In this document: positions 1 to 64,000 of the stretch, piece by piece
Position numbering within the stretch: position 1 is the first letter of the stretch
Layout of the letters: each line of letters opens with the position of its first letter
Assembly: GCA_026770705.1 (NCBI GenBank)
Contig: JANJGN010000034.1
Location: 5,518,001-5,582,000, forward strand
Direction: 5' to 3'
DNA from: Isurus oxyrinchus
Lineage: Eukaryota
Length of the DNA stretch: 64,000 nt
Notes under the pieces: model-generated
Seen by the model: the letters and a program-made list of their open reading frames with translations, nothing else
Databases searched by the model: none
Told to the model about the DNA's origin: nothing
Translations under genes and position numbers: made by a program

Positions 1-629
1 TGCAAAATGCAGTTAAACCTCCTGGAGAGAATGCACAGTAAATGCTTAATTTGCATTCGATGCACTTCCATGAGTTTGATCCATGCTTTATCCAACATTT
101 GCTACAATTCAGAGGAACACCATGGAAGTTAGTGATAGTTAACTGACAAATTTACATTAGGTGTAGGGCCCTCTGGGTTATACTGAATTGTTTTTTTGTA
201 TGGGGCCGGATTCATACTCTGTCGAAATCTAAGTGGGAAAAAATGGGCTGAGCATAGGGCCGGGAGTGCATGGAAAATATATTCCTCATTTTGTACGTGA
301 AACTGAATGGGGAATAAGTCTAATACAATAATGGTTTCACTTTCCTCGCTTGATGGGGAACAAGCGATTGTTTGTCACCTGCTTTTGCAGTATTTATTAC
401 GAAAGCTTTTGCATTTAGGGTGCGAAATTAAAATCATATTGAGTCAGTTCCTACAGTTGCGTTCGATGGACATAATCTCCATATTTCTGGCGATTATTTA
501 TTGGCTGCCCACTGCCAAAATAGTGATGCAGATAGACTTTCTGTAGGATTATATTGAATTGCATTTTGTGTCCAGCGCTATCAACTACATTACTGGAAAT
601 AAACAGCAATAAGCCGAACAATGGGGATC

Positions 630-2472
630 TGCCTGAACAATCCCCATCCACCACTACTTTCCTCCGTCTGACTGAACTTGTTCTCACACTGAAAAAAATC
701 TTCTTCAACTCCTCTCACTTCCTCCAAATGAAAGGTGTGGCTATGAGTACCCACAAGGGCCCCAGCTATGCCTGTCTCTTTATGGGGTATGTGGAACATT
801 CCTTGTTCCAGTCCAACTCCGGCCACAAATCATTCTCCGGTAAATCGATGATTACTTTGATGCTGCTTCATGCTATGGTAGGGACTTGGCAAAACTTAAT
901 AATTTTGCTTCCAATCTCCACCCCTCCATCATTTTCAGGTGGTCCACCTCTGACACTTCCCTTCCCTTCCTTGGCCTCTCTGTCTCAATCTCTGTCCACC
1001 ATATCCATTACAAGCCGACCAACTCCCAAAGCAACCTCGAATACATCTCCTCATACCCAGCTTCCTCTAAGAACTCCATCACATTCTCTAAGTTCCTTCG
1101 CCTCATTTGCATCTGTTCTGATGATGCTACCTTCAAAAACAGTTCCTCTGAAATGTCCTCCTTCTTGCTTCACCGAGGTTTTCCACCCACGTGTGATTGT
1201 CAGGGCCCTCAGCCATATCCGACCCATCTCCTGTGCATCCGCTCTCACGCTCCTCCCTCACAGAGAGATGATAGGGTCCCCCTTGACTTCACTTATCACC
1301 CCACCAGCCTCCGCATTCAAAGGATTATCCTCTCCCATTTCCGCCAACTCCAGCATGATGCCACCACCTAACGCATCTTCCCTTTAAATCCCCGGCTGCA
1401 ATCTGCAAGGATCGTTCCCTCTGGGACACCCTGAACCACTCCTCCATTACCCCCTACTTCTCAAGCCCTACGTATGGCACCTCCCCATGCCCACACAAAA
1501 GATGTAATAACAGCCCCTTCAATTTCTCTCCCCTCACCGTCCAAGGGCCCAAACATTCCTTTCAAGAGAGGCCGCATTTCATTGGATTTTCCCCCAACTT
1601 TGTCTAATGCATTCCTTGCTCCCAATGAGGTCTCCTCTACATTGAAGAGACCAAACATAAACTGGGTCACCGCTTTTCAGAACACCTGCCATCTATCCAC
1701 AAGAATGACCCAAACCACCCAGTTGCTTGCCATTTTAACACTCTACACTGCTCTCTTGCCCACATGCCTGTCCTAGGCTTTCTGCATTCTTCAAATGAAG
1801 CCCAATGCGAACTGGAGGAACAGCACCTCATCTTCCGACTAGACACTTTACAGCCTTCTTGACTGAATACTGAGTTCAACATCTTCAGATCTTGAACTCC
1901 TTCCTCCATCCCCACCCCTTTCTGTTTCTTCCTCCTTCCTTTTGTTTTTTTTTTCCAATAATTTATATAGATTTTTTTCCCAACACTTTTCCATTATTTT
2001 TAAATCTTTTATGACCCCCCCAGCCCCATAGGAGGTATACTTTGAGTGCCCTACAATCCATTCTTAATACGCACATCCATTTAGGTAATGTCACCAACTT
2101 CAACATCTCTGTGTTCTTTTTTCCTTTTGTCTGTGACATCTTTTGATTATCTGCTCCTGTCACTGCTTGCTTGTCCTACAACCACACACCCCCTCCACTT
2201 CTCTCCCCCCACCCACCCAGCAGCATCCCCACAGCCACCCTCCAGGTCACTCCCCCAACTCACCCAATGTCACCCCCCTCTCAACGCCCCCCCCCCCCCC
2301 CCCAAATCCACAGACACACAATCAACCTTACACCAGCTTGTATTTCATCCCTCTCCTTGGATTCCACTTAGATTCTTTTGAAGGGTCATGAGAACTCGAA
2401 ACCTCATCTCTTTTCTCCTCTGCTGATGCTGCCAGACCTGCTGAGTTTCTCAAGGCAATTCTGTTTTGGTGA
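630..2472 (+). mobile_element. Decayed 5'-truncated Penelope-like retroelement (RT C-terminal half, GIY-YIG endonuclease, 3' end)
   Basis: RT motifs GVAMSTHKGPSYACLFMGYVE, R*IDD, FLGLSV and IHYKPT...FLRLICICSDD. GIY-YIG region YIEETKHKLGHRFSEHL, HFN and LEEQHLIFRL. Frameshifted. Terminal block gaagggtcatga...ctgctgagttt is shared with other copies in the window. Boundaries approximate. Confidence 0.9.
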
Positions 2473-3442
2473 AGAATAAGCCGCCGACCACCGTGTTCCT
2501 CATTTGCTCCAATTATGAAGCCAAAGTGTGAGGCACATTTTGCATATCTACTGCTAATTCCAATGGTGTAGACATTGGTTTTAAGTGTGCAAACATCCGG
2601 TTTTTAAAATAAGGACGGTCAGCAATCTTAATCGTTTAAACAAAGTAATTATCTGCTCGTGTTTGTGAGAATTCGATTGTCAATCTTCGAAAATTTCACT
2701 GCGCTTTCCAGTAATAACACGTTAAAATTCAGGTACACTTAGAAAGAGCAATATAATAATTAATCAAAAATGTTGCTTTGATTAAAAAAAAACATATGGT
2801 TTAAAGGTCAAAACAGAAACTGAGATTGGCGGGCTGCACTGATGATTAATAATGGATTGGCATCCAATTGGCTACAGAATTTCCATGCTAGCAGGGGATG
2901 TGCTATGGGAGAGGAGTCATGGTAATACTTCTGCGACACCTTGTTGGAATCAGAACATCTCCTTAAATATAAGAAACTGGGTTTAGCACGTGACATGCAA
3001 TGCCTTAATGTTGAACTCAGTTGGAGAATCCCCAACCAAATGAACACACGGTTACATTATCAGCCTATTTGAAAATTGACTAAAGTCAGGGATTATGAAT
3101 TTAAATTGATATATGCATTTGAATTTGTTGTCCTTAACATAATGCCAGTTTCATTAACGTGCACATCCTTCAAATAAAATTAATTAGAGGCAAATTCCAA
3201 ATTGAACAATCACGGGAATTGGGAGGACCCGGCTAGTTGACTGCAATAATAGGATATTTGCTACGGAAATTGAAAGGGAAAAGTTAGAATGTTGTAGTAT
3301 CTTCACAGTTTCTGAATGGAGGAAAACACATAAAACTCAATGACACACTTTGAAAGGAAAATCACATGTGCGTTGCGAGCAATGTCTCATTTTACACAGA
3401 ATAAGCCTCTTGGAACAGCAGCGCTATAATGAATATTTTTAG

Positions 3443-3493
3443 CGAAAGAAATGGCAGACAGAGACAACAAGAAAGCAAAAGCGCTCTGGAGTA
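3443..3493 (+). CDS. Candidate upstream 51-nt phase 1-1 exon (xKEMADRDNKKAKALWS)
   Basis: atatttttag|cgaaag...tggagta|gtaagt. Strong donor, open in phase 1, charged helical composition, but not a D/A/B/C class member. Confidence 0.45.
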
Positions 3494-4184
3494 GTAAGTC
3501 TCCAAATTCAATGAGCAACCAAAGACACTTTGATTAATATCCCAGCTGAGGTAAGACTTCTCGTGCTGCGAGGGGCTCTCTCAGCGTCAATTTTAACCCA
3601 CAGCACCAGCGAGAAATTGAATGAATTTAGCATGTTGTTTAAACGCTTAGCCATGAAAGATATTGTCAAGTAATATTTGTGGGAGGGTCAAGTAAACTAA
3701 TTTTCCTCCAGCTCTGGTGATATTGTTCTCTGGTGTTTCATTAACAATCGCCAAATTTAACCACAAATATTAATCTCAAATTACAAAATGGGAAGCGTTT
3801 AATCTAAATTTAAATATAAGTTTCATAAGTTAATCAATTAGTTTGATGTCTGTCATCCAGTATTAACATATTTTTTCAATAAGCTGCCTGTGGCATCTCC
3901 TACTGTGCGACATGTCTGCTGAGATTCATCGTTAAAGCAATACTTACATTGCTGACGAGTTGCATCATCCACGAATCCTTTGCAATGTCAAGTTGAGACG
4001 AAATATCTTATTTAAAGCTTCTGTATCTTCTATCTGCTACATTTAGCCACTGATGTAAACATTAATATTAGGCAAGCTTAACTTATGTCCAAATATGGAC
4101 ACAAGCAGGTGCAATTAGAAGATTAGGGGACCGTAACTGTCAATGGAATTATAACACCACTTGCCTCAAAGTGATTTTATTTTC

Positions 4185-4530
4185 TTCCACGGGAACTTGG
4201 GCATCGCTCGCTCGACCAACATTTGGGGAGGTGCTGGCGAACTGTCTTCTCGAACTTCTCCAAGCCACAGAGTTTAGGTACAGCCAGGGCGCTGTGAGGA
4301 AGAGTGTTCCTGGATTTTGAGAGAGTGGCATTGAATGAACATCAATGTAATTCTAAATCACGATTGTGTATGAGTAGCTGCAGAAAATGCAGGTGGGGTT
4401 GTCCCCATACATATGCTGCCATTGTCTTTCTAAGTGGAGGAGGTGAGGATTTTAAAGGCAATGACAACATGGTTCTTAGGGTTCAATGCACACCTCGGAA
4501 TGTAGTGAATGCAAATTTAAAGTGAATGAT
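4185..4530 (-). mobile_element. Decayed 3' fragment of the APE-RT LINE family seen at 56780-59590
   Basis: Reverse complement resembles the 3' tail of the copies at 20340-21070 and 38730-39400. Approximate. Confidence 0.55.
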
Positions 4531-5169
4531 GGGAGAAGAAAATGCAAACTGATTTTGTTCATTCGCAGAATTTTTGTTCTACAAATTATCAGTCTCGGTG
4601 TACACCATTGCATGCCCTACTCACTATATAAGTAGGCCCAGTCTTCTTCAGATGCTTGGTTCTCCTTATCATAAGGTTAATGCTGTGGGCCTTCTTTCTT
4701 TATTAGCAAGTTGTCAATCATTTGCAATTGCTGAAATAATGAAACAGTTCGTACCTAAAGGCAATAACACTTCGAGAACCTTGAGAAATGATTCGATCTG
4801 CGTCAAATGCTTTTTGCACCAAATAATTTGCATGAAATATTAATTTCAAACAAGAACAAATCTTATCAAACCGCTTAAAGTACTATCTTAGTGCTGATTC
4901 CCAGATCATCAACCTCCTGTCATTATTTCTGACCATTAAGTTAATTTGAGCAGCAAATTTGGTGGCTTTTAGAGCCGAACGGAGGCTTTGACCTATGCAC
5001 CTAATAACTCATGCCATAATGCTCCAAAGCCACCGTGATTATCTTTCAGTGGAATTTCTTGTGGGCAATTGAAGCCCCTCATCCTTCCAGGGAGAGTGTA
5101 GCCAGAAAAAACTTGAAGAAGCTCGGTTCCAGCTAGGGAAAAAGGAAAAGGTAAATTGATTTGTAGCCT

Positions 5170-5540
5170 CTCCACCACCGTCATTCACATCCTCCATTCC
5201 TGGTGCATAGTGACTGCACTGTGCATCATCAATAAGATGCACTATGACAGCTCTTGAAACCCCATATCACCAATGCTTTTCATGTTTGTGAAAAGCTTCC
5301 TCTTAGCAGGACCAGATCAGCAGAGTGATAGCAACACCACCACCCGTAAAATCACCATCAAGCTACAGGCTGTTCTGACTTGTAACAACATTGCCGTTCC
5401 TCTATTGCTGCTGGGTTGAAATACGGGAACCTCTACCACATGGACTGCAGTGTTTCTAGAACACAGCTGGTCATCCAATCCTGAAGAGATGTTAGGAATG
5501 AGCCTTTGTTAGTGACGCTCACAAGACATGAATACATGAA
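5170..5540 (+). mobile_element. Decayed LINE 3' fragment (same family)
   Basis: cattcacatccctccat...aagatgcact...gttctgacttg...attgccgttcct motif series shared with other copies. Confidence 0.6.
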
Positions 5541-5939
5541 CAAAACATTTAACCGAAAGCGATTGGTATACAGTTGACTCGGTCAGCCGCACAATGCATG
5601 TTCAAACCAGTTCATTGAGAAGCAAAATATGATATAAGCAAAACAATTCACTTATTCCTTGTCAGCTGTGGTAAGAGAAAATTAGCTCATTATCGTGATA
5701 TGATGATGGAAATGATGGGCTAGAGTTTCCTCTCGATGGTGTTTTTGCTGTCAGTGAAATTCCACCAGTAATAGAGCACCATGTTCAAATTGCACCTCCA
5801 GGTTGCAATCAACACACCACCCTTGCCAGCCCGTAGAGAAACTCAATCCTTTCCATTGCTGGCACAAGTTTCGAAATTTTCTTCATGAACAATTAAGTGC
5901 AATATCTCAGTGAGACTTTGCTCCCACAACTTTATCCCT

Positions 5940-6300
5940 TTGAAAAATACTTCGAGAAACATTTCATATGGAGCTTGCAGCTTTGAGAGATTCAAGGAAA
6001 ATTTCAATAACTGAACATGGAGCTCTACACCATCATTACTGTCCTCACCAAGGCCCTTCATACAGTCAATCTTGAGGTATTTTGGAAGGTATTGCAGAAA
6101 CTCAGCTGCCTTGAGAAAATAATACCATGGTTCCCCAGTTCCATGATAGCAATCTCGTGCGTTTCCTGCTCAACAGTGAGTGTGTTGAAATGCCCAGGTC
6201 TGTTATAGAGTAAAATAGATTAAGGTCATACCACTAAAGCTCCTCAACATTTGTAATCTTCATCTTCTCCAATGTGTTCTAGGGCGGAGATCCTTGTATT
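5940..6300 (+). mobile_element. Decayed RTE-clade LINE RT fragment
   Basis: ORF 6017-6208 LYTIITVLTKALHTVNLEVFWKVLQKLSCLEKII resembles the RTE RT motif LY..F.DLTKAFDTVNRE.LWK.L.K.GCP.KFI. Confidence 0.65.
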
Positions 6301-6429
6301 GATGTAGGGTATTGCGTGGATTGGAATCTGCTGGAAATGAGACGATTCCTGGAAAAGCCAAAGGCCTGCAAATGATATTAAGGAATTGTAATATTTAAAC
6401 CTGCCATGTCTTTGCCTGCTCTCCGAATG

Positions 6430-7265
6430 AGCAATTCAACTCGTGCAATTCCCCACTTTTACCCATAGCCCTCACAATCTTCCTTTTCAGATAATAACAC
6501 TATTATTTCTTCAATGTCTCTATTCAAACTGCCGCCACTACGCTCTGAAGCATTGCGCATCAGCTAATAATACATCTCCCTGTGAAAAGAAAGATTGTCA
6601 GCATGCTAGCGTTGCTTTTTTTTTTGCCTATTATGTTAAATCTGTTGGCTCCCGACCTCCATACCTGAACCAATGTTTGGACTTGGCCCTTAGAACTGCA
6701 GAGACACATCATAATTTTGCACACCTCGATAAAATACATTCTCAATTTCTCTTCATCAAGGAAAGTAGTCTCAAATTTTCTATTCTCTCTATGTAACCAA
6801 AGTTTTTCATATGAGAAGGATTGCCGTGACTTCATCTGACTCTGTCCAATGCCTAGTGATCTTCCACAAATACTGATGGCCAAAATTGGACGCAACACAT
6901 TTGAGGCCAAACAATTTTTTTCTGCTTGTTTATTGTAACCTTCTTCTTTTACTGCCGCCTCTAATAAGAAATCCTCTCTATAATGTATTTTTTACTACTC
7001 GCTTTCTCAGGAATTATTGTTACCTTCGATTATCCATGCATGTATTCACACAGGTGCATCTTGCCCTCACACCTTTTAGAATTGCTTATTTTATGGTATA
7101 TTGTCTTAGAGTAACCTTGTTATTAATAACACATCTCCTGCACATTGATTTTCATCCACCGTGTGTTCGGGGAACTCTAGCAGCTCAGCCTTTTTGGGAT
7201 ATGCACTGCCAAACTCACAGTGCACAAACGTTTGATGTATTGGATTATCTGCTCATTTCAAAATT
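6430..7265 (-). mobile_element. Decayed CR1-type LINE 3' portion
   Basis: Patchy similarity to the reverse complement of CR1 3' coding sequence (cataattttgcacacctcgataaaat, tgtccaatgcctag). Approximate. Confidence 0.55.
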
Positions 7266-8789
7266 GTGATGAGTACAGTAAGTTTTCCCTCATTAGTACT
7301 GATTAGGAAGAGTAAGTGACCAAAGCGTTCAGTAGTTCCAGCGTAGAACTGCCGGTCGCCAGAAAGAAATGTCCATTTGCGACTATTGTAAGCTTCGAAT
7401 CACTCAACAGGCTGGTGCTCCCTATTTAGAGCGCCCCTCTTACTCCAAGATCATTAACTTTCTCAGGGAGCTGTTGTGCAGCAATTCATAAAATGCATTT
7501 TGGAACATCATGTTTATAAATTCAGCTGCATTATCCTCTAAACGATCCTTCACTAAAAACCTTTAGTACAATAATTTAACACGGTTTGCCCGTGGAAGAA
7601 AAATAAGCAAAATCGAGGCTGACATTCCTTAATTATTTTGCAATTGTCCAATTGCCTATAATTTTGATGAGCATTAATGGCCCAAAACTTTCGATAAACG
7701 TATGCTCTTAAAGAGGCCAGCTTGTCAACTCACTTTGCAGAAGAGCACACTCAATGCGGCAATATGTGGATTGAACTGTACTTGATGGTATCCAGGGGAT
7801 AGAAGCACTTCTTCTTTGGCCGGTTACAATCCGTATGTAATCCAGTGTTAGTCGGCTGGTGTTTGGGGCTTAGTTGGCGAATGTCTACCACTGCGGGATG
7901 CTTACACTCCCAACGCAACGTCCTCTTCAGCAATGAGCTGATTTATTGAAATCTTGTCTTGGCAGGCAAAACAGTCACTTGGGCTCACGTTCTTTGCTAC
8001 AGTGAAGCGTGTCAATCCCTCTCATTATGCTGACCCCCTACTATGACTGTGTTCCTCTTTGCTCCCCAAATTCAATGCCTTCTGCTACATGGTCAGTTTG
8101 TTCATGCATTCTGCAGCCATTGGTCTCACCCAAGAAACCTGAGAGAACCTCGAACGTATTGGCTAATTGCACATGCTCACACTCCTGTACTTCAATACTT
8201 TGTGTACCCTTACCTGCCTCATAGGACGTCGCAGTCCCAGCCATCTTGTTGCCTCCCTGCATTAATTCCATGTTTTCACCAAATCGAACCGCTCCTCCCT
8301 TCCCAAACCTATGTTACTTACACTTCCATTGAAAACTTGAGCTTATTTTTTTTTTAGCTTACAGACTGCTTTCTCTTTTTCACTTATCTTATTGTCTCCC
8401 TGTTTTTCCTTTCCATATTCTGCCGGCTTCTACTTTGTCAAAGTAACCATGTTCAAAAATATACTTCACCATTTTACCTAGAACTTTTCGCCGGACAGTG
8501 AGCTCTCACTTTTCTTGTTATCGATTTCCCCTTGTTATGAATACACCTTTACTGGGCCCGAACCATCTCTTTGTTAAATGTGCCCCTTTATTTAGTTACC
8601 ATTTGCGCTACCATGAAAATGGCAGGAGTGGGAATGTTCCCTGATTATTGTATAAAGCTCAGAACGAGTTGTGGCTTCTCAGAGGCTGAAAAAGTCCATT
8701 CAAAATGCAGCAAGACCCGGAAAATGTCAAAGCTTGAGCGGACAAGTGGAAAGTTACATGCACACCAAGCAAATGCTCAGCAATGATGA

Positions 8790-9500
8790 TCTGCAACAAG
8801 GCTCAATATAAACATCCTCCTTGACACTCAATAGCATTATCATCACTGAATCCACCACTATCAACGTACTGGGTTTTAACGTTGACCATAAACTGAAATG
8901 GACTAGCCACGTAATTAGTATGCCTACAAGAGGAAGTCAGAAGGCAGGAAGCCTGTAGCGATTAACTCAACTCCTTACTCCCAATGGTTGTCTATAATAT
9001 ACATGTTACAAGTCAGTAGTTTGACGAAATAATTTCGACTTGTCTGGATGACTACAGTTGCAAAAAACAATCAAGAAGTCCCACAGGATCTAGGACAGAG
9101 CAGCTCAATTCAGTAGCATGCATTGCACAAACATTCCTTCCCTCCAATACCGACGGAAGTTGGTAGCAATGCATATCAATTTGTACCATCTAAAAGGTGC
9201 CCTGCAGAAACTCACCAAGGCTTCTTAGTCACAAGCCTCTAAGCCCACGATGCCCAAGGGCACGATTGTAACACTACCAAAGGGAAGATCCCTCCAGGTG
9301 AATCACCATCCTGACTTCAAAATATATTGCCCTCACTTCACCGTCGCTGGGTCAAAATTAAAAGTATGCCTCCCGGTGAACATTCACGACATGGATTGCA
9401 ACATTTCAAGATGCTGCCTCACCACCACCTTCCCAAAGAGCAATTAGTGATGGGTAACAAATGTTAGCCAAGCCAGAAGTGACCACATCCAATTAATCGA
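8790..9500 (+). mobile_element. Decayed LINE 3' fragment (APE-RT family)
   Basis: catcactgaatccaccactatcaac...gaccataaactgaaatggactagccac...caattagtgatgggtaacaaatg; collinear with 38730-39400 and 58730-59590. Confidence 0.75.
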
Positions 9501-10176
9501 TATTTAATTTTAATAAAAATTTAATTAGAATTCTTGTTGACCAGATCAATCACAAATCAGCACCACCCACTTGCCCCCAACCAAAACTCACCATACTGAA
9601 ATTGTTTTTCCCCAGTTAACTATTTTGCCCATGGTTATTCGTTGTCTGCTTTCAATAAGCTCACTAATCCTTAGGACAAAATGACCAATGCCTCCGAAAA
9701 TGGTATCCTACTGACTTTTGTGCTGCTACATCAAGCTCATTTCCAAAAAAGCCAATCCATCAGTGACTATTTTTTTCCTTGAGCTGAAAACATACTGTAG
9801 TTTTTTTTTCCTGAACACAAATTAGAAATCATGCAAATCTTGGCTGTGTGCAAAGAAAACTGTCCTAGTCTATGTTCGATTACTAATGTCTCCTGCAATA
9901 ACATAATATAACGTAACACCAGCTGGTGGTTCTGAGCTGGACATTTAATTGTTTGTTGAACTTGTCCCCAAGCTATTTGACGAGTGTGCCTAGCGATCAC
10001 TATTATGAAATCAGATATAATGCACCAATCTGATCCAGGAATTATCATATACAAATATTAGAGTGGATTACGTTCGCTGATCACTTTAGCACATTTGTTC
10101 AAGCTGTCTCTAACGACAGCAACACGATTACAATAATTGTACATACTTTGCAGCCGGGAGAAGAATTCGAAGACAA

Positions 10177-10310
10177 AAACAAAATACTGGGCATGCTCAA
10201 AATCTGAAACAAGAACGACAATTGCTGGAAAACATCAGCTGGTCTTTAAGCGTCTGGGGAGAGGAAGACAGAGTTAACATTTCGAGTCCATGTGCCTCAT
10301 CAGCAGAAGA
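10177..10310 (-). mobile_element. Penelope-like terminal fragment
   Basis: tgctggaaaacatcagctggtc...gagttaacatttcgagtcc is the degenerate reverse complement of the PLE terminal block. Confidence 0.65.
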
Positions 10311-11282
10311 ATTCGAATGCCAATTTGAGAATTATGTCCATTAAATGTTCCCTCGTTTTGCAGAACTGGGGTTGTCGAGCCCAGTGTTGCTGCAGCTGGC
10401 AGAAAGAAAATATGTATATTGGAATCATTTCAGTGGTAGAAGCAAAAACCCGAGGGGAGGAAAAACCCGGGAAGAAATTCGACAAAAACTGAATAGTCTT
10501 TGAAAACTTTGTTATTTTCAGCTGAAGCATATGGGCGCAACTCATACCTAAGGCCCCAGAAGAACCATCCAAACACACGGGCTGTGAAGATCGTCACAAT
10601 GATCTTGAATGATGCACAAACATAAACAAAAACATAAAGAGCATTGCACAATTAGTTATGGATTTTTATGAGCTCATGCGCTTCACTGGAAATTCAATTT
10701 CCACTAAATGACTCACAAACATTTTTAAATGTCATATCTTTTATTGCCTCCTTAGAAAACCCGGCAACGTGTTGCATCTACTCACAACTATCAGATTTAC
10801 CGCGCGATTTCAAAAGTTTATTTTGTTCTAAAGCCATCTTCAGCTTTGGTAATCAAGCATTACCAAGTTGCCAGCTAAAACTGTCAAATAATGTATGGAA
10901 ACTTACTTTACAAATATCACAGCAAATTCAGTTAAAGGAAATAAGCCACTATCGTGTTTGAAACACTTAGTCTTTTTTGATAAGCTACATCCATTGAACT
11001 CTTTATGCTCACACGGGGAAGCTAACAACATGACACATATTCATGGTCTCTATTGCTGTATTCAAGCATTCTGAACATGAACATAATACCTTAATACATA
11101 TAATTAACAGCACGATCTTAAAATACATTCCTATATCAATTAAAATGCACAATGAAACATGCATGTTAAATTGTTTCATAATTAGTAAACCAGGCCTCTG
11201 TTCAACATGTCTACAAATGAAGAACATTACCTCTAATGATAAGGCTAAATCAAGTGAAACAATTGTGTGTGTTTTGTTTTAG

Positions 11283-11321
11283 GTGCATGTGATGAAGACT
11301 CGGTAGATAAAGCGGGAATAG
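11283..11321 (+). CDS. Candidate 39-nt phase 1-1 exon (xACDEDSVDKAGI)
   Basis: Strong acceptor gtgttttgttttag|gtgcat, weak donor aatag|gttgtg. Open in phase 1, about 380 nt upstream of exon D1. Confidence 0.35.
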
Positions 11322-11700
11322 GTTGTGTGGGCTATAGGGCTAGGGAGTAAAAGTCCTTCTTAGTGACTGATGAATCGATTTAATTAAAAATCGTCACGGC
11401 TGTGTGTTTCTGGTGATGTTGTCAGTGGAATTAGTCCCTGTCAGGAAATCCTGCTCTTTCTGAACCAAATCGGATACTCAAACATCCTGTTCTCAGCACT
11501 TAACTTATGCTATGGAGTCGCCCCTCCATTAATGAACGTTAGGGAGCCTCTCCTGTTAGCACCCCACCTCTCTCCAACCCGCCACAGCCCGTCAACCCAA
11601 CCGCTGCCCACCCACACCCCCCTCCCCCCGTCCGCCCCCTCACCAAATACGCACACAAAATGCATGTTGTTGCTCAGTTTCTGAATCTTTTTTTTTTCAG

Positions 11701-11736
11701 ATCTGAAGGCATTGAAAGCACAGGTCAATGATTTAG
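11701..11736 (+). CDS. Micro-exon D1 (36 nt) DLKALKAQVNDL
   Basis: tttttttttcag|atctgaagg...gatttag|gtgggg; matches D class (L2, L5, K6, hydrophobic 9). Confidence 0.8.
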
Positions 11737-13565
11737 GTGGGGTGCTATTCTCTAATGCAGCAATTAAATACGTCATGTAAAGCAAAATGTGTATCCTGCG
11801 AAGTCATTGAACCATGGATTTGTGTAAGGTGGAAGGAGTCACTAATTTCCAAATTGCTGCTGCCAACTGTTTGACTCAATGACCAAACATTGCCTCTCGC
11901 TGTTCTTTTTCACAGCGAACCTGTATTCTTTCCTTTTGAAAGCCACTTGTTTAGTTAAATCCACCAGCTTTCGAGGCAATGCATTCAAAATCATGTCAAT
12001 AATTTGTTGTTAAAAGACCCTCCTTTATTATTTGATGCATTTGTCAGTTTCCCTAAACATATGCTGCCAGCTATTCACTCTTCTTTCACTGGAAACAGTG
12101 ATCCTGACTTATTTTTTATGAGCACTTAAAGTTTTGAAAACACTTTGAAACATATTCCGTTAATGTCATAGAAGGAATGTTCCACATCATATGGCACTTT
12201 CACAAAACTGATATCCTGCAAAGTTATTGCAGTTTCAAACAGCATCATTTGAGGAAGTGCATTCCATAACATAAGAACAACTCGCTGCTAAAACTATTGA
12301 TGGCAATCGTCTCTCCCTTTTGCTGCTTTGTCTGTTGCATCAAATCTTGGACTTCTGCTGATTCAACTTCGCTCATATGGCATCTCCGGTCATATTGAAT
12401 CCTGTTCAGGGGCAAGTTCCTTCTGCACTGCTATAATAATGGCTAAGTTTATTATCAGTGCTCTCCTTTCAATTTTCGCTGTATTTATAAGATGCCAAGT
12501 GCTATGTCATATTTATGTTACAAGTTTTGTCACCGTTCAATAATGTATTTGAAATGATTGTTAGATCAATTCAACACTACCATTGTCTGGCCCATTAAAT
12601 CATATACGTTGCTTTACGTTGAACTTATTCAGTGATGCAACATTACGGAGAAATGCATTGTCTCGTCCTGTCAGGCGCTAGTCTTTTCACAAATCGCCAC
12701 ACAGTTCGATGGTTTTGAATTGTTTAAAGATAACTGCATTATTTTCCTCTCACATGAGGATGCTGCCCTCACCCAAACCCTCTCTTCCTCCACTGTTCAA
12801 ATATACTGTTACTAGTCATTTAAGTCGCTGGTTCATTAGATTCTATCCCAATAAAACTAATGCACCTTTACACAGTGTTTGTGCCAATGCCGGATAAAAT
12901 GAAACACAATGATTTTGGTACTAATATTTTAGTCAAACCTTCAAATCTTCTCTCTTTAAATTTTTACCAATTCGAAAGCACCACCAGCAAGAGCCAAGAT
13001 GTTGTTCACTTTCTAGTAAAGGTCATTTAATTGGCCCCTGGTTCATTAAAAGACGACCAGCTATGGTGCCATTTATGGTCACTGTGTGCCCTTGGTTTCT
13101 AGATGATTGACATCAATTCTATTTTCCAATGTATCCTCAAAGTTCATGCTCCAGATGAACCCGAACACCAGCCTGGTAACACAATTTTGCAACACCTGGT
13201 TGTCGAAGGAGGGAACATCCATCTCCCGGGCACTAAAAGCACCGACACATCACTTTCCCCTTGCCCATAACGTGGTAATTGACAGACACACCAACGTCAA
13301 CTCATCATATCTGGCATGCGCACTACAATCTTTCCCCATCCTCATGGATGCGTCAATTAGAAAGCACTTTGAATTAAGGGCCGATGACCCACCGTCCTTT
13401 AGGGCTGAATGTGTTGTGCTTTCACTGAGCTAGCTCGTGGTCCCATCCATTTATCCCTGACAGTTAGACATCGTTGGGGCTATGTTAGCAAATGAAGTTC
13501 AGACCAGTTCAACTGTGCCAAGTGTCTAACCATGCGCTAAATTTCTATGTATTTTTTTATTTCAG

Positions 13566-13592
13566 AGAATAAACTCCAAAAGTGCCTTAAAG
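13566..13592 (+). CDS. Micro-exon A1 (27 nt) ENKLQKCLK
   Basis: tttttatttcag|agaataaac...cttaaag|gtgagt; KL..C motif. Confidence 0.9.
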
Positions 13593-15875
13593 GTGAGTAC
13601 AACACTGTTGTGTTCTAATCTATAACCGTTGTTTAAATCACTCAGTTCATTAATGTAATCATTGATTATTAAATGGATTTGGCTTGCTTGATATCCATTA
13701 TTCGGGATGCTCTAAGAAGTGATAAGGAGTTTGATTAACAACGATCAAAATTCCCTATATGTCTTTAAAGTAGTAAAACCTCATAAGCACTTCACAGACC
13801 AATTTTTAACCGTGCTTTGTCAACAGCTGTTTTATGGAAAATGTACGTTTTAGGTGTTTCTTTGCAGAATGAAAGCGCATTACTGATTAAAATTGCTTTA
13901 GGAAGAAATTTCAAGGTTTTAAGACACAGGTGACTGAGGAAACGACCACATGTTATGGAATATTCAACATTGGGAATGTGCAGAGGGGCGTCTAGTGAAT
14001 AATGCAGAGGTTTGCTCAGAATTGTTGGTTAGAGAAGTAGATGCGACTACCGAAGATGATCTTTAGAACGTTGAAAACATACGGCTTTACAGACCACAAC
14101 CTAATCACTTCAATAAGAATGCGTGTTCCAATCTACTAATCGATTGTTACTTTTGTTTGTAAAACTTAGTGCAGCTGTTTTTGCCTGTACCAATGTTTTG
14201 GGGAATCAGCAACGAATATCCATGATTTATCAAATTTGTGTTGCAGAACATCCCTTTACATTCACGTGCATGTGGCACGTTAAATTCCAATGCGAATATG
14301 TGTGAAGGAGTTGTATTGGTAACATGGCTGAACAATGAAATCAAGTGCAGACAAATCAATATGCTGAAAACACATAAACCTCTAAGGTGGAAATGAATAG
14401 TTTTGCTGTCAATTTCATACGCCGGCTGAGCAAATGTTAATATAACTTCATCCTATTTCTAAATATATAAAGATATTGAGTAAGATAACTAGACCTCGTT
14501 GGAGAACGCGAGCTTCAATGAAGGGTACTGACTCTCCACGCAGAAAGTAGGAGCACACGTTATCACGTTTAATTCTGTTCAAGTCGGAGTCCACCATCAC
14601 AGGTAGCGTGTTTGGAGTTAATGTATCTTGAATCCTTTCTTTGATTCCATCAAAACGTTTCAGGTTGACGCCACCAGCAAGATCATGAGTTTAACCAAAT
14701 TCACCCGGAGGTTTTTCCCCCTTCCCGTCTTATGATGACCCAATCGGGAAATAATCGGGTCATTTACACACTTCATATTAGTTAAGGCAACATTTCTAGT
14801 CATATGCGTTTGGAAAATGTCGAGACTTGTCAAGTACTAACCAGCATAGACCGAGCTCTCGGCTATTCAAGGAGAATCTGGAACAGCTTGGCCAACAAAC
14901 AACAATATCGCCATATGTTTATGGCATCACATGCAAGGTGAAGATTCGATTTCCATGCAACCTTGTTCTTAAGAAGATGTTGGTGAACAGCCTTAGGAGA
15001 AACTCTGAAATGTTTGTGGTGGATGCTTCACGAGTGTACTGTTAGATAAGAAGTTTAATGTTTGGTTTTGTTCTGCCGATGATGAAGGAACAGCAATGCA
15101 ATTCACTCATCATGGTATGAAACGTGAGGGACATTTTTTCCATTGTGCTCGGTACACTCATTCATTTAGCTGACAGAGCTCACGGGGTTGGAACTAGCTG
15201 ATGAAGATTCCTTGGCGATTTGTGGCAGTGCACATTGTAGATTCAATGAGCTGAAGTTCACTGCGCTAACAAGGTATGACGCCCGGCAAAAAAATAATGG
15301 CAGGTGAGTAGTGTTTGCCTAAATAACTGATATGAAGGAAATACATCCTTAACTCAGCAATTTTTTTAGGGATGCCAATAAGTTTGAAAACGGAATAGAA
15401 AATTAAGTTTGCATATTACACCTATCCCTCTACTAGTTAACTGCCAGCAAAAAGCAAATAAACAACCACTGCTGGCACGGTAACAATGTTTATACAATCC
15501 CATTTAATTTGCTATCGTGAGATATTCATTCCGATGCAGAAAAAAAATCAAAAGTTGGCGGTTCAGCCAACAATTCACTCTTTTACGCCGCATCATTCCT
15601 TACAGATGATTTTTTTTTAATAAGTGGACAAAGCTTTCAGGTGATGCTGAGGGTAGTGGAATAAATGACCTCAGCAACCTCTTATACTCTACGCCCGTTG
15701 AATTATGCTACTGAGTTTATGACTTTGCACTTGGAAAGTAGCAGGCGGCCGACACGTCAGCCGGCGCTTTGTATAAGAGCCAAAAACGTATTTCTCCTTT
15801 GAATATTGAGGTCCAGGGAATATCATAATTTAACTGAAAACTAATGGAGACTGCTGTGTTTGTGTTTCTTTTTAG

Positions 15876-15926
15876 AACTGAACGATTTGAAGGGCAGCCA
15901 GAAGGGAACATGTGAGAAAGGACAAG
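15876..15926 (+). CDS. Exon B1' (51 nt) ELNDLKGSQKGTCEKGQ; an alternative in-frame donor after 15911 gives 36 nt
   Basis: tgtttctttttag|aactgaac...ggacaag|gtgaat; occupies the B slot, starts EL and contains Cys. Confidence 0.7.
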
Positions 15927-16940
15927 GTGAATGTTTGCATATCAATGACGTAGGATCAATGACGTTTCATTGATTTAAGGAACGTGAAGCACAGGTCGCA
16001 GAATTCCCTTTTCTACGGAGCACTTAAACAATTAGCTTGGTGAGCGTATCAATTTGACATAGTGGGCGATGTGCTGATGATGTCGCACAAAATGTTCGAA
16101 CAAAAACAAAAGATAGAATGAGAATTATGATTTAGGCTCGGAATTGGAAAAAAAAGTCTCGCCTGTAATATCGTCGGTGTCATTGACGAGTTTTGGGATG
16201 CAAAGGCAAATTTTTCCCAGCACACAGATACCGCGTACAGGAGATATAAACATCTGTACCGATTCGATGGCCTCCATTTGGAATGGAATATAACTCGTAC
16301 ACTTGTACTATTTTAAAAAATGGAGTGGAAACTGTTTCAAATTAATCAGCTAGTGACGCTGCAGAAGTGAGGCCGAAGGTGTCTATCTACAATACACATG
16401 TGCCGACTAATTGAATACGCAGTAAATAAGAAAATAGGTAAGTATAAGAAATAGATGAAACAGCTGACAACAATTTATTCGAGCATAGAAGATGTGGCGA
16501 AAAGATTGTGAAACATAAAATGAGGCAACAGCTGATTAAAATGATGGAAATGTGTCTGGACAGCACCCTTAGTGAAACAAGAGCAAGTCAACCTATAATC
16601 TGCTGAGAGTAAGCAATCATAGGAGACATTAATGAGGAATGCTTACAGTGAAATAAAGAAGTAATTAAACACTGCAGAATATAACGAATCTAGAAAATAT
16701 ATTGGCGGGAAAATGAGGTGGGCCAGTAGGTGTTATTGAGAATACGACAATGACATCAGGAAAAAAAGGGACGCTGCTATCTGAAATACCATAATGTAAC
16801 TCATAACCATCAAAAAATAAAACGTCATAAAGGATCAATGACTCTAAATGATTATTTTTACGGTGTTTCTAATAACGAATGTAAAGTGGAAGAAGAAATA
16901 TGCAGGATAGTTAAGGGAATTGAGGTAAACATTACACTGT

Positions 16941-16973
16941 GATAATAATAATAATAATGATAATAATGATAAT
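16941..16973 (+). repeat. Imperfect (ATA/ATG)n microsatellite
   Basis: gataataataataataatgataataatgataat. Confidence 0.85.
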
Positions 16974-17166
16974 CGGTCAGGGGCTTCAAATGCCTCGATA
17001 TTAATTGGATGGGAAATTTAGGGAAATGGGGCAAGAGATTGATTTTGGTAACAGGTGAACAGGAAACCTTACTGTAACTACATCTACAAAATCCAAGAAG
17101 TTAATATTTGCTTGCGGATCCAGTAAATGCAAAACAAACAAGAGGACTAAAACTAGTGAACAAAGT

Positions 17167-17447
17167 CAGAATTACCTGGAAAAACTCAGCAGGTCTGGCA
17201 GCATCGGCAGAGAAGAAAAGAGTTGACGTTTCGAGTCCTGATGACCCTTCAACAGAACTAGGTGAATCCAAGGAAGGGGTGAAATATAAACTTATATTTC
17301 ACCCCTTCCTTGGATTCACCTAGTTCTGTTGAAGGGTCATCAAGGACTTGAAACATCAACTCTTTTTTTTTCCCGCCGATGCTAGCAGGCCTGCTGAGTT
17401 TTTCCAGGTAATTCTGTTTTTGTTTTGGATTTCCAGCATCTGCAGTT
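17167..17447. mobile_element. Inverted (foldback) pair of Penelope-like terminal repeats
   Basis: 17167-17289 is a near-perfect reverse complement of 17292-17416, centred on ...gaaatataa|ac|ttatatttc...; the right arm continues to about 17447. Confidence 0.92.
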
Positions 17448-20339
17448 ACGTGTACTTTTTTTAAATAATGAAACCTTCTGGATTTACTGGACCATAACAC
17501 ATCAAGATGCAATATAGAGCAGGCGAGGACTTATATATGACGAAGGATATGTTAAAAAAAGACAGACAAGAAGTGCAGAACAGTTTATTTTGCGATGCTG
17601 ATAATAGAACTTGGGAAATTAACTGGGCAGCGATTTTTGTAAAGTTCGATATAACACAGCAGTGTGAAAGTTTAAAGAAAAGTTAAAAGTGTTCAAAGCA
17701 AATGTTCTGCTAAAGCGACTGCACAAACTAAAATTATTGAATTCGTATTGATGAATGAGTGCATAAGGTTGCAACTTATATATCTTAAATAGGCATATAT
17801 TAAGTATGTAAAGAAGTTAGGTTGCATCATAAGAGTGAATAAGAAGTTAAGAGAGAAGCAACGTTACATTTGGCAAGGTAATGAGGAAATATCGGAAAAA
17901 AACAAGTTTAATGAAGCAAAACAGAAATAGAAATAGCTTACAGGTGCATCAAAATGACATAGGACGTTAGATTCTGAATTGGAGTATAATGGAAGAGATA
18001 TAACAATGCCAAATTTAACGTTTGATAGATGACAGTGATATAATATACTTAGGATGTTTTAATACACATCAGTGACATAGGTCAGATGGGCATGGATTTA
18101 AATGATAGAACAACTAATTAAGCAGTTGCATTAACAGGAATGAATTAAAGCAGAATACAAAAGACGTATTCAATAATATCATATATGCCTTGGCTTGAAG
18201 GTATTGCATTGGCAAATATAAAAAAAATAGCCCTTGGAGGAGATAGCGGGGCTTTAATAGAGATAGTTAATAGTTGTTCCGACAATAAACAATGTAAGGT
18301 GCCGGAGGAATTGTTAAAAATCTAACATAACTCCCATACTTGTAAAGAAAGGGGAGGCAGAGCGAATGGGGAACTATTGAACAAATATCCAAATACTAAT
18401 GATGGGTGAAATAGTGGACTGCCTGCCAAAAATCACAATACGATCAGCTGGTAATGAAAAAAAAAAACATGTAGTACTGAATTGCCAGCGTAGATTTCAA
18501 AAGACATGCCCTAGTTCCGGAAACATTGTAGAGTTCTCTGTGGAGGTGAGAGAGAGATGAAAATGGCAAGCAGGATATGCATTTTGAAATTATTCTCAAA
18601 AGCCTTTCAAATGGGTGCCCCATAATGGACCGAGGAATAAGGTTATTGAGTGTGGTGCTGGCGAGCAATTGGCAAATTAAATTACTACCTATCACCAAGA
18701 TATGAATGAGAGATTGGAAGGAAAGGGTAGATATTCCCAACGGCAGAAAAGGGGAAGGTGAAAAAAGCATTCCGTCGGCTTTACTTCCACAGAGCTCGAA
18801 CTGAAAGTTAGTGACGTTATCTTAATCATGCATGAGAACTCTGTAGGCCTCTACCAGAGTATCGTGTGAACTGCTGGTCTCCATGTCATAACCATGATAT
18901 ATAAGCTTTCGTGCCGTTACAGGTAAGATTTAGAATGATATCAGTAATCCATCATAGACACAAGAGAAAATAAAGAGGAGGTGGGGTTTCTAATAGAGGC
19001 AATTAAAATATGAAAAGCTTCGTTATATTCGATATAGAAAGACTGTTTCCACTTTGACAGCAACAGCAGCCATCATCAAGAATGCAATAAAAGCAAGGAT
19101 AGAAATAAAAGCTCAAACAGAGAATTGAGGGTGTAGAATGGGAGGATGGCGGAGCTCGTTGAAGCGACTGGTGTCCATGCATTTCTTCTGACGCTAGTCA
19201 ACTATTCGGTGCTATACGGACTGAAAAATTAGGATGATAGATTTAAATGAAAGAGGTTTGAAGGCCAAAGAACGGCCTACATGGACTGGTTCCATTTAAT
19301 GGCCAGTTTCTGTTTCGTGTATCACACTTAATCAAGTTAAAATAGCGAATTCGGTTAAGGATATCTCGTTATCATTCTGAGGCGAGTAGTTGGGTACTGT
19401 GCATTAACAAAACGTGCTCTTGTGGACTTACGCAGAACCAGTTATGACTGGCGCACATCGTCATTAGCCCGAAGCACAACTGCTCTGATATTACCAGAAA
19501 ACCGGCATCTTGATATTCTCCAAATATTTTGTTAGGTGACTGATTATCAGTAAACTTTATTCAGAACACGTACAGGTGCAAGTATAACATTCGGTCATGT
19601 GTTGCGATCTGTCCGATGTTACTACTGAAGATGTTTTTTATTCCCCCTCCCATTATCGTCAATAGTAACAAAATAAAATGGTTGTGTGCTAAATAAATAC
19701 TGGAAGTAAATGCCCTTGCATTGCAGGCGATCTTCCTAAGCCCCCTCCCGATGAAGGTGAAGGTGAGGAATGAAATAAAATTACTCACCAGACTTGTCGG
19801 CTCTTGATGTTTCAATGATTGATAGATTAAATAAATATACAAATTAAGTGAGATGCGTTAAGACATTTTGTTAAGTGCATAGGAATTTTTTGTCAAAATG
19901 CTGCGTTCACCATCACATATGCGATGCAGCTGAGCTGAATTTCAGATAAAATCCCTATGATGGTTTCATCAGGAACTGCCAGATTCGTGCTAATAGCGAA
20001 GAGGAACATTGGTCTGTCGTTTTTCTTTATTGTATATGGAAGCAAATTTCATCAACTTTGGACACCCAAAAGGTGAACATATTTTTGGCGCTTATTTTAT
20101 GAATTGCTTTAACATATGAAAAACACACACTATTCAGAATTCAATTTAAGTGAATCCCCATAGACCGATATACACCTCCTTCGGCTATCATCTAAAGACA
20201 AGCAACGAAACTTCTTTCAAAAGGGAGGTCCGAAGAACATGTCATGAGCACGAGTTAAATATAGTATCGAGGGCTGCATATATGTTGCACAACAAACAGT
20301 GCATGTTAATAAGAAACAAATGCTTCTCCTTCAATTCTT

Positions 20340-21070
20340 CAAAGAGAAAATCCAGCCATCACCCCTTTGGCATTCAAAAGCAATTCCAATGCTGACACTA
20401 TCACTACCAGCGGCGCTTTGTATTGAGCTGAAACTGAACTAAAGCAGCCACTGAAATTTGTCGGCTCAAGAATGATTTGAGGCTTGGAATTTTGCAGCGA
20501 GTAACTCACCTCATGACTCCCCAAAGCCCCTGAGCACCGCCTACCGGGAAGAAGTCAGGAGTGTAGTATAGCATGCTCCATTTGCCTGGATCATTGCAAG
20601 TCTAATAAAATGGAAAAAAGCTGGGAAGTATGCAGGACGAAGTTTCCACTTCATCGGCGCCTTAACTACCAAATTCAAAATCCACTTCTTCCACCATTAA
20701 GCACAATTACAGCACCGAGCACAATCTTCAAGTTGTACTACAACACCTCGATGAGATCCTTTGGCAGCTCCGTCCAGATCCTCGAACTCTACGTCAGCAC
20801 GTAATAGGCCAGCAGAAGCATGGCAAAACCTCCTAGCCGATTCCTTCCAAGCCAAAGACCATTGAGGCTTGAAACCATATCGGCGTTCATATCTGCCGCT
20901 GCCAAATCCACCAACTACTTCACTAACTGTATTGTGATTGTACTTAAACCAGTTGGGCATCAGCAATTCAAGAAGGAATCTCAGTTCCACAACCTCAAAT
21001 GCAGATGGGGATAGACAATTAAAGCTGGCCTAGCCAGCGACTCCCAAATCCCATTAAAAAAAAAAATCCA
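20340..21070 (+). mobile_element. Decayed LINE 3' fragment (APE-RT family) with A-rich tail
   Basis: gagtaactcacctcatgactccccaaagcc...gctggcctagccagcgactcccaaatcccattaaaaaaaaaa. Confidence 0.75.
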
Positions 21071-21793
21071 TTATGGAAAGTCTCACAGCCAGCAGAGATA
21101 TCATTGACTGCTATCCCACCGCGTCTATTTTGTGAAAAGCAATTTACCTATGAGCAACAATCGTGAGAATAAAGGTCCCCAAAACCCCGTCCTAAATGAT
21201 CGCAAGGTCCAATAAATAAGAGGTTGACACTCTTACTTCTGTTTCTAACCAGCATTCCCAGATAATGATGCACCTACTTATGTATTCATTCTTGGAACAC
21301 GTGCATCACCTCGCAAAGAACATTTAGATAAGCGAAAGTAAGTTAGCCTAGTTAACATTCATTTGGTGGCAAATGATTCAGCTTTGCAAGTTGCTTCAGA
21401 TGGTTGGCCATCATAGTTACAATCACACTTAACATGATTACATAAACTTAAAACGTAAAGCGCACTTGCATTTAGAAGGCTCATACATGGTAAGAACGAT
21501 TCCTGGTGAGATTCAGAATAATAATTCCAGCAGACAGAAGACAAGGTAGGAAAATGGAAATTAGACTCCCTAATGTTCCAGTGCGCATCCCAGCTAAAAA
21601 AAAATAGTAATGGTTGTATAAATTTCCGCAATGCAACAGCATGTACATGAAGCTGGTTGTATGAAGTGACGCTAAATGACCTGGGAAAAACTAACAGTGT
21701 TGTGAATTTTGAGCCGTTGACAATAATTAATTTGGAAATGCATGCAAAGCAATGAATGTCAATCTGATCGCACTGAGTTGCACTTCATTGCAG

Positions 21794-21820
21794 ATTTAGA
21801 GCTTCTGAAAAAGATTTTAG
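21794..21820 (+). CDS. Micro-exon C1 (27 nt) DLELLKKIL
   Basis: cttcattgcag|atttagagc...gattttag|gtaaaa. Confidence 0.85.
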
Positions 21821-22769
21821 GTAAAATGTTCTACAAGTTATTTATTCAAACTACGTATTGGGAATCACCGTCGGTCACTTAACCACTGTTCTGGCAACTG
21901 TTGCTTCAAAAGCACCATTTCGGCTGTCAACACGGTTGCTTTTTTGTCCGAACTGGTGGGTTTCAGATATATTATGCATCCATCATAATCAACGAAAAGC
22001 ATAAACTTTTCAGTATCGCAAACGAAAGTATAATGCATCGCCCACCTTTTTCCCCAGACCCAGAGCGATATCATAGTCATGCAAAAAAATTACCTAGCAA
22101 AGTTTAATTATTTACCTGTCAAAATTTAAATATTCATCTGACAAACTTTAAAATATTTACCTTTTAGCTGAAGCTGTTTCTGCAATGCTGCAAAAGATGA
22201 AATCTTCCTTCACATTTCATTTTCTTTAGTGAAATTGAGAGTTGATTCTGGATATATGATAACTGAAAATTATAAAAGCTGGCCTCTTCCCAGTATTGCG
22301 TGCTATCAGTGAAACTTAGAGCAAATTAACTGTGGGAGAACAAATGCATTCAAAAAGCTCTTAGAATAGATGGCCAAATGTGTCATGAATGATATAAGTT
22401 TCAATGTGCAGCTTTAAAGAGGACTGCGTGTTGGTGAGCATGGGGGCACATGGAGAGATTTGCAGAAATTTGGCAGCTGAAGGCATAAGCAAACATTGAA
22501 GTCCATGAAGGCAGGTGCTGTGAAAGTATCAAGCATTGGAGGAGGGCAGGAGTCTTGGAGAGATTTGAAACTAAGTGTGCTAATTACGAGTTTGAGGCTT
22601 TTCAGCTATACACCCGATGGAAGTCCATTCACACCATAGTGATAAATGTGCCAGACCTGGTGTGCGCTCGATACTCACATTAGGCGTTTGGATGGGTCTA
22701 AATTCAGAGTGGCTGCCATAAATAAGAGATCCATGTTTTCTCTGCCCAATGGCAACCTAATTATTACAT

Positions 22770-24540
22770 ATCTTGTGATCGCATCATTTATCATATAACG
22801 TAGGAATTTCGCTGACACTGAAGTGAGGCATAGGCAGCTCTATTTCCCTGTTTTTTTTTCTCTCTCCCTTTTGAATAAAATATTGGGATCACATTTTCCT
22901 CGTGAAACTTTGTAGGAACCATTGCTTTGTCTGCAGAATTATTACAATGAACAGCAATACATCTGCCATCGCTTCCGCCATTTTTACCAATACTCAGGGA
23001 TGGAGGTCATCATCTGCATGGGATATTTCGAATTTATTCATTCTTAATTTTCCCACTACTATTTGGAATACTAATAACAGTATCTTGCTATCTGTTCTTT
23101 ACACTAATCCTTCATTCTTTTTTTTTCTCCCGAAGATTGATATTTTCGTTCCTAAAGACAGGCACAAGATTTTTTTTTTTTTTTTAATTTTGTGGGCCTT
23201 TTTCTTATTCCTAATTATAAAGCCTGTTGACTCCTTTTGTAACGGACACACTTTATTCATATTTTATATACATATATTTGTGCTAACGTGTTCCTTTTTT
23301 GACATCTACAGTATCTTTTGATGTCTGATGTAATGGCTTTCGCTAGTGTACTCTCACTCACTTTTTCATTTCTAAAACATTTCCTTGGGTCTGTTTTGGA
23401 GAATTATTAAGAGTGCCAAATCTAAAGTCTATTATTTATTGGCAGCTTAATACGTCCCTTCCTTTGATCTAATGCAATCATAGATACATTTTGTTCACAA
23501 TAGTTGGAACATTTCCCTTGCTAGATTTTTGTGCATTAGAGAATATTGTTGTATGTTATGTATTCGTTATTGAAATGTTAGCTACTGATTGCTTGCATTT
23601 ATCATTTTACATAGTTTCTCAATATACCATACCCAAATTTCTTTCATACTTTCTTAATTTTCCCTGGAAAGATTTATGACACTACTCTCCTTTTGAACAA
23701 AATCACTTTCAAACTTATTGTAAAAAAATTTCATATTATGGTCATTCTTTCCTAGATGTGCTTGATAACACGATTATCAATTCGCCCGTTTTCATTGCAC
23801 AGTAATGGATCGGAAATAGCCCGTTCCCTGGCTAGTTCCTCAACATGCCACTTTGAAAAACCATCCTGTATTCATTCCAAGATATTTCACTCCACATAAT
23901 AGTATTAATTGGTATTACCCAACCTATATATGGACAGAACTCTTCCTAAAACACCAGTTTAATCATGCAGCAAATGCTTCTATTTTCCTGGTATATACAT
24001 TCACTTACATCAACGTTGCTGTTGGGAAGCCTATAAATTTGTATTAAAAAAAATCCACCAATGTTTGCTGCCTCATGCTGCTTCCTAGTTCAACACAAAT
24101 TGAATCTACCTCTTGATCTTTATAACTAAATGCATTCGTCAACACGGTACTACTGTTGTCTTAAATTAAGAGAGCTACCACGGCTCATTTCCCTGCTTTC
24201 TGCCCTTCCTGAATGCCACATACCATTGGGTATTCAGGTCCCAGCTTTGGTTTCCTTTTAGATGCCTCTGCATGATGGCTATCAGGTTACACCTATCAAT
24301 TTATATTTGTGTTGATAATGCATGTCTTTTATTGCGAATTATGATTTTATTTTCCACGTTTTTTTTGGCTCCATCTGCTGGTATATAATTTTGCGATCAC
24401 TGTCCATTTATGCCATACACTTGAGTGTTGTTAACTATGTTGTTACCTTTGTCTATGGCCTTGGCGTTTCGTGCACCTTTACTCAATGTTGGCCTATATG
24501 ATCCCACTCGATCCCCATATTTAGTTTAAAGCCCGATCCA
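22770..24540 (-). mobile_element. Highly decayed CR1-type LINE (ORF2 5' region, antisense)
   Basis: Long pyrimidine-rich tract with CR1-like antisense words (cccgttccctggctagttcctcaac, tattcaggtcccagc). Approximate. Confidence 0.45.
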
Positions 24541-25526
24541 CCCCATTTAGACATTTAGAAATGCCTCCATCTGGAAGGTAAAAACTCGCTCAATATGCGT
24601 GGCATTGATTAAATATGTTCTTTCAATTTAATTTGAAGTAACATTGTATTAGAATGACGATTTACCTCATCATGCCAGCTTCATCAAACTGCTGATGTAC
24701 CGCCAGCTGAGCAGCTATCAGTTGCGGTTTTAAAGCAAAGATAATTTACGATTCATAATTTCTCATGGTACTGTGGTATATACAGCTGTTCAAAAATATA
24801 TGGGTTTATTTATATTCTTCAGCCCTTGGCCTAATTTCTCAAGAGCATTTATATTGCCCTCATATTTACGTTCTAAAGCCTAACATTGGCCCTTGACCAA
24901 TCCGCTGATAATGAAATTGTGAAGCTGGTGAGGACAAAAAGGACAAACATGCTCTCAAACTTTTGTATGCTTTGTAGAGCTCGAAGTGAACTTGGTGAAG
25001 TGGAGCAACGTGCATAATGTTAAGTTTGTTGACTGTTCGTGGCCGTTTCTTAAATTTAGTCCGATGATCAATATAACTGAATAGCTGATGTGTGGTTTGA
25101 CGGGCGGAGTACAGCGATGCTGCTACTTTCTATCTCAATCCAGTACCAACAACACACCCAATAGATATGACTCCCATAACTCCCCAGCCCTACTTTGCTC
25201 CGCATAATAAAACACAACGACTGGTGGCAATTCTGTCGTAGTAATCAGATTACTAATTAAACATTTCGGAAAATGTCATGCATACACAGAAGATATGGGA
25301 AGAATGATGAGTCAGGACACTGAACAGTTAGGGTTTCAAATTGGACGTCTAATATTACTGGCAATGGCTAGAAAGTGCAGTGAATGGTATAACTTTGTGA
25401 CTTTGTTTTACTAAGGCAGCATTATTTTAAGAAGGAGTACTAAATAAAAATGAGATTTCGAACCCAAGATTATGTTCTGGAATAATGAATGTGACACTTT
25501 TTGAGAGATCATATCTTATCTTAAAG

Positions 25527-25562
25527 AACTGGAAAAAGCAAAGACACTGCTAAACGACAAAG
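25527..25562 (+). CDS. Micro-exon D2 (36 nt) ELEKAKTLLNDK
   Basis: tcttatcttaaag|aactggaaa...gacaaag|gtaaga. Confidence 0.85.
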
Positions 25563-26313
25563 GTAAGATAAATACAGGAAGGATTTAAATATAATAGTAC
25601 TTGAATTAAAGCTGAGACTTTGTCATACGTGTCTTCCTTCAGGCCCAGGTGATGCTACAGACATTATAAGCAAATGAGGCCCTCTGCCAAAGTAACAATT
25701 TCTCCAAACTCCCCCTTAGTAATTGAACATTTGGGTGAATTCCAGTTCGATAACTAAAACATTTTGGTTTCCTCAAACATTCAAGGCTGAACAATTATCT
25801 CGGACGCGGAATATACCCTCTGATGTTTTAACTGTCCATTAAATTCAACAGAACTGAACATATGGCGTGCATTCCAAGAGCTCAGTGATATTGCCATGTT
25901 ATTATTGGTGCAAAATTTCAATTTAATTCTCTGGATATTGTTTCAAAATATAGATGAAAATGGCATGTTTTCATTACATTTCTTCACAAATTTATGAATT
26001 TAGGACATTTGAATTAAGGGCGAAGTATCGTGATCACCAAGTGATTTGGATCATTATTCTTCACATATTTCAAATTCTAAGTAACAAAGCTAAGTTGAAT
26101 ACTTTGTCGAATAGTAACAAAGCAAAACAGAATACTTTGTTGAATCCGATTTCCAGTCAATTATATTGTTATTGATGTGAAAACATGCAGTCGGTTATTG
26201 AAATTAACAATTATGTTCGACGCTATTTATTAATAATTAAATGAGATCTCATAATACCATTAATTATCTTTATTTTCCCTTGGTATTGAGGTTATATTTT
26301 GTAACATTTTCAG

Positions 26314-26340
26314 AGATAAAGCTCAGGAACTGCGAAAAAG
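26314..26340 (+). CDS. Micro-exon A2 (27 nt) EIKLRNCEK
   Basis: aacattttcag|agataaagc...gaaaaag|gtagat. Confidence 0.85.
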
Positions 26341-26442
26341 GTAGATGATGTTAAGATTTGAACTTTGATGTCTGATCTGTTTTGAGAAACTGAATGCCTT
26401 CCTCCTGATTAGACTAACTCTATTTAACATCTATATTCGTAG

Positions 26443-26469
26443 CTCTGAAGGAAAAGTGCAATAATGATG
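26443..26469 (+). CDS. Micro-exon B2 (27 nt) ALKEKCNND
   Basis: ctatattcgtag|ctctgaagg...aatgatg|gtgagt; 102-nt intron from A2. Confidence 0.9.
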
Positions 26470-26579
26470 GTGAGTGACGATAACTGAGCAGCTTGTGCTG
26501 CGGAGGGATTGGGCAGCTTTGAGATAACTAAGGTGATAGCTCACTGTTGCCAAAGTTGGCAGTCCATTTTTCACAGTGT

Positions 26580-27100
26580 ATTTCATTAATTCAGGGGAAG
26601 TGAACGTCGTTGCATAGGGCGGCATTGATTTCCCATCCCTAAATGTCGTCGAAGATGTGTTGGTGCACTGCCTTTTGAATAACTGTAGTCCATGGGGTGA
26701 AGTGCAAGCAGTCAAGGCGGTGTTTTAATTGGAGGGGAATTTGCAGGTGGTGGTGTTCCTGTGCAGCAACTCTCCTTGTCCTTCCCGGTTATAAATGTCG
26801 CCGGTTTGGTCGGTGCTGTTGAAGAGGCCTTGTTAAGTTGTTGAAGTCCATCTTATAGATGATACAAACTGTGTCCACTGTGCACGGGTGGTTGAGCAAG
26901 TATATGTTTAAGTTAACGGGTGGAGAGCCAGTCAAGTGTGCTACTATGTCTTGAATGGTGCTAGGCTTCTTGGACTTATTGGAGTGTACTATCCACGAAA
27001 ACGACACTTATTCGGCCATACATCTGACTGTGCCTTGTAGATGGCGCACAGTGTTGACTTGCTTTCTGCATAATTCAGTTTCTGACCTGCTCTTGTAGCA
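26580..27100 (-). mobile_element. Decayed LINE 3' fragment (APE-RT family)
   Basis: cccatccctaaatg...ttggaggggaatttgcaggtggtggtgttcc...tgactgtgccttgtagatgg is the reverse complement of the family 3' end. Confidence 0.75.
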
Positions 27101-28328
27101 AAATTTTCTTGCACTTTATGCGCTATTCAAAGTGAGGTTCACTTCTCACCCTCACCCTTTTTTATTTGGGTACCTTGCGTCCACAGGCAGAACATGTCTA
27201 TGTTTCCTTCACTACCGCCGTATAACAATGCTCCATTACCTGAATTTGTTTTTGCACATGCTTTCCATTCTTTTCACATTGTGCAAACCCTCCCATGGAA
27301 TTGTTTGCATGTTATTATTTCATCCTGTTTCTACTGCTCTTTTGCATTCGTTCTGCCACCACTTGTGAATATTATTCCTAATGATTTCTCTAATCATTTT
27401 CTTGTGCAGTCATCAGTGCACCAGCTTAACACTATCATGTTGTTTTCACCTGACATGACTCATCTCGCAGCTGCGAAGCACCCACACAAGTTCACAGCAC
27501 ACATACGATGAGAAGGCTGTTGGCACAGAGATATGCTAGAACATAAAGCTCCAACTACGTTGCCACTAACTGGGCAGCCCAAGATAAGCTCTGTAGGAGT
27601 CAGAGAGTAGAATTGGAGTGGCATGTTATACGATGAAAAACTTTGATCGTTAGCCATTACTCCAACATCTGGTGACATGATGCTTAACACAAACACATAG
27701 AATCCTACCAAGCAGGTGCGAACAAATTGTATGAAGGAGAAATGTTGGGGGTTGGGCATAATAGTTGGAAGAGTAGCAGTAAAATACAAGCAAGTTGTAA
27801 ATCTAATCAGAAATTTACACGCGGGCTCGACAAGATGCAACATACCATGACCATAGTAGTAATTTCAACCAAACCCTGCGAATCATCCTGGTTCTTTGCA
27901 TTGCTCCATTCGTGTCACTGAACACTAACGTAAAGCCAACACAATTTGCAATCCGAAATCATACCTTAAGTAATGACTTATTTTGGAAATAATAATACTC
28001 TGCATGGCATAGTGTATTTACCTCTTCCATTAATCCTAGCGCTGCTATCCTATTCGCTGCAAAGTCATTGGTCGGAGGCAACTGTAAAATGAGAGTGATT
28101 TCGATATCTCTGAGACCAGAAGTCGCGAATACCGTCTCTACCATCTTGAGCTAGGTTTCCAGTGTCTTGGCTGTCTTGCAAAGCTGACAGGAAAGCCATT
28201 GGTGGGGTGGGGTTTGTGGGTGTGAATTTTCATCCAAAGAGAAAAGAACAGCTGCATGGGGAAAAAAAAAAGATTATCTAGCTAAAATGGTTTATTTAGT
28301 GTGAAAGAATAGCTTTCTTTATTATACT

Positions 28329-28875
28329 TGTTAGGCAAGGCCACATGATCCCTAGTAGCCATTAGGTGAGTAGCGCAGACTACCTCAGCAGTCAGGTTAG
28401 AGATAGACTGGAGTTGAAAGCACACGTGTATTTGCTGCTGATTTGTTGCAAATAAACTTAACATTTACACCTAATTACTATCTGCAGATTTACTCTACCA
28501 TTAATATCACAACTCGGCCACCCTACAACAAATTGGTGAGGACTCTGAAACAGGATTGAAAAGAAGTCAAGTTATAAAAGAAAACAGCACTGCACCTCGC
28601 ACACTGATTTAAAGTACCTAGCTCCGTTAGAATTGATGCAGTTATCCTCTCTCAACATGCCACGCTTTGGAGAATTGATTATGTTGACCCTACCACAGGT
28701 GATTGGTCTCAATACATAGAGTGTCTCATGTTCTTGTCTCAACTGAATGAGATTGTGGGCTAAGGGAAGAGGTGAGTGGCTATCTTGAGTGCTTATGGAA
28801 GCAAAATCTACAGGCTGATTAGAGATTTTACAGCACCAAGTGCCCCAGATTCGAAGAACACTGATGAATTGATGA
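28329..28875 (+). mobile_element. Ty3/Gypsy relic: putative 5' LTR (28329-28530), degenerate PBS, gag N-terminus pseudogene (28657-28875)
   Basis: TGTT...AACA termini with internal aataaa, followed by aattggtgagga. Translation DPTTGDWSQYIECLMF...AILSAYGSKIYRLIRDFTAPSAPDSKNTDELM (with stops) resembles the Gypsy gag start DW..Y.ERL..F...ILLS..G...Y.LIR.L.AP..P. Confidence 0.7.
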
Positions 28876-28879
28876 CCAC

Positions 28880-29590
28880 GTGATTATTCATATGCCATTT
28901 CAACACACTACCCTGCTCCCATTCCCACATGCCTGTCCTTGGCATGCTGCATTCTTCAAGTGAAGCTCAACGCAAACCAGTGGAACAGCACCTCAGCTTC
29001 CGTCTAGGCACTTTACATCCTACTGGACTGAATATTTTGTTCATCAATTTTAGACTATGTACTCCCTCCTTCATCCCCACCAACTTTACGTTTCTCCCCC
29101 CCCCCCCCCCCCCTTTTTGTGTTTTCCAATAATTTATATAGATTTTTCATTTCCCACCTATTTCCATTATTTGAAATGTATTTCCACCGATTGTTTGTCT
29201 CTACCTTTTAACCTTCTAAATATCCCCTCACCCCAATCCCAGTACAGCTCTCCATACTTTCTGCTTTCTGCTCTTCATTAACATATTCCTGTAGAAAATA
29301 TTACCACCTTCAACACCTAAATGTCATTTTGTCTGTGACATCTTTTGGTTATCTCTATCAACCACTGGCTTCTTGCCCCAACAACAACCCACCACCCCCC
29401 CCCCCCAAAAAAAAAACAGCTTATATTTCACCCTTTACTTTCCTATTTTTACTTAGTTCTGTTGAAGGGTAATCAATTCTCGAAACGTCAACGGTGCACT
29501 TCTCCCGCGATGGTGCTGGAGCTGCTGAGTTTTCAGGTATTTCTGTTTCTGGTTTTCTCTTGGATTTCCAGCATCCACAGTTCTTTTATT
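28880..29590 (+). mobile_element. Penelope-like element 3' fragment
   Basis: HFN, MPVLGMLH...EAQRKPVEQHLSFRLGTLHPTGLNI plus terminal block agttctgttgaagggt...ctcgaaacgtcaac; collinear with 1730-2470. Confidence 0.88.
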
Positions 29591-31689
29591 TTATCTCTGA
29601 GCTTTCTTATCCATTATGCCTCTGCCGCTGAGTAGGCTGCACGCCACAATGCCGACATTATATCCTCTCCCTTGTTAACCCTTTCATCAAGCACAAACAA
29701 ACAAAACACATACACATGCACACACTGGCACACACACTCTCATGATCACTTCTACCCACTCTCTGGCCAGGTGACTGCTGTTTCGCAACGACACCCTTGA
29801 AATAAGTGATTTGCTGTTTGGGCCCGTGAAATTGATTAAATTCTTTTTTTTTCTCTGTGCCTATTTCTTTCTTTACGTTCAGCGAATGAAAATAGCAATT
29901 ATTTTGAATTCTCGAATGTACAATAATAAAACCGATATAGGATGTGCTGGGCTGGAGATCACTGCAGAATATAATGGAAGGAAAGTATTTTCACAAATGC
30001 CAATGCTTCTCAGCTACAGTATATTGGCTATGATGGGAGAGTGGAATTTGAGAAAGATAAATATTTCTGTTGATACCATCTTCATCATAAACAATCTTCC
30101 ATTTTGTAGACCAGTGTTATTTCCTGCAAGGGGTATAAACCTGCAGGCATGATTATACCCCACCTCGCTCCACGTTCCCCACCCCCAGAAAGTCAGTTAA
30201 TCACAGCTTCCTGTTGTTATGATGCGCCTTCTCTTTATTCACATTGGTGAATTCTATCAATATCTGTTGTGAAATGTTTCCCTATTGCGGTCTCTGTGGT
30301 TGAATAACTGCCATTGTATTTGTGTGCTACGCAATATTGGTATATGGCTTACGCGTGCCCTCATGACGTGAGTAAGCCACAAACGATAAGAATGGTATGG
30401 TTCAGTACTTTTTATCAGCGGTTGTTAGTGGATGGTTCGTCAATGTTCCCATGAACTGAGCAGTGGAAGTGGCTGGTGGTATCCTTTTTAGGACATGGTA
30501 ATCGCTATTTAATTCATTACTCTGGACACCTCTTGTGAAATAATTAGACTAGCTTTTTACTGTGCTTCAAATTTATTGCACTATTTTCTTTGCACAGGCC
30601 TCGACTGCTATGTTTTTCCGCTGCTAGCTCTGTAATTCTTTGAGTTCATTTTCTGTCATGGGCAGCTTTGCTGAAGATTCAACTGCATATTTATTTGTTT
30701 AATCAATATGGAAGGAACCTGCACGTTCAGAGTTGTAGCTTGGCTTTAAGCAGCGTTCGGCAGTCACATTGTTGTGTCCTCTGTCTGAGCGTGCGACAAA
30801 TGACCTGGGCTGGGTGTGCTTGTTGCACACAATATCCTTTCATCTAAAATAAAGGGAAATATTGTCCTATTTTTTGATTCACAATAAATATGCATTACGG
30901 TTTACCATGGGCAGATATAATATTATGTTTGTTCATTACAATCTTTCAGTGGTAGGTTTTAAGAAGTCTTCTTTGCATTAATTCGAATCCGAGAAATTGG
31001 AATGTTCACTCATAATAGCACAATTTTCAGTACCATGCATACAGCTTCAGACACTGGAGCCGAAGTTTTCATGTTGAGGAACAACTCGACACATTCAGAT
31101 GTGAGCTGATTAGTGTCAAATGACATTTACTGCATACAATTATCAAGAAATGAACATTATCAAGGATGGTAACTTTCCCACTTCTCCTTCACAATCAATG
31201 TCAATGCCATATCCCGTTGTCAACCAGCCGGGGTCTGACATCATTAAAGCTCCAGTTTGTAATCTGATGCTTAGTTCCCATTGAGCAAAGATGAGCTGGA
31301 ACACTTTAAAACAAGTGTAAATACAGGCACAGGTAAGAGGCTGAAAATTATATGGCGAATAAATGATCCCTTCCCTCCTGGAAAAGTATTCATTATGATT
31401 ATGCATAATTCAACATTATCATGACATCACCTTGACTTCCTAGCTGCGTGTTGTTCCAACAAAGCTCAAGAAGCTCGACTCCAACGACGGCAAATCATCC
31501 CCTCTGATGGTCATCATCCATCACCTAAATATTCATGGTCTCGACCACTGATGCGCAATGCCAGCAGTGTGCACCAAGTATAAAATGAATATCCAGAAAT
31601 TCTCAAGATGAATTGGAGTGAACATTGAAAGTGCATGCCATCTACCGTAGGACAGCAGAATGATTGCAGCACAGAGGCAGGTAATTCAG

Positions 31690-33450
31690 AGTCTTGTCTC
31701 AGAGACTCTGTCTTATTCCATTCTTCTGCCTTCTCCAAGCAGCCGTGCATATTTTATTTTTTTACGAAACAATCAAATTCCCTCTTTAATTAGTCAGTTG
31801 AGCCTCTTTCACAAAACCTTCAGCCAGCAAAATCCAGAACCCATTCATTCGCTATGTGAAGTCATTCTTCATTATTTTCCAGTTACTTATTTGTTCAATT
31901 ATCGTAAACATGTGCCCTTTTTTATCCACCCCTTCACCAATCGGAACATTTTTTTTTTGCTTCCCACCATGTCTAAAAACCTCCTGATATTGAATACCCT
32001 CTCAGTCGTATACAATTCATGAAAAACCATGTCAGCTTCTTGGAACTATCTGTGTGACGCGTTACACAATTTTTAGGCCCGGTTGAATGTCTGCACGACG
32101 TTCGTAAAATTTGTCGAACAAAAGTAGACGCAATGCCCTATTGAAGCCAGTCTTCTATGCAACTTCAATGTGACTAATTTTATTTTCAATTCAGATATGC
32201 CCCTATGAATAAAGCCTGAGAGGTTATAACCTTTATTAACCATTTAATCTGCCCTGACAAATTCAATGATTTGTGCACCGGTCATATTTTATAACCTCTG
32301 TGTCTACACCAATGACACAATTATACCATTTATTTTGTATATTGTCTTTCCTTTATTTATACTAACAAGATTGACTTCGTACTTCCTGCATGCAATTTTA
32401 TTGGACACTTGTTCACCCATTCGACCAAACTGCCTATGTGATGTTGAAGATATCACATCACAATGCTTACAGGTTTTGTATTATCCCCAAAGTTAGAGAA
32501 TGTTCCAGGGTTACCAAACCATAACTAATTAACATATTTCAGGAAAAACAATGGTTTCAACTCAGGATCCTAGATCTTTTTTTTAAAAAAAGAAACCTCC
32601 CCTCGCCTATTTCGAAACGTAAAATTGTTCATCATTCATTAACCACTATTGCCTGCTTCCCGCCACGGACTCAATTTCGTACGAATCTTGCTATTATCAC
32701 CTTTATTCCATGAACTGTAAGCCCAGGGCAGAAAGATTAATCTGACTGGACTGACATTCCTGCTGTTGCCTTCACAGCCTTTGTTTTGAACAAGTGTGCA
32801 ATCTATTGCAATTCCTCTTTCCTTTGACACCACATTTTATTTTAAGACACACTGTGAAACTATATCCATAACCTCTCCAATTTCAACATTCCTTGGCAAC
32901 TTTAGATGCATCCAAAAAGGCCCTATTGCCGTATGAGATCTAAGCACAAACAACATATCTAAAATATTTTCCTCCTCAGTTTGTAACTTGTAAAGTATCT
33001 GGAGCACTTTCTATTTCATCATGAATTGAGCTGCATCTTGATCCTTTCGAAGGAGGAAGGCAAAGTTTCGTACCTCAGGCAGTGGCTCTGTTTCTATTAT
33101 TTTTCGTCTCCATACCGTTTTTTTTTCTCTGATCAGCTTCACTTCTCCTTTTACAAGCCTTCTTCAAGTTATAGCGCAACTCAAAATATTTTTCTGCAGT
33201 TTTAAATAGTTACTGGGGTCATTTAATTCTCTCCATTTTTGTATGTTATGTATTTGTTATTTTCACGTCCCTACTGAACATTCAACATTCAGCTTGGTTT
33301 TCAGTTTTAATGTGCACCTTATACCTTTAAATGCACACTCTTCCTTCCTTTTCTCAATCTGTATCTATTTTATCTTCTTGGATTTAAGGGTTTGTTTGTC
33401 ATGCTTTAGTTTTAATGCAAATATATTTTGTCTTGGCCATAAATACCTCT
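31690..33450 (-). mobile_element. Highly decayed CR1-type LINE (antisense)
   Basis: Antisense CR1-like words (ttaatctgactggactgacattcc, gccttgttttgaacaagtgtg). Approximate. Confidence 0.5.
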
Positions 33451-34466
33451 GATTGAAATGAAGCCCCTTTTTCAGATAGGGCAGTGCCTGCCAGTCTGAA
33501 AGGGCATGAATTACAGACACATCGGAAAATGGACACCCATTTTCACTTCAAAGCCACGCACCACTCTGTCTAGGAACAATATGAAAATCTTTATAATCTC
33601 TGCCTAAAAACAGTGTGGGTGTTTACCAGTTTCACCAAAAGGACTGCAATGGTTCCAGAGGGCGACTCACGGCCATTGTTTTATGGGCAATTAGCAATCA
33701 AAAGCATATAAGACCTCGCTAAGGACACCTATCTCCTATTAGAGCGTAACTATGCAAAAAAAAAAAACCCGCAGGAAACACTCACAGCGCCTTCGATGCT
33801 GAAGAAGCGGTGTCATATTAAAGGGCACTAACATGCAATGCAGTATTGAAAACGTGCTTATCTGCTGCAGGAGCCAACTTTTAGATTTCACGTTGATCCA
33901 AAGGGCTGTCACTGCTTCTCAGTTCGAAATAAAAGTTTGCATAGCAGGATTTTAAAGTACAGAATGACGGCTTTCACGGTCAATATTCAAGCCACCGTAA
34001 TAATGCAACCCTAATGTATTATCTGATTGTTATCGCAGTCCCAGTTATGGGACATTTTTGCAAACAAATTGAAAGTCGTATTTTCTGCAATGCAACAATG
34101 TATCCACTTCTATGTGTTCCAGATTCGTTGCAGTTTCGGTAGGGAGGCCTCGATGTCGTGAATGGTCTTTTAGAAATGCATTCCTTCATTTATTATTAAC
34201 CTTTAACATATATAGGCACAGTGGTATGGAAGATGCTGCATGAAACGAGCATTACCAAAGGAACTCGTTTTCAACAAGAATTCAAAAAATGAGTCATGAG
34301 AATAAAAGTAGATAGTTGGCCAAGTTTCATTTGTTTATGAAAAGGCTTGAAAATGCACCTTCAGAAATGCCAATTGTTCCAAATGTTGAGGTCTGCAAGC
34401 ATCAGAAACAGTGAAATGCCCTTGATTGCGCGGATTTGATTAAAGTAATTGCTTTATTTTTCTCAG

Positions 34467-34502
34467 AATTGTACAGACTGAAGGGTGTACTCAGCGATAC
34501 AG
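34467..34502 (+). CDS. Micro-exon D3 (36 nt) ELYRLKGVLSDT
   Basis: ctttatttttctcag|aattgtaca...gatacag|gtgctg; weak donor but class motif retained. Confidence 0.75.
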
Positions 34503-35824
34503 GTGCTGAATTTAAATTAATTTATTGTTTCAGAAATCAATTCTGCTCATCGACATGTAAATTGCATGGGACTAACTGTCACATAACGTAAACCATCATC
34601 CTCATTTAATTTGAACATTTGCGTCAAAGAAATTCATTACTTCAATAAAAGTGAGCAATGACAATGTTGATAACATGTGAATGTAGTGCTATCGTTCATT
34701 TAACAAAATGCTTCAAGCCAACTGTAACTTACCATGGAAATTAGAGGCCAAGGATCACTCAAAATTTCTGCAAAACACTATCGCACAAAGTTCTGACACG
34801 TAGTAATTATTTAGGTTGTCTGTTAGCAATGTTTAAAATGAAGATATTACTAAAGTTTGATGGAAATATGTATCTGTTGTTGCGATTTCTGATTATTTAG
34901 TCGGATTACTAAATAATCAGAAATGAATCATTGCACTGCAAGGTGGAACTCAACACCAGGTGGTTCATTTGGTGAGATGACTAGTTTGTGTTTAACAGTA
35001 ATATTATGAGCGCAGGTTCAATTCCCACCATGGCCGTGGTAGACATATGACAAGCGTGATTGCCCTTTTAATGAAAATGGAACGCCAATGGCAATCATCA
35101 ACTCACTAAAACTGCCCAAAATAGCTCAGGATGAAGAATCTGGTGATAGTGTTCCATGGACATGGCTTTTGGTCCGAGGACACATAACATACTGGACACC
35201 CAAAATCTATTTTACTTGCACGCATCATGTAATATTATTGTATGTTTCAACTTCTTTATTTAAATGTAGTATAGAAATTTTCATATTTTACTATTGCTGC
35301 TATGACTCTCCTGCTGTCGAAATGTGTAACAGCAGGTTGTAACTATTGCATCAATGCTAAAGATTACTATGGGCTGCGTTTTTTGGTGTTTGCATGTGAA
35401 TGCTGGATGGTGAATTCTGACTTCGTGGTTCTCATTCAGCTGGAGTTATCAGGTTACGTTGTTCTATGATGAAAACGCTAGAAGTCGTTTGCAGGAGACA
35501 GATAGCAGGGTGGTTAAGTTTCGTCTCGAGTGAGGGGAAGCTCTAAATCTGGGGCAGAGTAAGAGGTGCTAATAGTTGCAGTGCGAAATAATTAGTTGAT
35601 ACAGATAATATCGTTTAGTGCTCAGATGAAGGTTAAAGTGAGGAGATTGTATTCAGTTGCTGTGATTTGCAGTGTGGCCTGGACGATGTGATTTACCGTG
35701 CAGAGAGATTAAGATGCAAATTCAGTTGCCTTACCAACGTTAGTGGAAAATTGAAGTAGTTAGTGCACTATTAGTGCTTGGCGTTCCCTTCAAAAAAAGC
35801 TTATTATGCCAATACCTGCAAACA

Positions 35825-36600
35825 AATAGATGCCTGAAAAAAATTTATAAGTGCTGGGAAAACACAGTGGGTCTGGCAGCATTTAAGGAGATTGAAGCAA
35901 ACGTTATGAGTCGAGTCCGTTTGGCACTATTTTAGAGCTGAAGAGAGTTAAAATACGATGATTTATATGTTGCAAACCAGGCCAAAGGCTTGTGTGGTGT
36001 GGAGCAGGTGGAGCAATATAGGTCAGGGATAGGTTGGAGGTTAGCAGTGGTAAACTGACAATGATGTCTTGGACGCAAGGCACAGGGGAGCAGTTAATGA
36101 TTGAAGCAATTTTTAATAGCAACATAAAGGTCAGATATCTGAATATATTAATAACAGAAGAAAAGTCAGCACTTTCTGAAATCAAAACGTTCAAACAAGG
36201 TACAACCTGACAATTGGGGAAGGAGGCAGAGTGATGATAGAAAGCACAAATAATGAAATGGATGAAAATGTCTTGGTCCAAAGAGTTGAAGGCAACGTTA
36301 AGACCAGAATTATGGAATGTGTCAAATCAGAATTTTAGTTGTGGTTTCTCCTTAGTCTTGGGCATTACTGGAATATTGTAGCAGGCCAAGCTCAGAAATG
36401 CAAGCATGAATACTATATAGTGAATTGAAGTGGTAAGCGAAAGAGAGGTCACGATCATGATCATGGAAAGTAAAACAAAGACCATCCGTAAAGTGGTCAA
36501 CAAGTTCGTAGAGAAGCCCGCATTTTATATGATGACTTCAGCAGATTAATTTGACAGAAGCGCAAATTAATCCCTGCTTCAACTGGAAGGAGGCGGGGCA
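35825..36600 (-). mobile_element. Old Penelope-like 3' fragment
   Basis: tgctgggaaaacacagtgggtctggcagcat (terminal block, antisense) and downstream remnants of antisense GIY-YIG sequence (gcaggccaag, ctgcttcaactggaagg). Confidence 0.6.
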
Positions 36601-37637
36601 CCTGACATTTCTTCTATCTCTATATTTTCCAATGCTATTGGGGTGAGTGGGCATTCAGGTGATAATAACGGCTGCACTTGCTAAAATTATTCCGAGGTAA
36701 AGAAAAAAATTATGGGGAAGTATCATTTCATCCTTGCTGTCGCCAGTGAATTAAAAGGAAATTTAAATATTATATGCCTGGTTCAGCTGAAACAGATGAA
36801 GTACTAAATTCAACATATATGTGTCAACATCTCCTGTTCATTCTTTGAAGCCCGCCTAAGACTGGACAGCCCCATGTGGTGGCTCCTGAACTACCAACGT
36901 TTTTCTCTGTGTAAGATGAGTGTTTAAGATTTTTTTAATCTCAACAAAATGACCGTTATTGAGTGTCCAGCAAGCACTTAGAAGACAGGTGTCAGCTTTG
37001 CAGATGAAAAGTCAGGAGATAGGGCTTCTACGCCATTTGAGGTGAAATGTAAAAGGCAACCAGATCACTGTGCGCCTAGAATCGCGTCGAAGGCCACACA
37101 CTCTAAGGAGGACAGAATTTCTCCGCACAATGACATTACTGAAGTTTGTTTCTTTTTTTAAAATTTGAATGTTGCAATCCACATGGTTACCATTTCTAAA
37201 TTTGCTGCTGCTTCCAGATTTAGGAAATCTAATTAAGTTCCACTGGTTGTTTTGTTGGTATGTGAATACGTTTTATGAAACTCTTAATTGGGTGCTGAAA
37301 ATGAGCATTCCATTAGATGAGCACTACGACACCAATGCCATTACCCACACAACACACCCACCACCACTCCCCTCACACCACCCCTCTCAACATCCCTCTC
37401 GCTCCACAAATAAATGCATCGTTAATGCTACTACTGCCGTTGGCAAATGCACAAAACGTGCATGGCAAAAGAGAAAGCTGACTGTTCGGATTAGTATGTT
37501 TCGTTACGAGCATTGTCTTCTCAGCACATTTTGTTACTGTTGTGAAGCATGGATGGCTTAAATAAATCAAGAAAGTTAGCTTAAGTTCTGTTTCATTTTC
37601 AAATGTGATATATTTAGCGAATTCCTGGTATGTCATT

Positions 37638-37667
37638 AAAATAAATAAATAAATAAATAAAATAAAT
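37638..37667 (+). repeat. (AAAT)n microsatellite
   Basis: aaaataaataaataaataaataaaataaat. Confidence 0.85.
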
Positions 37668-38729
37668 CACGAGTGTGACAGCCCTCTAAACCGCAATTTC
37701 TCAAGTTTTTCCCCAGTCATCAAGCCGAGACAATTTTGTACTCAGGTGCACAGTGCAGGATTAAACACGGGGGCATTCACGTGGAGATATTTCTAATGAG
37801 GACCTGGCTAGAGCTATAAAGACAGTACAATACCCAAATGTTAAAATACCCAAATGTTATCTTGAAAAATGCTTGGACGTGTCAAATTAAGGACCCAAGC
37901 ATCGATTTTCTGTTTTATTTTGCTGAATCAGTACAACGTAACTAAACAACAAGAAAGAGGAATAGCGACATTAAATGTTTGCAACCATGAGGTTCGGTGG
38001 CTGCAGCAGTTTGTCGAGAGAGAAACATATGTAACATAGCATCCCACAATGAGTTTTCATCATGATCTCATTTGTGGCAGTTTTGGCGCCACCAACATCT
38101 CATGAATCATTCACTTCCGACATCAACAAAAGTGCACTATATGTAATTATCACTTTGTCAATATGTTTGCTGCAGCTTCATCATCTAATGTGGAGATAAA
38201 AATTTCTACGTTATAATGAGATTTATACGATTTTGCCACACTTCCGCAACCTCTAGTATGAATTTGTATAGTAGAAAACGTGAAAGACGGTGGAAATGTG
38301 TTTCTGTTATTCCAAAGAGATGGCCTTTTTTTGTCGGATATGTAGGAGCAGCATTCTTCATCCATGCTCTGATTTGTGCAAATACTTATGCTGCAAATCA
38401 GCATGTTATATGTCCTGGAAGTAATTTCCGTTTTGCCGCCGTCTATGGGAGAACGGTGGCGTTTACAGGCAGGACAATAGGTCATACCTGTTTAGGCGCA
38501 GTTTATGGAAACTGTACTCAAGATTTAGAATCCACACTTAATTAATCCAGGTAACATGACTCGCAGAATTTGAGATGAAACCACCGAGCATATGGAAATA
38601 GATGTAATATTAAATGGCACAGAAACAGGAGGTTAAAAGTTTTAAACAAACGTTTGTGCAATTTTATGTTTTCTGCTTGAATGAGAAAACTGTTCCCCTG
38701 TGGTAAACAATTATTATTTGGGCATTGAT

Positions 38730-39405
38730 GGTAATGTAACACCTATAAATGAACCTCCGAACTACAAGACTTTGGGGGTAACCGTTGATACAGGACTGAA
38801 TTAGAGTAGCCATATAAACATGGCTACAAGATCAGGTCAGAACTATGACCAGTATTTCACCTCCTGTCTCTCCAAAGCCTTCCCACCATCTACAATGTGA
38901 AAGACAGGAGTGTGGTGGAATATTCCCCACTTGCCTGGATGAGTGCAGAAAGCATAACATTGAAGAGGCTTAACATTATCCAGGGCAAAGCAAGCCTCTT
39001 GACTACACATCCACAAACATTCACCCCCTGCACCAACGACGCACAGAAGCAGCAGTGTGTATCATCTACAAGATGCGCTGCAGGGATTCACCAAGATCCT
39101 TAGACAGCACGATCCACAAACACGAACACTACCACCTAGAAGAACCAAGGCAGCAGACACATGCGAATGCCACCACCTACAAGTTGCCCTCCAAGTCTAT
39201 CAATATCCTAACAAGGAAACATATTGACGTTACTTCATTGTCACCGATTCATAATTCTGGAACTCCCTTCCTCACAGCACTGTGGGTATAAATACACCAA
39301 AGGTTGCAGCTCACCACGACCTTCACAAGGGCAACTGCAAATTGCCAATAAATGCTGCCCTAGTAGCAAGGCCCATATTTCGTGAATGTATAACAGAAAA
39401 AAAAA
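38730..39405 (+). mobile_element. Decayed LINE 3' fragment (APE-RT family)
   Basis: Reads RSVVEYSPLAWMSA...LKRLNIIQGKA and CIIYKMRCRDSPR; 3' tail caataaatgctgccctag. Confidence 0.8.
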
Positions 39406-41191
39406 CGAATGCACCACCTGCAAATGTTTCTGCTGTGCATACTGTGTAAGAGTTGGTTGGGAAGACGACTTTCACACCATTGAACTGATTGCTAGGCTAC
39501 GTCTATTGGTGAAGTATCGACGTAATACAAATGCAGAAATATAGGGTAAACCTGACAACTAACGGGTTTACGATTTTAACTGGTAATGCGTTAGCTTTAT
39601 ATCTTGCTGTTAGTTGTAGTTTAGAATAAAGATAAGGCCCGGTTGTCTCTCTGCTATTATTGAGGAGTCATTCCATTTTCAATGCCATTGTTTTATTTTA
39701 TCTAAGTAGCGCATTTCTGGAATTAGTTTTGATTAATTCACATAGCAAAGACAAGCTTTACAGTTCTTCCAAACGGGTGTTTATGCTAGCTTCAGTAAAA
39801 ATACATCTGATATTTGAACGTATTTATTTCTTTATGGCTTCATAACGGAAAGCCATAATGACAAAATATTTCTCTGCTTAACATCCGTTCAAAAAGCCTG
39901 TAGAGCGATATACACATTCTTCCACATGATGAAAAGTCATGACATTTTTGGCGATGCTGCTTCTTAATTCTTTTCAGAGAAGTTAGAGCTCTAGATGTTT
40001 TCATACCTTCTCGCAATTATGCCTCATTGAGTGATAGTCTATATCTTCCATCTCTTCTCATGGACTGTTGAGCAGTTTTATTTTCCTCTTCCTGGAACAG
40101 TAAAGACCAGGTTATGTATTCGGATGTCAAAGTTGCTCCTGAGTTTGCAATTCTTTACTTCCAACCGTTGCTTCAATTATCCATCCCGAAAGATACACAA
40201 AGCTCCACGAATCATCAATATATATTAACACACGATAAGTCGGACAACACTGTGGTTTTCGTGCAATCATGGCTAAGACACAAATAATTGCGAAAACTGA
40301 AGGAATTCTAACATGCAGAATTGGCCACAAACTGGAACCTGAATACTCAGAAATACATTCGGGATGGGTCTCCACAGAATGTCCCAGCGGTCTTCTTCTC
40401 AAAACAGCAGGGACACAAAGTTCGAGAATATGCGCATATTTGCCATGCAGGCCATGAATTCGTATACGATTTGGATTGGAGCTGGCCCCTATCAACCTGA
40501 TTCGAAAGAATTTTGTTTTTTTTCGCTGTTGTCACAAAAGCTCCAGAGTCCCAAGAACGATCCTTTAAAAACAAAAACCGGAGAGCTATTTCAGAGTTGA
40601 GTTCCAAATGTCCATAAATGCTTAACTTTCTCCCTTATCATAAACATGTATAAAAGTATTCAAAGTCGTTCACCAGTATTTTACACGAGCATGAAACATG
40701 CACTTCTATCTGATATGAACCCTGAACTCGGTAAAATCATCTCGCGCCCTTGATATCATTGGTACTCGCGCTGCTTATGCACCATTGGGTCATTTGTCCG
40801 TCAAGTGTATTGCACCAAGATGCTGAGATTCTGAACGTTGCCAGCAGCATTGAAAACTTCCCAGTTCTCTGTATGGCCACAGTTGAATGGCCTAAATTCA
40901 CCGCTGATCACAAAACTCAGACTGATTTATATTATCACTCTTTTTATTTGAAGAGTGTTTGAAAATTGCAAAATTGCGGCACCTGGAGTGATACTGAATG
41001 TACTTAACTGGGAGCTAGACGTTACAATTGAATGGCAGTCCAAAAAGCCGGTTGTGAGGTGATTTGATTACATTGGCTGCCACGGGGCTGCTGTAGGGAA
41101 AATGCTGCATTCTCCAAGAAATGTTTTTTTTTTTGAGTAACACTAAACATTAAACATTATCTTATTTTTTTTGTAAATTTATTTATTTCAG

Positions 41192-41218
41192 AAAATAAGC
41201 TTCGTGCCTGCGAGCGAG
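41192..41218 (+). CDS. Micro-exon A3 (27 nt) ENKLRACER
   Basis: atttatttcag|aaaataagc...gagcgag|gtaaat. Confidence 0.9.
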
Positions 41219-42115
41219 GTAAATAACATACTGTCTTTGCAGCATATTGTACAGTCATTCAAGGCTTCCACAAACCTATGTTTCTAAAACACACCTCTCT
41301 TGAGTTATAATGCTGCCTCGGGCACCCTGCAATGCAACAACATTTTTGCTGCAGTTATAGTGGCTTAAAAGAGGTTCCTGTCATGGTGTAACACGGGAAA
41401 ACTTGATATTAACTGAATTTCAAATTGGTGGCCCAATGAGATGCATACCTATGCTCAGGGATCATGCCAGAGCATCAAAGCCCATGAACCATGGCACCTG
41501 TCGTGCAGTTTAATTCCCTTGCGTGCCCCCTTTGGCACTGTCAACAGATGCTACTGAAAAGCATTATTGAACCAAAAAAGGGCGCATTTAAGAACTTATC
41601 CTAAATTGGCCAACAATATTTGATTCATTATCTGTCCATCTTTCCTGCGCAATGAGTGAAAACCCCAATGAATTGGTGTTCCCCTTTCCACTATTAAAGG
41701 TCGAGAGTGGACAGCACGGCTTCACGCCTGTGGTGATAGGAAGTACCCTGACTCAGGAGTTGGGGACCTCCTCCAATATCAACACCAGCGCAGGTCCGGC
41801 ATGTGGCTCAAAGCACAGCGGTGCATTTCGTTAAACTCTTCTTGACTTTGCAGCTGGGCGAAAATGAAGATAACTTCTAAGTTTTGTTCTTGATCTTTAA
41901 TGGGCACCAGTAGGACCAATAACGATTAGTCTCATTCATGGCCGCCCAACAACATTTCTTAAAGGTTTCATTCAGCCAAGGTGTACATTTGTCGTGGGTG
42001 AAAAAATAAACAATAGTCTGGACCACATTGTTGGTGGCCCATGTATACGGCAAGGCCAGTTAAGACCATTGACTTTTTCTCATTACAAAATCTTTCAATT
42101 CACTATTCCTTACAG

Positions 42116-42142
42116 AACTGGCAGACAAGTGCAAAAGCGATG
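42116..42142 (+). CDS. Micro-exon B3 (27 nt) ELADKCKSD
   Basis: tattccttacag|aactggcag...agcgatg|gtaagt. Confidence 0.9.
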
Positions 42143-43541
42143 GTAAGTAGAAAAATGCGTTGGGGTAACATTATGAGCTTCTTCAGCATCCCAACCAGAA
42201 TTCATGTACATAATCAGATTCGGTATAACCCTGGGTCGCTTAAATGTTATAGGAAACGTGACATAGACCTTAGTTGCAGAGTGAGGTAGAGGGGTTTACG
42301 AGGGCATTCCAATTTTAAAATTCCAGAGTTTTGGTATCATGACGTCCAGTGGCTGAGGTATGAAAATCACGTAGGTCTGTGTAGAGCATGATATTTGGAG
42401 GGAGACTCAGAATTTGCTGTATTGTAGAAAAGGATATGTTTGCAGAAATAGAGGATGGCGAAAGCATGATGATATTTCAACACAGTGCCGAAATCATTGA
42501 AATCAATACGTTGCTATCCTTGGTGCAATGCATGATTATGGCTTGGAGTGAGTTAGCCTAAGAGCAGAATGCTTTGGGCGACCTCATGTTTCTGGAACGC
42601 AAGTCATGGGAAGCCAGTACAACGTGTTATGAAATGCAAAAGTTCAGAAGTAGCCATTTCCTGTCTGAGTCACTCACTAGTGCATGGCATGAGGCTCAGA
42701 AGAAAATGGGCTATTTTTCGGAGTTGGAAACGACTATTTTGGCTAGAAGTTTATATGTTGTTAGAATCCAAATGCAAGGTTATAAAAAAAAAGCTGGAAC
42801 ATTTCCCATGTATTTGGCTCAACCGAAAACAGCTGAAAGCGAATTTGATTGCTTTAGGGAATAAGGGTAGGATGCGAAGCAATGGATGTTTTAAGGAAGC
42901 ACACTGAACACAGCACTGTTAGGGTTGGAGAATGTTCCAGGAATGGAAAAGAGCCAGGACACAAAGGGTATTGATAACATTGATGAACATTGTAATTGAC
43001 GCATTATCTGACTACGGTCAAATGTAAGCCAAAGTTAAGGTGCTTTCCAAACACAAGGCATTTTATTTTTCAGATAAGTGCGTGTTTAGGAGATATTGTT
43101 TGTCCTTGTCACAATGGACAATTTTGCAGAAACGGTACTATCGAATTAGCACAGGATTTCCATCATCTTCTCAGTAGAATATGAAAATCAAATGAATAAG
43201 TACGGATTACACAAATTAAGGACAGGCCTGTATCATGCAATTAACCCCAACATCCTTAAATGCAATTCTCTGCATTGCACACTGGCAGGCCCAGCTGCCA
43301 TGACGCAGATTTAAGAAATAGACATTTAAGTGAAGATCTATGCAATTGAATGTTAAACAGAAATCGTACTGGAAATATCAAGTTGAATAGATCATGTCGC
43401 TATAAATTTGGGGCCAGCAAATTTCAATAGTTAGAAGCATACACAGGATTATGTTGTCTAATTAGGTTGGTCCAATGCAAAATGTCCTGACTGAAAAAAA
43501 TGTTCTTTTTTACTGTGTTTTGCTTGCTTTCTACATTGCAG

Positions 43542-43568
43542 ACCAAAGGCTACTTGAGAAAGATTTAG
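43542..43568 (+). CDS. Micro-exon C3 (27 nt) DQRLLEKDL
   Basis: ctttctacattgcag|accaaaggc...gatttag|gtaaaa. Confidence 0.9.
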   Translation, partial: TKGYLRKI

Positions 43569-46429
43569 GTAAAATAATTCATTCTTTGGGCAAGTCACCA
43601 GTTTATGTTAGACAATGTTTGAATGCTATGGATTTGGAATTCTCATTTTTTTCTCGAACATACGAAGGTTCTGTCAAACTTGCTCGCAGATTATGGGCAG
43701 CTGGAAGGTCAGAGTAGACACATTTGTCATTTATTTTTTTCATCCATCATGCAGAAACAATCCTTTTTCCTCTCATCCACACGAGCATCCTTTCAACACC
43801 CCCAACCCCCAACACCCCACCCCTACATCCGAGTTCACTCAAAGACTTGGACTCCCCCTGAGAATTTTCATTAGCAACAGCGAAAGGGCACCAAAGCCAA
43901 TAGGCGAAGAAAATGCGTCCAAAATTACCTTCCGAGACTCAGAAGATAAGGAACAGTCCAATAAATGACATGAGTGAATGGTGAATGTCTATAAATGCAC
44001 AGTCTTTTGGGTATATTCCCTGTCCCAGTGAAGAGCCAATATAGCTCATATTCGACGATGCACTAATAGTCTAACAACAGCGAATAAGGTAGTTATTGCA
44101 GATGCTCACTACTCTCTAGGAATGGAGGAAAACGCTAGCGTGCAATGTATTCTGACCATTGAAAAAAATCAAATAGCTGTTCCCCGATCCTCTAGCACCA
44201 CGTGAACTGGAATTGCTTATCAATAGAAACATGATAAAGAGCATTAGTCTTGCTATAATACCTGAATATTCCTGAAAGGGGAAGTATGTTACTGAAGCTC
44301 ATCGTTTTTCTGTCATAAGGACAGACGCAGAAATGCAGCATCTCAAACGGCCACAACTAATTATTAACAACGTTTTGCTTGTTAGTTGGCAAAGCAACTC
44401 GAGTAGCGAAGGCCTTGAAATGCAGCCAAAGAAAAATGAACTGTAGGCGTCCGAGCTCCCTGACAATTAATTGAAAGGCACAAGTTTTAAACATATTCCT
44501 TTTGCTCGGAGGGCAAGACTCCCTATGTAAGAATGCATGTCTCCTAGATCAGCCATACATAAGTGATGTGCGCAAATATCTAAAATCGTTTGTTATGGAG
44601 GTTTTGACGTGCGTAGGATTTCTCTGCATGTGCTAGCTAATTGCTAGCATGGGCTTGTTCCTGTTTTCTTCCGGTTATGAACAACAGATTCAACATGCTA
44701 TTTCAATTGATCACCAACGGCTGGAGAAAAGGTATGCATGCTTTCATTGTGCATGCAGTAAAATTCGTACACTCACAATGGCTTGTTAGGTACGGTAAAT
44801 TTTTGGGCTGACAGAAGGATCAAGTTATTGCAAAATGCCACTCGCGTACTCTCTGCATAATGACTGTGTTAAACCTGCTTTTTGTTTATGTTTTAATATA
44901 TTTAACCTACCCAGGTTAATCTGGGGTAGACAGAGCAATTTTCAAGTCAGGAACTGGCATTTTGCCCCGTTGCGTGATTAAATATAAGTGCGATCAAAGA
45001 ATGCCTGGTTTCAATCTCTATATGATTGGGTTCGATAAAAAAATGTAAGAGGTGTTCCAGCAATTTGCTCGCCTTATGAAATTTGTGCAAAAGTAGAGCA
45101 TTTCAAATACAGCACTTGCGGGAAAATGGCTATAATGACCACACCATTATTCTGTCCAAAATGAGCCAAATCCCGCCACTTATGAATCTGAAAGATATCT
45201 AGTGACCCGAGAAACGCAAAGCATATGTTGAAAAAGAGCACCATTCTTAAAGAAAATTATTCCGTACTTCTAATTTTGCACTGGCTATGCGAATTGTTTA
45301 TTCCACTATAATCAGCCCAAAGAGGACATACCACACAACTGAGCAATATCATGTTTGAATTTTAGCGTGTTCGCTTCCAAGTAGATGATCCTTAAATCCC
45401 AGTGATTCCATTATCGAATCAAATAACATATTTGTTTGCTTTTTCCCAATATGCAGACTTCATACCATGCTCAACTAGCCCACGTTTGCAAAGCTCGAAA
45501 CAAAATAGCTAATCTTAGATGCTTCTGCGTGATTGGGAAGCACTCATTGATTAACAGCAATTGTACTAACAGTTACCCTAACAACCAATTTAAAATAATC
45601 CTCTGAACTTGGACATGGCTGTTAATGCTTGCCAGAGATGGAACATGTTAAAAGTTATGCTTCTTGTGTCTTTGTTTAATTGCATTGGAACATGGGAACC
45701 TTACGATTTCAACATTGTGTTAGCAATGGAAACGACTGAACTAATCATAAACGATATGGCAAGCAATCAGCAACTTTTATTTAATGCTTGTTGTAGATTA
45801 TTGCTTGAAATGTTGCTGTACTATGTTTATCCTGCTCAGTGCAAATGCAAAGCTTTGCATTTTGTCACTACTTTCAGCAATCTAACAGTTACGTCCTATC
45901 AAGTGGCTATCCTGTTATTGATCAGTACTAGGGAACAGTGCAATCGATGTCGCTTTAAACTGAATAGAGCCAAAATAATTCACACATCTCAGGTGGGGAT
46001 GGTGCGATAATTGATAGCTAAAATTTGACCCGGGATCTATTATCGCTGCACGACGTGGCTACCAGAATGCTGGAATATAAGCTAAGTGGATTCTAGAGTT
46101 TTAGCCCCGGCAATGCTTTTACCCTAGTCGGCCTGAAGCTAAGATATTTTAGTTTAACTGCAGGGATTTTCATAGGCACTAGAAAGGGAATTTTAGGAAC
46201 ATAGTAATCCAAGTAACCCCAAGACCTGCCACACCATTGGCTTCTAACACGGTTTTCTAGCATTTAAGTCGTGCATGCTCTGTTTTGATTTATTAACCCC
46301 AATAACCAAGCTCAATTTTAAACGTGTTAACTGACCACTTGATTTTTTGCAGTAAAGTCCTAGTTCGGCGGCGTACATTATCTGAAGGGAAAAATCCAAG
46401 CATTGATCATATAGTGATTTTTCTAAGTC

Positions 46430-46720
46430 ATTTTTTGTTCATTCATGGAATTTTGGCGCCGCTGGCTAGGCCAGCACTTATTGCCGATTCTTACATTTCC
46501 TTAAGAAAGAGATGTCGTATTGCCTTCTTGAACCCACTGCAGTCCATGTGGAGTATGTTCATCTGCAGTGCTGTCAGGGTGGGAATTTTATATTTTTAAC
46601 CAAATGCAGTGAAATATCGGAGAATGTCAGGATAGTGAGTGGCTCGAAGGGTTCTTCAATGTGCTGCAGCTCCCGAAGTTCCAGTTACTCTTATCCTAAT
46701 AGATGCTAGTGATTCTGCTG
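46430..46720 (-). mobile_element. LINE 3' end fragment (APE-RT family)
   Basis: ttcattcatggaattttggcgccgctggctaggccagcacttattgcc is the reverse complement of the family 3' terminus. Confidence 0.7.
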
Positions 46721-47002
46721 CACGTTCTGGAATTCCATCCAACAAGAAGATTTTGTTAATGTCTTTACCTATCACTTGGAATCACGTCATCAATATAAAA
46801 AGATTCGAGAGTTGTCCAACTTCCTAAATTCAGCTAATGCAGGTTAAGTGTAACCAACTAGCCCATTTGTGCTAAATTGAACAAAATATCTCATTGCCAT
46901 CATCAGCTGTTCGGAAACTCAAAAGTAAGAATGTCCAATACAGCATGTGTGGAAACAAAAAGTCAAAGGATAAATCAAGGATGATTTGGTTTTGTTTTCC
47001 AG

Positions 47003-47038
47003 AATTGGAAAAACTGAAGTCCGATCTGCAAAATGCAG
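47003..47038 (+). CDS. Micro-exon D4 (36 nt) ELEKLKSDLQNA
   Basis: ttttgttttccag|aattggaaa...aatgcag|gtcagt. Confidence 0.9.
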
Positions 47039-48175
47039 GTCAGTGCTACTTTAATTGTGAATAGGAATTTTCAATTTCCGAGATTTTCACGTGCTAATTT
47101 GAGTAAGAGTAATTGTATTTGGAGTTTGTAATGATCTGCACTCTAATTGCAGGTGCGGTAATCAACACTGCTGAACAAAAGGCAGAAGCCGATTTTCCTC
47201 TTTATCGACATTCCAAATTAGCTCTACTCTCCTGCTATCTCAATGTAGCATTTTATTGAAGTATCTGGTCTTTTCAAAGTTAACATTGAATCTTCGTACA
47301 ATGCAGTTTAAGCCAGGTCACTTCAGGTGCAAGCAGCACGAGTAAAAAAATATAACATTATGTCGTTTTCCCTCTTTCACACTTGCCAATAACCTTAAGG
47401 CTATGGGTTCTGTTCCTCAAATCTCCGACAAGCAGAACCAGTATTCCCATTTCGCCATTCAACTAAGTCCCTTCTGCAACTTCACTAAGTCCTGAAAATG
47501 CTGTCTAAAGTATGATCCGAGGAATGCTCGATGCTTCAAATGGGTCCAATGCAGAAACTTGCGACTTATTTGCCTATCATGTGTTCTGCAGTGCATGTCT
47601 CTACTTATGAAACCAGGATGTATTATGCTGCTTAACATCATCGCGAAAATTGATCAAATATTTTGTTATATGCACCTATTACTTCACCCCTTGTAAAATG
47701 ATGCAAATGTAAATTTAAAAAAAAAGAAACTGAACGTATAATGAATGCATGTAGAGACAGCACGAGTTAATACATATATTTGATGCGTCAGGTTGGTGGA
47801 ATTACATTTAGCTGGTCTGCAAAGTAAAGTGGAGTAGCTTGGCCGCACATGTTACATTCAATCCTTGAGGAGCAGAAAGGTGAATGTTCCAGGAATTGCT
47901 ACTATCCACACAGAATTGTATGTCATGGGTGCTAGTCCTGCCTTGCTGTTAATGCATGCTTGCCACTGAACCAAAATTTCCAGTATCTCTACCGGGAGCG
48001 AAACCACCAGGAGTGCAATTTTTCAGTAAATGGAAATTGAGCTTTTCCATTGGAATTGATGTGCAACACTATGTAACTGCGAGCATTTCTTTCATTGATT
48101 TATTTTCAGATTGAACTAGTAGGATCCCCAAAAGAATTATATGAAACTTTGCATTCTAATTGTTTTGCTTTTCAG

Positions 48176-48202
48176 AAAACAAACTTGATTGGTGTAACAA
48201 AG
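48176..48202 (+). CDS. Micro-exon A4 (27 nt) ENKLDWCNK
   Basis: ttttgcttttcag|aaaacaaac...aacaaag|gtaagt. Confidence 0.9.
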
Positions 48203-48310
48203 GTAAGTATGATTCATTATTGGTTTTACTGTACACTCTGTTCTGGGAAGCATACAGGAAATGCAGCGTTGTTTCCGAATATTAACACTCGATTATTATT
48301 TATTCTTTAG

Positions 48311-48337
48311 CTTTGCAAGAAAAGTGTAAAAGTGATG
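48311..48337 (+). CDS. Micro-exon B4 (27 nt) ALQEKCKSD
   Basis: ttattctttag|ctttgcaag...agtgatg|gtgagt; 108-nt intron from A4. Confidence 0.9.
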
Positions 48338-49429
48338 GTGAGTAGAATAAACTGCGTAAAAGCACAGGGCTTCCTAACCCACTGCAGTTGAAAGTTTAGA
48401 GGTCTTGGTCGGGCGAGGAAAGGCGGGACCAATGTCTCGATGGCTTGATGGATGTCCTCCACTATATTCGGTCCGGATGATTTGTATAGAACTGGAATAC
48501 GGTCAGGGTGTAAATCGGGTGCCCAATAAATACCGCAACTTTATTGCCCCACTGCTCATATACTACTGACGTTCTATCACAAGGAGACAAAAGTTGAGCA
48601 ATTTCGTCCTCCAATTATTTAAGTGCTTAGGCTAAAATAATAGAGCCTCCTAAGTCGTGGAATCTGCTGAAAGTTGAATGTTTGAAACAGCCTTTTGTTA
48701 CATTGTCACTTATATAGAAAGGGGCAACAATATGATTGGGCTGGCGATTTCATCGATATGTTTAGTCCATTCTAATTGAATGGCCCGTGCCATCACAGTC
48801 TGTGTAATGACGAGTCACTTGTTGGACTTATCTCCAGGTTAAAATTCATGATTACATGGAAGCGCAAGTGTTGTCGCCTGGTCAATAAGATCAAAATCAA
48901 TAGAATGGAATATTTGGCAGACACATAACTCAGGAAACATCCCCCTGTTGACATTGCACTTCAAGATTAATGTCTACCCCATTGTACGGCCAAAGGGCGG
49001 GGAGTTGCAATCCTATCCGAAGGGAGCCCCTTAATTATTTGACTAAAGCTTTAATATCTTTGATTATACTTTAAAGAGTCGTTAAAACAATCCAAGTTCT
49101 GAAAAGAGTCAAGCCGCAATTTTAATTTAATGTCCTTTGAAATTTAAATAGCCCCTCTTATCGAATCATCTCAGTAACTCAATTTCTCGGTTATTATTTC
49201 CAAATTCGCCAGGGAAACGGTTATCTTTATCGAAAAGGCATTTTTATTTTCCGAAGTCGGGTACCGTCTAGATAGTGTTCCTAGCGCAGGATGTTTTAGT
49301 TTGTTCTGCATTCATCCAAAGCTCAGGCAATATAGGCAGGATGGGATGATGATTTCCCTCGTGCAGCAAAATAAAATCAAAAAGTGTATGGCGCAAATCA
49401 ATGGGCTACTTTGACTTTGGTCATTTCAG

Positions 49430-49456
49430 ATCGACGGCTTCTTGAAAAAGAATTGG
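49430..49456 (+). CDS. Micro-exon C4 (27 nt) DRRLLEKEL
   Basis: ggtcatttcag|atcgacggc...gaattgg|gtaaga. Confidence 0.9.
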
Positions 49457-50488
49457 GTAAGATGATTCATAACAACGCTGCAAATTATACAAATACGTTA
49501 GTATGTGCTAACTTGTTAAATAGAAAAACATTCAAACAAGGCTGTTGCAGAATAGAGAACGGATTTCAACACCACAGACGGAAATGCATCATTCGACAGG
49601 CAGAAAAATAAACATCAAAGGGCGTCCAATCTCGAAATCGGACGATTGATTGTTTCAGTCCAAGGCCAAAGAACGAAGGCTAACACAGCCGTTGGAGGCT
49701 TGAGGGAATGCTACACTGTCGCATGTATTTGTTGCCTGACGTCGCGACTGTGAAGTCGATTAGTCTGAACACTGACTGGAATATAAAATAACCAATGTGT
49801 TATTACTGATAGAGGCCAGATTTCCTCCAACTCTTCATCCGATAGTTCTGACTCATCCAGCAGAATTTGCAAGGGAGCTCTAATTGCAATTCAGTCATAA
49901 CAGTCTGTTTATTCCCTCCTTTCTGTTCTAAATGGCAAGTTAGAATGGGAATCTTTAAGTGTTCCGATTAACACGGGGAGAGGTGGGGAGGCGGCGGAAA
50001 TCAATTGCTTTCTATTCCGCCACAGCTTACAGTTTCTGCACATAGAATGGTGACGAATTAATTTGAACAAAATGCTGAGGGACCGGAATGAGCCCATCTG
50101 TTCCTTGAGCCTGCTGTGTCTTTTCACAAGAAATTGTTGATCCTCCACCTTAGCTTTGCTTCTGGTATGATCCCCGATATGCCTTGATTGAGTGCAACAA
50201 TGAACAGATTTCAGCCTTGAATATTCTGAATAGCCAGACAAATAAAACCAACTAATGTATAGCGTCCCTACTGTTCATAGCTCTCAAATTGTTTAAATGT
50301 GTGATTACTAATTTACCGTGAAATTAGGGCGTTTATGTGTTATATTCTATTTAAATAGCAGTACAAATTTAGCCCCGTTGGAAGGTAATAAGGTGAAAAC
50401 GGCTTGCTCTGTCTTATTTGATGTTAGGCAATCTTTCTGGCTAGCATTAAATATGTCACTCATTACAAAAACAACTTCCCGCAAAGTT

Positions 50489-50630
50489 GTGGGGTTGTTG
50501 GGGGTGGGGCGGGGTGTGTGGCGTTTGGGGAGTGAGGGGTTGGGGGTGGGTCTGCCGGGGTGGGGGGGTGCTGGTGTTAGGGTGGGGGGAGCGGGGGCTA
50601 GATTGGGCAGTAGGGGTGTTGGGTTGAGGG
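50489..50630 (+). repeat. G-rich low-complexity tract (potential G-quadruplex)
   Basis: More than 12 runs of GGG or longer with short spacers. Confidence 0.7.
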
Positions 50631-50744
50631 CGAAAGTGGAAACGTTAACTTCGTATAGTTTTGAAAAAATGTTCCTAAAATGTGTTTATATAATCCTTGC
50701 TGATTCACGAGGGCAAAATATATTCTTTAGAACAAATAAGTGAC

Positions 50745-51130
50745 TGTTGACTTGATATAGGTGTACAAAATTACGAGGGGTATAGATAGAGTTGACAGGT
50801 TAAAATTGTTTCTCTTGGTGGAGAATTGTAGAACCAGGGGACATAGGTTCAAGAAAAGTGGTAGAAGGTGTAGTGTGGACGTAGGAAGTATATATATATT
50901 TTTAGACGGTTGTTAATGGGTGCTTTGAATTCGCTGGCAATTTGGTGGTAGAGGCAGAAATTCTAGTCTTTTTAAAAAGTGCATGGATCTGCACATTAAG
51001 TGTTGTAAAATGCAAGACTACGGGCCAGATGCAGGAATGTGGGATTGGTTTGGCTCTTGGGTGTCCTCTGGCTGGCATGGTCAAGATGGGCCGAATGACA
51101 TCATTGTATGCTGCAGCTTTTCCATGGTTC
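50745..51130 (+). mobile_element. CR1-type LINE 3' end
   Basis: gacttgatataggtgtacaaaattacgaggggtatagatagagttgac (DLI.VYKI.RG.DRVD), agaaccaggggacatagg (TRGH) and gatgggccgaatgac tail. Confidence 0.85.
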
Positions 51131-52168
51131 CAAGGCTTCCTAAGTAACGAAATACATCACTCACCTGCCGGATGAGGTCAGTATTCCATTTCTGCCCATT
51201 ACCTTCTGCCTTCCTTTCTTGGCAGCAATCTCTTATAGGATGTAACCAATCTTTGATAAATGTTGAATATTGCTTTATTAACTATGCCATCAATACAAAA
51301 TGACAAGATTACACTATGTCTAAGTTACCAGTTTGTAAACATATCCTGTCATTTTCCACGATCTCTACAATTATGTCGCAAGATCTTTCTTATCCTATGG
51401 TTTGTTTCGAATTGTGTTCTATATTTTGCATAGCCTTTCCTCGTTCTTTACATTTCTATGCAATAATGCCATGATATTTATGATCCGGCAATCAGTCATT
51501 CCATCTGGCTAGCAAGCCATCTGAAGTCCCCAAACCTCCTCCTTGCAGCTCACAAAATTTCCAGGTTTTGTATCTTACGAAAGGATATCAAGAAATTGTT
51601 TCCTGGTCGTTCAAATAAAGGTCATTGATATAGATCGAGTTTTAACAAAAAAAACAGCAGTGGCCATTGGACCTATATCTTCAAACGTCGATTGAATGCC
51701 CTCCCCAATTAGTAAAAAAAAAAACAATTACTGACCATTACTGCTCTGTGGTTCCTCTCACTCAGCCAGCTTGAAATCGGGCCTGACACCATCGCTTTAT
51801 TATGTACCCAACTGGTGATGAAGCACTATTCCCACACAGATTATTCAAAGCTAGCGGCATGGCCATCATCACAATTCTTTGTAAATGCTTCAAAAATAAG
51901 CCAATTTAAATGCGCAGGTTTTGTAATCTAGTGTCGTGGTTACGTCCTAAATAAATCTCAATATATCATTTACGTTCAACTTCCTCCTGTCCTATTCAAA
52001 ATGCATTGAAATGAGATATTTAAATGGTTTTGCACAATTTGAGCAAATTAAATGAGATGCCTTTTATACCTGCTTGAACAGTTGAATTCGAAATTGCATT
52101 GTCATTCAAACATATTGTTGCACAAAAATAATCCAATTATATTGAAGAAGGATGATTGTGCTTCCCAG

Positions 52169-52204
52169 ATTTGCAACAGATGAAATCAGATCTGCAAGAT
52201 GCAA
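52169..52204 (+). CDS. Micro-exon D5 (36 nt) DLQQMKSDLQDA
   Basis: gtgcttcccag|atttgcaac...gatgcaa|gtaaga. Confidence 0.88.
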
Positions 52205-52914
52205 GTAAGAATTCCCAATGGATATTCAAATTCAGACGCTATATTCACCGTGTTCCACTGATACTAAGGACGCATTTTTTGTAAGAAGAAGCAACCCGCC
52301 CTCCCCCCTCCGAATTAACTCAAATTCTAGGCATTATTTTCCTTGTGTTTAAATTATTGAGCGTCAACCGTCTTCAATGTCAATGAGGAAATTGAACGAG
52401 CGGCATTTGATCTAACGGACGATTTGCATACCTTGTCATCTGGCATCTTGCTGAAAAAATATCTTGACGAATCGGTGCTCAGTGTGCTTGGCTAGCCTAG
52501 ACACACAACTCAAAGACAGCACACAAAAACAGCTTTGAAAGAAAAAAAAATAGCAGGTTTTGACAACAACTGAGGGGAGCGAAGCAGAGTTAAAGTTTAG
52601 AGTCCAAAGTGACTCTTCCTCGAAGCTGAAGAGAGCAAGAAAAATGACTTGATTAATGTTACTCAAAATGGGCAATATCAGGTAGAACGAACGAGGAGAT
52701 CAGGGATAGGTTAAAGGTTGTTGAGCTTAAATAACACAGACGCTATTAAACAAAAGCCATAGGAAATGTTTATGGCTGCACTAAAGAGGGAAAAAACAAC
52801 AACATTGGAGCAGAGAAAGCCTGCCGGAATAAAAGTCAGTTCAGAAATCATGAACTTGAATATATGATAATGATTGGCACTTAGAATCTTAGAATCTGAA
52901 CAAAAATGTTTATA

Positions 52915-53390
52915 TCGCAGAAAGAGGCCACTTATCACATCATGTCCGCGTCAGCCGAGAAATGCGCCACCAAGCCTTAGCTGAGTTTTTGGAACTTGCC
53001 CCGCAGCCCTATAACTTACAGCACTTGAGATGCATTTTCAAACAGCTTTGACATGAGCTGAGGTTCTCTTGCCTCTGCCCTCCAATCAGGCAGTGATTTC
53101 TAGGCCCCTATATCCTTCTGAGTGAAATAGTATTCATTTCCTTTCATCTTTCGGCTCAAACTTTAAGTCACTGTGCCCTAGTCATGGAACTCCATGCTGA
53201 ATTTTAAAAAAAATGTCCATCTCGTTTTCGTTATCGAATCCCCTCAGGAATTTGTACATCAAAGTCAAATCTCCACTCAGCCTCCTCTTTACCAAGAAGA
53301 ATTACCCAATTTCCCTCATAGCTGTAATCTTCCAAATTAGGCAATATCTACGTAAATTGCCTGAGCACCCACTTTCATACAATGGCAAAT
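52915..53390 (-). mobile_element. CR1-type LINE 3' fragment (antisense)
   Basis: aatttgtacatcaaagtcaaatctccactcagcctcctctttaccaagaaga is antisense CR1 FSL...RL.GDL..VYK. Confidence 0.65.
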
Positions 53391-53817
53391 GCAATTAAAA
53401 AAAAAAACTGTCAGATCTCTTATTTGTTCTGTCATTAACACTTAGCCTGCAGCAATGTCATGGGAACGTGCATCTCACGTCTGCAATTAAAATTTTAAGA
53501 GCTCAGCATAGATCAATTTCAGGGTTAGGTAGATAAGCAATTGAACGATGATTTATCGGTAGGGTAGCGTGATAAGAGGGAAGCACGACTAGTTGGCGTG
53601 GATTCTTGTAAAAAAATAAGCATCAAAAACCATTTGGACCATTACTCTCTTCTTAACGTGCCCTGAAAAAGGAAACAACAGCCGACATGATAACTTCAAT
53701 ACAGAATCAACTTCCCGGCACTTCAGCCGGTGAGCAGCCATTTCTGATGTAAAATTACACTTGGATTTAACCAATCCGAATGTTTGTCTGACTTTCAACG
53801 GTGTGCTTATTTCTCAG

Positions 53818-53844
53818 GACGGAAACTGAAGGAATGTCAAAAGG
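53818..53844 (+). CDS. Micro-exon A5 (27 nt) RRKLKECQK
   Basis: cttatttctcag|gacggaaac...caaaagg|gtaaat. Confidence 0.88.
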
Positions 53845-53941
53845 GTAAATCACGACAAATGTTACCGTGTGTTAACTATCAAAAAGTCAATAAAATTGGC
53901 TGTTTCCATATGGCCTTTTAACGCATTTTTATTTCATGCAG

Positions 53942-53968
53942 AACTGCGAGGAAACGCCAAGAGCGATA
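53942..53968 (+). CDS. Micro-exon B5 (27 nt) ELRGNAKSD (Cys replaced by Ala)
   Basis: tttatttcatgcag|aactgcgag...agcgata|gtgagt; 97-nt intron from A5. Confidence 0.88.
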
Positions 53969-54730
53969 GTGAGTCAAACGTTGCAACCACATTACATGCT
54001 GTAAATAAAAAGCCGGATGGGGTGCTAGATTCACAGAAAAGGTGATCGTTCAATGTTTTAAATGCGTGGACATTGGGAAGAAATTTGAGATTTGAAGGAA
54101 ATAAAGTCTTTTAAAAGCCCTTGGAAAATTAATGGTTTTGCACCTGGAGCACTGTATAGAAACTGACAGCAATCTGTTTCTGGAATTGAATATCAGATGT
54201 GAACCCTCCATCAAATACGCTTCTATGGCTTTACCATATAGGAAGTCTTCTTTTTTCATATAACGCTAGGTTGACCAGAATGGGAATGCCAAGAAACAGA
54301 TGCCATCAGAATTTATACAGTAATTGCAATGAGGGCGGGTAGTTTTCTTTTACTGTGGATAATTTAGGCAGAGCAATTTGGACCTTGTTTCCCCAAGCAT
54401 GTGAGCGAATCGGAGCATAACTGATATCACAATTCTGACGATAATGCTCCTTTCAACAGTTACGTGTCCCTGCTGAGTTTCAGGTCCGTTGACTGTATAT
54501 TCGGTGAATCTATATCTATTGCCGAGAAATATGTCATCTCTAGACCACGTTTACGTCTATGAAGTTGAGACACTGGATGGGTTAATAATATAGTACTCTA
54601 CAAACGGGCTTTTCGGTTGAATATTTAAAGTGCTCAGCAACAATCGACCACAAAGTAAAGTGACTGAACGGACAAAAAGTAACTCCATAGCGATTTTTTG
54701 AACTGAGTGTTAATATTTCTTCAATTATAG

Positions 54731-54757
54731 ATCGGAAGCTTTTAGAAGGGGAAATAG
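54731..54757 (+). CDS. Micro-exon C5 (27 nt) NRKLLEGEI
   Basis: tcttcaattatag|atcggaagc...gaaatag|gtaaga. Confidence 0.88.
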
Positions 54758-56720
54758 GTAAGAAAACAGGGCTTTACTTCTATGATAACCAAATATTTTG
54801 AAACATTTTGTACCGTTTTTCACTGCCTGATTAAATTTAATCTTATTCAACATTTCAGAAAATATGTACTGAGCTCGGAGTTGCGCAGCGTAGAATTAGC
54901 GGAAAAGCAAAGGGTCTTAAATGCTTAACATTATGAGGATAACTTTGATAGTTTACGTTTGTACTGCTTTGAGTATGAAGGTGAAGAAATGATGTCAACA
55001 TTAGCATGAATAAATGGATTTAGGATGGAATGAAACTTGTTTCTCTTCCAGTAGAGTCCAGAAATAAAATTATTTAACTGTAAGATTAAAAATACGGAAA
55101 TCCGGAAAGGTGTGAAGATCAGGATCCATTTTTTTCATACAAGACAAAAATGAAATCTAAAACCATTGCCTCAAAACGGTGTTAAGATGCATCTGTTGTA
55201 CATGTTCTTTTTTCGAACTTATATTGGTAGAGCTTTTTTGTTCCAGAGCGTAGTCAGGCACGGAGCCACAGTGGGGAGATGGAATTAGGATAGACATTAG
55301 TCATGACTTGAGCGACTGGTGTAAAAGATTCTAGCATTTTGGAAGGCCAATTCCCTCTGGGACATTATAATTCATATTGATCTTTGGCGAAATTGCTAAG
55401 CTTACATTTAAGTCAATCAACCCAATACTTTATTGTAAGATTTGTTTTACTTGATTGGGGCATTGAAGAAGTTAATAATCCGCCTAAAAGAAATATGTTT
55501 CTTGAATGTGCAGTTGAAGTATAATTTCGATAAAGACTAAAAATAATCGTGGCCACAATGGTTTTGTCTACCCCCCAGTGAGATTAATTTTCGACACAGA
55601 CAGAATTGATCGGTGATTTAACCAATGCGTTGACATTATCAACCCACCATCAAATAAAAGCTGTGAGCTTTTCAGAGACCACTTCGTGAAAATATGGTAG
55701 TAGATACCACTCTTTCCATATTTGCAGCTTTCGTGAATAACTTTTGCTTTCATCTTTGTTGCACTACTGCTGAACCATTGAGCTGAAATTATTGCAATTC
55801 TATTTCATAAGTATTCAAACAATGACGAAAGGCATGTGGTCAACAATCATGCTAATAAACCTATTTTGGGTGTTGGTGTTAAGTAAGAAGCAGATTAAAG
55901 ACCAAATATATTTTTCATCCCCCACCGTGACAATGTCCAACCATTATTTGTCGTTTACATACTGCAACACAGGTAAATTCAATTCCCATCTCAGCCTCGA
56001 GTTTAGGTGTTCAGATTGAACATATCACTGCTTCCCACAGTTTGGTGTGAATAATACGGAAATGGATGCAGGTCACACTCTAGACGGGTCAGCGCAATAT
56101 CTAAGAACTTTACTTCTGATATGGTCGGAGTGAGACCCTGCCGAGGAGGGGGAAATTCAGTTGAAACTGTAAGCCAACCAACGCTCCATTTTCTGTTGTA
56201 TCAGGAGAACTCGTAGTACCACGATTCTACAGAAGAAGGCAGAACAGTGCAGTTCACTCCGGATTCGGAAACAATATTTAAACATAATGTAACATCATTG
56301 AAACAGACTTTTCCTTCGTCAGTGAATTGTTGTGTATGGATTATTCGTGTTCAAAAATTAACTGCCGCGGCACTTCCTACAACAAAACTGTGTTTTCACC
56401 TCAAAACTAAATCATGCATTGTAAAATAAAGTTGGACACACAATTTAGTGAAAGCTACAATATAACCTGAGGCGTTCAGTTTCACCTGTTACTAATTACC
56501 TCATTACACAGTGAAGGCGTTTCCAGTCTCAGCACGCATATTTTCATCCAATCGTTCCACGAGCTGTTTTCCGGACAAAGGCATATTTTGAAAGGCTCAT
56601 GCTATGTAAAATTTTAAGCATAGAAATTTAAAAGATAGAATACACGTTGTGGCCAAAGACGATGTATACAGGGCGTATTAGATTTGTTCTAAGAATTCTG
56701 CTTTTGATTTCGGTTTTCAG

Positions 56721-56756
56721 AATTGGAAAAACTGAAAAGGAAGCTGAACAATACAG
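56721..56756 (+). CDS. Micro-exon D6 (36 nt) ELEKLKRKLNNT
   Basis: ttcggttttcag|aattggaaa...aatacag|gtgaag. Confidence 0.88.
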
Positions 56757-58804
56757 GTGAAGAAAGATAATGCCCGATGGCATTTTAGGATATATGGCAT
56801 TGGTGACTGAGTGGTGCAGTGGTGTTGTCGCTGACTTTGAATACAATTGCAATGGCTGGAACTGCCCAAGGTGTCATCAATGTTGACATCGAACTGGAAA
56901 TCATGAAGTCTCAAGGCATCAGTTCAAACATGGGCAGGAGAATTTCCTGTGCATTATCACGTACCACCAAACCAGAGCTGATGATTCAGTGTTCCTCCAT
57001 TTTGAACATCTTTTGCAGGGCATGCTGTCGTCTGGTAGAGCGCAGAATGCAATTTGTGTGGGTGACATTGATTTTTATCAGAAAGAGTGGTTCGGTATCA
57101 CTGGACAAGTACTAAAGGGCACTGATGATAGACGGAGCCTCCAGCAACTGATCATGGAAGCAACAGAAGGGAAAAACATACTTTCCATCATCCTCACAAG
57201 CCTGTCTGTCTATCAGGCTCTCACTAGCAGTGACCCCCGCAGAGTTCTTGTGGAGACCATGCACTGTCCACACATTAACATTACACTCCATCGTGTTGTG
57301 TGGAACCACCGCCATGGCAAATGAAATAGATTTCAGATAGATTGAGAAGCTCGAGGCTGGCCAAAGAGAGGGCAGTGTAAGATATCATCAGCAGCAGAAA
57401 TGCACCCAATCTCAATCTGTGACCTCATGATTAGAATATCCCCTACTGTACCTTTACGATCAAACCAAGAGATCAACACTGGTTGAATGAAAATTGCAGA
57501 AGGGTAAGCGAGGGGCAGCACCAGACAAATGAGGTGTCAATCTGGTAAAGCTACAAAAATGACCTCTTGCGTGCCAAGCGGCATTCGGAGCACCTTAAAG
57601 ACAGACCTAAGCGATTCCAAGACCAACGGATCATATCTAAGTTCTGTGGCCCTGACACATCTAGCCGTGACTATTTGGGGTGAACTAAGCAGTCATTTGT
57701 GGAATAGGTTGCACAAATATTCCTATCCTCAAAGATGGAGTAGCCGGGCAAATCAATGGACCAGATACGGCTGAATTACTTGCTACAAACTTCAACCAGA
57801 AATGCTGAGTTGATTATCCATCTCAGCCTCCATCTAATGTCCCTTGCATAACAAATGCCTGTCCCAGCCAAATCGATTTACTTCACGTGATACCAAGAAA
57901 CGGCTGAAGGCACTGGACAGTGCAAATTCAGTGGGCTCTGCTGATATTCCGGCAATGACACTAACATTTTTCTGTTAAGAGCTTGCCGTGCCTCTCAAGA
58001 AGCTGTTCCATGACGGCTACAGCATTGGCATGAAGTCGACAACGTGAAAAATTGCCCAAGTGTGTCCTGTACATAAAAGAAAAACAGGAAATCCAACACG
58101 GCGAATCACCACACAATTAGTTTATTTCCATTCTACAGCAAACTGATGGAAGGCGCTATCAACAGTGTTATTAAACGGGAACTTGCTTGGGTTCCGAGGG
58201 TTACCCTCAGCTATTAAACACATTGTAGCCTTGGTTCAAATATACTACAATATCTGAGCTCCCGAGGTAAGATTGATTGCCGTGGGATGGAAGGCCACAT
58301 TTGAACGATTGTGGCATTATAAAGCCCTAGCAAAATTGGAGTCAATGAGAATTGGGGAAAAAACTCCCCTCTGGTTAGAGTCATAGCTATCAGAAAGAAA
58401 AATGTTTATGCTTGTTGGAAGTTCTTCATATCAGCTCCAGGACATCACTGCAGGAGTTCCTCAGGGTAGTGTCCTCGGCCCAAATACCTTTAGCTGCTTC
58501 ATTAATAAAGTTCCTTCCATCATAACGTCAGAAGTGGTGGGTGTTCCCTGATGATTGCGCAATGTCCAGCACCATCTCGATTCCTCAGATACTGAAGCTG
58601 ACCATGTAAAAATGCAGCATGTCCTGGAAACATACATGCTTGGGCTGAAAGCAAGTGAAACATTTGTTCAACAGAGGTCTCAAGCAAAGACCATCTCCAA
58701 TAAGAGGAAATATAATCTTGATATTCAATGGCATTAATATATCTGATTCCAAACAACCAATATCCTGGTCGTCAGCATTGAACAGAAACTGAACAAGATT
58801 AAAT

Positions 58805-58843
58805 AGTTCTGTCGAAGGGTCATGAGGACTCGAAACGTCAACT
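58805..58843 (+). ncRNA. Minimal type I hammerhead-ribozyme-like motif in PLE end (variant core)
   Basis: AGTT-CTGTCGA-A-GGGTC-ATGAG-GACTC-GAAA-CGTC-AACT: stem I AGTT/AACT, stem II GGGTC/GACTC, loopless stem III; core position A6 is U. Confidence 0.6.
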
Positions 58844-58939
58844 CTTTTCTTCTCCGCCGATGCTGCCAGACCTGCTGAGTTTTTCCAGGTAATTCTGATT
58901 TTGTTTTGGATTTCCAGCATCCGCAGTTTTCTTTGTTTT
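58806..58939 (+). mobile_element. Young short Penelope-like terminal insertion with 12-bp target-site duplication
   Basis: caagattaaata at 58794-58805 and 58940-58951 flanks a 134-bp block nearly identical to the arms at 17167-17447. Confidence 0.9.
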
Positions 58940-60189
58940 CAAGATTAAATATAGTCTGGAACAGACACAAATGAAAACAGGTGACTAGAAGAGCAGATCA
59001 GAGGCTCGGAATCCTGCACTGAGTTACTCACCACCTGACTCCCTAATCCCTGCCGATAATCCATAAAGCACAAGTCAGAAGTGTGATGAAATACTCCCCG
59101 CGTGCCGCAATGGGTGCAGCTCCAATTCAAGATGATTGACACTATCCATGAAAAAGTAGACCACTTAATTGCCACCCCAGCCACAAATATTCACTCCCTC
59201 CACCACCAACGCACAATGCCCTTGGTGTGTGCTATCTGCACGGTACACTGAATAAATTCATCACGTCTCCTTATAAAGCATCTTCCAAATAGAATACCAC
59301 TAAAATCTGGCAGGACAACATCAGCATATAGATGGCTACACCCCTGCTGAAGCTTCTGAACCAAGCCACTCGCCATCCTGACTTCTAAATTTGTTGTTGT
59401 TCTTTCACTATCTTTGGTACAAGATCCTAGAATTCCCTCTTCAACAGCAGTGTGGGTGTAACAACGCTAAATGGACGGCAGTGATTCAAGAATGCAGCTG
59501 ATCGTCACTTTCTCAATGGCAATTACAGAGGGGCAATTAATTAATTATTTTGCCTATCCAGCGAAACCCACATCACTTGAATGCATAAATTAAAAAAAAA
59601 CTTTTGTGTCGATATTAAATTTGTGAATTTGACCCCAGCGAATCTTTAATGCCTCTCTGTGTTTTTTTTTTATATTCGCCAGAGTGATACAAGTACTGTC
59701 AAGTTAAAAGAGAACAGATTTCATAATCGAGACTTACATATTTTTTTGAATATGGAATATGCTGCTAACTTTAGATTGAGCTTTTCCAATTGGTTTAAGT
59801 ATGACTTACGTGTAACAACGGGCAGCGGTGTCAGATCATCACCTTCACTTTGAAGTTGGACAGTTCATGATAGGTGCCAAGAAGCACTTACTTGCATTTA
59901 CAGCAGCCTAAATGTAAATTTAATTCTCCACCTTACAGCCCCCTTTCCAACCCGTCCCGCAGCTATCCCGTGCTCTACAAAATTAAAAAAATGTTGAGGA
60001 AAGTTCCCAAATTGTAAACCGTAAATTTTGCTTAGCCATTGGTGTTATTTGTGACAGAATGTTATTTTATCAGATGAGTTTTGTCGCCTGATGGATTGTT
60101 TCCAACATCAATACCTGCAAGAACGAACTGGGCCGAAAAGCCTGTTTTATTTGCTGATGTGATTTATATGCCTTTTATTTCTTATACAG

Positions 60190-60216
60190 AAGACAAGTTA
60201 CGACAGTGTGAAGAAG
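60190..60216 (+). CDS. Micro-exon A6 (27 nt) EDKLRQCEE
   Basis: atttcttatacag|aagacaagt...gaagaag|gtacca. Confidence 0.88.
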
Positions 60217-60319
60217 GTACCAAACGACAAAAAACAAAATACGTTTGCGGTTTGACTTTTAAAACTTATCATAACATTCAATTTTCTTCCGGCTGACCAA
60301 TTATAATTTTGTTTTTTAG

Positions 60320-60346
60320 AGTTGCGTAGAAAGTGCAAAACTGATG
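60320..60346 (+). CDS. Micro-exon B6 (27 nt) ELRRKCKTD
   Basis: ttttgttttttag|agttgcgta...actgatg|gtgagt; 103-nt intron from A6. Confidence 0.9.
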
Positions 60347-60649
60347 GTGAGTAACACAAATAAATAATGCTCACTTTACTGCTTTGGAATACGGAATTTA
60401 ACCAATCTGTGACAGTTATCATTTGTGCAAATATTGTACCCTTTATTTCACATTGCTGTTAAAATCAGGTCCTGATGTTGATTATAGAAATTTTGAAAGG
60501 CTGCCCTTGGAAGTGAGGGGGCGTGGTGTTTAAAACAGGGTAAGTTCATGGGCATTTTGTTTTTTTTTCACTAAACAACGTGTAGGAGAGCGCTTGAAGA
60601 GTTCAACAATCAATGTTATTACCTGATACTAACAGCAGTGTGAAATAAG

Positions 60650-61200
60650 GTGTCCACTTCCTGAATGGGTGCATGAGCAGAGGGACTTGGCAGTGAATGT
60701 AGATAGGTCATTGAAGGCCGCATGGCAGATGATAAAGCATATAGTATCCTGAGCTTCATGAATGGGGTCATAGAGCACTAGAGCAGCGAGGTTATATGGT
60801 GGGTTTTCCTAAAACGCTAGTTATAGTTCAGCAGGAGTATTGTATACAGCTCTAGGCGCCAACTATAGGAAGGATGTCAATACTTTGGAGAGAGTTTTAT
60901 GCAACAAAGGTTCCAGGAAGGAGAAGTTTATGTACTTGAAAATTGATTGAAGAGGTTGTCACTGTTCTACTTGGAGAAGAGAAGGCTAAAGGTAGGTTTA
61001 ATAGATGTGTTCAAAACTAAAAAAGGGGTGGAAAGATTAGATGTGTAGAAGCTGTTCGCCAATTTAATACAAAACGAAATTGCAGTGATTTAAAGCGATT
61101 TGTAATAGAAGTAAATGAGATGTGAGAAAGAAAAGTTGTTCATACAGTGACTAGATCGATTCTGTAATTCAGTGCCTGGATGTGTGCGGGAAAAGCTGAA
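60650..61200 (+). mobile_element. CR1-type LINE RT C-terminal fragment
   Basis: QRDLAVNVDRSLK; ctagttatagttcagcaggagtattgtatacagctctaggcgccaactataggaaggatgtc resembles LVRP.LEYCVQFWAP.YRKDV; LFYLEKRRLK. Confidence 0.85.
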
Positions 61201-61789
61201 AGAACTCGCTGTCAAAGAGTGCATTTTATGGAGCGTTGCCAAAGAAAGGCAAAATTTAGTGATGCAGTGCCCTTTGATGAGAGAGTTACAAGGATGGAAT
61301 GCCCGGTCGGCAATGCTGATGACAGAATGTTAAAGGGTGCAAAAGTGGCATGAATTGGATGTGTCCAGAGATCTTTGAGCTATTTCGGCCTGAAGGAGAT
61401 AAGACGGTGCCACTGCAGAGCCGGTGAAGGCATTTCAAAACAAACGTGAGTCTTTAAAATCATCTCCTAACTAAATCAAGAACAAACGCTACTTTCCAGA
61501 TCATGGATGCTGCGTGACCAGGAATAGTTGCGTGTTAAGATGCAGGAACTTCATTTCTTTTTTGACGAGGTTCAGTTTATCTGGCGATTTGCAATAATTG
61601 AAAATTTGCATTGCAATGAAGCAACGGCTACAGTAGGAGCCAACGAATCCGAAGCCATTTTTTTTCAGAAGGCGGAGGTAGGAGTAACGTTACAGCTCTG
61701 TGCTCAACAACTTATTTCCAAGCAAAATATAGCATCGCAGTTGCGAAAATTTGCGGCCCGCTGCAGAGTATTAAATTATAGATCCTGAG

Positions 61790-62080
61790 CTGTATTGACA
61801 AGTTCAATGTAGAGAGGTTGTCCCATCTGAAGTGAGAATCGAGCATAAGAGATTTGTTTCTTTTTCATCTCAGGGAGTAGTGAGTTTTTTTTTGAACTCA
61901 TCCTGAAAAGGCAGTGTCGGTAGAGTATTTGAATGCATTTAAGCAGAAGTGGAATGAGTATTGCTAAAGAAGGGGGTTATCGGCTGTGAGGGGTAGAAAG
62001 AATTTTATAATCAGACGAATCATCAACTTACTGAATGGCAGAGTTGCCTAAAGGGCCGGTGACCTAGTTCTGCTCCTAAT
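61790..62080 (+). mobile_element. CR1-type LINE 3' end fragment
   Basis: tgtagagaggttgtccc...ctcagggagtagtgag...tgaatggcagag...ttctgctcctaat tail. Confidence 0.6.
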
Positions 62081-63414
62081 ACGCGCATGTAAATTCGCAA
62101 GAAATGATTTTGTCACAGGGAGAAAATGGCTTCGATCTTCCCAATAATTACTGTGAATACATTTGTGACCAGCCACTTCTTAATTACTGGCAAGCAGTGA
62201 AGAGGGTGTGAGTGTTTGTGATGAGGTGAACCTGCGTTTTCTCATTTACATATGTATCCGATAGTAGCTCTGCCGTATGAAATATGCTCAGAGAAGCATG
62301 TAAATGAAAGTAAAGAGAGAGAGAGGGATATTTCAGGAAAAAAAAAGATCTGTAGAAAAATGCATTTTGAATTTTTAAAAACACTGTAACTCATGTCAGC
62401 ATAAAACATGATACATTTTTCAAAAGAACTACGAAGTGGCTGACACTTTATTTGAAATAGGAAGCTGGAAGTCAATCAGCCTAAGGGCAAAGATTGGGAA
62501 ATTATTAGAAATCCTTGTCAGGGATAGACTGAAATAACATTCAGAAAGGCATGGAGTGATCAACATAACCAGAATCGATGAGCTAAATGAAAACCCTATT
62601 TGAAGAAGTACATTGAATTGTTTGCTGGGGAAACGGAAAGATATGTTTCAAGTGGCTCAGTGTTAATTGTCAATATGTATTTTCTATGCCATCGGCGTGC
62701 AAGAAAGGAGTCGCAATACCCAAATGGTGGCACATAGAAGTATAATCGAAGCTGTGCTATGAATCACAATGAGATCAGTGATATAAGCAGAAGATGGTCG
62801 TAGCAGATGGCTGTTTAAAAACAAAACATGGACATGGCTTGTAGAAGAGGTTTGCGTCCTTCTTTTTTTCCGCTTTTGGTTGTTTAATGAAAGACATTTC
62901 CTGTATATGTTTTTAGACAATACAAAACCTGGATAGGTACGCATAATGATGAGTGATCTTACATTCTACAGGATCAAAGCAATGTGGTAGATGGAACTCT
63001 AAAGCATATGTCCGGGTCTCATTACTGCTGCTTCCGGGGAGAAGCGAGTGGTGGGAGGGGGAGGGCGGGTGATGGATGTGATTGAAATGGCAGAATATAA
63101 ACAGGTGAATTTTACAGTTAATTGAATCTGATAAGCTGACACTTTTAAGAAAATAACGAGAAATGCAACTCATAGAGCAACACATTTAAGGCCATTTCCT
63201 GAACTTCATATTTCTGGCTTCTTCGAAGTTCCAATACTTGCACACACAAGCACACACTGCAGTCAAGCAACTCACCATGGTTTCTGTCTTTCTCCCTTGA
63301 GGCCCTGAATGTGCGTAATCATGTCTGCATTAATAAACTCTTTGAAGGCTATTTTCCGAAAAGATTCAAACTCCGAAAATTATAATATATTTCACATTCT
63401 CCTCCCTGGTACAG

Positions 63415-63441
63415 AAGAAAGATTGCTGGAAAAAGATATAG
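63415..63441 (+). CDS. Micro-exon C6 (27 nt) EERLLEKDI
   Basis: ctccctggtacag|aagaaagat...gatatag|gtaaaa. Confidence 0.88.
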   Translation, partial: KKDCWKKI

Positions 63442-64000
63442 GTAAAACACTCGCAATTTAATTTGAGTTGAGGTTTGAAAGAGTTTTTTTATTTACTGAG
63501 CCGAATGAAGCCCTTTTCTAGTCAAAACGATTTTGACAAGGGTGAAATTATTATTTATTTATGTATTTGATTATGTTAATTGAGTAGATGATCTGTAAAT
63601 TTGTTTCAATGAAGTGGAAGTTCCAGACAACCTTTATTCAAAGTATTCATTGTGGGTACAAAGGATATGCAACGTAAAACCTGAACTGATCATTGGCGCA
63701 ATAAAGGCAAGCTTCAGTTCCAATCTATAATTTGTGCTTTTCCCAAAGACATATACGTCTCTTATGGCCTTCTGAAACTCATTCCTAAGACATTCCTAAG
63801 TTAATTACTTACTGATGGTTTATCTTGCCATCCAATCCCAAGTGAGGGGCAAGGAGGAATACGTCTCAAGTCTACCTCCGGCAAAACATGAATTGGTCCG
63901 TTGCTGTGGACATGATTATGATAAGTACTCCAGTCATCTAACCTCCAGAGCTATACCCTCCCACCCCCCCCACCCCCCCAGAATATATTTATTAATAAAC

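Follow-up and report, generated by a model that had tools for sequence, protein, structure and literature searches.

A megabase array of micro-exons in Isurus oxyrinchus: a putative giant coiled-coil gene with a terminal B30.2 exon

Micro-exons of the window and of the contig

The window, that is, the whole 64,000-nt stretch of DNA analysed here, belongs to contig JANJGN010000034.1 (C34) and would lie inside one much larger gene. All 23 plus-strand exons with AG acceptors and GT donors that the initial annotation had placed between positions 11701 and 63441 were located (Table 1); six measure 36 nt, sixteen 27 nt and one 51 nt, 699 nt in total or 1.35% of the span, in line with the ~1.4% coding share given there. 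Joined by a script in phase 1-1 they contain no stops, as had been claimed, the other two frames containing 21 and 21. The codons quoted for the A exons (Leu CTC,CTC,CTT,CTT,CTG,TTA; Lys AAA/AAG; Cys TGC/TGT) are exact, and different codons are used in 116 of 212 same-residue codon pairs of the window exons. The six-fold D-A-B-C order held for cassettes 3-6, which are complete, but not for cassettes 1 and 2: in the former the B exon is replaced by the 51-nt D-like exon, and in the latter the C exon was not found, the top candidate between B2 and D3 scoring 8.1. The surrounding DNA contains many decayed retroelements and tandem duplications.

Table 1. Features of the predicted gene. Exons D1 to C6 are given in window coordinates; the last column gives the state of the copy in the tandem paralog or other evidence.
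Feature	Position	Strand	Paralog copy or other evidence
Whole window	1..64000 = C34:5,518,001-5,582,000	+	inside inferred gene
D1, 36 nt, phase 1-1	11701..11736	+	AG/GT retained
A1, 27 nt	13566..13592	+	retained
51-nt exon, D-like start, at B1 position	15876..15926	+	adjoins alignment break
C1, 27 nt	21794..21820	+	retained
D2, 36 nt	25527..25562	+	retained
A2, 27 nt	26314..26340	+	identical
B2, 27 nt, no C exon after it	26443..26469	+	retained
D3, 36 nt	34467..34502	+	retained
A3, 27 nt	41192..41218	+	retained; one synonymous change in organism A DNA
B3, 27 nt	42116..42142	+	retained
C3, 27 nt	43542..43568	+	retained
D4, 36 nt	47003..47038	+	retained
A4, 27 nt	48176..48202	+	retained
B4, 27 nt	48311..48337	+	retained
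C4, 27 nt	49430..49456	+	retained
D5, 36 nt	52169..52204	+	peptide unchanged
A5, 27 nt	53818..53844	+	retained
B5, 27 nt, Ala instead of Cys	53942..53968	+	retained
C5, 27 nt	54731..54757	+	retained
D6, 36 nt	56721..56756	+	retained
A6, 27 nt	60190..60216	+	retained
B6, 27 nt	60320..60346	+	retained
C6, 27 nt	63415..63441	+	identical
111-nt candidate exon	C34:4,859,457	+	phase 1 start, hydrophobic first residues
Micro-exon array	~C34:4,868,774 to 6.40 Mb	+	scored hits
Terminal phase-1 B30.2/PRY-SPRY exon (outside window)	C34:6,395,819-6,396,339	+	Pfam SPRY E 1.8e-13

In a test over C34:4,860,001-5,950,000, candidates were chosen by intron-side splice score only, exon length and frame being unscored, with matrices partly trained on these same exons. 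Lengths of 21, 27 and 36 nt were represented by 33, 71 and 61 candidates on the plus strand versus 7, 9 and 7 on the minus strand (mean for other lengths, 10.6), and stops occurred in 15 of the 165 candidates in phase 1 versus 97 and 90 in the remaining phases. The 23 segments are thus conserved, exon-like and in frame, and come from the central part of what is likely to be one 1.5-Mb gene.

Exons of 15, 21, 27 and 36 nt span C34:4.87-6.40 Mb, with 337 plus-strand versus 15 minus-strand hits, counted over 1,386,883 of 1,536,883 bases (~1.39 of 1.54 Mb, without N). The expected number of false hits among the 337 is about 15; joined, the 337 hits give 3,275 residues (21% K, 17% L, 10% D, 9% E, 0.4% P) and one stop. 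Gaps between scored exons reach 52 kb, the median intron is ~2.6 kb, and a block of 21-nt exons, a length shown by 29 of the 337 hits, is situated at 5.08-5.30 Mb. The proposed 39-residue period of 12+9+9+9 is real locally but is not the gene-wide unit, pairs of 36+27 nt being commoner; the runs among scored hits comprise 34 D-s, 8 D-s-s and 5 D-s-s-s. Low-score candidates were left out of the exon count, since their retention in the paralog (8 of 18) was similar to that of minus-strand controls (6 of 17). For the 111-nt candidate exon no paralog was found at E<=1.

Extension into the flanks, suggested by the initial annotation, revealed a downstream B30.2 exon that shares the strand and phase of the micro-exons; the Ig and transmembrane exons on the same search list were not found in the DNA read. 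With a Pfam SPRY score of 51.1 bits against a cut-off of 26.3, the domain belongs to the PRY-SPRY superfamily. Its predicted model (pLDDT 67) matches the BTN3 B30.2 domain in Foldseek with E 1e-10 and TM 0.70; in the PDB, BTN3A1 is the top match by sequence (E 6.8e-20), and entries containing BTN3 take ranks 1-8 by fold. Five B30.2 exons of this type, all stop-free, are carried by C34, with no further one between C34:4,817,018 and 6,395,821.

Constraint on the exons and the predicted coiled-coil rod

Copies with intact splice sites of 22 of the 23 window exons are present in the tandem paralog. Across 54 exon pairs compared with it, exons are 90.3% and flanking introns 82.1% identical, the splice dinucleotides are retained in 102 of 108 cases, no stop occurs and dN/dS is 0.41; for the B30.2 exon the ratio is 0.49. 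Values near 0.4 correspond to moderate constraint. The purifying selection on protein first read from synonymous codon use is borne out by this ratio, which, together with the frame test, supports the hidden protein-coding gene proposed initially. In the paralog 240 kb of the 5' array is missing, but the remaining exons are retained. DNA of organism A aligns to window positions 41-61 kb at ~94% (159 differences in one 2.6-kb piece); the comparison is no test of constraint, because only 40 of ~1,340 differences are listed, and among those listed one is exonic and synonymous.

The coiled-coil-like character ascribed to the repeat is upheld by a dominant period of 3.53 in the joined window exons, with a power of 407 against a mean of 151 and a maximum of 436 in 1,000 residue shuffles. 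When the contiguous part of the array is cut into 200-residue blocks, all 12 of them show a period of 3.35-3.71. Exon order affects the periodicity weakly, since 73 of 1,000 exon-order shuffles match the observed power. The 39-residue unit is not alien to heptad proteins, as 39 residues suit a coiled coil of this period. Cys, which makes up 4% of rod residues, occupies the fourth position in 53 of 116 36-nt exons, and no transmembrane stretch was found in the joined rod (top 19-residue hydropathy, 1.13). Such rods may pair in parallel as coiled-coil dimers, Leu occupying heptad position a and Cys position d.

B30.2 relatives in cartilaginous fishes

In a midpoint-rooted tree of 58 B30.2 rows, with groups set by crude motifs, the five C34 domains group with ten relatives on one side of a branch with 100/100 support; the opposite side holds 43 rows, 40 with TRIM- or Ig-type motifs. 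It leaves out thirteen rows that were near-duplicates or isoforms, most of the rows lacking any motif, and the RING/B-box rows past the best 22. By this tree the domain would nest neither among TRIM nor among BTN domains and would represent a separate lineage. The named members of the clade are cartilaginous-fish database models only, under automatic and misleading names: XP_042192744.1 of Callorhinchus ('nuclear-pore anchor-like', 1,697 aa), XP_038671249.1 of Scyliorhinus ('zinc-binding protein A33-like', 945 aa), XP_055510696.1 of Leucoraja ('TRIM69-like') and the chondrichthyan coiled-coil-B30.2 models XP_038668997.1, XP_069775385.1 and XP_042191567.1. The gene, suspected at first of being lineage-specific and missed or mis-annotated, is not species-specific: it has relatives in skate, ray, catsharks and chimaera, which are misnamed in databases.

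Like the shark DNA read, these models show no RING, B-box or Ig domain, SPRY/PRY alone scoring above or near the Pfam cut-off, and the two long ones (XP_042192744.1 and XP_038671249.1) share the LxxCxxxL motif with the shark rod. In XP_042192744.1, [LIM]xxCxxx[LVI] surrounds 10 of 22 Cys, against a mean of 0.84 after shuffling; none of 1,000 shuffles reached this count. The models are much shorter than the predicted ~3,800 aa, the longest relative found (1,697 aa) reaching under half of that length, and no function is attached to them. RefSeq isoforms of the relatives, mostly of 200-460 aa, differ by blocks of 9, 9, 9, 9, 7 and 6 residues, the pattern expected from micro-exon skipping. Shared-word protein searches, of low sensitivity, gave 0, 2 and 5 matches, and literature searches found no description of this family. 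SPRY clusters in the ESM Atlas include ones of 1,277 and 1,579 aa, which are leads only.

Interpretation and comparison with known systems

We consider the chances about even that the array is one ~1.54-Mb gene for a giant, dimeric coiled-coil rod of variable length with C-terminal B30.2 heads, probably intracellular. Such a gene would splice roughly 370-390 phase-1 exons into a rod of ~3,700-3,900 residues. The end-to-end joining of all exons over 1.5 Mb into one transcript is our inference from sequence; no joints between these exons occur among the matches listed in two putative-RNA contig sets, which is uninformative on expression. Since all the exons are multiples of 3 and in phase 1-1, the reading frame survives duplication, deletion or skipping of any whole exon or cassette; D-A-B-C (39 residues, ~11 turns) would be one such cassette, amplified locally. 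The rod could serve as a long spacer or scaffold presenting the B30.2 heads to a protein ligand, and its site would be cytoplasmic.

A secreted or N-terminally anchored product of the same giant rod-B30.2 gene is an unlikely but not negligible alternative. With an N-terminal hydrophobic segment of this kind, the core Cys (at a fixed position) would make inter-chain disulfides in an extracellular fibre, or else the rod would, in the manner of BG, form a membrane protein's tail. Hydrophobic starts occur in the models of three of eight relatives (12-residue hydropathy of 2.93 in chimaera P0035, where a basic cluster follows, 2.66 in skate P0151 and 2.67 in Hemiscyllium P0038), and the 111-nt exon likewise begins with hydrophobic residues; yet such a start is absent from the other five, automatic models may owe their N-termini to the translation of intron sequence, and the sole ATG-to-phase-1-donor exon retained in both copies is hydrophilic. 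The best of 36 candidate signal-peptide exons (C34:4,840,063) was rejected, since it lies in a decayed LINE and its ATG and GT are lost in the paralog, and the one at 6,421,428 heads a nectin-like IgV gene. No credible first exon was found for the minus-strand sister gene, the top candidates being LINE fragments.

The array might also be a stock of optional exons, or consist of several shorter units, used as subsets or from internal promoters, with the full-length giant rarely or never made. The frame-neutral exons, the short and block-variable isoforms of the relatives, the frequent intron read-through and truncation in chicken BG tails (as excerpted from PMC5938342) and the loss of 240 kb in the paralog agree with this, whereas the single terminal B30.2 exon serving the whole array, the 54 pairs across 0.5 Mb, stop-free where aligned, and the long chimaera and catshark models do not, and we regard it as rather improbable. 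A dead relic, or splice-like motifs arising by chance in duplicated non-coding DNA, would suit the retroelement-rich surroundings, but is extremely improbable given the strand, length and frame biases, synonymous codon use, the dN/dS with retained splice sites, the B30.2 exon stop-free in 5 of 5 copies and the homologous proteins in other chondrichthyans; chance origin is refuted.

Under the single-gene reading, we tentatively propose, at somewhat less than even likelihood, that one transcript, spliced from ~380 exons almost all 15-36 nt long and spread across 1.5 Mb, encodes a half-micrometre coiled-coil filament with B30.2 tips. Its length would be set by duplication, deletion and skipping of cassettes, and it would add to TRIMs and butyrophilins a third B30.2 branch, that of chondrichthyans, dating back at least to the shark-chimaera split. 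This would be a previously undescribed B30.2 lineage of cartilaginous fishes, among living groups the oldest to have antibody-based immunity. In annotation, megabase genes such as the one predicted here are cut short and wrongly named. The array is a clean record of a coiled coil built by exon-cassette duplication, and it would be a test case provided by nature for exon definition when hundreds of exons of 21-36 nt are separated by ~2.6-kb introns. If spliced as predicted, its exon number would equal or exceed that of titin, put at 363 in the excerpt of PMC11931755, with almost only micro-exons.

Searches of the DNA read for Ig, RING, B-box and transmembrane exons found none, so that by the usual definitions the gene would be classed with neither butyrophilins nor TRIMs. 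In 2.03 Mb, tblastn with 66 Ig-, RING- or B-box-motif proteins detected none of these three in the gene, although it recovered two neighbouring IgV exons, and the 49 RING/B-box-motif queries matched B30.2 exons alone. The 18 Ig-motif queries gave no Ig hit in the gene DNA read (150 kb within C34:5.95-6.31 Mb lay outside coverage) or in the 42 kb upstream, and Pfam scans of 149 of the 182 flanking open frames gave none either. The five B30.2 exons of C34 lie away from MHC class I, 31 of 33 class I matches being on C21, two on C16 and none on C34; a class II search, without a match in any contig, was uninformative.

The kinship of design with butyrophilin and BG heptad exons, suggested at the outset, stands: heptad micro-exons are followed by a B30.2 exon. 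According to the excerpts of PMC12841164 and PMC7348870, BTN/BTNL genes likewise place heptad repeats before B30.2, but with IgV, IgC and transmembrane exons, none of which was found here, and few heptads against hundreds of exons. The BTN3 phosphoantigen-sensor residue, H351 in the B30.2 pocket (PMC7348870, in part), is missing, W350-H351-Y352 aligning by eye to G-S-W (H351 to Ser). Chicken BG and the BG-derived 'zipper protein' (excerpts of PMC4046983 and PMC5938342) share a long coiled coil in many small phase-split exons, and BG genes also tandem arrangement with expansion, deletion, hybrids and variable exon number. BG genes there have signal-peptide, IgV and transmembrane exons and 27-37 exons mostly of 21 nt, without B30.2, whereas the predicted shark gene has >300 exons, mostly of 27 and 36 nt, with B30.2 and no Ig found; the BG combination of IgV, transmembrane segment and 21-nt tail without B30.2 is not seen here. 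The design may be an extreme, free counterpart of the butyrophilin/BG tail. B30.2-bearing TRIMs (TRIM21/39/58, finTRIM) also have a coiled coil followed by B30.2, but here no RING/B-box exon was found, the predicted rod is micro-exonic and far longer, and the B30.2 domain lies outside the TRIM rows. Enterophilins, guinea-pig leucine-zipper and B30.2 proteins that are mammalian and far shorter than the predicted shark rod, resemble it by description: a soluble, extended heptad rod without Ig or RING.

Micro-exons of the window and of the surrounding array

All 23 micro-exons of the initial annotation were recovered on the + strand by splice-site scans of the window: six of 36 nt, 16 of 27 nt and one of 51 nt. 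Their scripted join of 699 nt is stop-free in the phase-1 frame, as had been claimed, versus 21 stops in each other frame, and the codon lists given for them proved exact; between cassettes, codons differ in 116 of 212 same-residue pairs. Of the six proposed cassettes (D of 36 nt, then A, B and C of 27 nt), numbers 3-6 are complete; in cassette 1 a 51-nt D-like exon stands where B is expected, and cassette 2 lacks a C. The cassette was probably duplicated at the level of genomic DNA, since four of the five A-B introns measure 97-108 nt. This unit is concentrated in the window, where five of the 11 B-type exons lie.

The exons were also compared with chance over 1.09 Mb around the window, with candidates picked on intron-side splice score alone, a score which ignores length and frame and whose matrices were partly trained on the tested exons. 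Candidates of 21, 27 and 36 nt numbered 33, 71 and 61 on the + strand, versus a mean of 10.6 at other lengths, and 7, 9 and 7 on the - strand. Stops occur in 15 of 165 candidates in phase 1 versus 97 and 90 in the other phases. The micro-exons of the window are real.

The window spans 5,518,001-5,582,000 of contig C34 in this 4.98-Gb genome, and like exons extend beyond it, both upstream and downstream. In 1,386,883 of the 1,536,883 bases of the array, matches above 16 bits number 337 on the + strand versus 15 on the - strand; the former (27 nt, 156; 36 nt, 116; 21 nt, 29; 15 nt, 19; other lengths, 17) encode 3,275 residues. Extrapolation over the remaining 150 kb adds about 47 exons, and, with false and missed matches allowed for, the total is estimated at 370-390 exons and 3,700-3,900 residues. 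Exons of 21 nt predominate at 5.08-5.30 Mb, and 36+27 pairs occur in much of the remaining array. A tandem unit with 15-, 27- and 36-nt exons recurs within the array, spaced about 28-30 kb apart where the sequence was read continuously.

Features in the window and on contigs C34 (Isurus oxyrinchus JANJGN010000034.1) and C21
Feature	Position	Strand	Remark
23 micro-exons	window 11701-63441	+	
Weaker exon-like candidate, 51 nt	window 3443-3493		outside the 23
Weaker candidate, 15 nt	window 21531-21545		outside the 23; retained in tandem copy
Weaker candidate, 15 nt	window 60977-60991		outside the 23; donor lost in tandem copy
Decayed retroelement copies and a repeat family, presumably SINE-like	window 844-2470, 28893-29592; 17315-17457; 58798-58938		in introns
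Surveyed array	C34 4,859,457-6,396,339	+	no N
Strong 111-nt phase-1 exon	C34 4,859,457		ATG close to exon start
15-nt-exon tandem unit	C34:5,884,001-6,140,000		at least seven further places, 81-83% identity
Terminal 172-codon exon of array	C34 6,395,819	+	phase-1; preceded by a 27-nt exon
B30.2 exons (five)	C34 2.71, 3.47 Mb	-	stop-free
	C34 4.82, 6.40, 7.50 Mb	+	stop-free
Weak Pfam 7tm_1 match	C34 6,416,292-6,416,582		E 8.5e-05, below cut-off; perhaps a GPCR pseudogene fragment
Nectin/PVR-like copy	C34 6,421,428-6,424,700		IgV exon broken; alignment stops short of transmembrane exon
Tandem copy	C34:6,433,690-7,496,959	+	tested exons intact despite missing stretches
Nectin/PVR-like gene	C34 7,510,700-7,524,148		has exons for signal peptide, IgV and transmembrane segment; V-set in Pfam (E 1e-10); top PDB match nectin-2
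B7/butyrophilin-type IgV-like frame	C34 7,605,101-7,605,433		Pfam 21.2 bits, below cut-off; possibly decayed
Conventional B30.2 exon cluster	C21 82-118 Mb		most of 150 scored matches; interspersed with MHC class I matches

The two ends of the proposed gene and its tandem copy

The 172-codon terminal exon is a SPRY domain by Pfam (E 1.8e-13), its top PDB match is BTN3A1 (E 6.8e-20), and the predicted structure of its product folds like B30.2. Micro-exons lie upstream of every C34 B30.2 exon where sampled. The reading of the array as a single gene is supported, though not proven, by the lack of any B30.2 exon of the five-member C34 type inside it. The proposed extension into the flanks yielded a B30.2/PRY-SPRY exon. 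A tblastn search with 66 query proteins, 18 of them carrying Ig motifs and 49 carrying RING or B-box motifs, detected no Ig, RING or B-box exon in the gene, and the same queries did detect two IgV exons in its neighbourhood. MHC class I matches are present on C21 and C16 and none on C34.

At the 5' end, the best of 36 candidates for a first exon completing a signal peptide was rejected, as it lies inside a decayed LINE and its ATG and GT are gone in the tandem copy. A signal-peptide exon 3' of the B30.2 exon belongs to the nectin-like IgV gene, whose 6.42-Mb copy is broken; the one at 7.51 Mb is open.

At 7.50 Mb lies the tandem copy. It aligns with the first gene from position 4,827,827 onwards and has no counterpart of 4,850,373-5,091,193 (240 kb of the 5' array) or of 5.23-5.435 Mb. 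Over 54 aligned pairs, exons are 90.3% identical versus 82.1% in flanking intron, splice dinucleotides are kept in 102 of 108 cases, stops are absent, and a dN/dS of 0.41 bears out the claimed purifying selection on protein; for the B30.2 exon it is 0.49. These pairs include 21 window exons with AG and GT intact; D5 was confirmed separately, and the 51-nt exon falls outside the comparison. An orphaned nectin-type signal-peptide exon of matching phase, 38 kb upstream of the copy's first well-scored micro-exon, is a possible hybrid start of that copy.

Relatives, proposed role and known families

Coiled-coil-plus-SPRY models were found by a full HMMER scan and look-ups in Leucoraja, Scyliorhinus, Callorhinchus, Narcine, Cetorhinus and Hemiscyllium; TRIM39-like, zinc-binding protein A33-like and nuclear-pore anchor-like are among their database names. 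In the eight models scanned, Pfam detected neither RING nor B-box nor Ig. In a tree of B30.2 domains, those of the relatives share one side of a 100/100 branch with the five from C34. The Cys motif of the rod accounts for 10 of 22 Cys in the 1,697-aa chimaera model XP_042192744.1 (matched by none of 1,000 shuffles), is weaker in the 945-aa catshark model XP_038671249.1 (4 of 12 Cys; 1 of 1,000 shuffles) and is absent from three shorter relatives' models.

The hydrophobic period of the window peptide is 3.53, near 39/11 = 3.545, with Leu-Leu-Leu-Ala-Leu-Cys-Leu spaced 3-4 across D, A and the beginning of B, after which the register slips. A 36+27 pair equals exactly three heptads, and a 21-nt exon equals a single heptad. 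Throughout its length the rod is rich in K/L/D/E and has almost no Pro, and its Cys mostly occupy the third position beyond a Leu. The rod would be a parallel coiled-coil dimer displaying B30.2 heads; at the established rise of 0.15 nm per residue, its length without interruption would be about 0.5 micrometre at most. Its most likely role would be that of a cytoplasmic spacer or scaffold for these heads. A secreted or membrane-anchored product is less likely. Three of eight relatives' models have a hydrophobic start; the sole ATG-to-donor exon retained in both gene copies is hydrophilic. Use of only part of the exon pool is likewise a less likely alternative. Internal differences of 9, 7+9, 6, 9 and 9 residues are seen in five of six relatives' isoform pairs. 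Phosphoantigen sensing by the terminal B30.2 also appears unlikely from the alignment, because H351 aligns to Ser.

The chicken 'zipper protein', a soluble BG tail which regulates actin-myosin in the gut (PMC4046983, PMC5938342), is the closest functional precedent for the proposed cytoplasmic spacer or scaffold. No paper on this coiled-coil-B30.2 family was found in the literature searched, most subscription papers lying outside its reach. The gene product would work like a stretched butyrophilin/BG tail, yet by the tests of membership in BTN, BG and TRIM it falls outside each of them.

What the first reader, a model, noticed from the sequence alone, without database searches (positions are those of the whole stretch)
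11701..63441. All exons are symmetric phase 1-1, so any exon or cassette can be skipped in frame
Seen: every exon length is a multiple of 3 with the same phase. Most end in G and most begin with A, so junction codons are usually Glu or Asp whichever exons are joined. Donor strength varies from gtaagt/gtgagt to weak gtgctg (D3), gtacca (A6), gtagat (A2) and gtgggg (D1). Inference: this architecture allows many isoforms with different rod lengths and Cys counts, and tolerates cassette copy-number variation between alleles or species.
Basis: inference. Interest (0 to 1): 0.7.

Follow-up and report, generated by a model that had tools for sequence, protein, structure and literature searches.

The report
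Shark 400-exon modular rod gene
The 23 tiny exons all share one reading phase and are a slice of what is likely a single 1.5-million-base shark-type gene whose roughly 400 such exons would spell a very long helical rod ending in a B30.2 binding domain; a sister copy of the gene has multiplied different blocks of these exons, but routine skipping of single exons in cells is untested and would likely kink the rod.

Summary
Observation confirmed: 23 exons of 27, 36 or 51 nt, all phase 1-1; 21 end in G, 20 begin with A; 207 of 253 possible joins give Glu/Asp, none a stop. They are conserved in a paralogue (92.7% versus about 79% in introns, dN/dS 0.31). They sit inside about 413 such exons over 1.52 Mb that run stop-free (3,988 aa, 155 Cys) to one B30.2/SPRY exon; five such genes lie side by side. 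Copy-number tolerance is supported: this gene repeats a 13-exon unit ten times, while its paralogue repeats a four-exon, six-heptad piece about 17 times. The claim that any exon can be skipped holds for frame only: single 9- or 12-residue exons break the coiled-coil register (1 of 23 fit), pairs keep it (20 of 22), and exon order is non-random. Weak donors are inherited and conserved. Database models of relatives show a few single-exon skips; no RNA was obtained here. Closest known: chicken BG and butyrophilin tails, without Ig domains. This scan noted the same family before, in this and other genomes.

The parts
11701..11736 (+). D1, 36-nt phase 1-1 exon; donor gtgggg
   Evidence: conserved in paralogue C
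13566..13592 (+). A1, 27-nt exon with Cys
15876..15926 (+). B1, 51-nt exon (alternative donor gives 36 nt, ending 15911); acceptor AG lost in paralogue C
19727..19762 (+). Possible 36-nt proline-rich linker exon; not counted among the 23
   Evidence: AG/GT kept in C but 8 of 36 bases differ
21794..21820 (+). C1, 27-nt exon
25527..25562 (+). D2, 36-nt exon
26314..26340 (+). A2, 27-nt exon; donor gtagat, same in C
26443..26469 (+). B2, 27-nt exon; no C-type exon follows
34467..34502 (+). D3, 36-nt exon; donor gtgctg (gtgggg in C)
41192..41218 (+). A3, 27-nt exon
42116..42142 (+). B3, 27-nt exon
43542..43568 (+). C3, 27-nt exon
47003..47038 (+). D4, 36-nt exon
48176..48202 (+). A4, 27-nt exon
48311..48337 (+). 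B4, 27-nt exon
49430..49456 (+). C4, 27-nt exon
52169..52204 (+). D5, 36-nt exon (ends in A)
53818..53844 (+). A5, 27-nt exon
53942..53968 (+). B5, 27-nt exon (ends in A)
54731..54757 (+). C5, 27-nt exon
56721..56756 (+). D6, 36-nt exon
60190..60216 (+). A6, 27-nt exon; donor gtacca (gtagta in C)
60320..60346 (+). B6, 27-nt exon
63415..63441 (+). C6, 27-nt exon
1..64000 (+). Whole window is the interior of the array (gene B). Its ends lie outside: 5' 111-nt exon at G000:C34:4,859,457-4,859,567 and phase-1 terminal B30.2/SPRY exon at C34:6,395,819-6,396,339 (L089:5819-6339)

Best explanation
The window holds 23 phase 1-1 micro-exons from the middle of an array of about 413 that likely form one 1.54-Mb gene, predicted to encode a signal-peptide-led, Cys-studded coiled-coil rod of about 4,000 residues tipped by a B30.2/SPRY domain; the shared phase is likely the footprint of repeated exon duplication, and rod length likely changes mainly by genomic gain and loss of register-keeping blocks rather than by free skipping of single exons. 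Shown: exon positions, lengths and phase, purifying selection, a stop-free run to one SPRY exon, different blocks amplified in two paralogues. Inferred: one transcript; coiled coil (period 3.49-3.61); entry into the secretory pathway, with Cys at core positions cross-linking chains; unequal crossing-over in introns as the source of copy change; a spacer of up to about 0.6 micrometres (0.15 nm per residue, established value) holding an immune-type binding head at a distance. Working modules are a 21-nt exon (7 aa), 36+27 (21 aa), 27+27 (18 aa) or the window's 39-aa cassette; occasional single-exon skips would act as hinges.
For: Strand, length and phase excess. 413 exons, 11,967 nt, 3,988 aa, 0 stops, 155 Cys, 8 Pro; 323 of 412 junctions Glu/Asp; window period 3.535 against 3.545 expected for 39/11. 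One SPRY exon ends the array (Pfam E 1.8e-13); no internal copy of the SPRY or 5' exon in 1.7 Mb; five SPRY exons on the contig; paralogue A has the same order of 111-nt, 36/27-nt and 21-nt exons. Paralogue C: 22 exons 92.7% identical, dN/dS 0.31, AG and GT kept in 22 of 23. B repeats a 13-exon, 121-aa unit ten times (dN/dS 0.55); C repeats a sub-block covering four exons (12+9+12+9 = 42 aa) about 17 times in six super-units, one copy short by a 21-aa pair. All 8 intron-homologous B units of 33 aa or less measure 7, 14, 21, 28 or 33 aa, none 5, 9 or 12 (5 of them lie in the 21-nt block). Relatives in chimaera, skate, ray and sharks are rod + same SPRY clade (support 1.0, 15 of 87 sequences); two begin with a hydrophobic 11-mer of 2.8-2.9.
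Against: No transcript evidence for this gene, and the start-codon exon was not found. The longest database relative is 1,697 aa. 3 of 5 relatives checked show no signal-like start (models may be 5'-truncated). Natural single-exon losses exist: B1 acceptor lost in C, no C2 in either paralogue, single 9-aa gaps in rod sequence in two database models. The register test is a length rule, trivial above about 30 aa. The exons of C's array are inferred from match coordinates; their splice sites were not read. C lacks 241 kb of B's 5' part, including the signal-like exons, so C may not be a working equivalent.
Confidence: 0.6

Rival explanations
1. One reading: the symmetric exons are a combinatorial splicing system; cells skip single exons or cassettes freely and make many rod lengths and Cys counts, with weak donors marking the optional exons.
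For: Every join is in frame and 99.4% are stop-free. 23% of donors score under 2 bits. Database isoforms of relatives differ by 9, 6, 9, 9 and 9 aa in frame, one older model by 7; Atlas cluster names reach 'isoform X51' for long SPRY proteins (score 0.76, a lead only). Chicken BG tails are alternatively spliced (PMC5938342, passages).
Against: Single removals break register (1 of 23 fit); order is non-random in 7 of 8 blocks and random 20% skipping lowers the stripe score in all 8; 130 of 130 slots kept; weak donors are inherited per position (gtggga 10 of 10, gtactg 9 of 10, gtacct 8 of 10) with +3..+6 identity 0.87-0.95 against about 0.77 further into the intron, which fits required sites as well as regulated ones. 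3 of the 5 isoform gaps look like linker sequence.
Confidence: 0.2
2. The array is several shorter transcription units or a gene with internal ends, so no 400-exon mRNA exists.
For: Database models are 101-1,697 aa; exon classes change in blocks and one gap is 51.6 kb.
Against: No internal SPRY or 5'-type exon; same block order in paralogue A; paralogue C copies the unit from upstream of the first exon to the SPRY exon.
Confidence: 0.12
3. Same gene, other topology: the short hydrophobic N-terminus is a membrane anchor and the rod plus B30.2 face the cytoplasm, like a butyrophilin/BG tail that lost its Ig domains.
For: B30.2 domains are normally cytoplasmic; best solved relative is BTN3A1 B30.2 (E 1.5e-30); basic residues follow the hydrophobic stretch in the chimaera protein.
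Against: Best 19-residue hydropathy only 1.5-1.6, short for a membrane span; 3.9% Cys, many at core positions; a furin-like basic motif in the chimaera N-terminus (motif recalled).
Confidence: 0.25
4. Chance splice-like matches, decayed repeats or an assembly artefact.
For: No annotation for this locus was available to me.
Against: Ten-fold strand excess; dN/dS 0.31 and 0.55; tandem copies only about 80% alike in introns; DNA contigs match the window over 1-3 kb pieces (that run may be the assembly's source).
Confidence: 0.03

Closest known systems
Chicken BG (B-G) genes and zipper protein (PMC5938342, PMC4046983; passages read)
   Same: Coiled coil written in many tiny exons with a split first codon; exon number varies between genes and alleles (27-37 in the dominant alleles reported); alternative splicing of the tail.
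   Different: BG has signal + IgV + membrane span and 21-nt exons; here no Ig, about 413 exons mostly of 27 and 36 nt that keep register only in pairs, many Cys, and a terminal B30.2 exon.
Butyrophilins BTN/BTNL (PMC12841164, PMC4046983; passages)
   Same: Heptad repeats of variable number followed by B30.2; BTN3A1 is the best PDB match of the SPRY profile.
   Different: No IgV/IgC, no clear membrane span; rod about a hundred-fold longer; SPRY forms its own clade.
TRIM proteins (class with PRY-SPRY)
   Same: Coiled coil then PRY-SPRY; relatives are auto-named TRIM39/58/69-like or A33-like.
   Different: No RING or B-box in the gene or in the 13 database members of the clade.
Unstudied chondrichthyan models XP_042192744 (chimaera, 1,697 aa), XP_038671249 (catshark, 945 aa), XP_055510696 (skate, 295 aa), XP_069775384 (ray)
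   Same: Rod + same SPRY clade; rods align to gene B's rod (E 7e-12 to 5e-8 for three).
   Different: Much shorter; named by automatic pipelines after unrelated proteins.
Titin (exon count only; PMC11931755, passage)
   Same: Very many exons and in-frame skipping.
   Different: Unrelated; 363 exons in human, against about 413-450 estimated here if one transcript.

Membership tests
Butyrophilin (BTN/BTNL) | Extracellular IgV (+IgC) domains | tested here: not met
   0 of 102 upstream open frames of 75 aa or more (genes A and B; 102 of 126 listed were sent) hit an Ig family; motif scans of fetched DNA gave only spurious hits.
Butyrophilin (BTN/BTNL) | Single transmembrane segment before the heptads | tested here: inconclusive
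   Best 19-residue hydropathy 0.34 in the rod, 1.5 in the putative 5' exons; first exon not found.
Butyrophilin (BTN/BTNL) | Heptad repeats in small exons before B30.2 | tested here: met
Butyrophilin (BTN/BTNL) | C-terminal B30.2 domain | tested here: met
   splicing to the rod exons is inferred
Chicken BG | Signal + IgV + membrane span | tested here: not met
   No IgV
Chicken BG | Tail built of 21-nt exons, no B30.2 | tested here: not met
   Only 30 of 413 exons are 21 nt; a B30.2 exon ends the array
Chicken BG | Variable exon number between genes | tested here: met
Chicken BG | Alternative splicing of tail exons | not testable with these tools
   No usable RNA for this gene; only predicted isoforms of relatives
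TRIM | N-terminal RING and B-box | tested here: not met
TRIM | Coiled coil + PRY-SPRY | tested here: met
   (coiled coil inferred from periodicity)
Secreted B30.2 proteins (vespryn/ohanin type; recalled) | Cleaved signal peptide | tested here: inconclusive
   Hydrophobic 11-mers of 2.6-2.9 at the start of gene B's putative 5' exons and 2 of 5 relatives; no predictor run
Chondrichthyan rod + SPRY clade (unnamed) | SPRY falls in the clade; rod aligns to members | tested here: met
   support 1.0; blastp

The most novel reading that the evidence does not exclude
A single vertebrate gene with more exons than titin (about 413-450 micro-exons over 1.54 Mb) makes a secreted, disulphide-locked rod of up to 0.6 micrometres tipped by B30.2, whose length is tuned in whole-heptad steps both by genomic block amplification and by paired exon skipping, forming an undescribed, fast-varying immune or structural gene family of cartilaginous fish.
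Probability: 0.3. Interest if true: 0.88.

Novelty: new variant of a known kind. Interest (0 to 1): 0.68.

Why it matters
If one transcript, this gene exceeds titin's 363 human exons and is nearly invisible to annotation because its exons are shorter than common alignment seeds; databases hold the family as short, misnamed fragments. It separates two constraints that are usually confused: reading frame (any exon is free) and coiled-coil register (pairs are the unit), and the two paralogues show which blocks evolution actually multiplied. It offers hundreds of replicate 15-36-nt exons with conserved weak donors for studying micro-exon recognition, and may be an overlooked branch of the butyrophilin/BG/TRIM B30.2 system in the oldest jawed vertebrates.

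Tried and rejected
RNA: no RNA holder listed for the window stretch; contigs of four guessed RNA runs did not cover the SPRY exon; neither is evidence. DNA contigs of this and a second organism laid on 41001-61000 showed collinear 0.4-3.2 kb pieces; the 15 listed joints (180 not shown) had short sides in repeats, so allele-level cassette number is unresolved. Complex prediction on two copies of the skate relative gave no answer (score 0.01). An ITIM-like stretch at C34:4,989,711 is in the wrong phase and micro-exons continue past it; dropped. Intermediate-filament, lectin-neck and Ig-receptor ideas dropped once the SPRY exon was found. The start-codon exon was sought by ATG-donor scans and paralogue alignment without a clear answer. 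The first homology search found nothing. Place look-up of earlier notes was empty, as was. Literature searches listed no paper whose title or abstract start describes this family; these cover open-access text only, and supplements were not read.
Full report
1. The observation. A splice-site scan finds 23 small + strand exons from 11701 to 63441 in a repeating 36-27-27-27 order. All are multiples of 3 and open in phase 1; 21 end in G, 20 begin with A; 207 of 253 possible joins give Glu or Asp and none a stop; the four weak donors named are at the stated exons. Because these 23 were chosen partly on phase, I tested without that filter: over 1,579,300 bases, candidates above 6 bits number 140/14 (+/- strand) at 27 nt, 127/9 at 36, 38/11 at 21 and 31/14 at 15, and 138 of 140 and 120 of 127 are open in phase 1. 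The splice matrices use recalled approximate frequencies; the strand control does not depend on them.

2. What the exons belong to. The window is G000:C34:5,518,001-5,582,000 of a 4.98-Gb genome. Walking out, the same exons run from about 4.86 Mb to a phase-1 terminal exon at 6,395,819 that encodes a SPRY domain (Pfam E 1.8e-13; best solved match BTN3A1 B30.2). Five such SPRY exons lie on the contig between 2.7 and 7.5 Mb. For the gene holding the window (B), two trained models give a union of 413 exons (198 of 27 nt, 146 of 36, 30 of 21, 28 of 15, 11 other; about 3% false by the - strand control; strand excess suggests 430-450). Joined, they give 3,988 residues without a stop, 155 Cys, 8 Pro and hydrophobic periods of 3.49-3.61. 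No Ig, RING or B-box was found upstream (0 of 102 frames) and no internal SPRY or 5'-type exon. A 111-nt phase-1 exon that starts hydrophobic is shared with paralogue A; the start codon was not located. The clade's database members are all from cartilaginous fish where named, so 'shark-type' is inferred. Their SPRY domains form one clade with genes A and B, apart from 72 other B30.2 sequences in the tree (support 1.0; 85 of 172 scored proteins plus 2 loci were used, isoform duplicates and lower-scoring rows left out).

3. Are the exons under selection? Against paralogue C, 22 window exons are 92.7% identical (47 of 648 differ) where introns are 75-82%; dN/dS is 0.31; AG and GT are kept in 22 of 23, the exception being exon 15876, whose acceptor is lost in C.

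4. Copy-number variation: supported. B carries ten ~28-kb copies of a 13-exon, 121-aa unit, with all 130 slots filled (one extra weak candidate dropped) and dN/dS 0.55. C amplified the same ancestral unit differently: probes for six parts hit 10 places each in B but 6, 6, 17, 19, 18 and 1 in C, and match ends show that the repeated ~6-7 kb piece covers four exons, 12+9+12+9 = 42 residues, six heptads, arranged 7, 3, 3, 1.5, 2, 1 in six super-units (counts are lower bounds; C's splice sites there were not read). C also lacks 241 kb of B's 5' part and is about 277 kb shorter between 5.10 and 5.51 Mb (offsets). Variation between alleles or species was not resolved.

5. Free skipping: true for frame, doubtful for structure. 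A 9- or 12-residue exon is not a whole number of helical repeats. Counting lengths that fit a period of 3.4-3.7, 1 of 23 single window exons fits, 20 of 22 pairs, 3 of 21 triples; gene-wide 33 of 413 singles and 387 of 412 pairs (blocks above about 30 aa fit almost trivially). Real exon order keeps the hydrophobic stripe better than shuffles in 7 of 8 blocks (window 6 of 200 shuffles reach it); the exception is the 21-nt block, where each exon is one heptad, as expected. Short internal duplications measure 7, 14, 21, 28 or 33 residues. Weak donors are inherited by position and more conserved than nearby intron, so weakness alone does not mark optional exons. Two exons end in T, making 0.57% of joins a stop. 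Against my reading: single exons have been lost (15876 in C; no C2 in either gene), and predicted isoforms of relatives lack single 6- or 9-residue pieces, three in linker-like and two in rod-like sequence. So some single skipping is plausible; it would make hinges, not clean length steps.

6. Mechanism. Most likely an ancestral phase-1 heptad exon array before a phase-1 B30.2 exon, as in butyrophilins, grew by intronic unequal crossing-over; every copy inherits phase 1 and the G|A junction, which explains the symmetry without selection for splicing diversity. Selection then favoured blocks that keep register. The product is predicted to be a long coiled coil, probably secreted and disulphide-linked, that holds B30.2 far from its N-terminus. 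Location, partner and tissue are untested; a membrane-anchored cytoplasmic form remains possible.

7. Comparison. Chicken BG genes show the same principle with 27-37 exons of 21 nt, variable number and alternative splicing (PMC5938342 and PMC4046983, passages); butyrophilins have a variable heptad number before B30.2 and occur in cartilaginous fish (PMC12841164, passages). This gene works like their tails but fails membership of BTN, BG and TRIM. Human titin has 363 exons (PMC11931755, passage). Searches listed no description of the family (listings only). Earlier notes of this scan describe the same family many times, in this and other genomes; I reached the gene model before seeing them, took the chimaera 1,697-aa lead from one, and count none as support.

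8. Verdict. Observation confirmed; interpretation partly supported. New variant of a known kind; interest 0.68, carried by the gene's scale and the paralogue-specific, register-keeping amplifications rather than by phase symmetry itself, which is common in repeat genes.

Noticed in passing
G000:C34:6,433,690-6,455,840 (L092-L094): Paralogue C joins B's upstream region (to 4,850,373) directly to B's 5,091,193, a 241-kb deletion that removes the signal-like 5' exons and about 40 rod exons; C still shows purifying selection, so it may use another start or be intracellular.
   Followed up: partly
window 19727-19762: Possible 36-nt proline-rich linker exon, splice sites kept in C but sequence diverged at intron rate.
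   Followed up: partly
window 15876-15926: Two in-frame donors (36 and 51 nt); in C the 36-nt donor is stronger but the acceptor is lost.
   Followed up: partly
window 536-2000 and 28893-29172: Decayed reverse-transcriptase-like (LINE-type) remnant with a partial second copy; short interspersed repeats at 2335-2470, 17159-17447 (inverted pair), 29418-29592 and 58804-58939 (family names recalled).
   Followed up: no
G000:C21:82.9-118.2 Mb: Very large cluster of conventional B30.2 exons: most of the 150 matches lie here.
   Followed up: no
G000:C34:3,974,000-4,005,537 (L192-L195): Genes D (- strand) and A (+ strand) are head to head within about 30-55 kb, suggesting a shared promoter region.
   Followed up: no
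G000:C34:5,292,332 and 5,685,491: The only two exons ending in T; each is followed by an exon starting with C, avoiding a stop that most other partners would create.
   Followed up: partly
ESM Atlas: Clusters of long SPRY proteins without Ig or RING (1,277, 1,579 and 1,802 aa; Chordata) may be further members or a bony-fish parallel.
   Followed up: no
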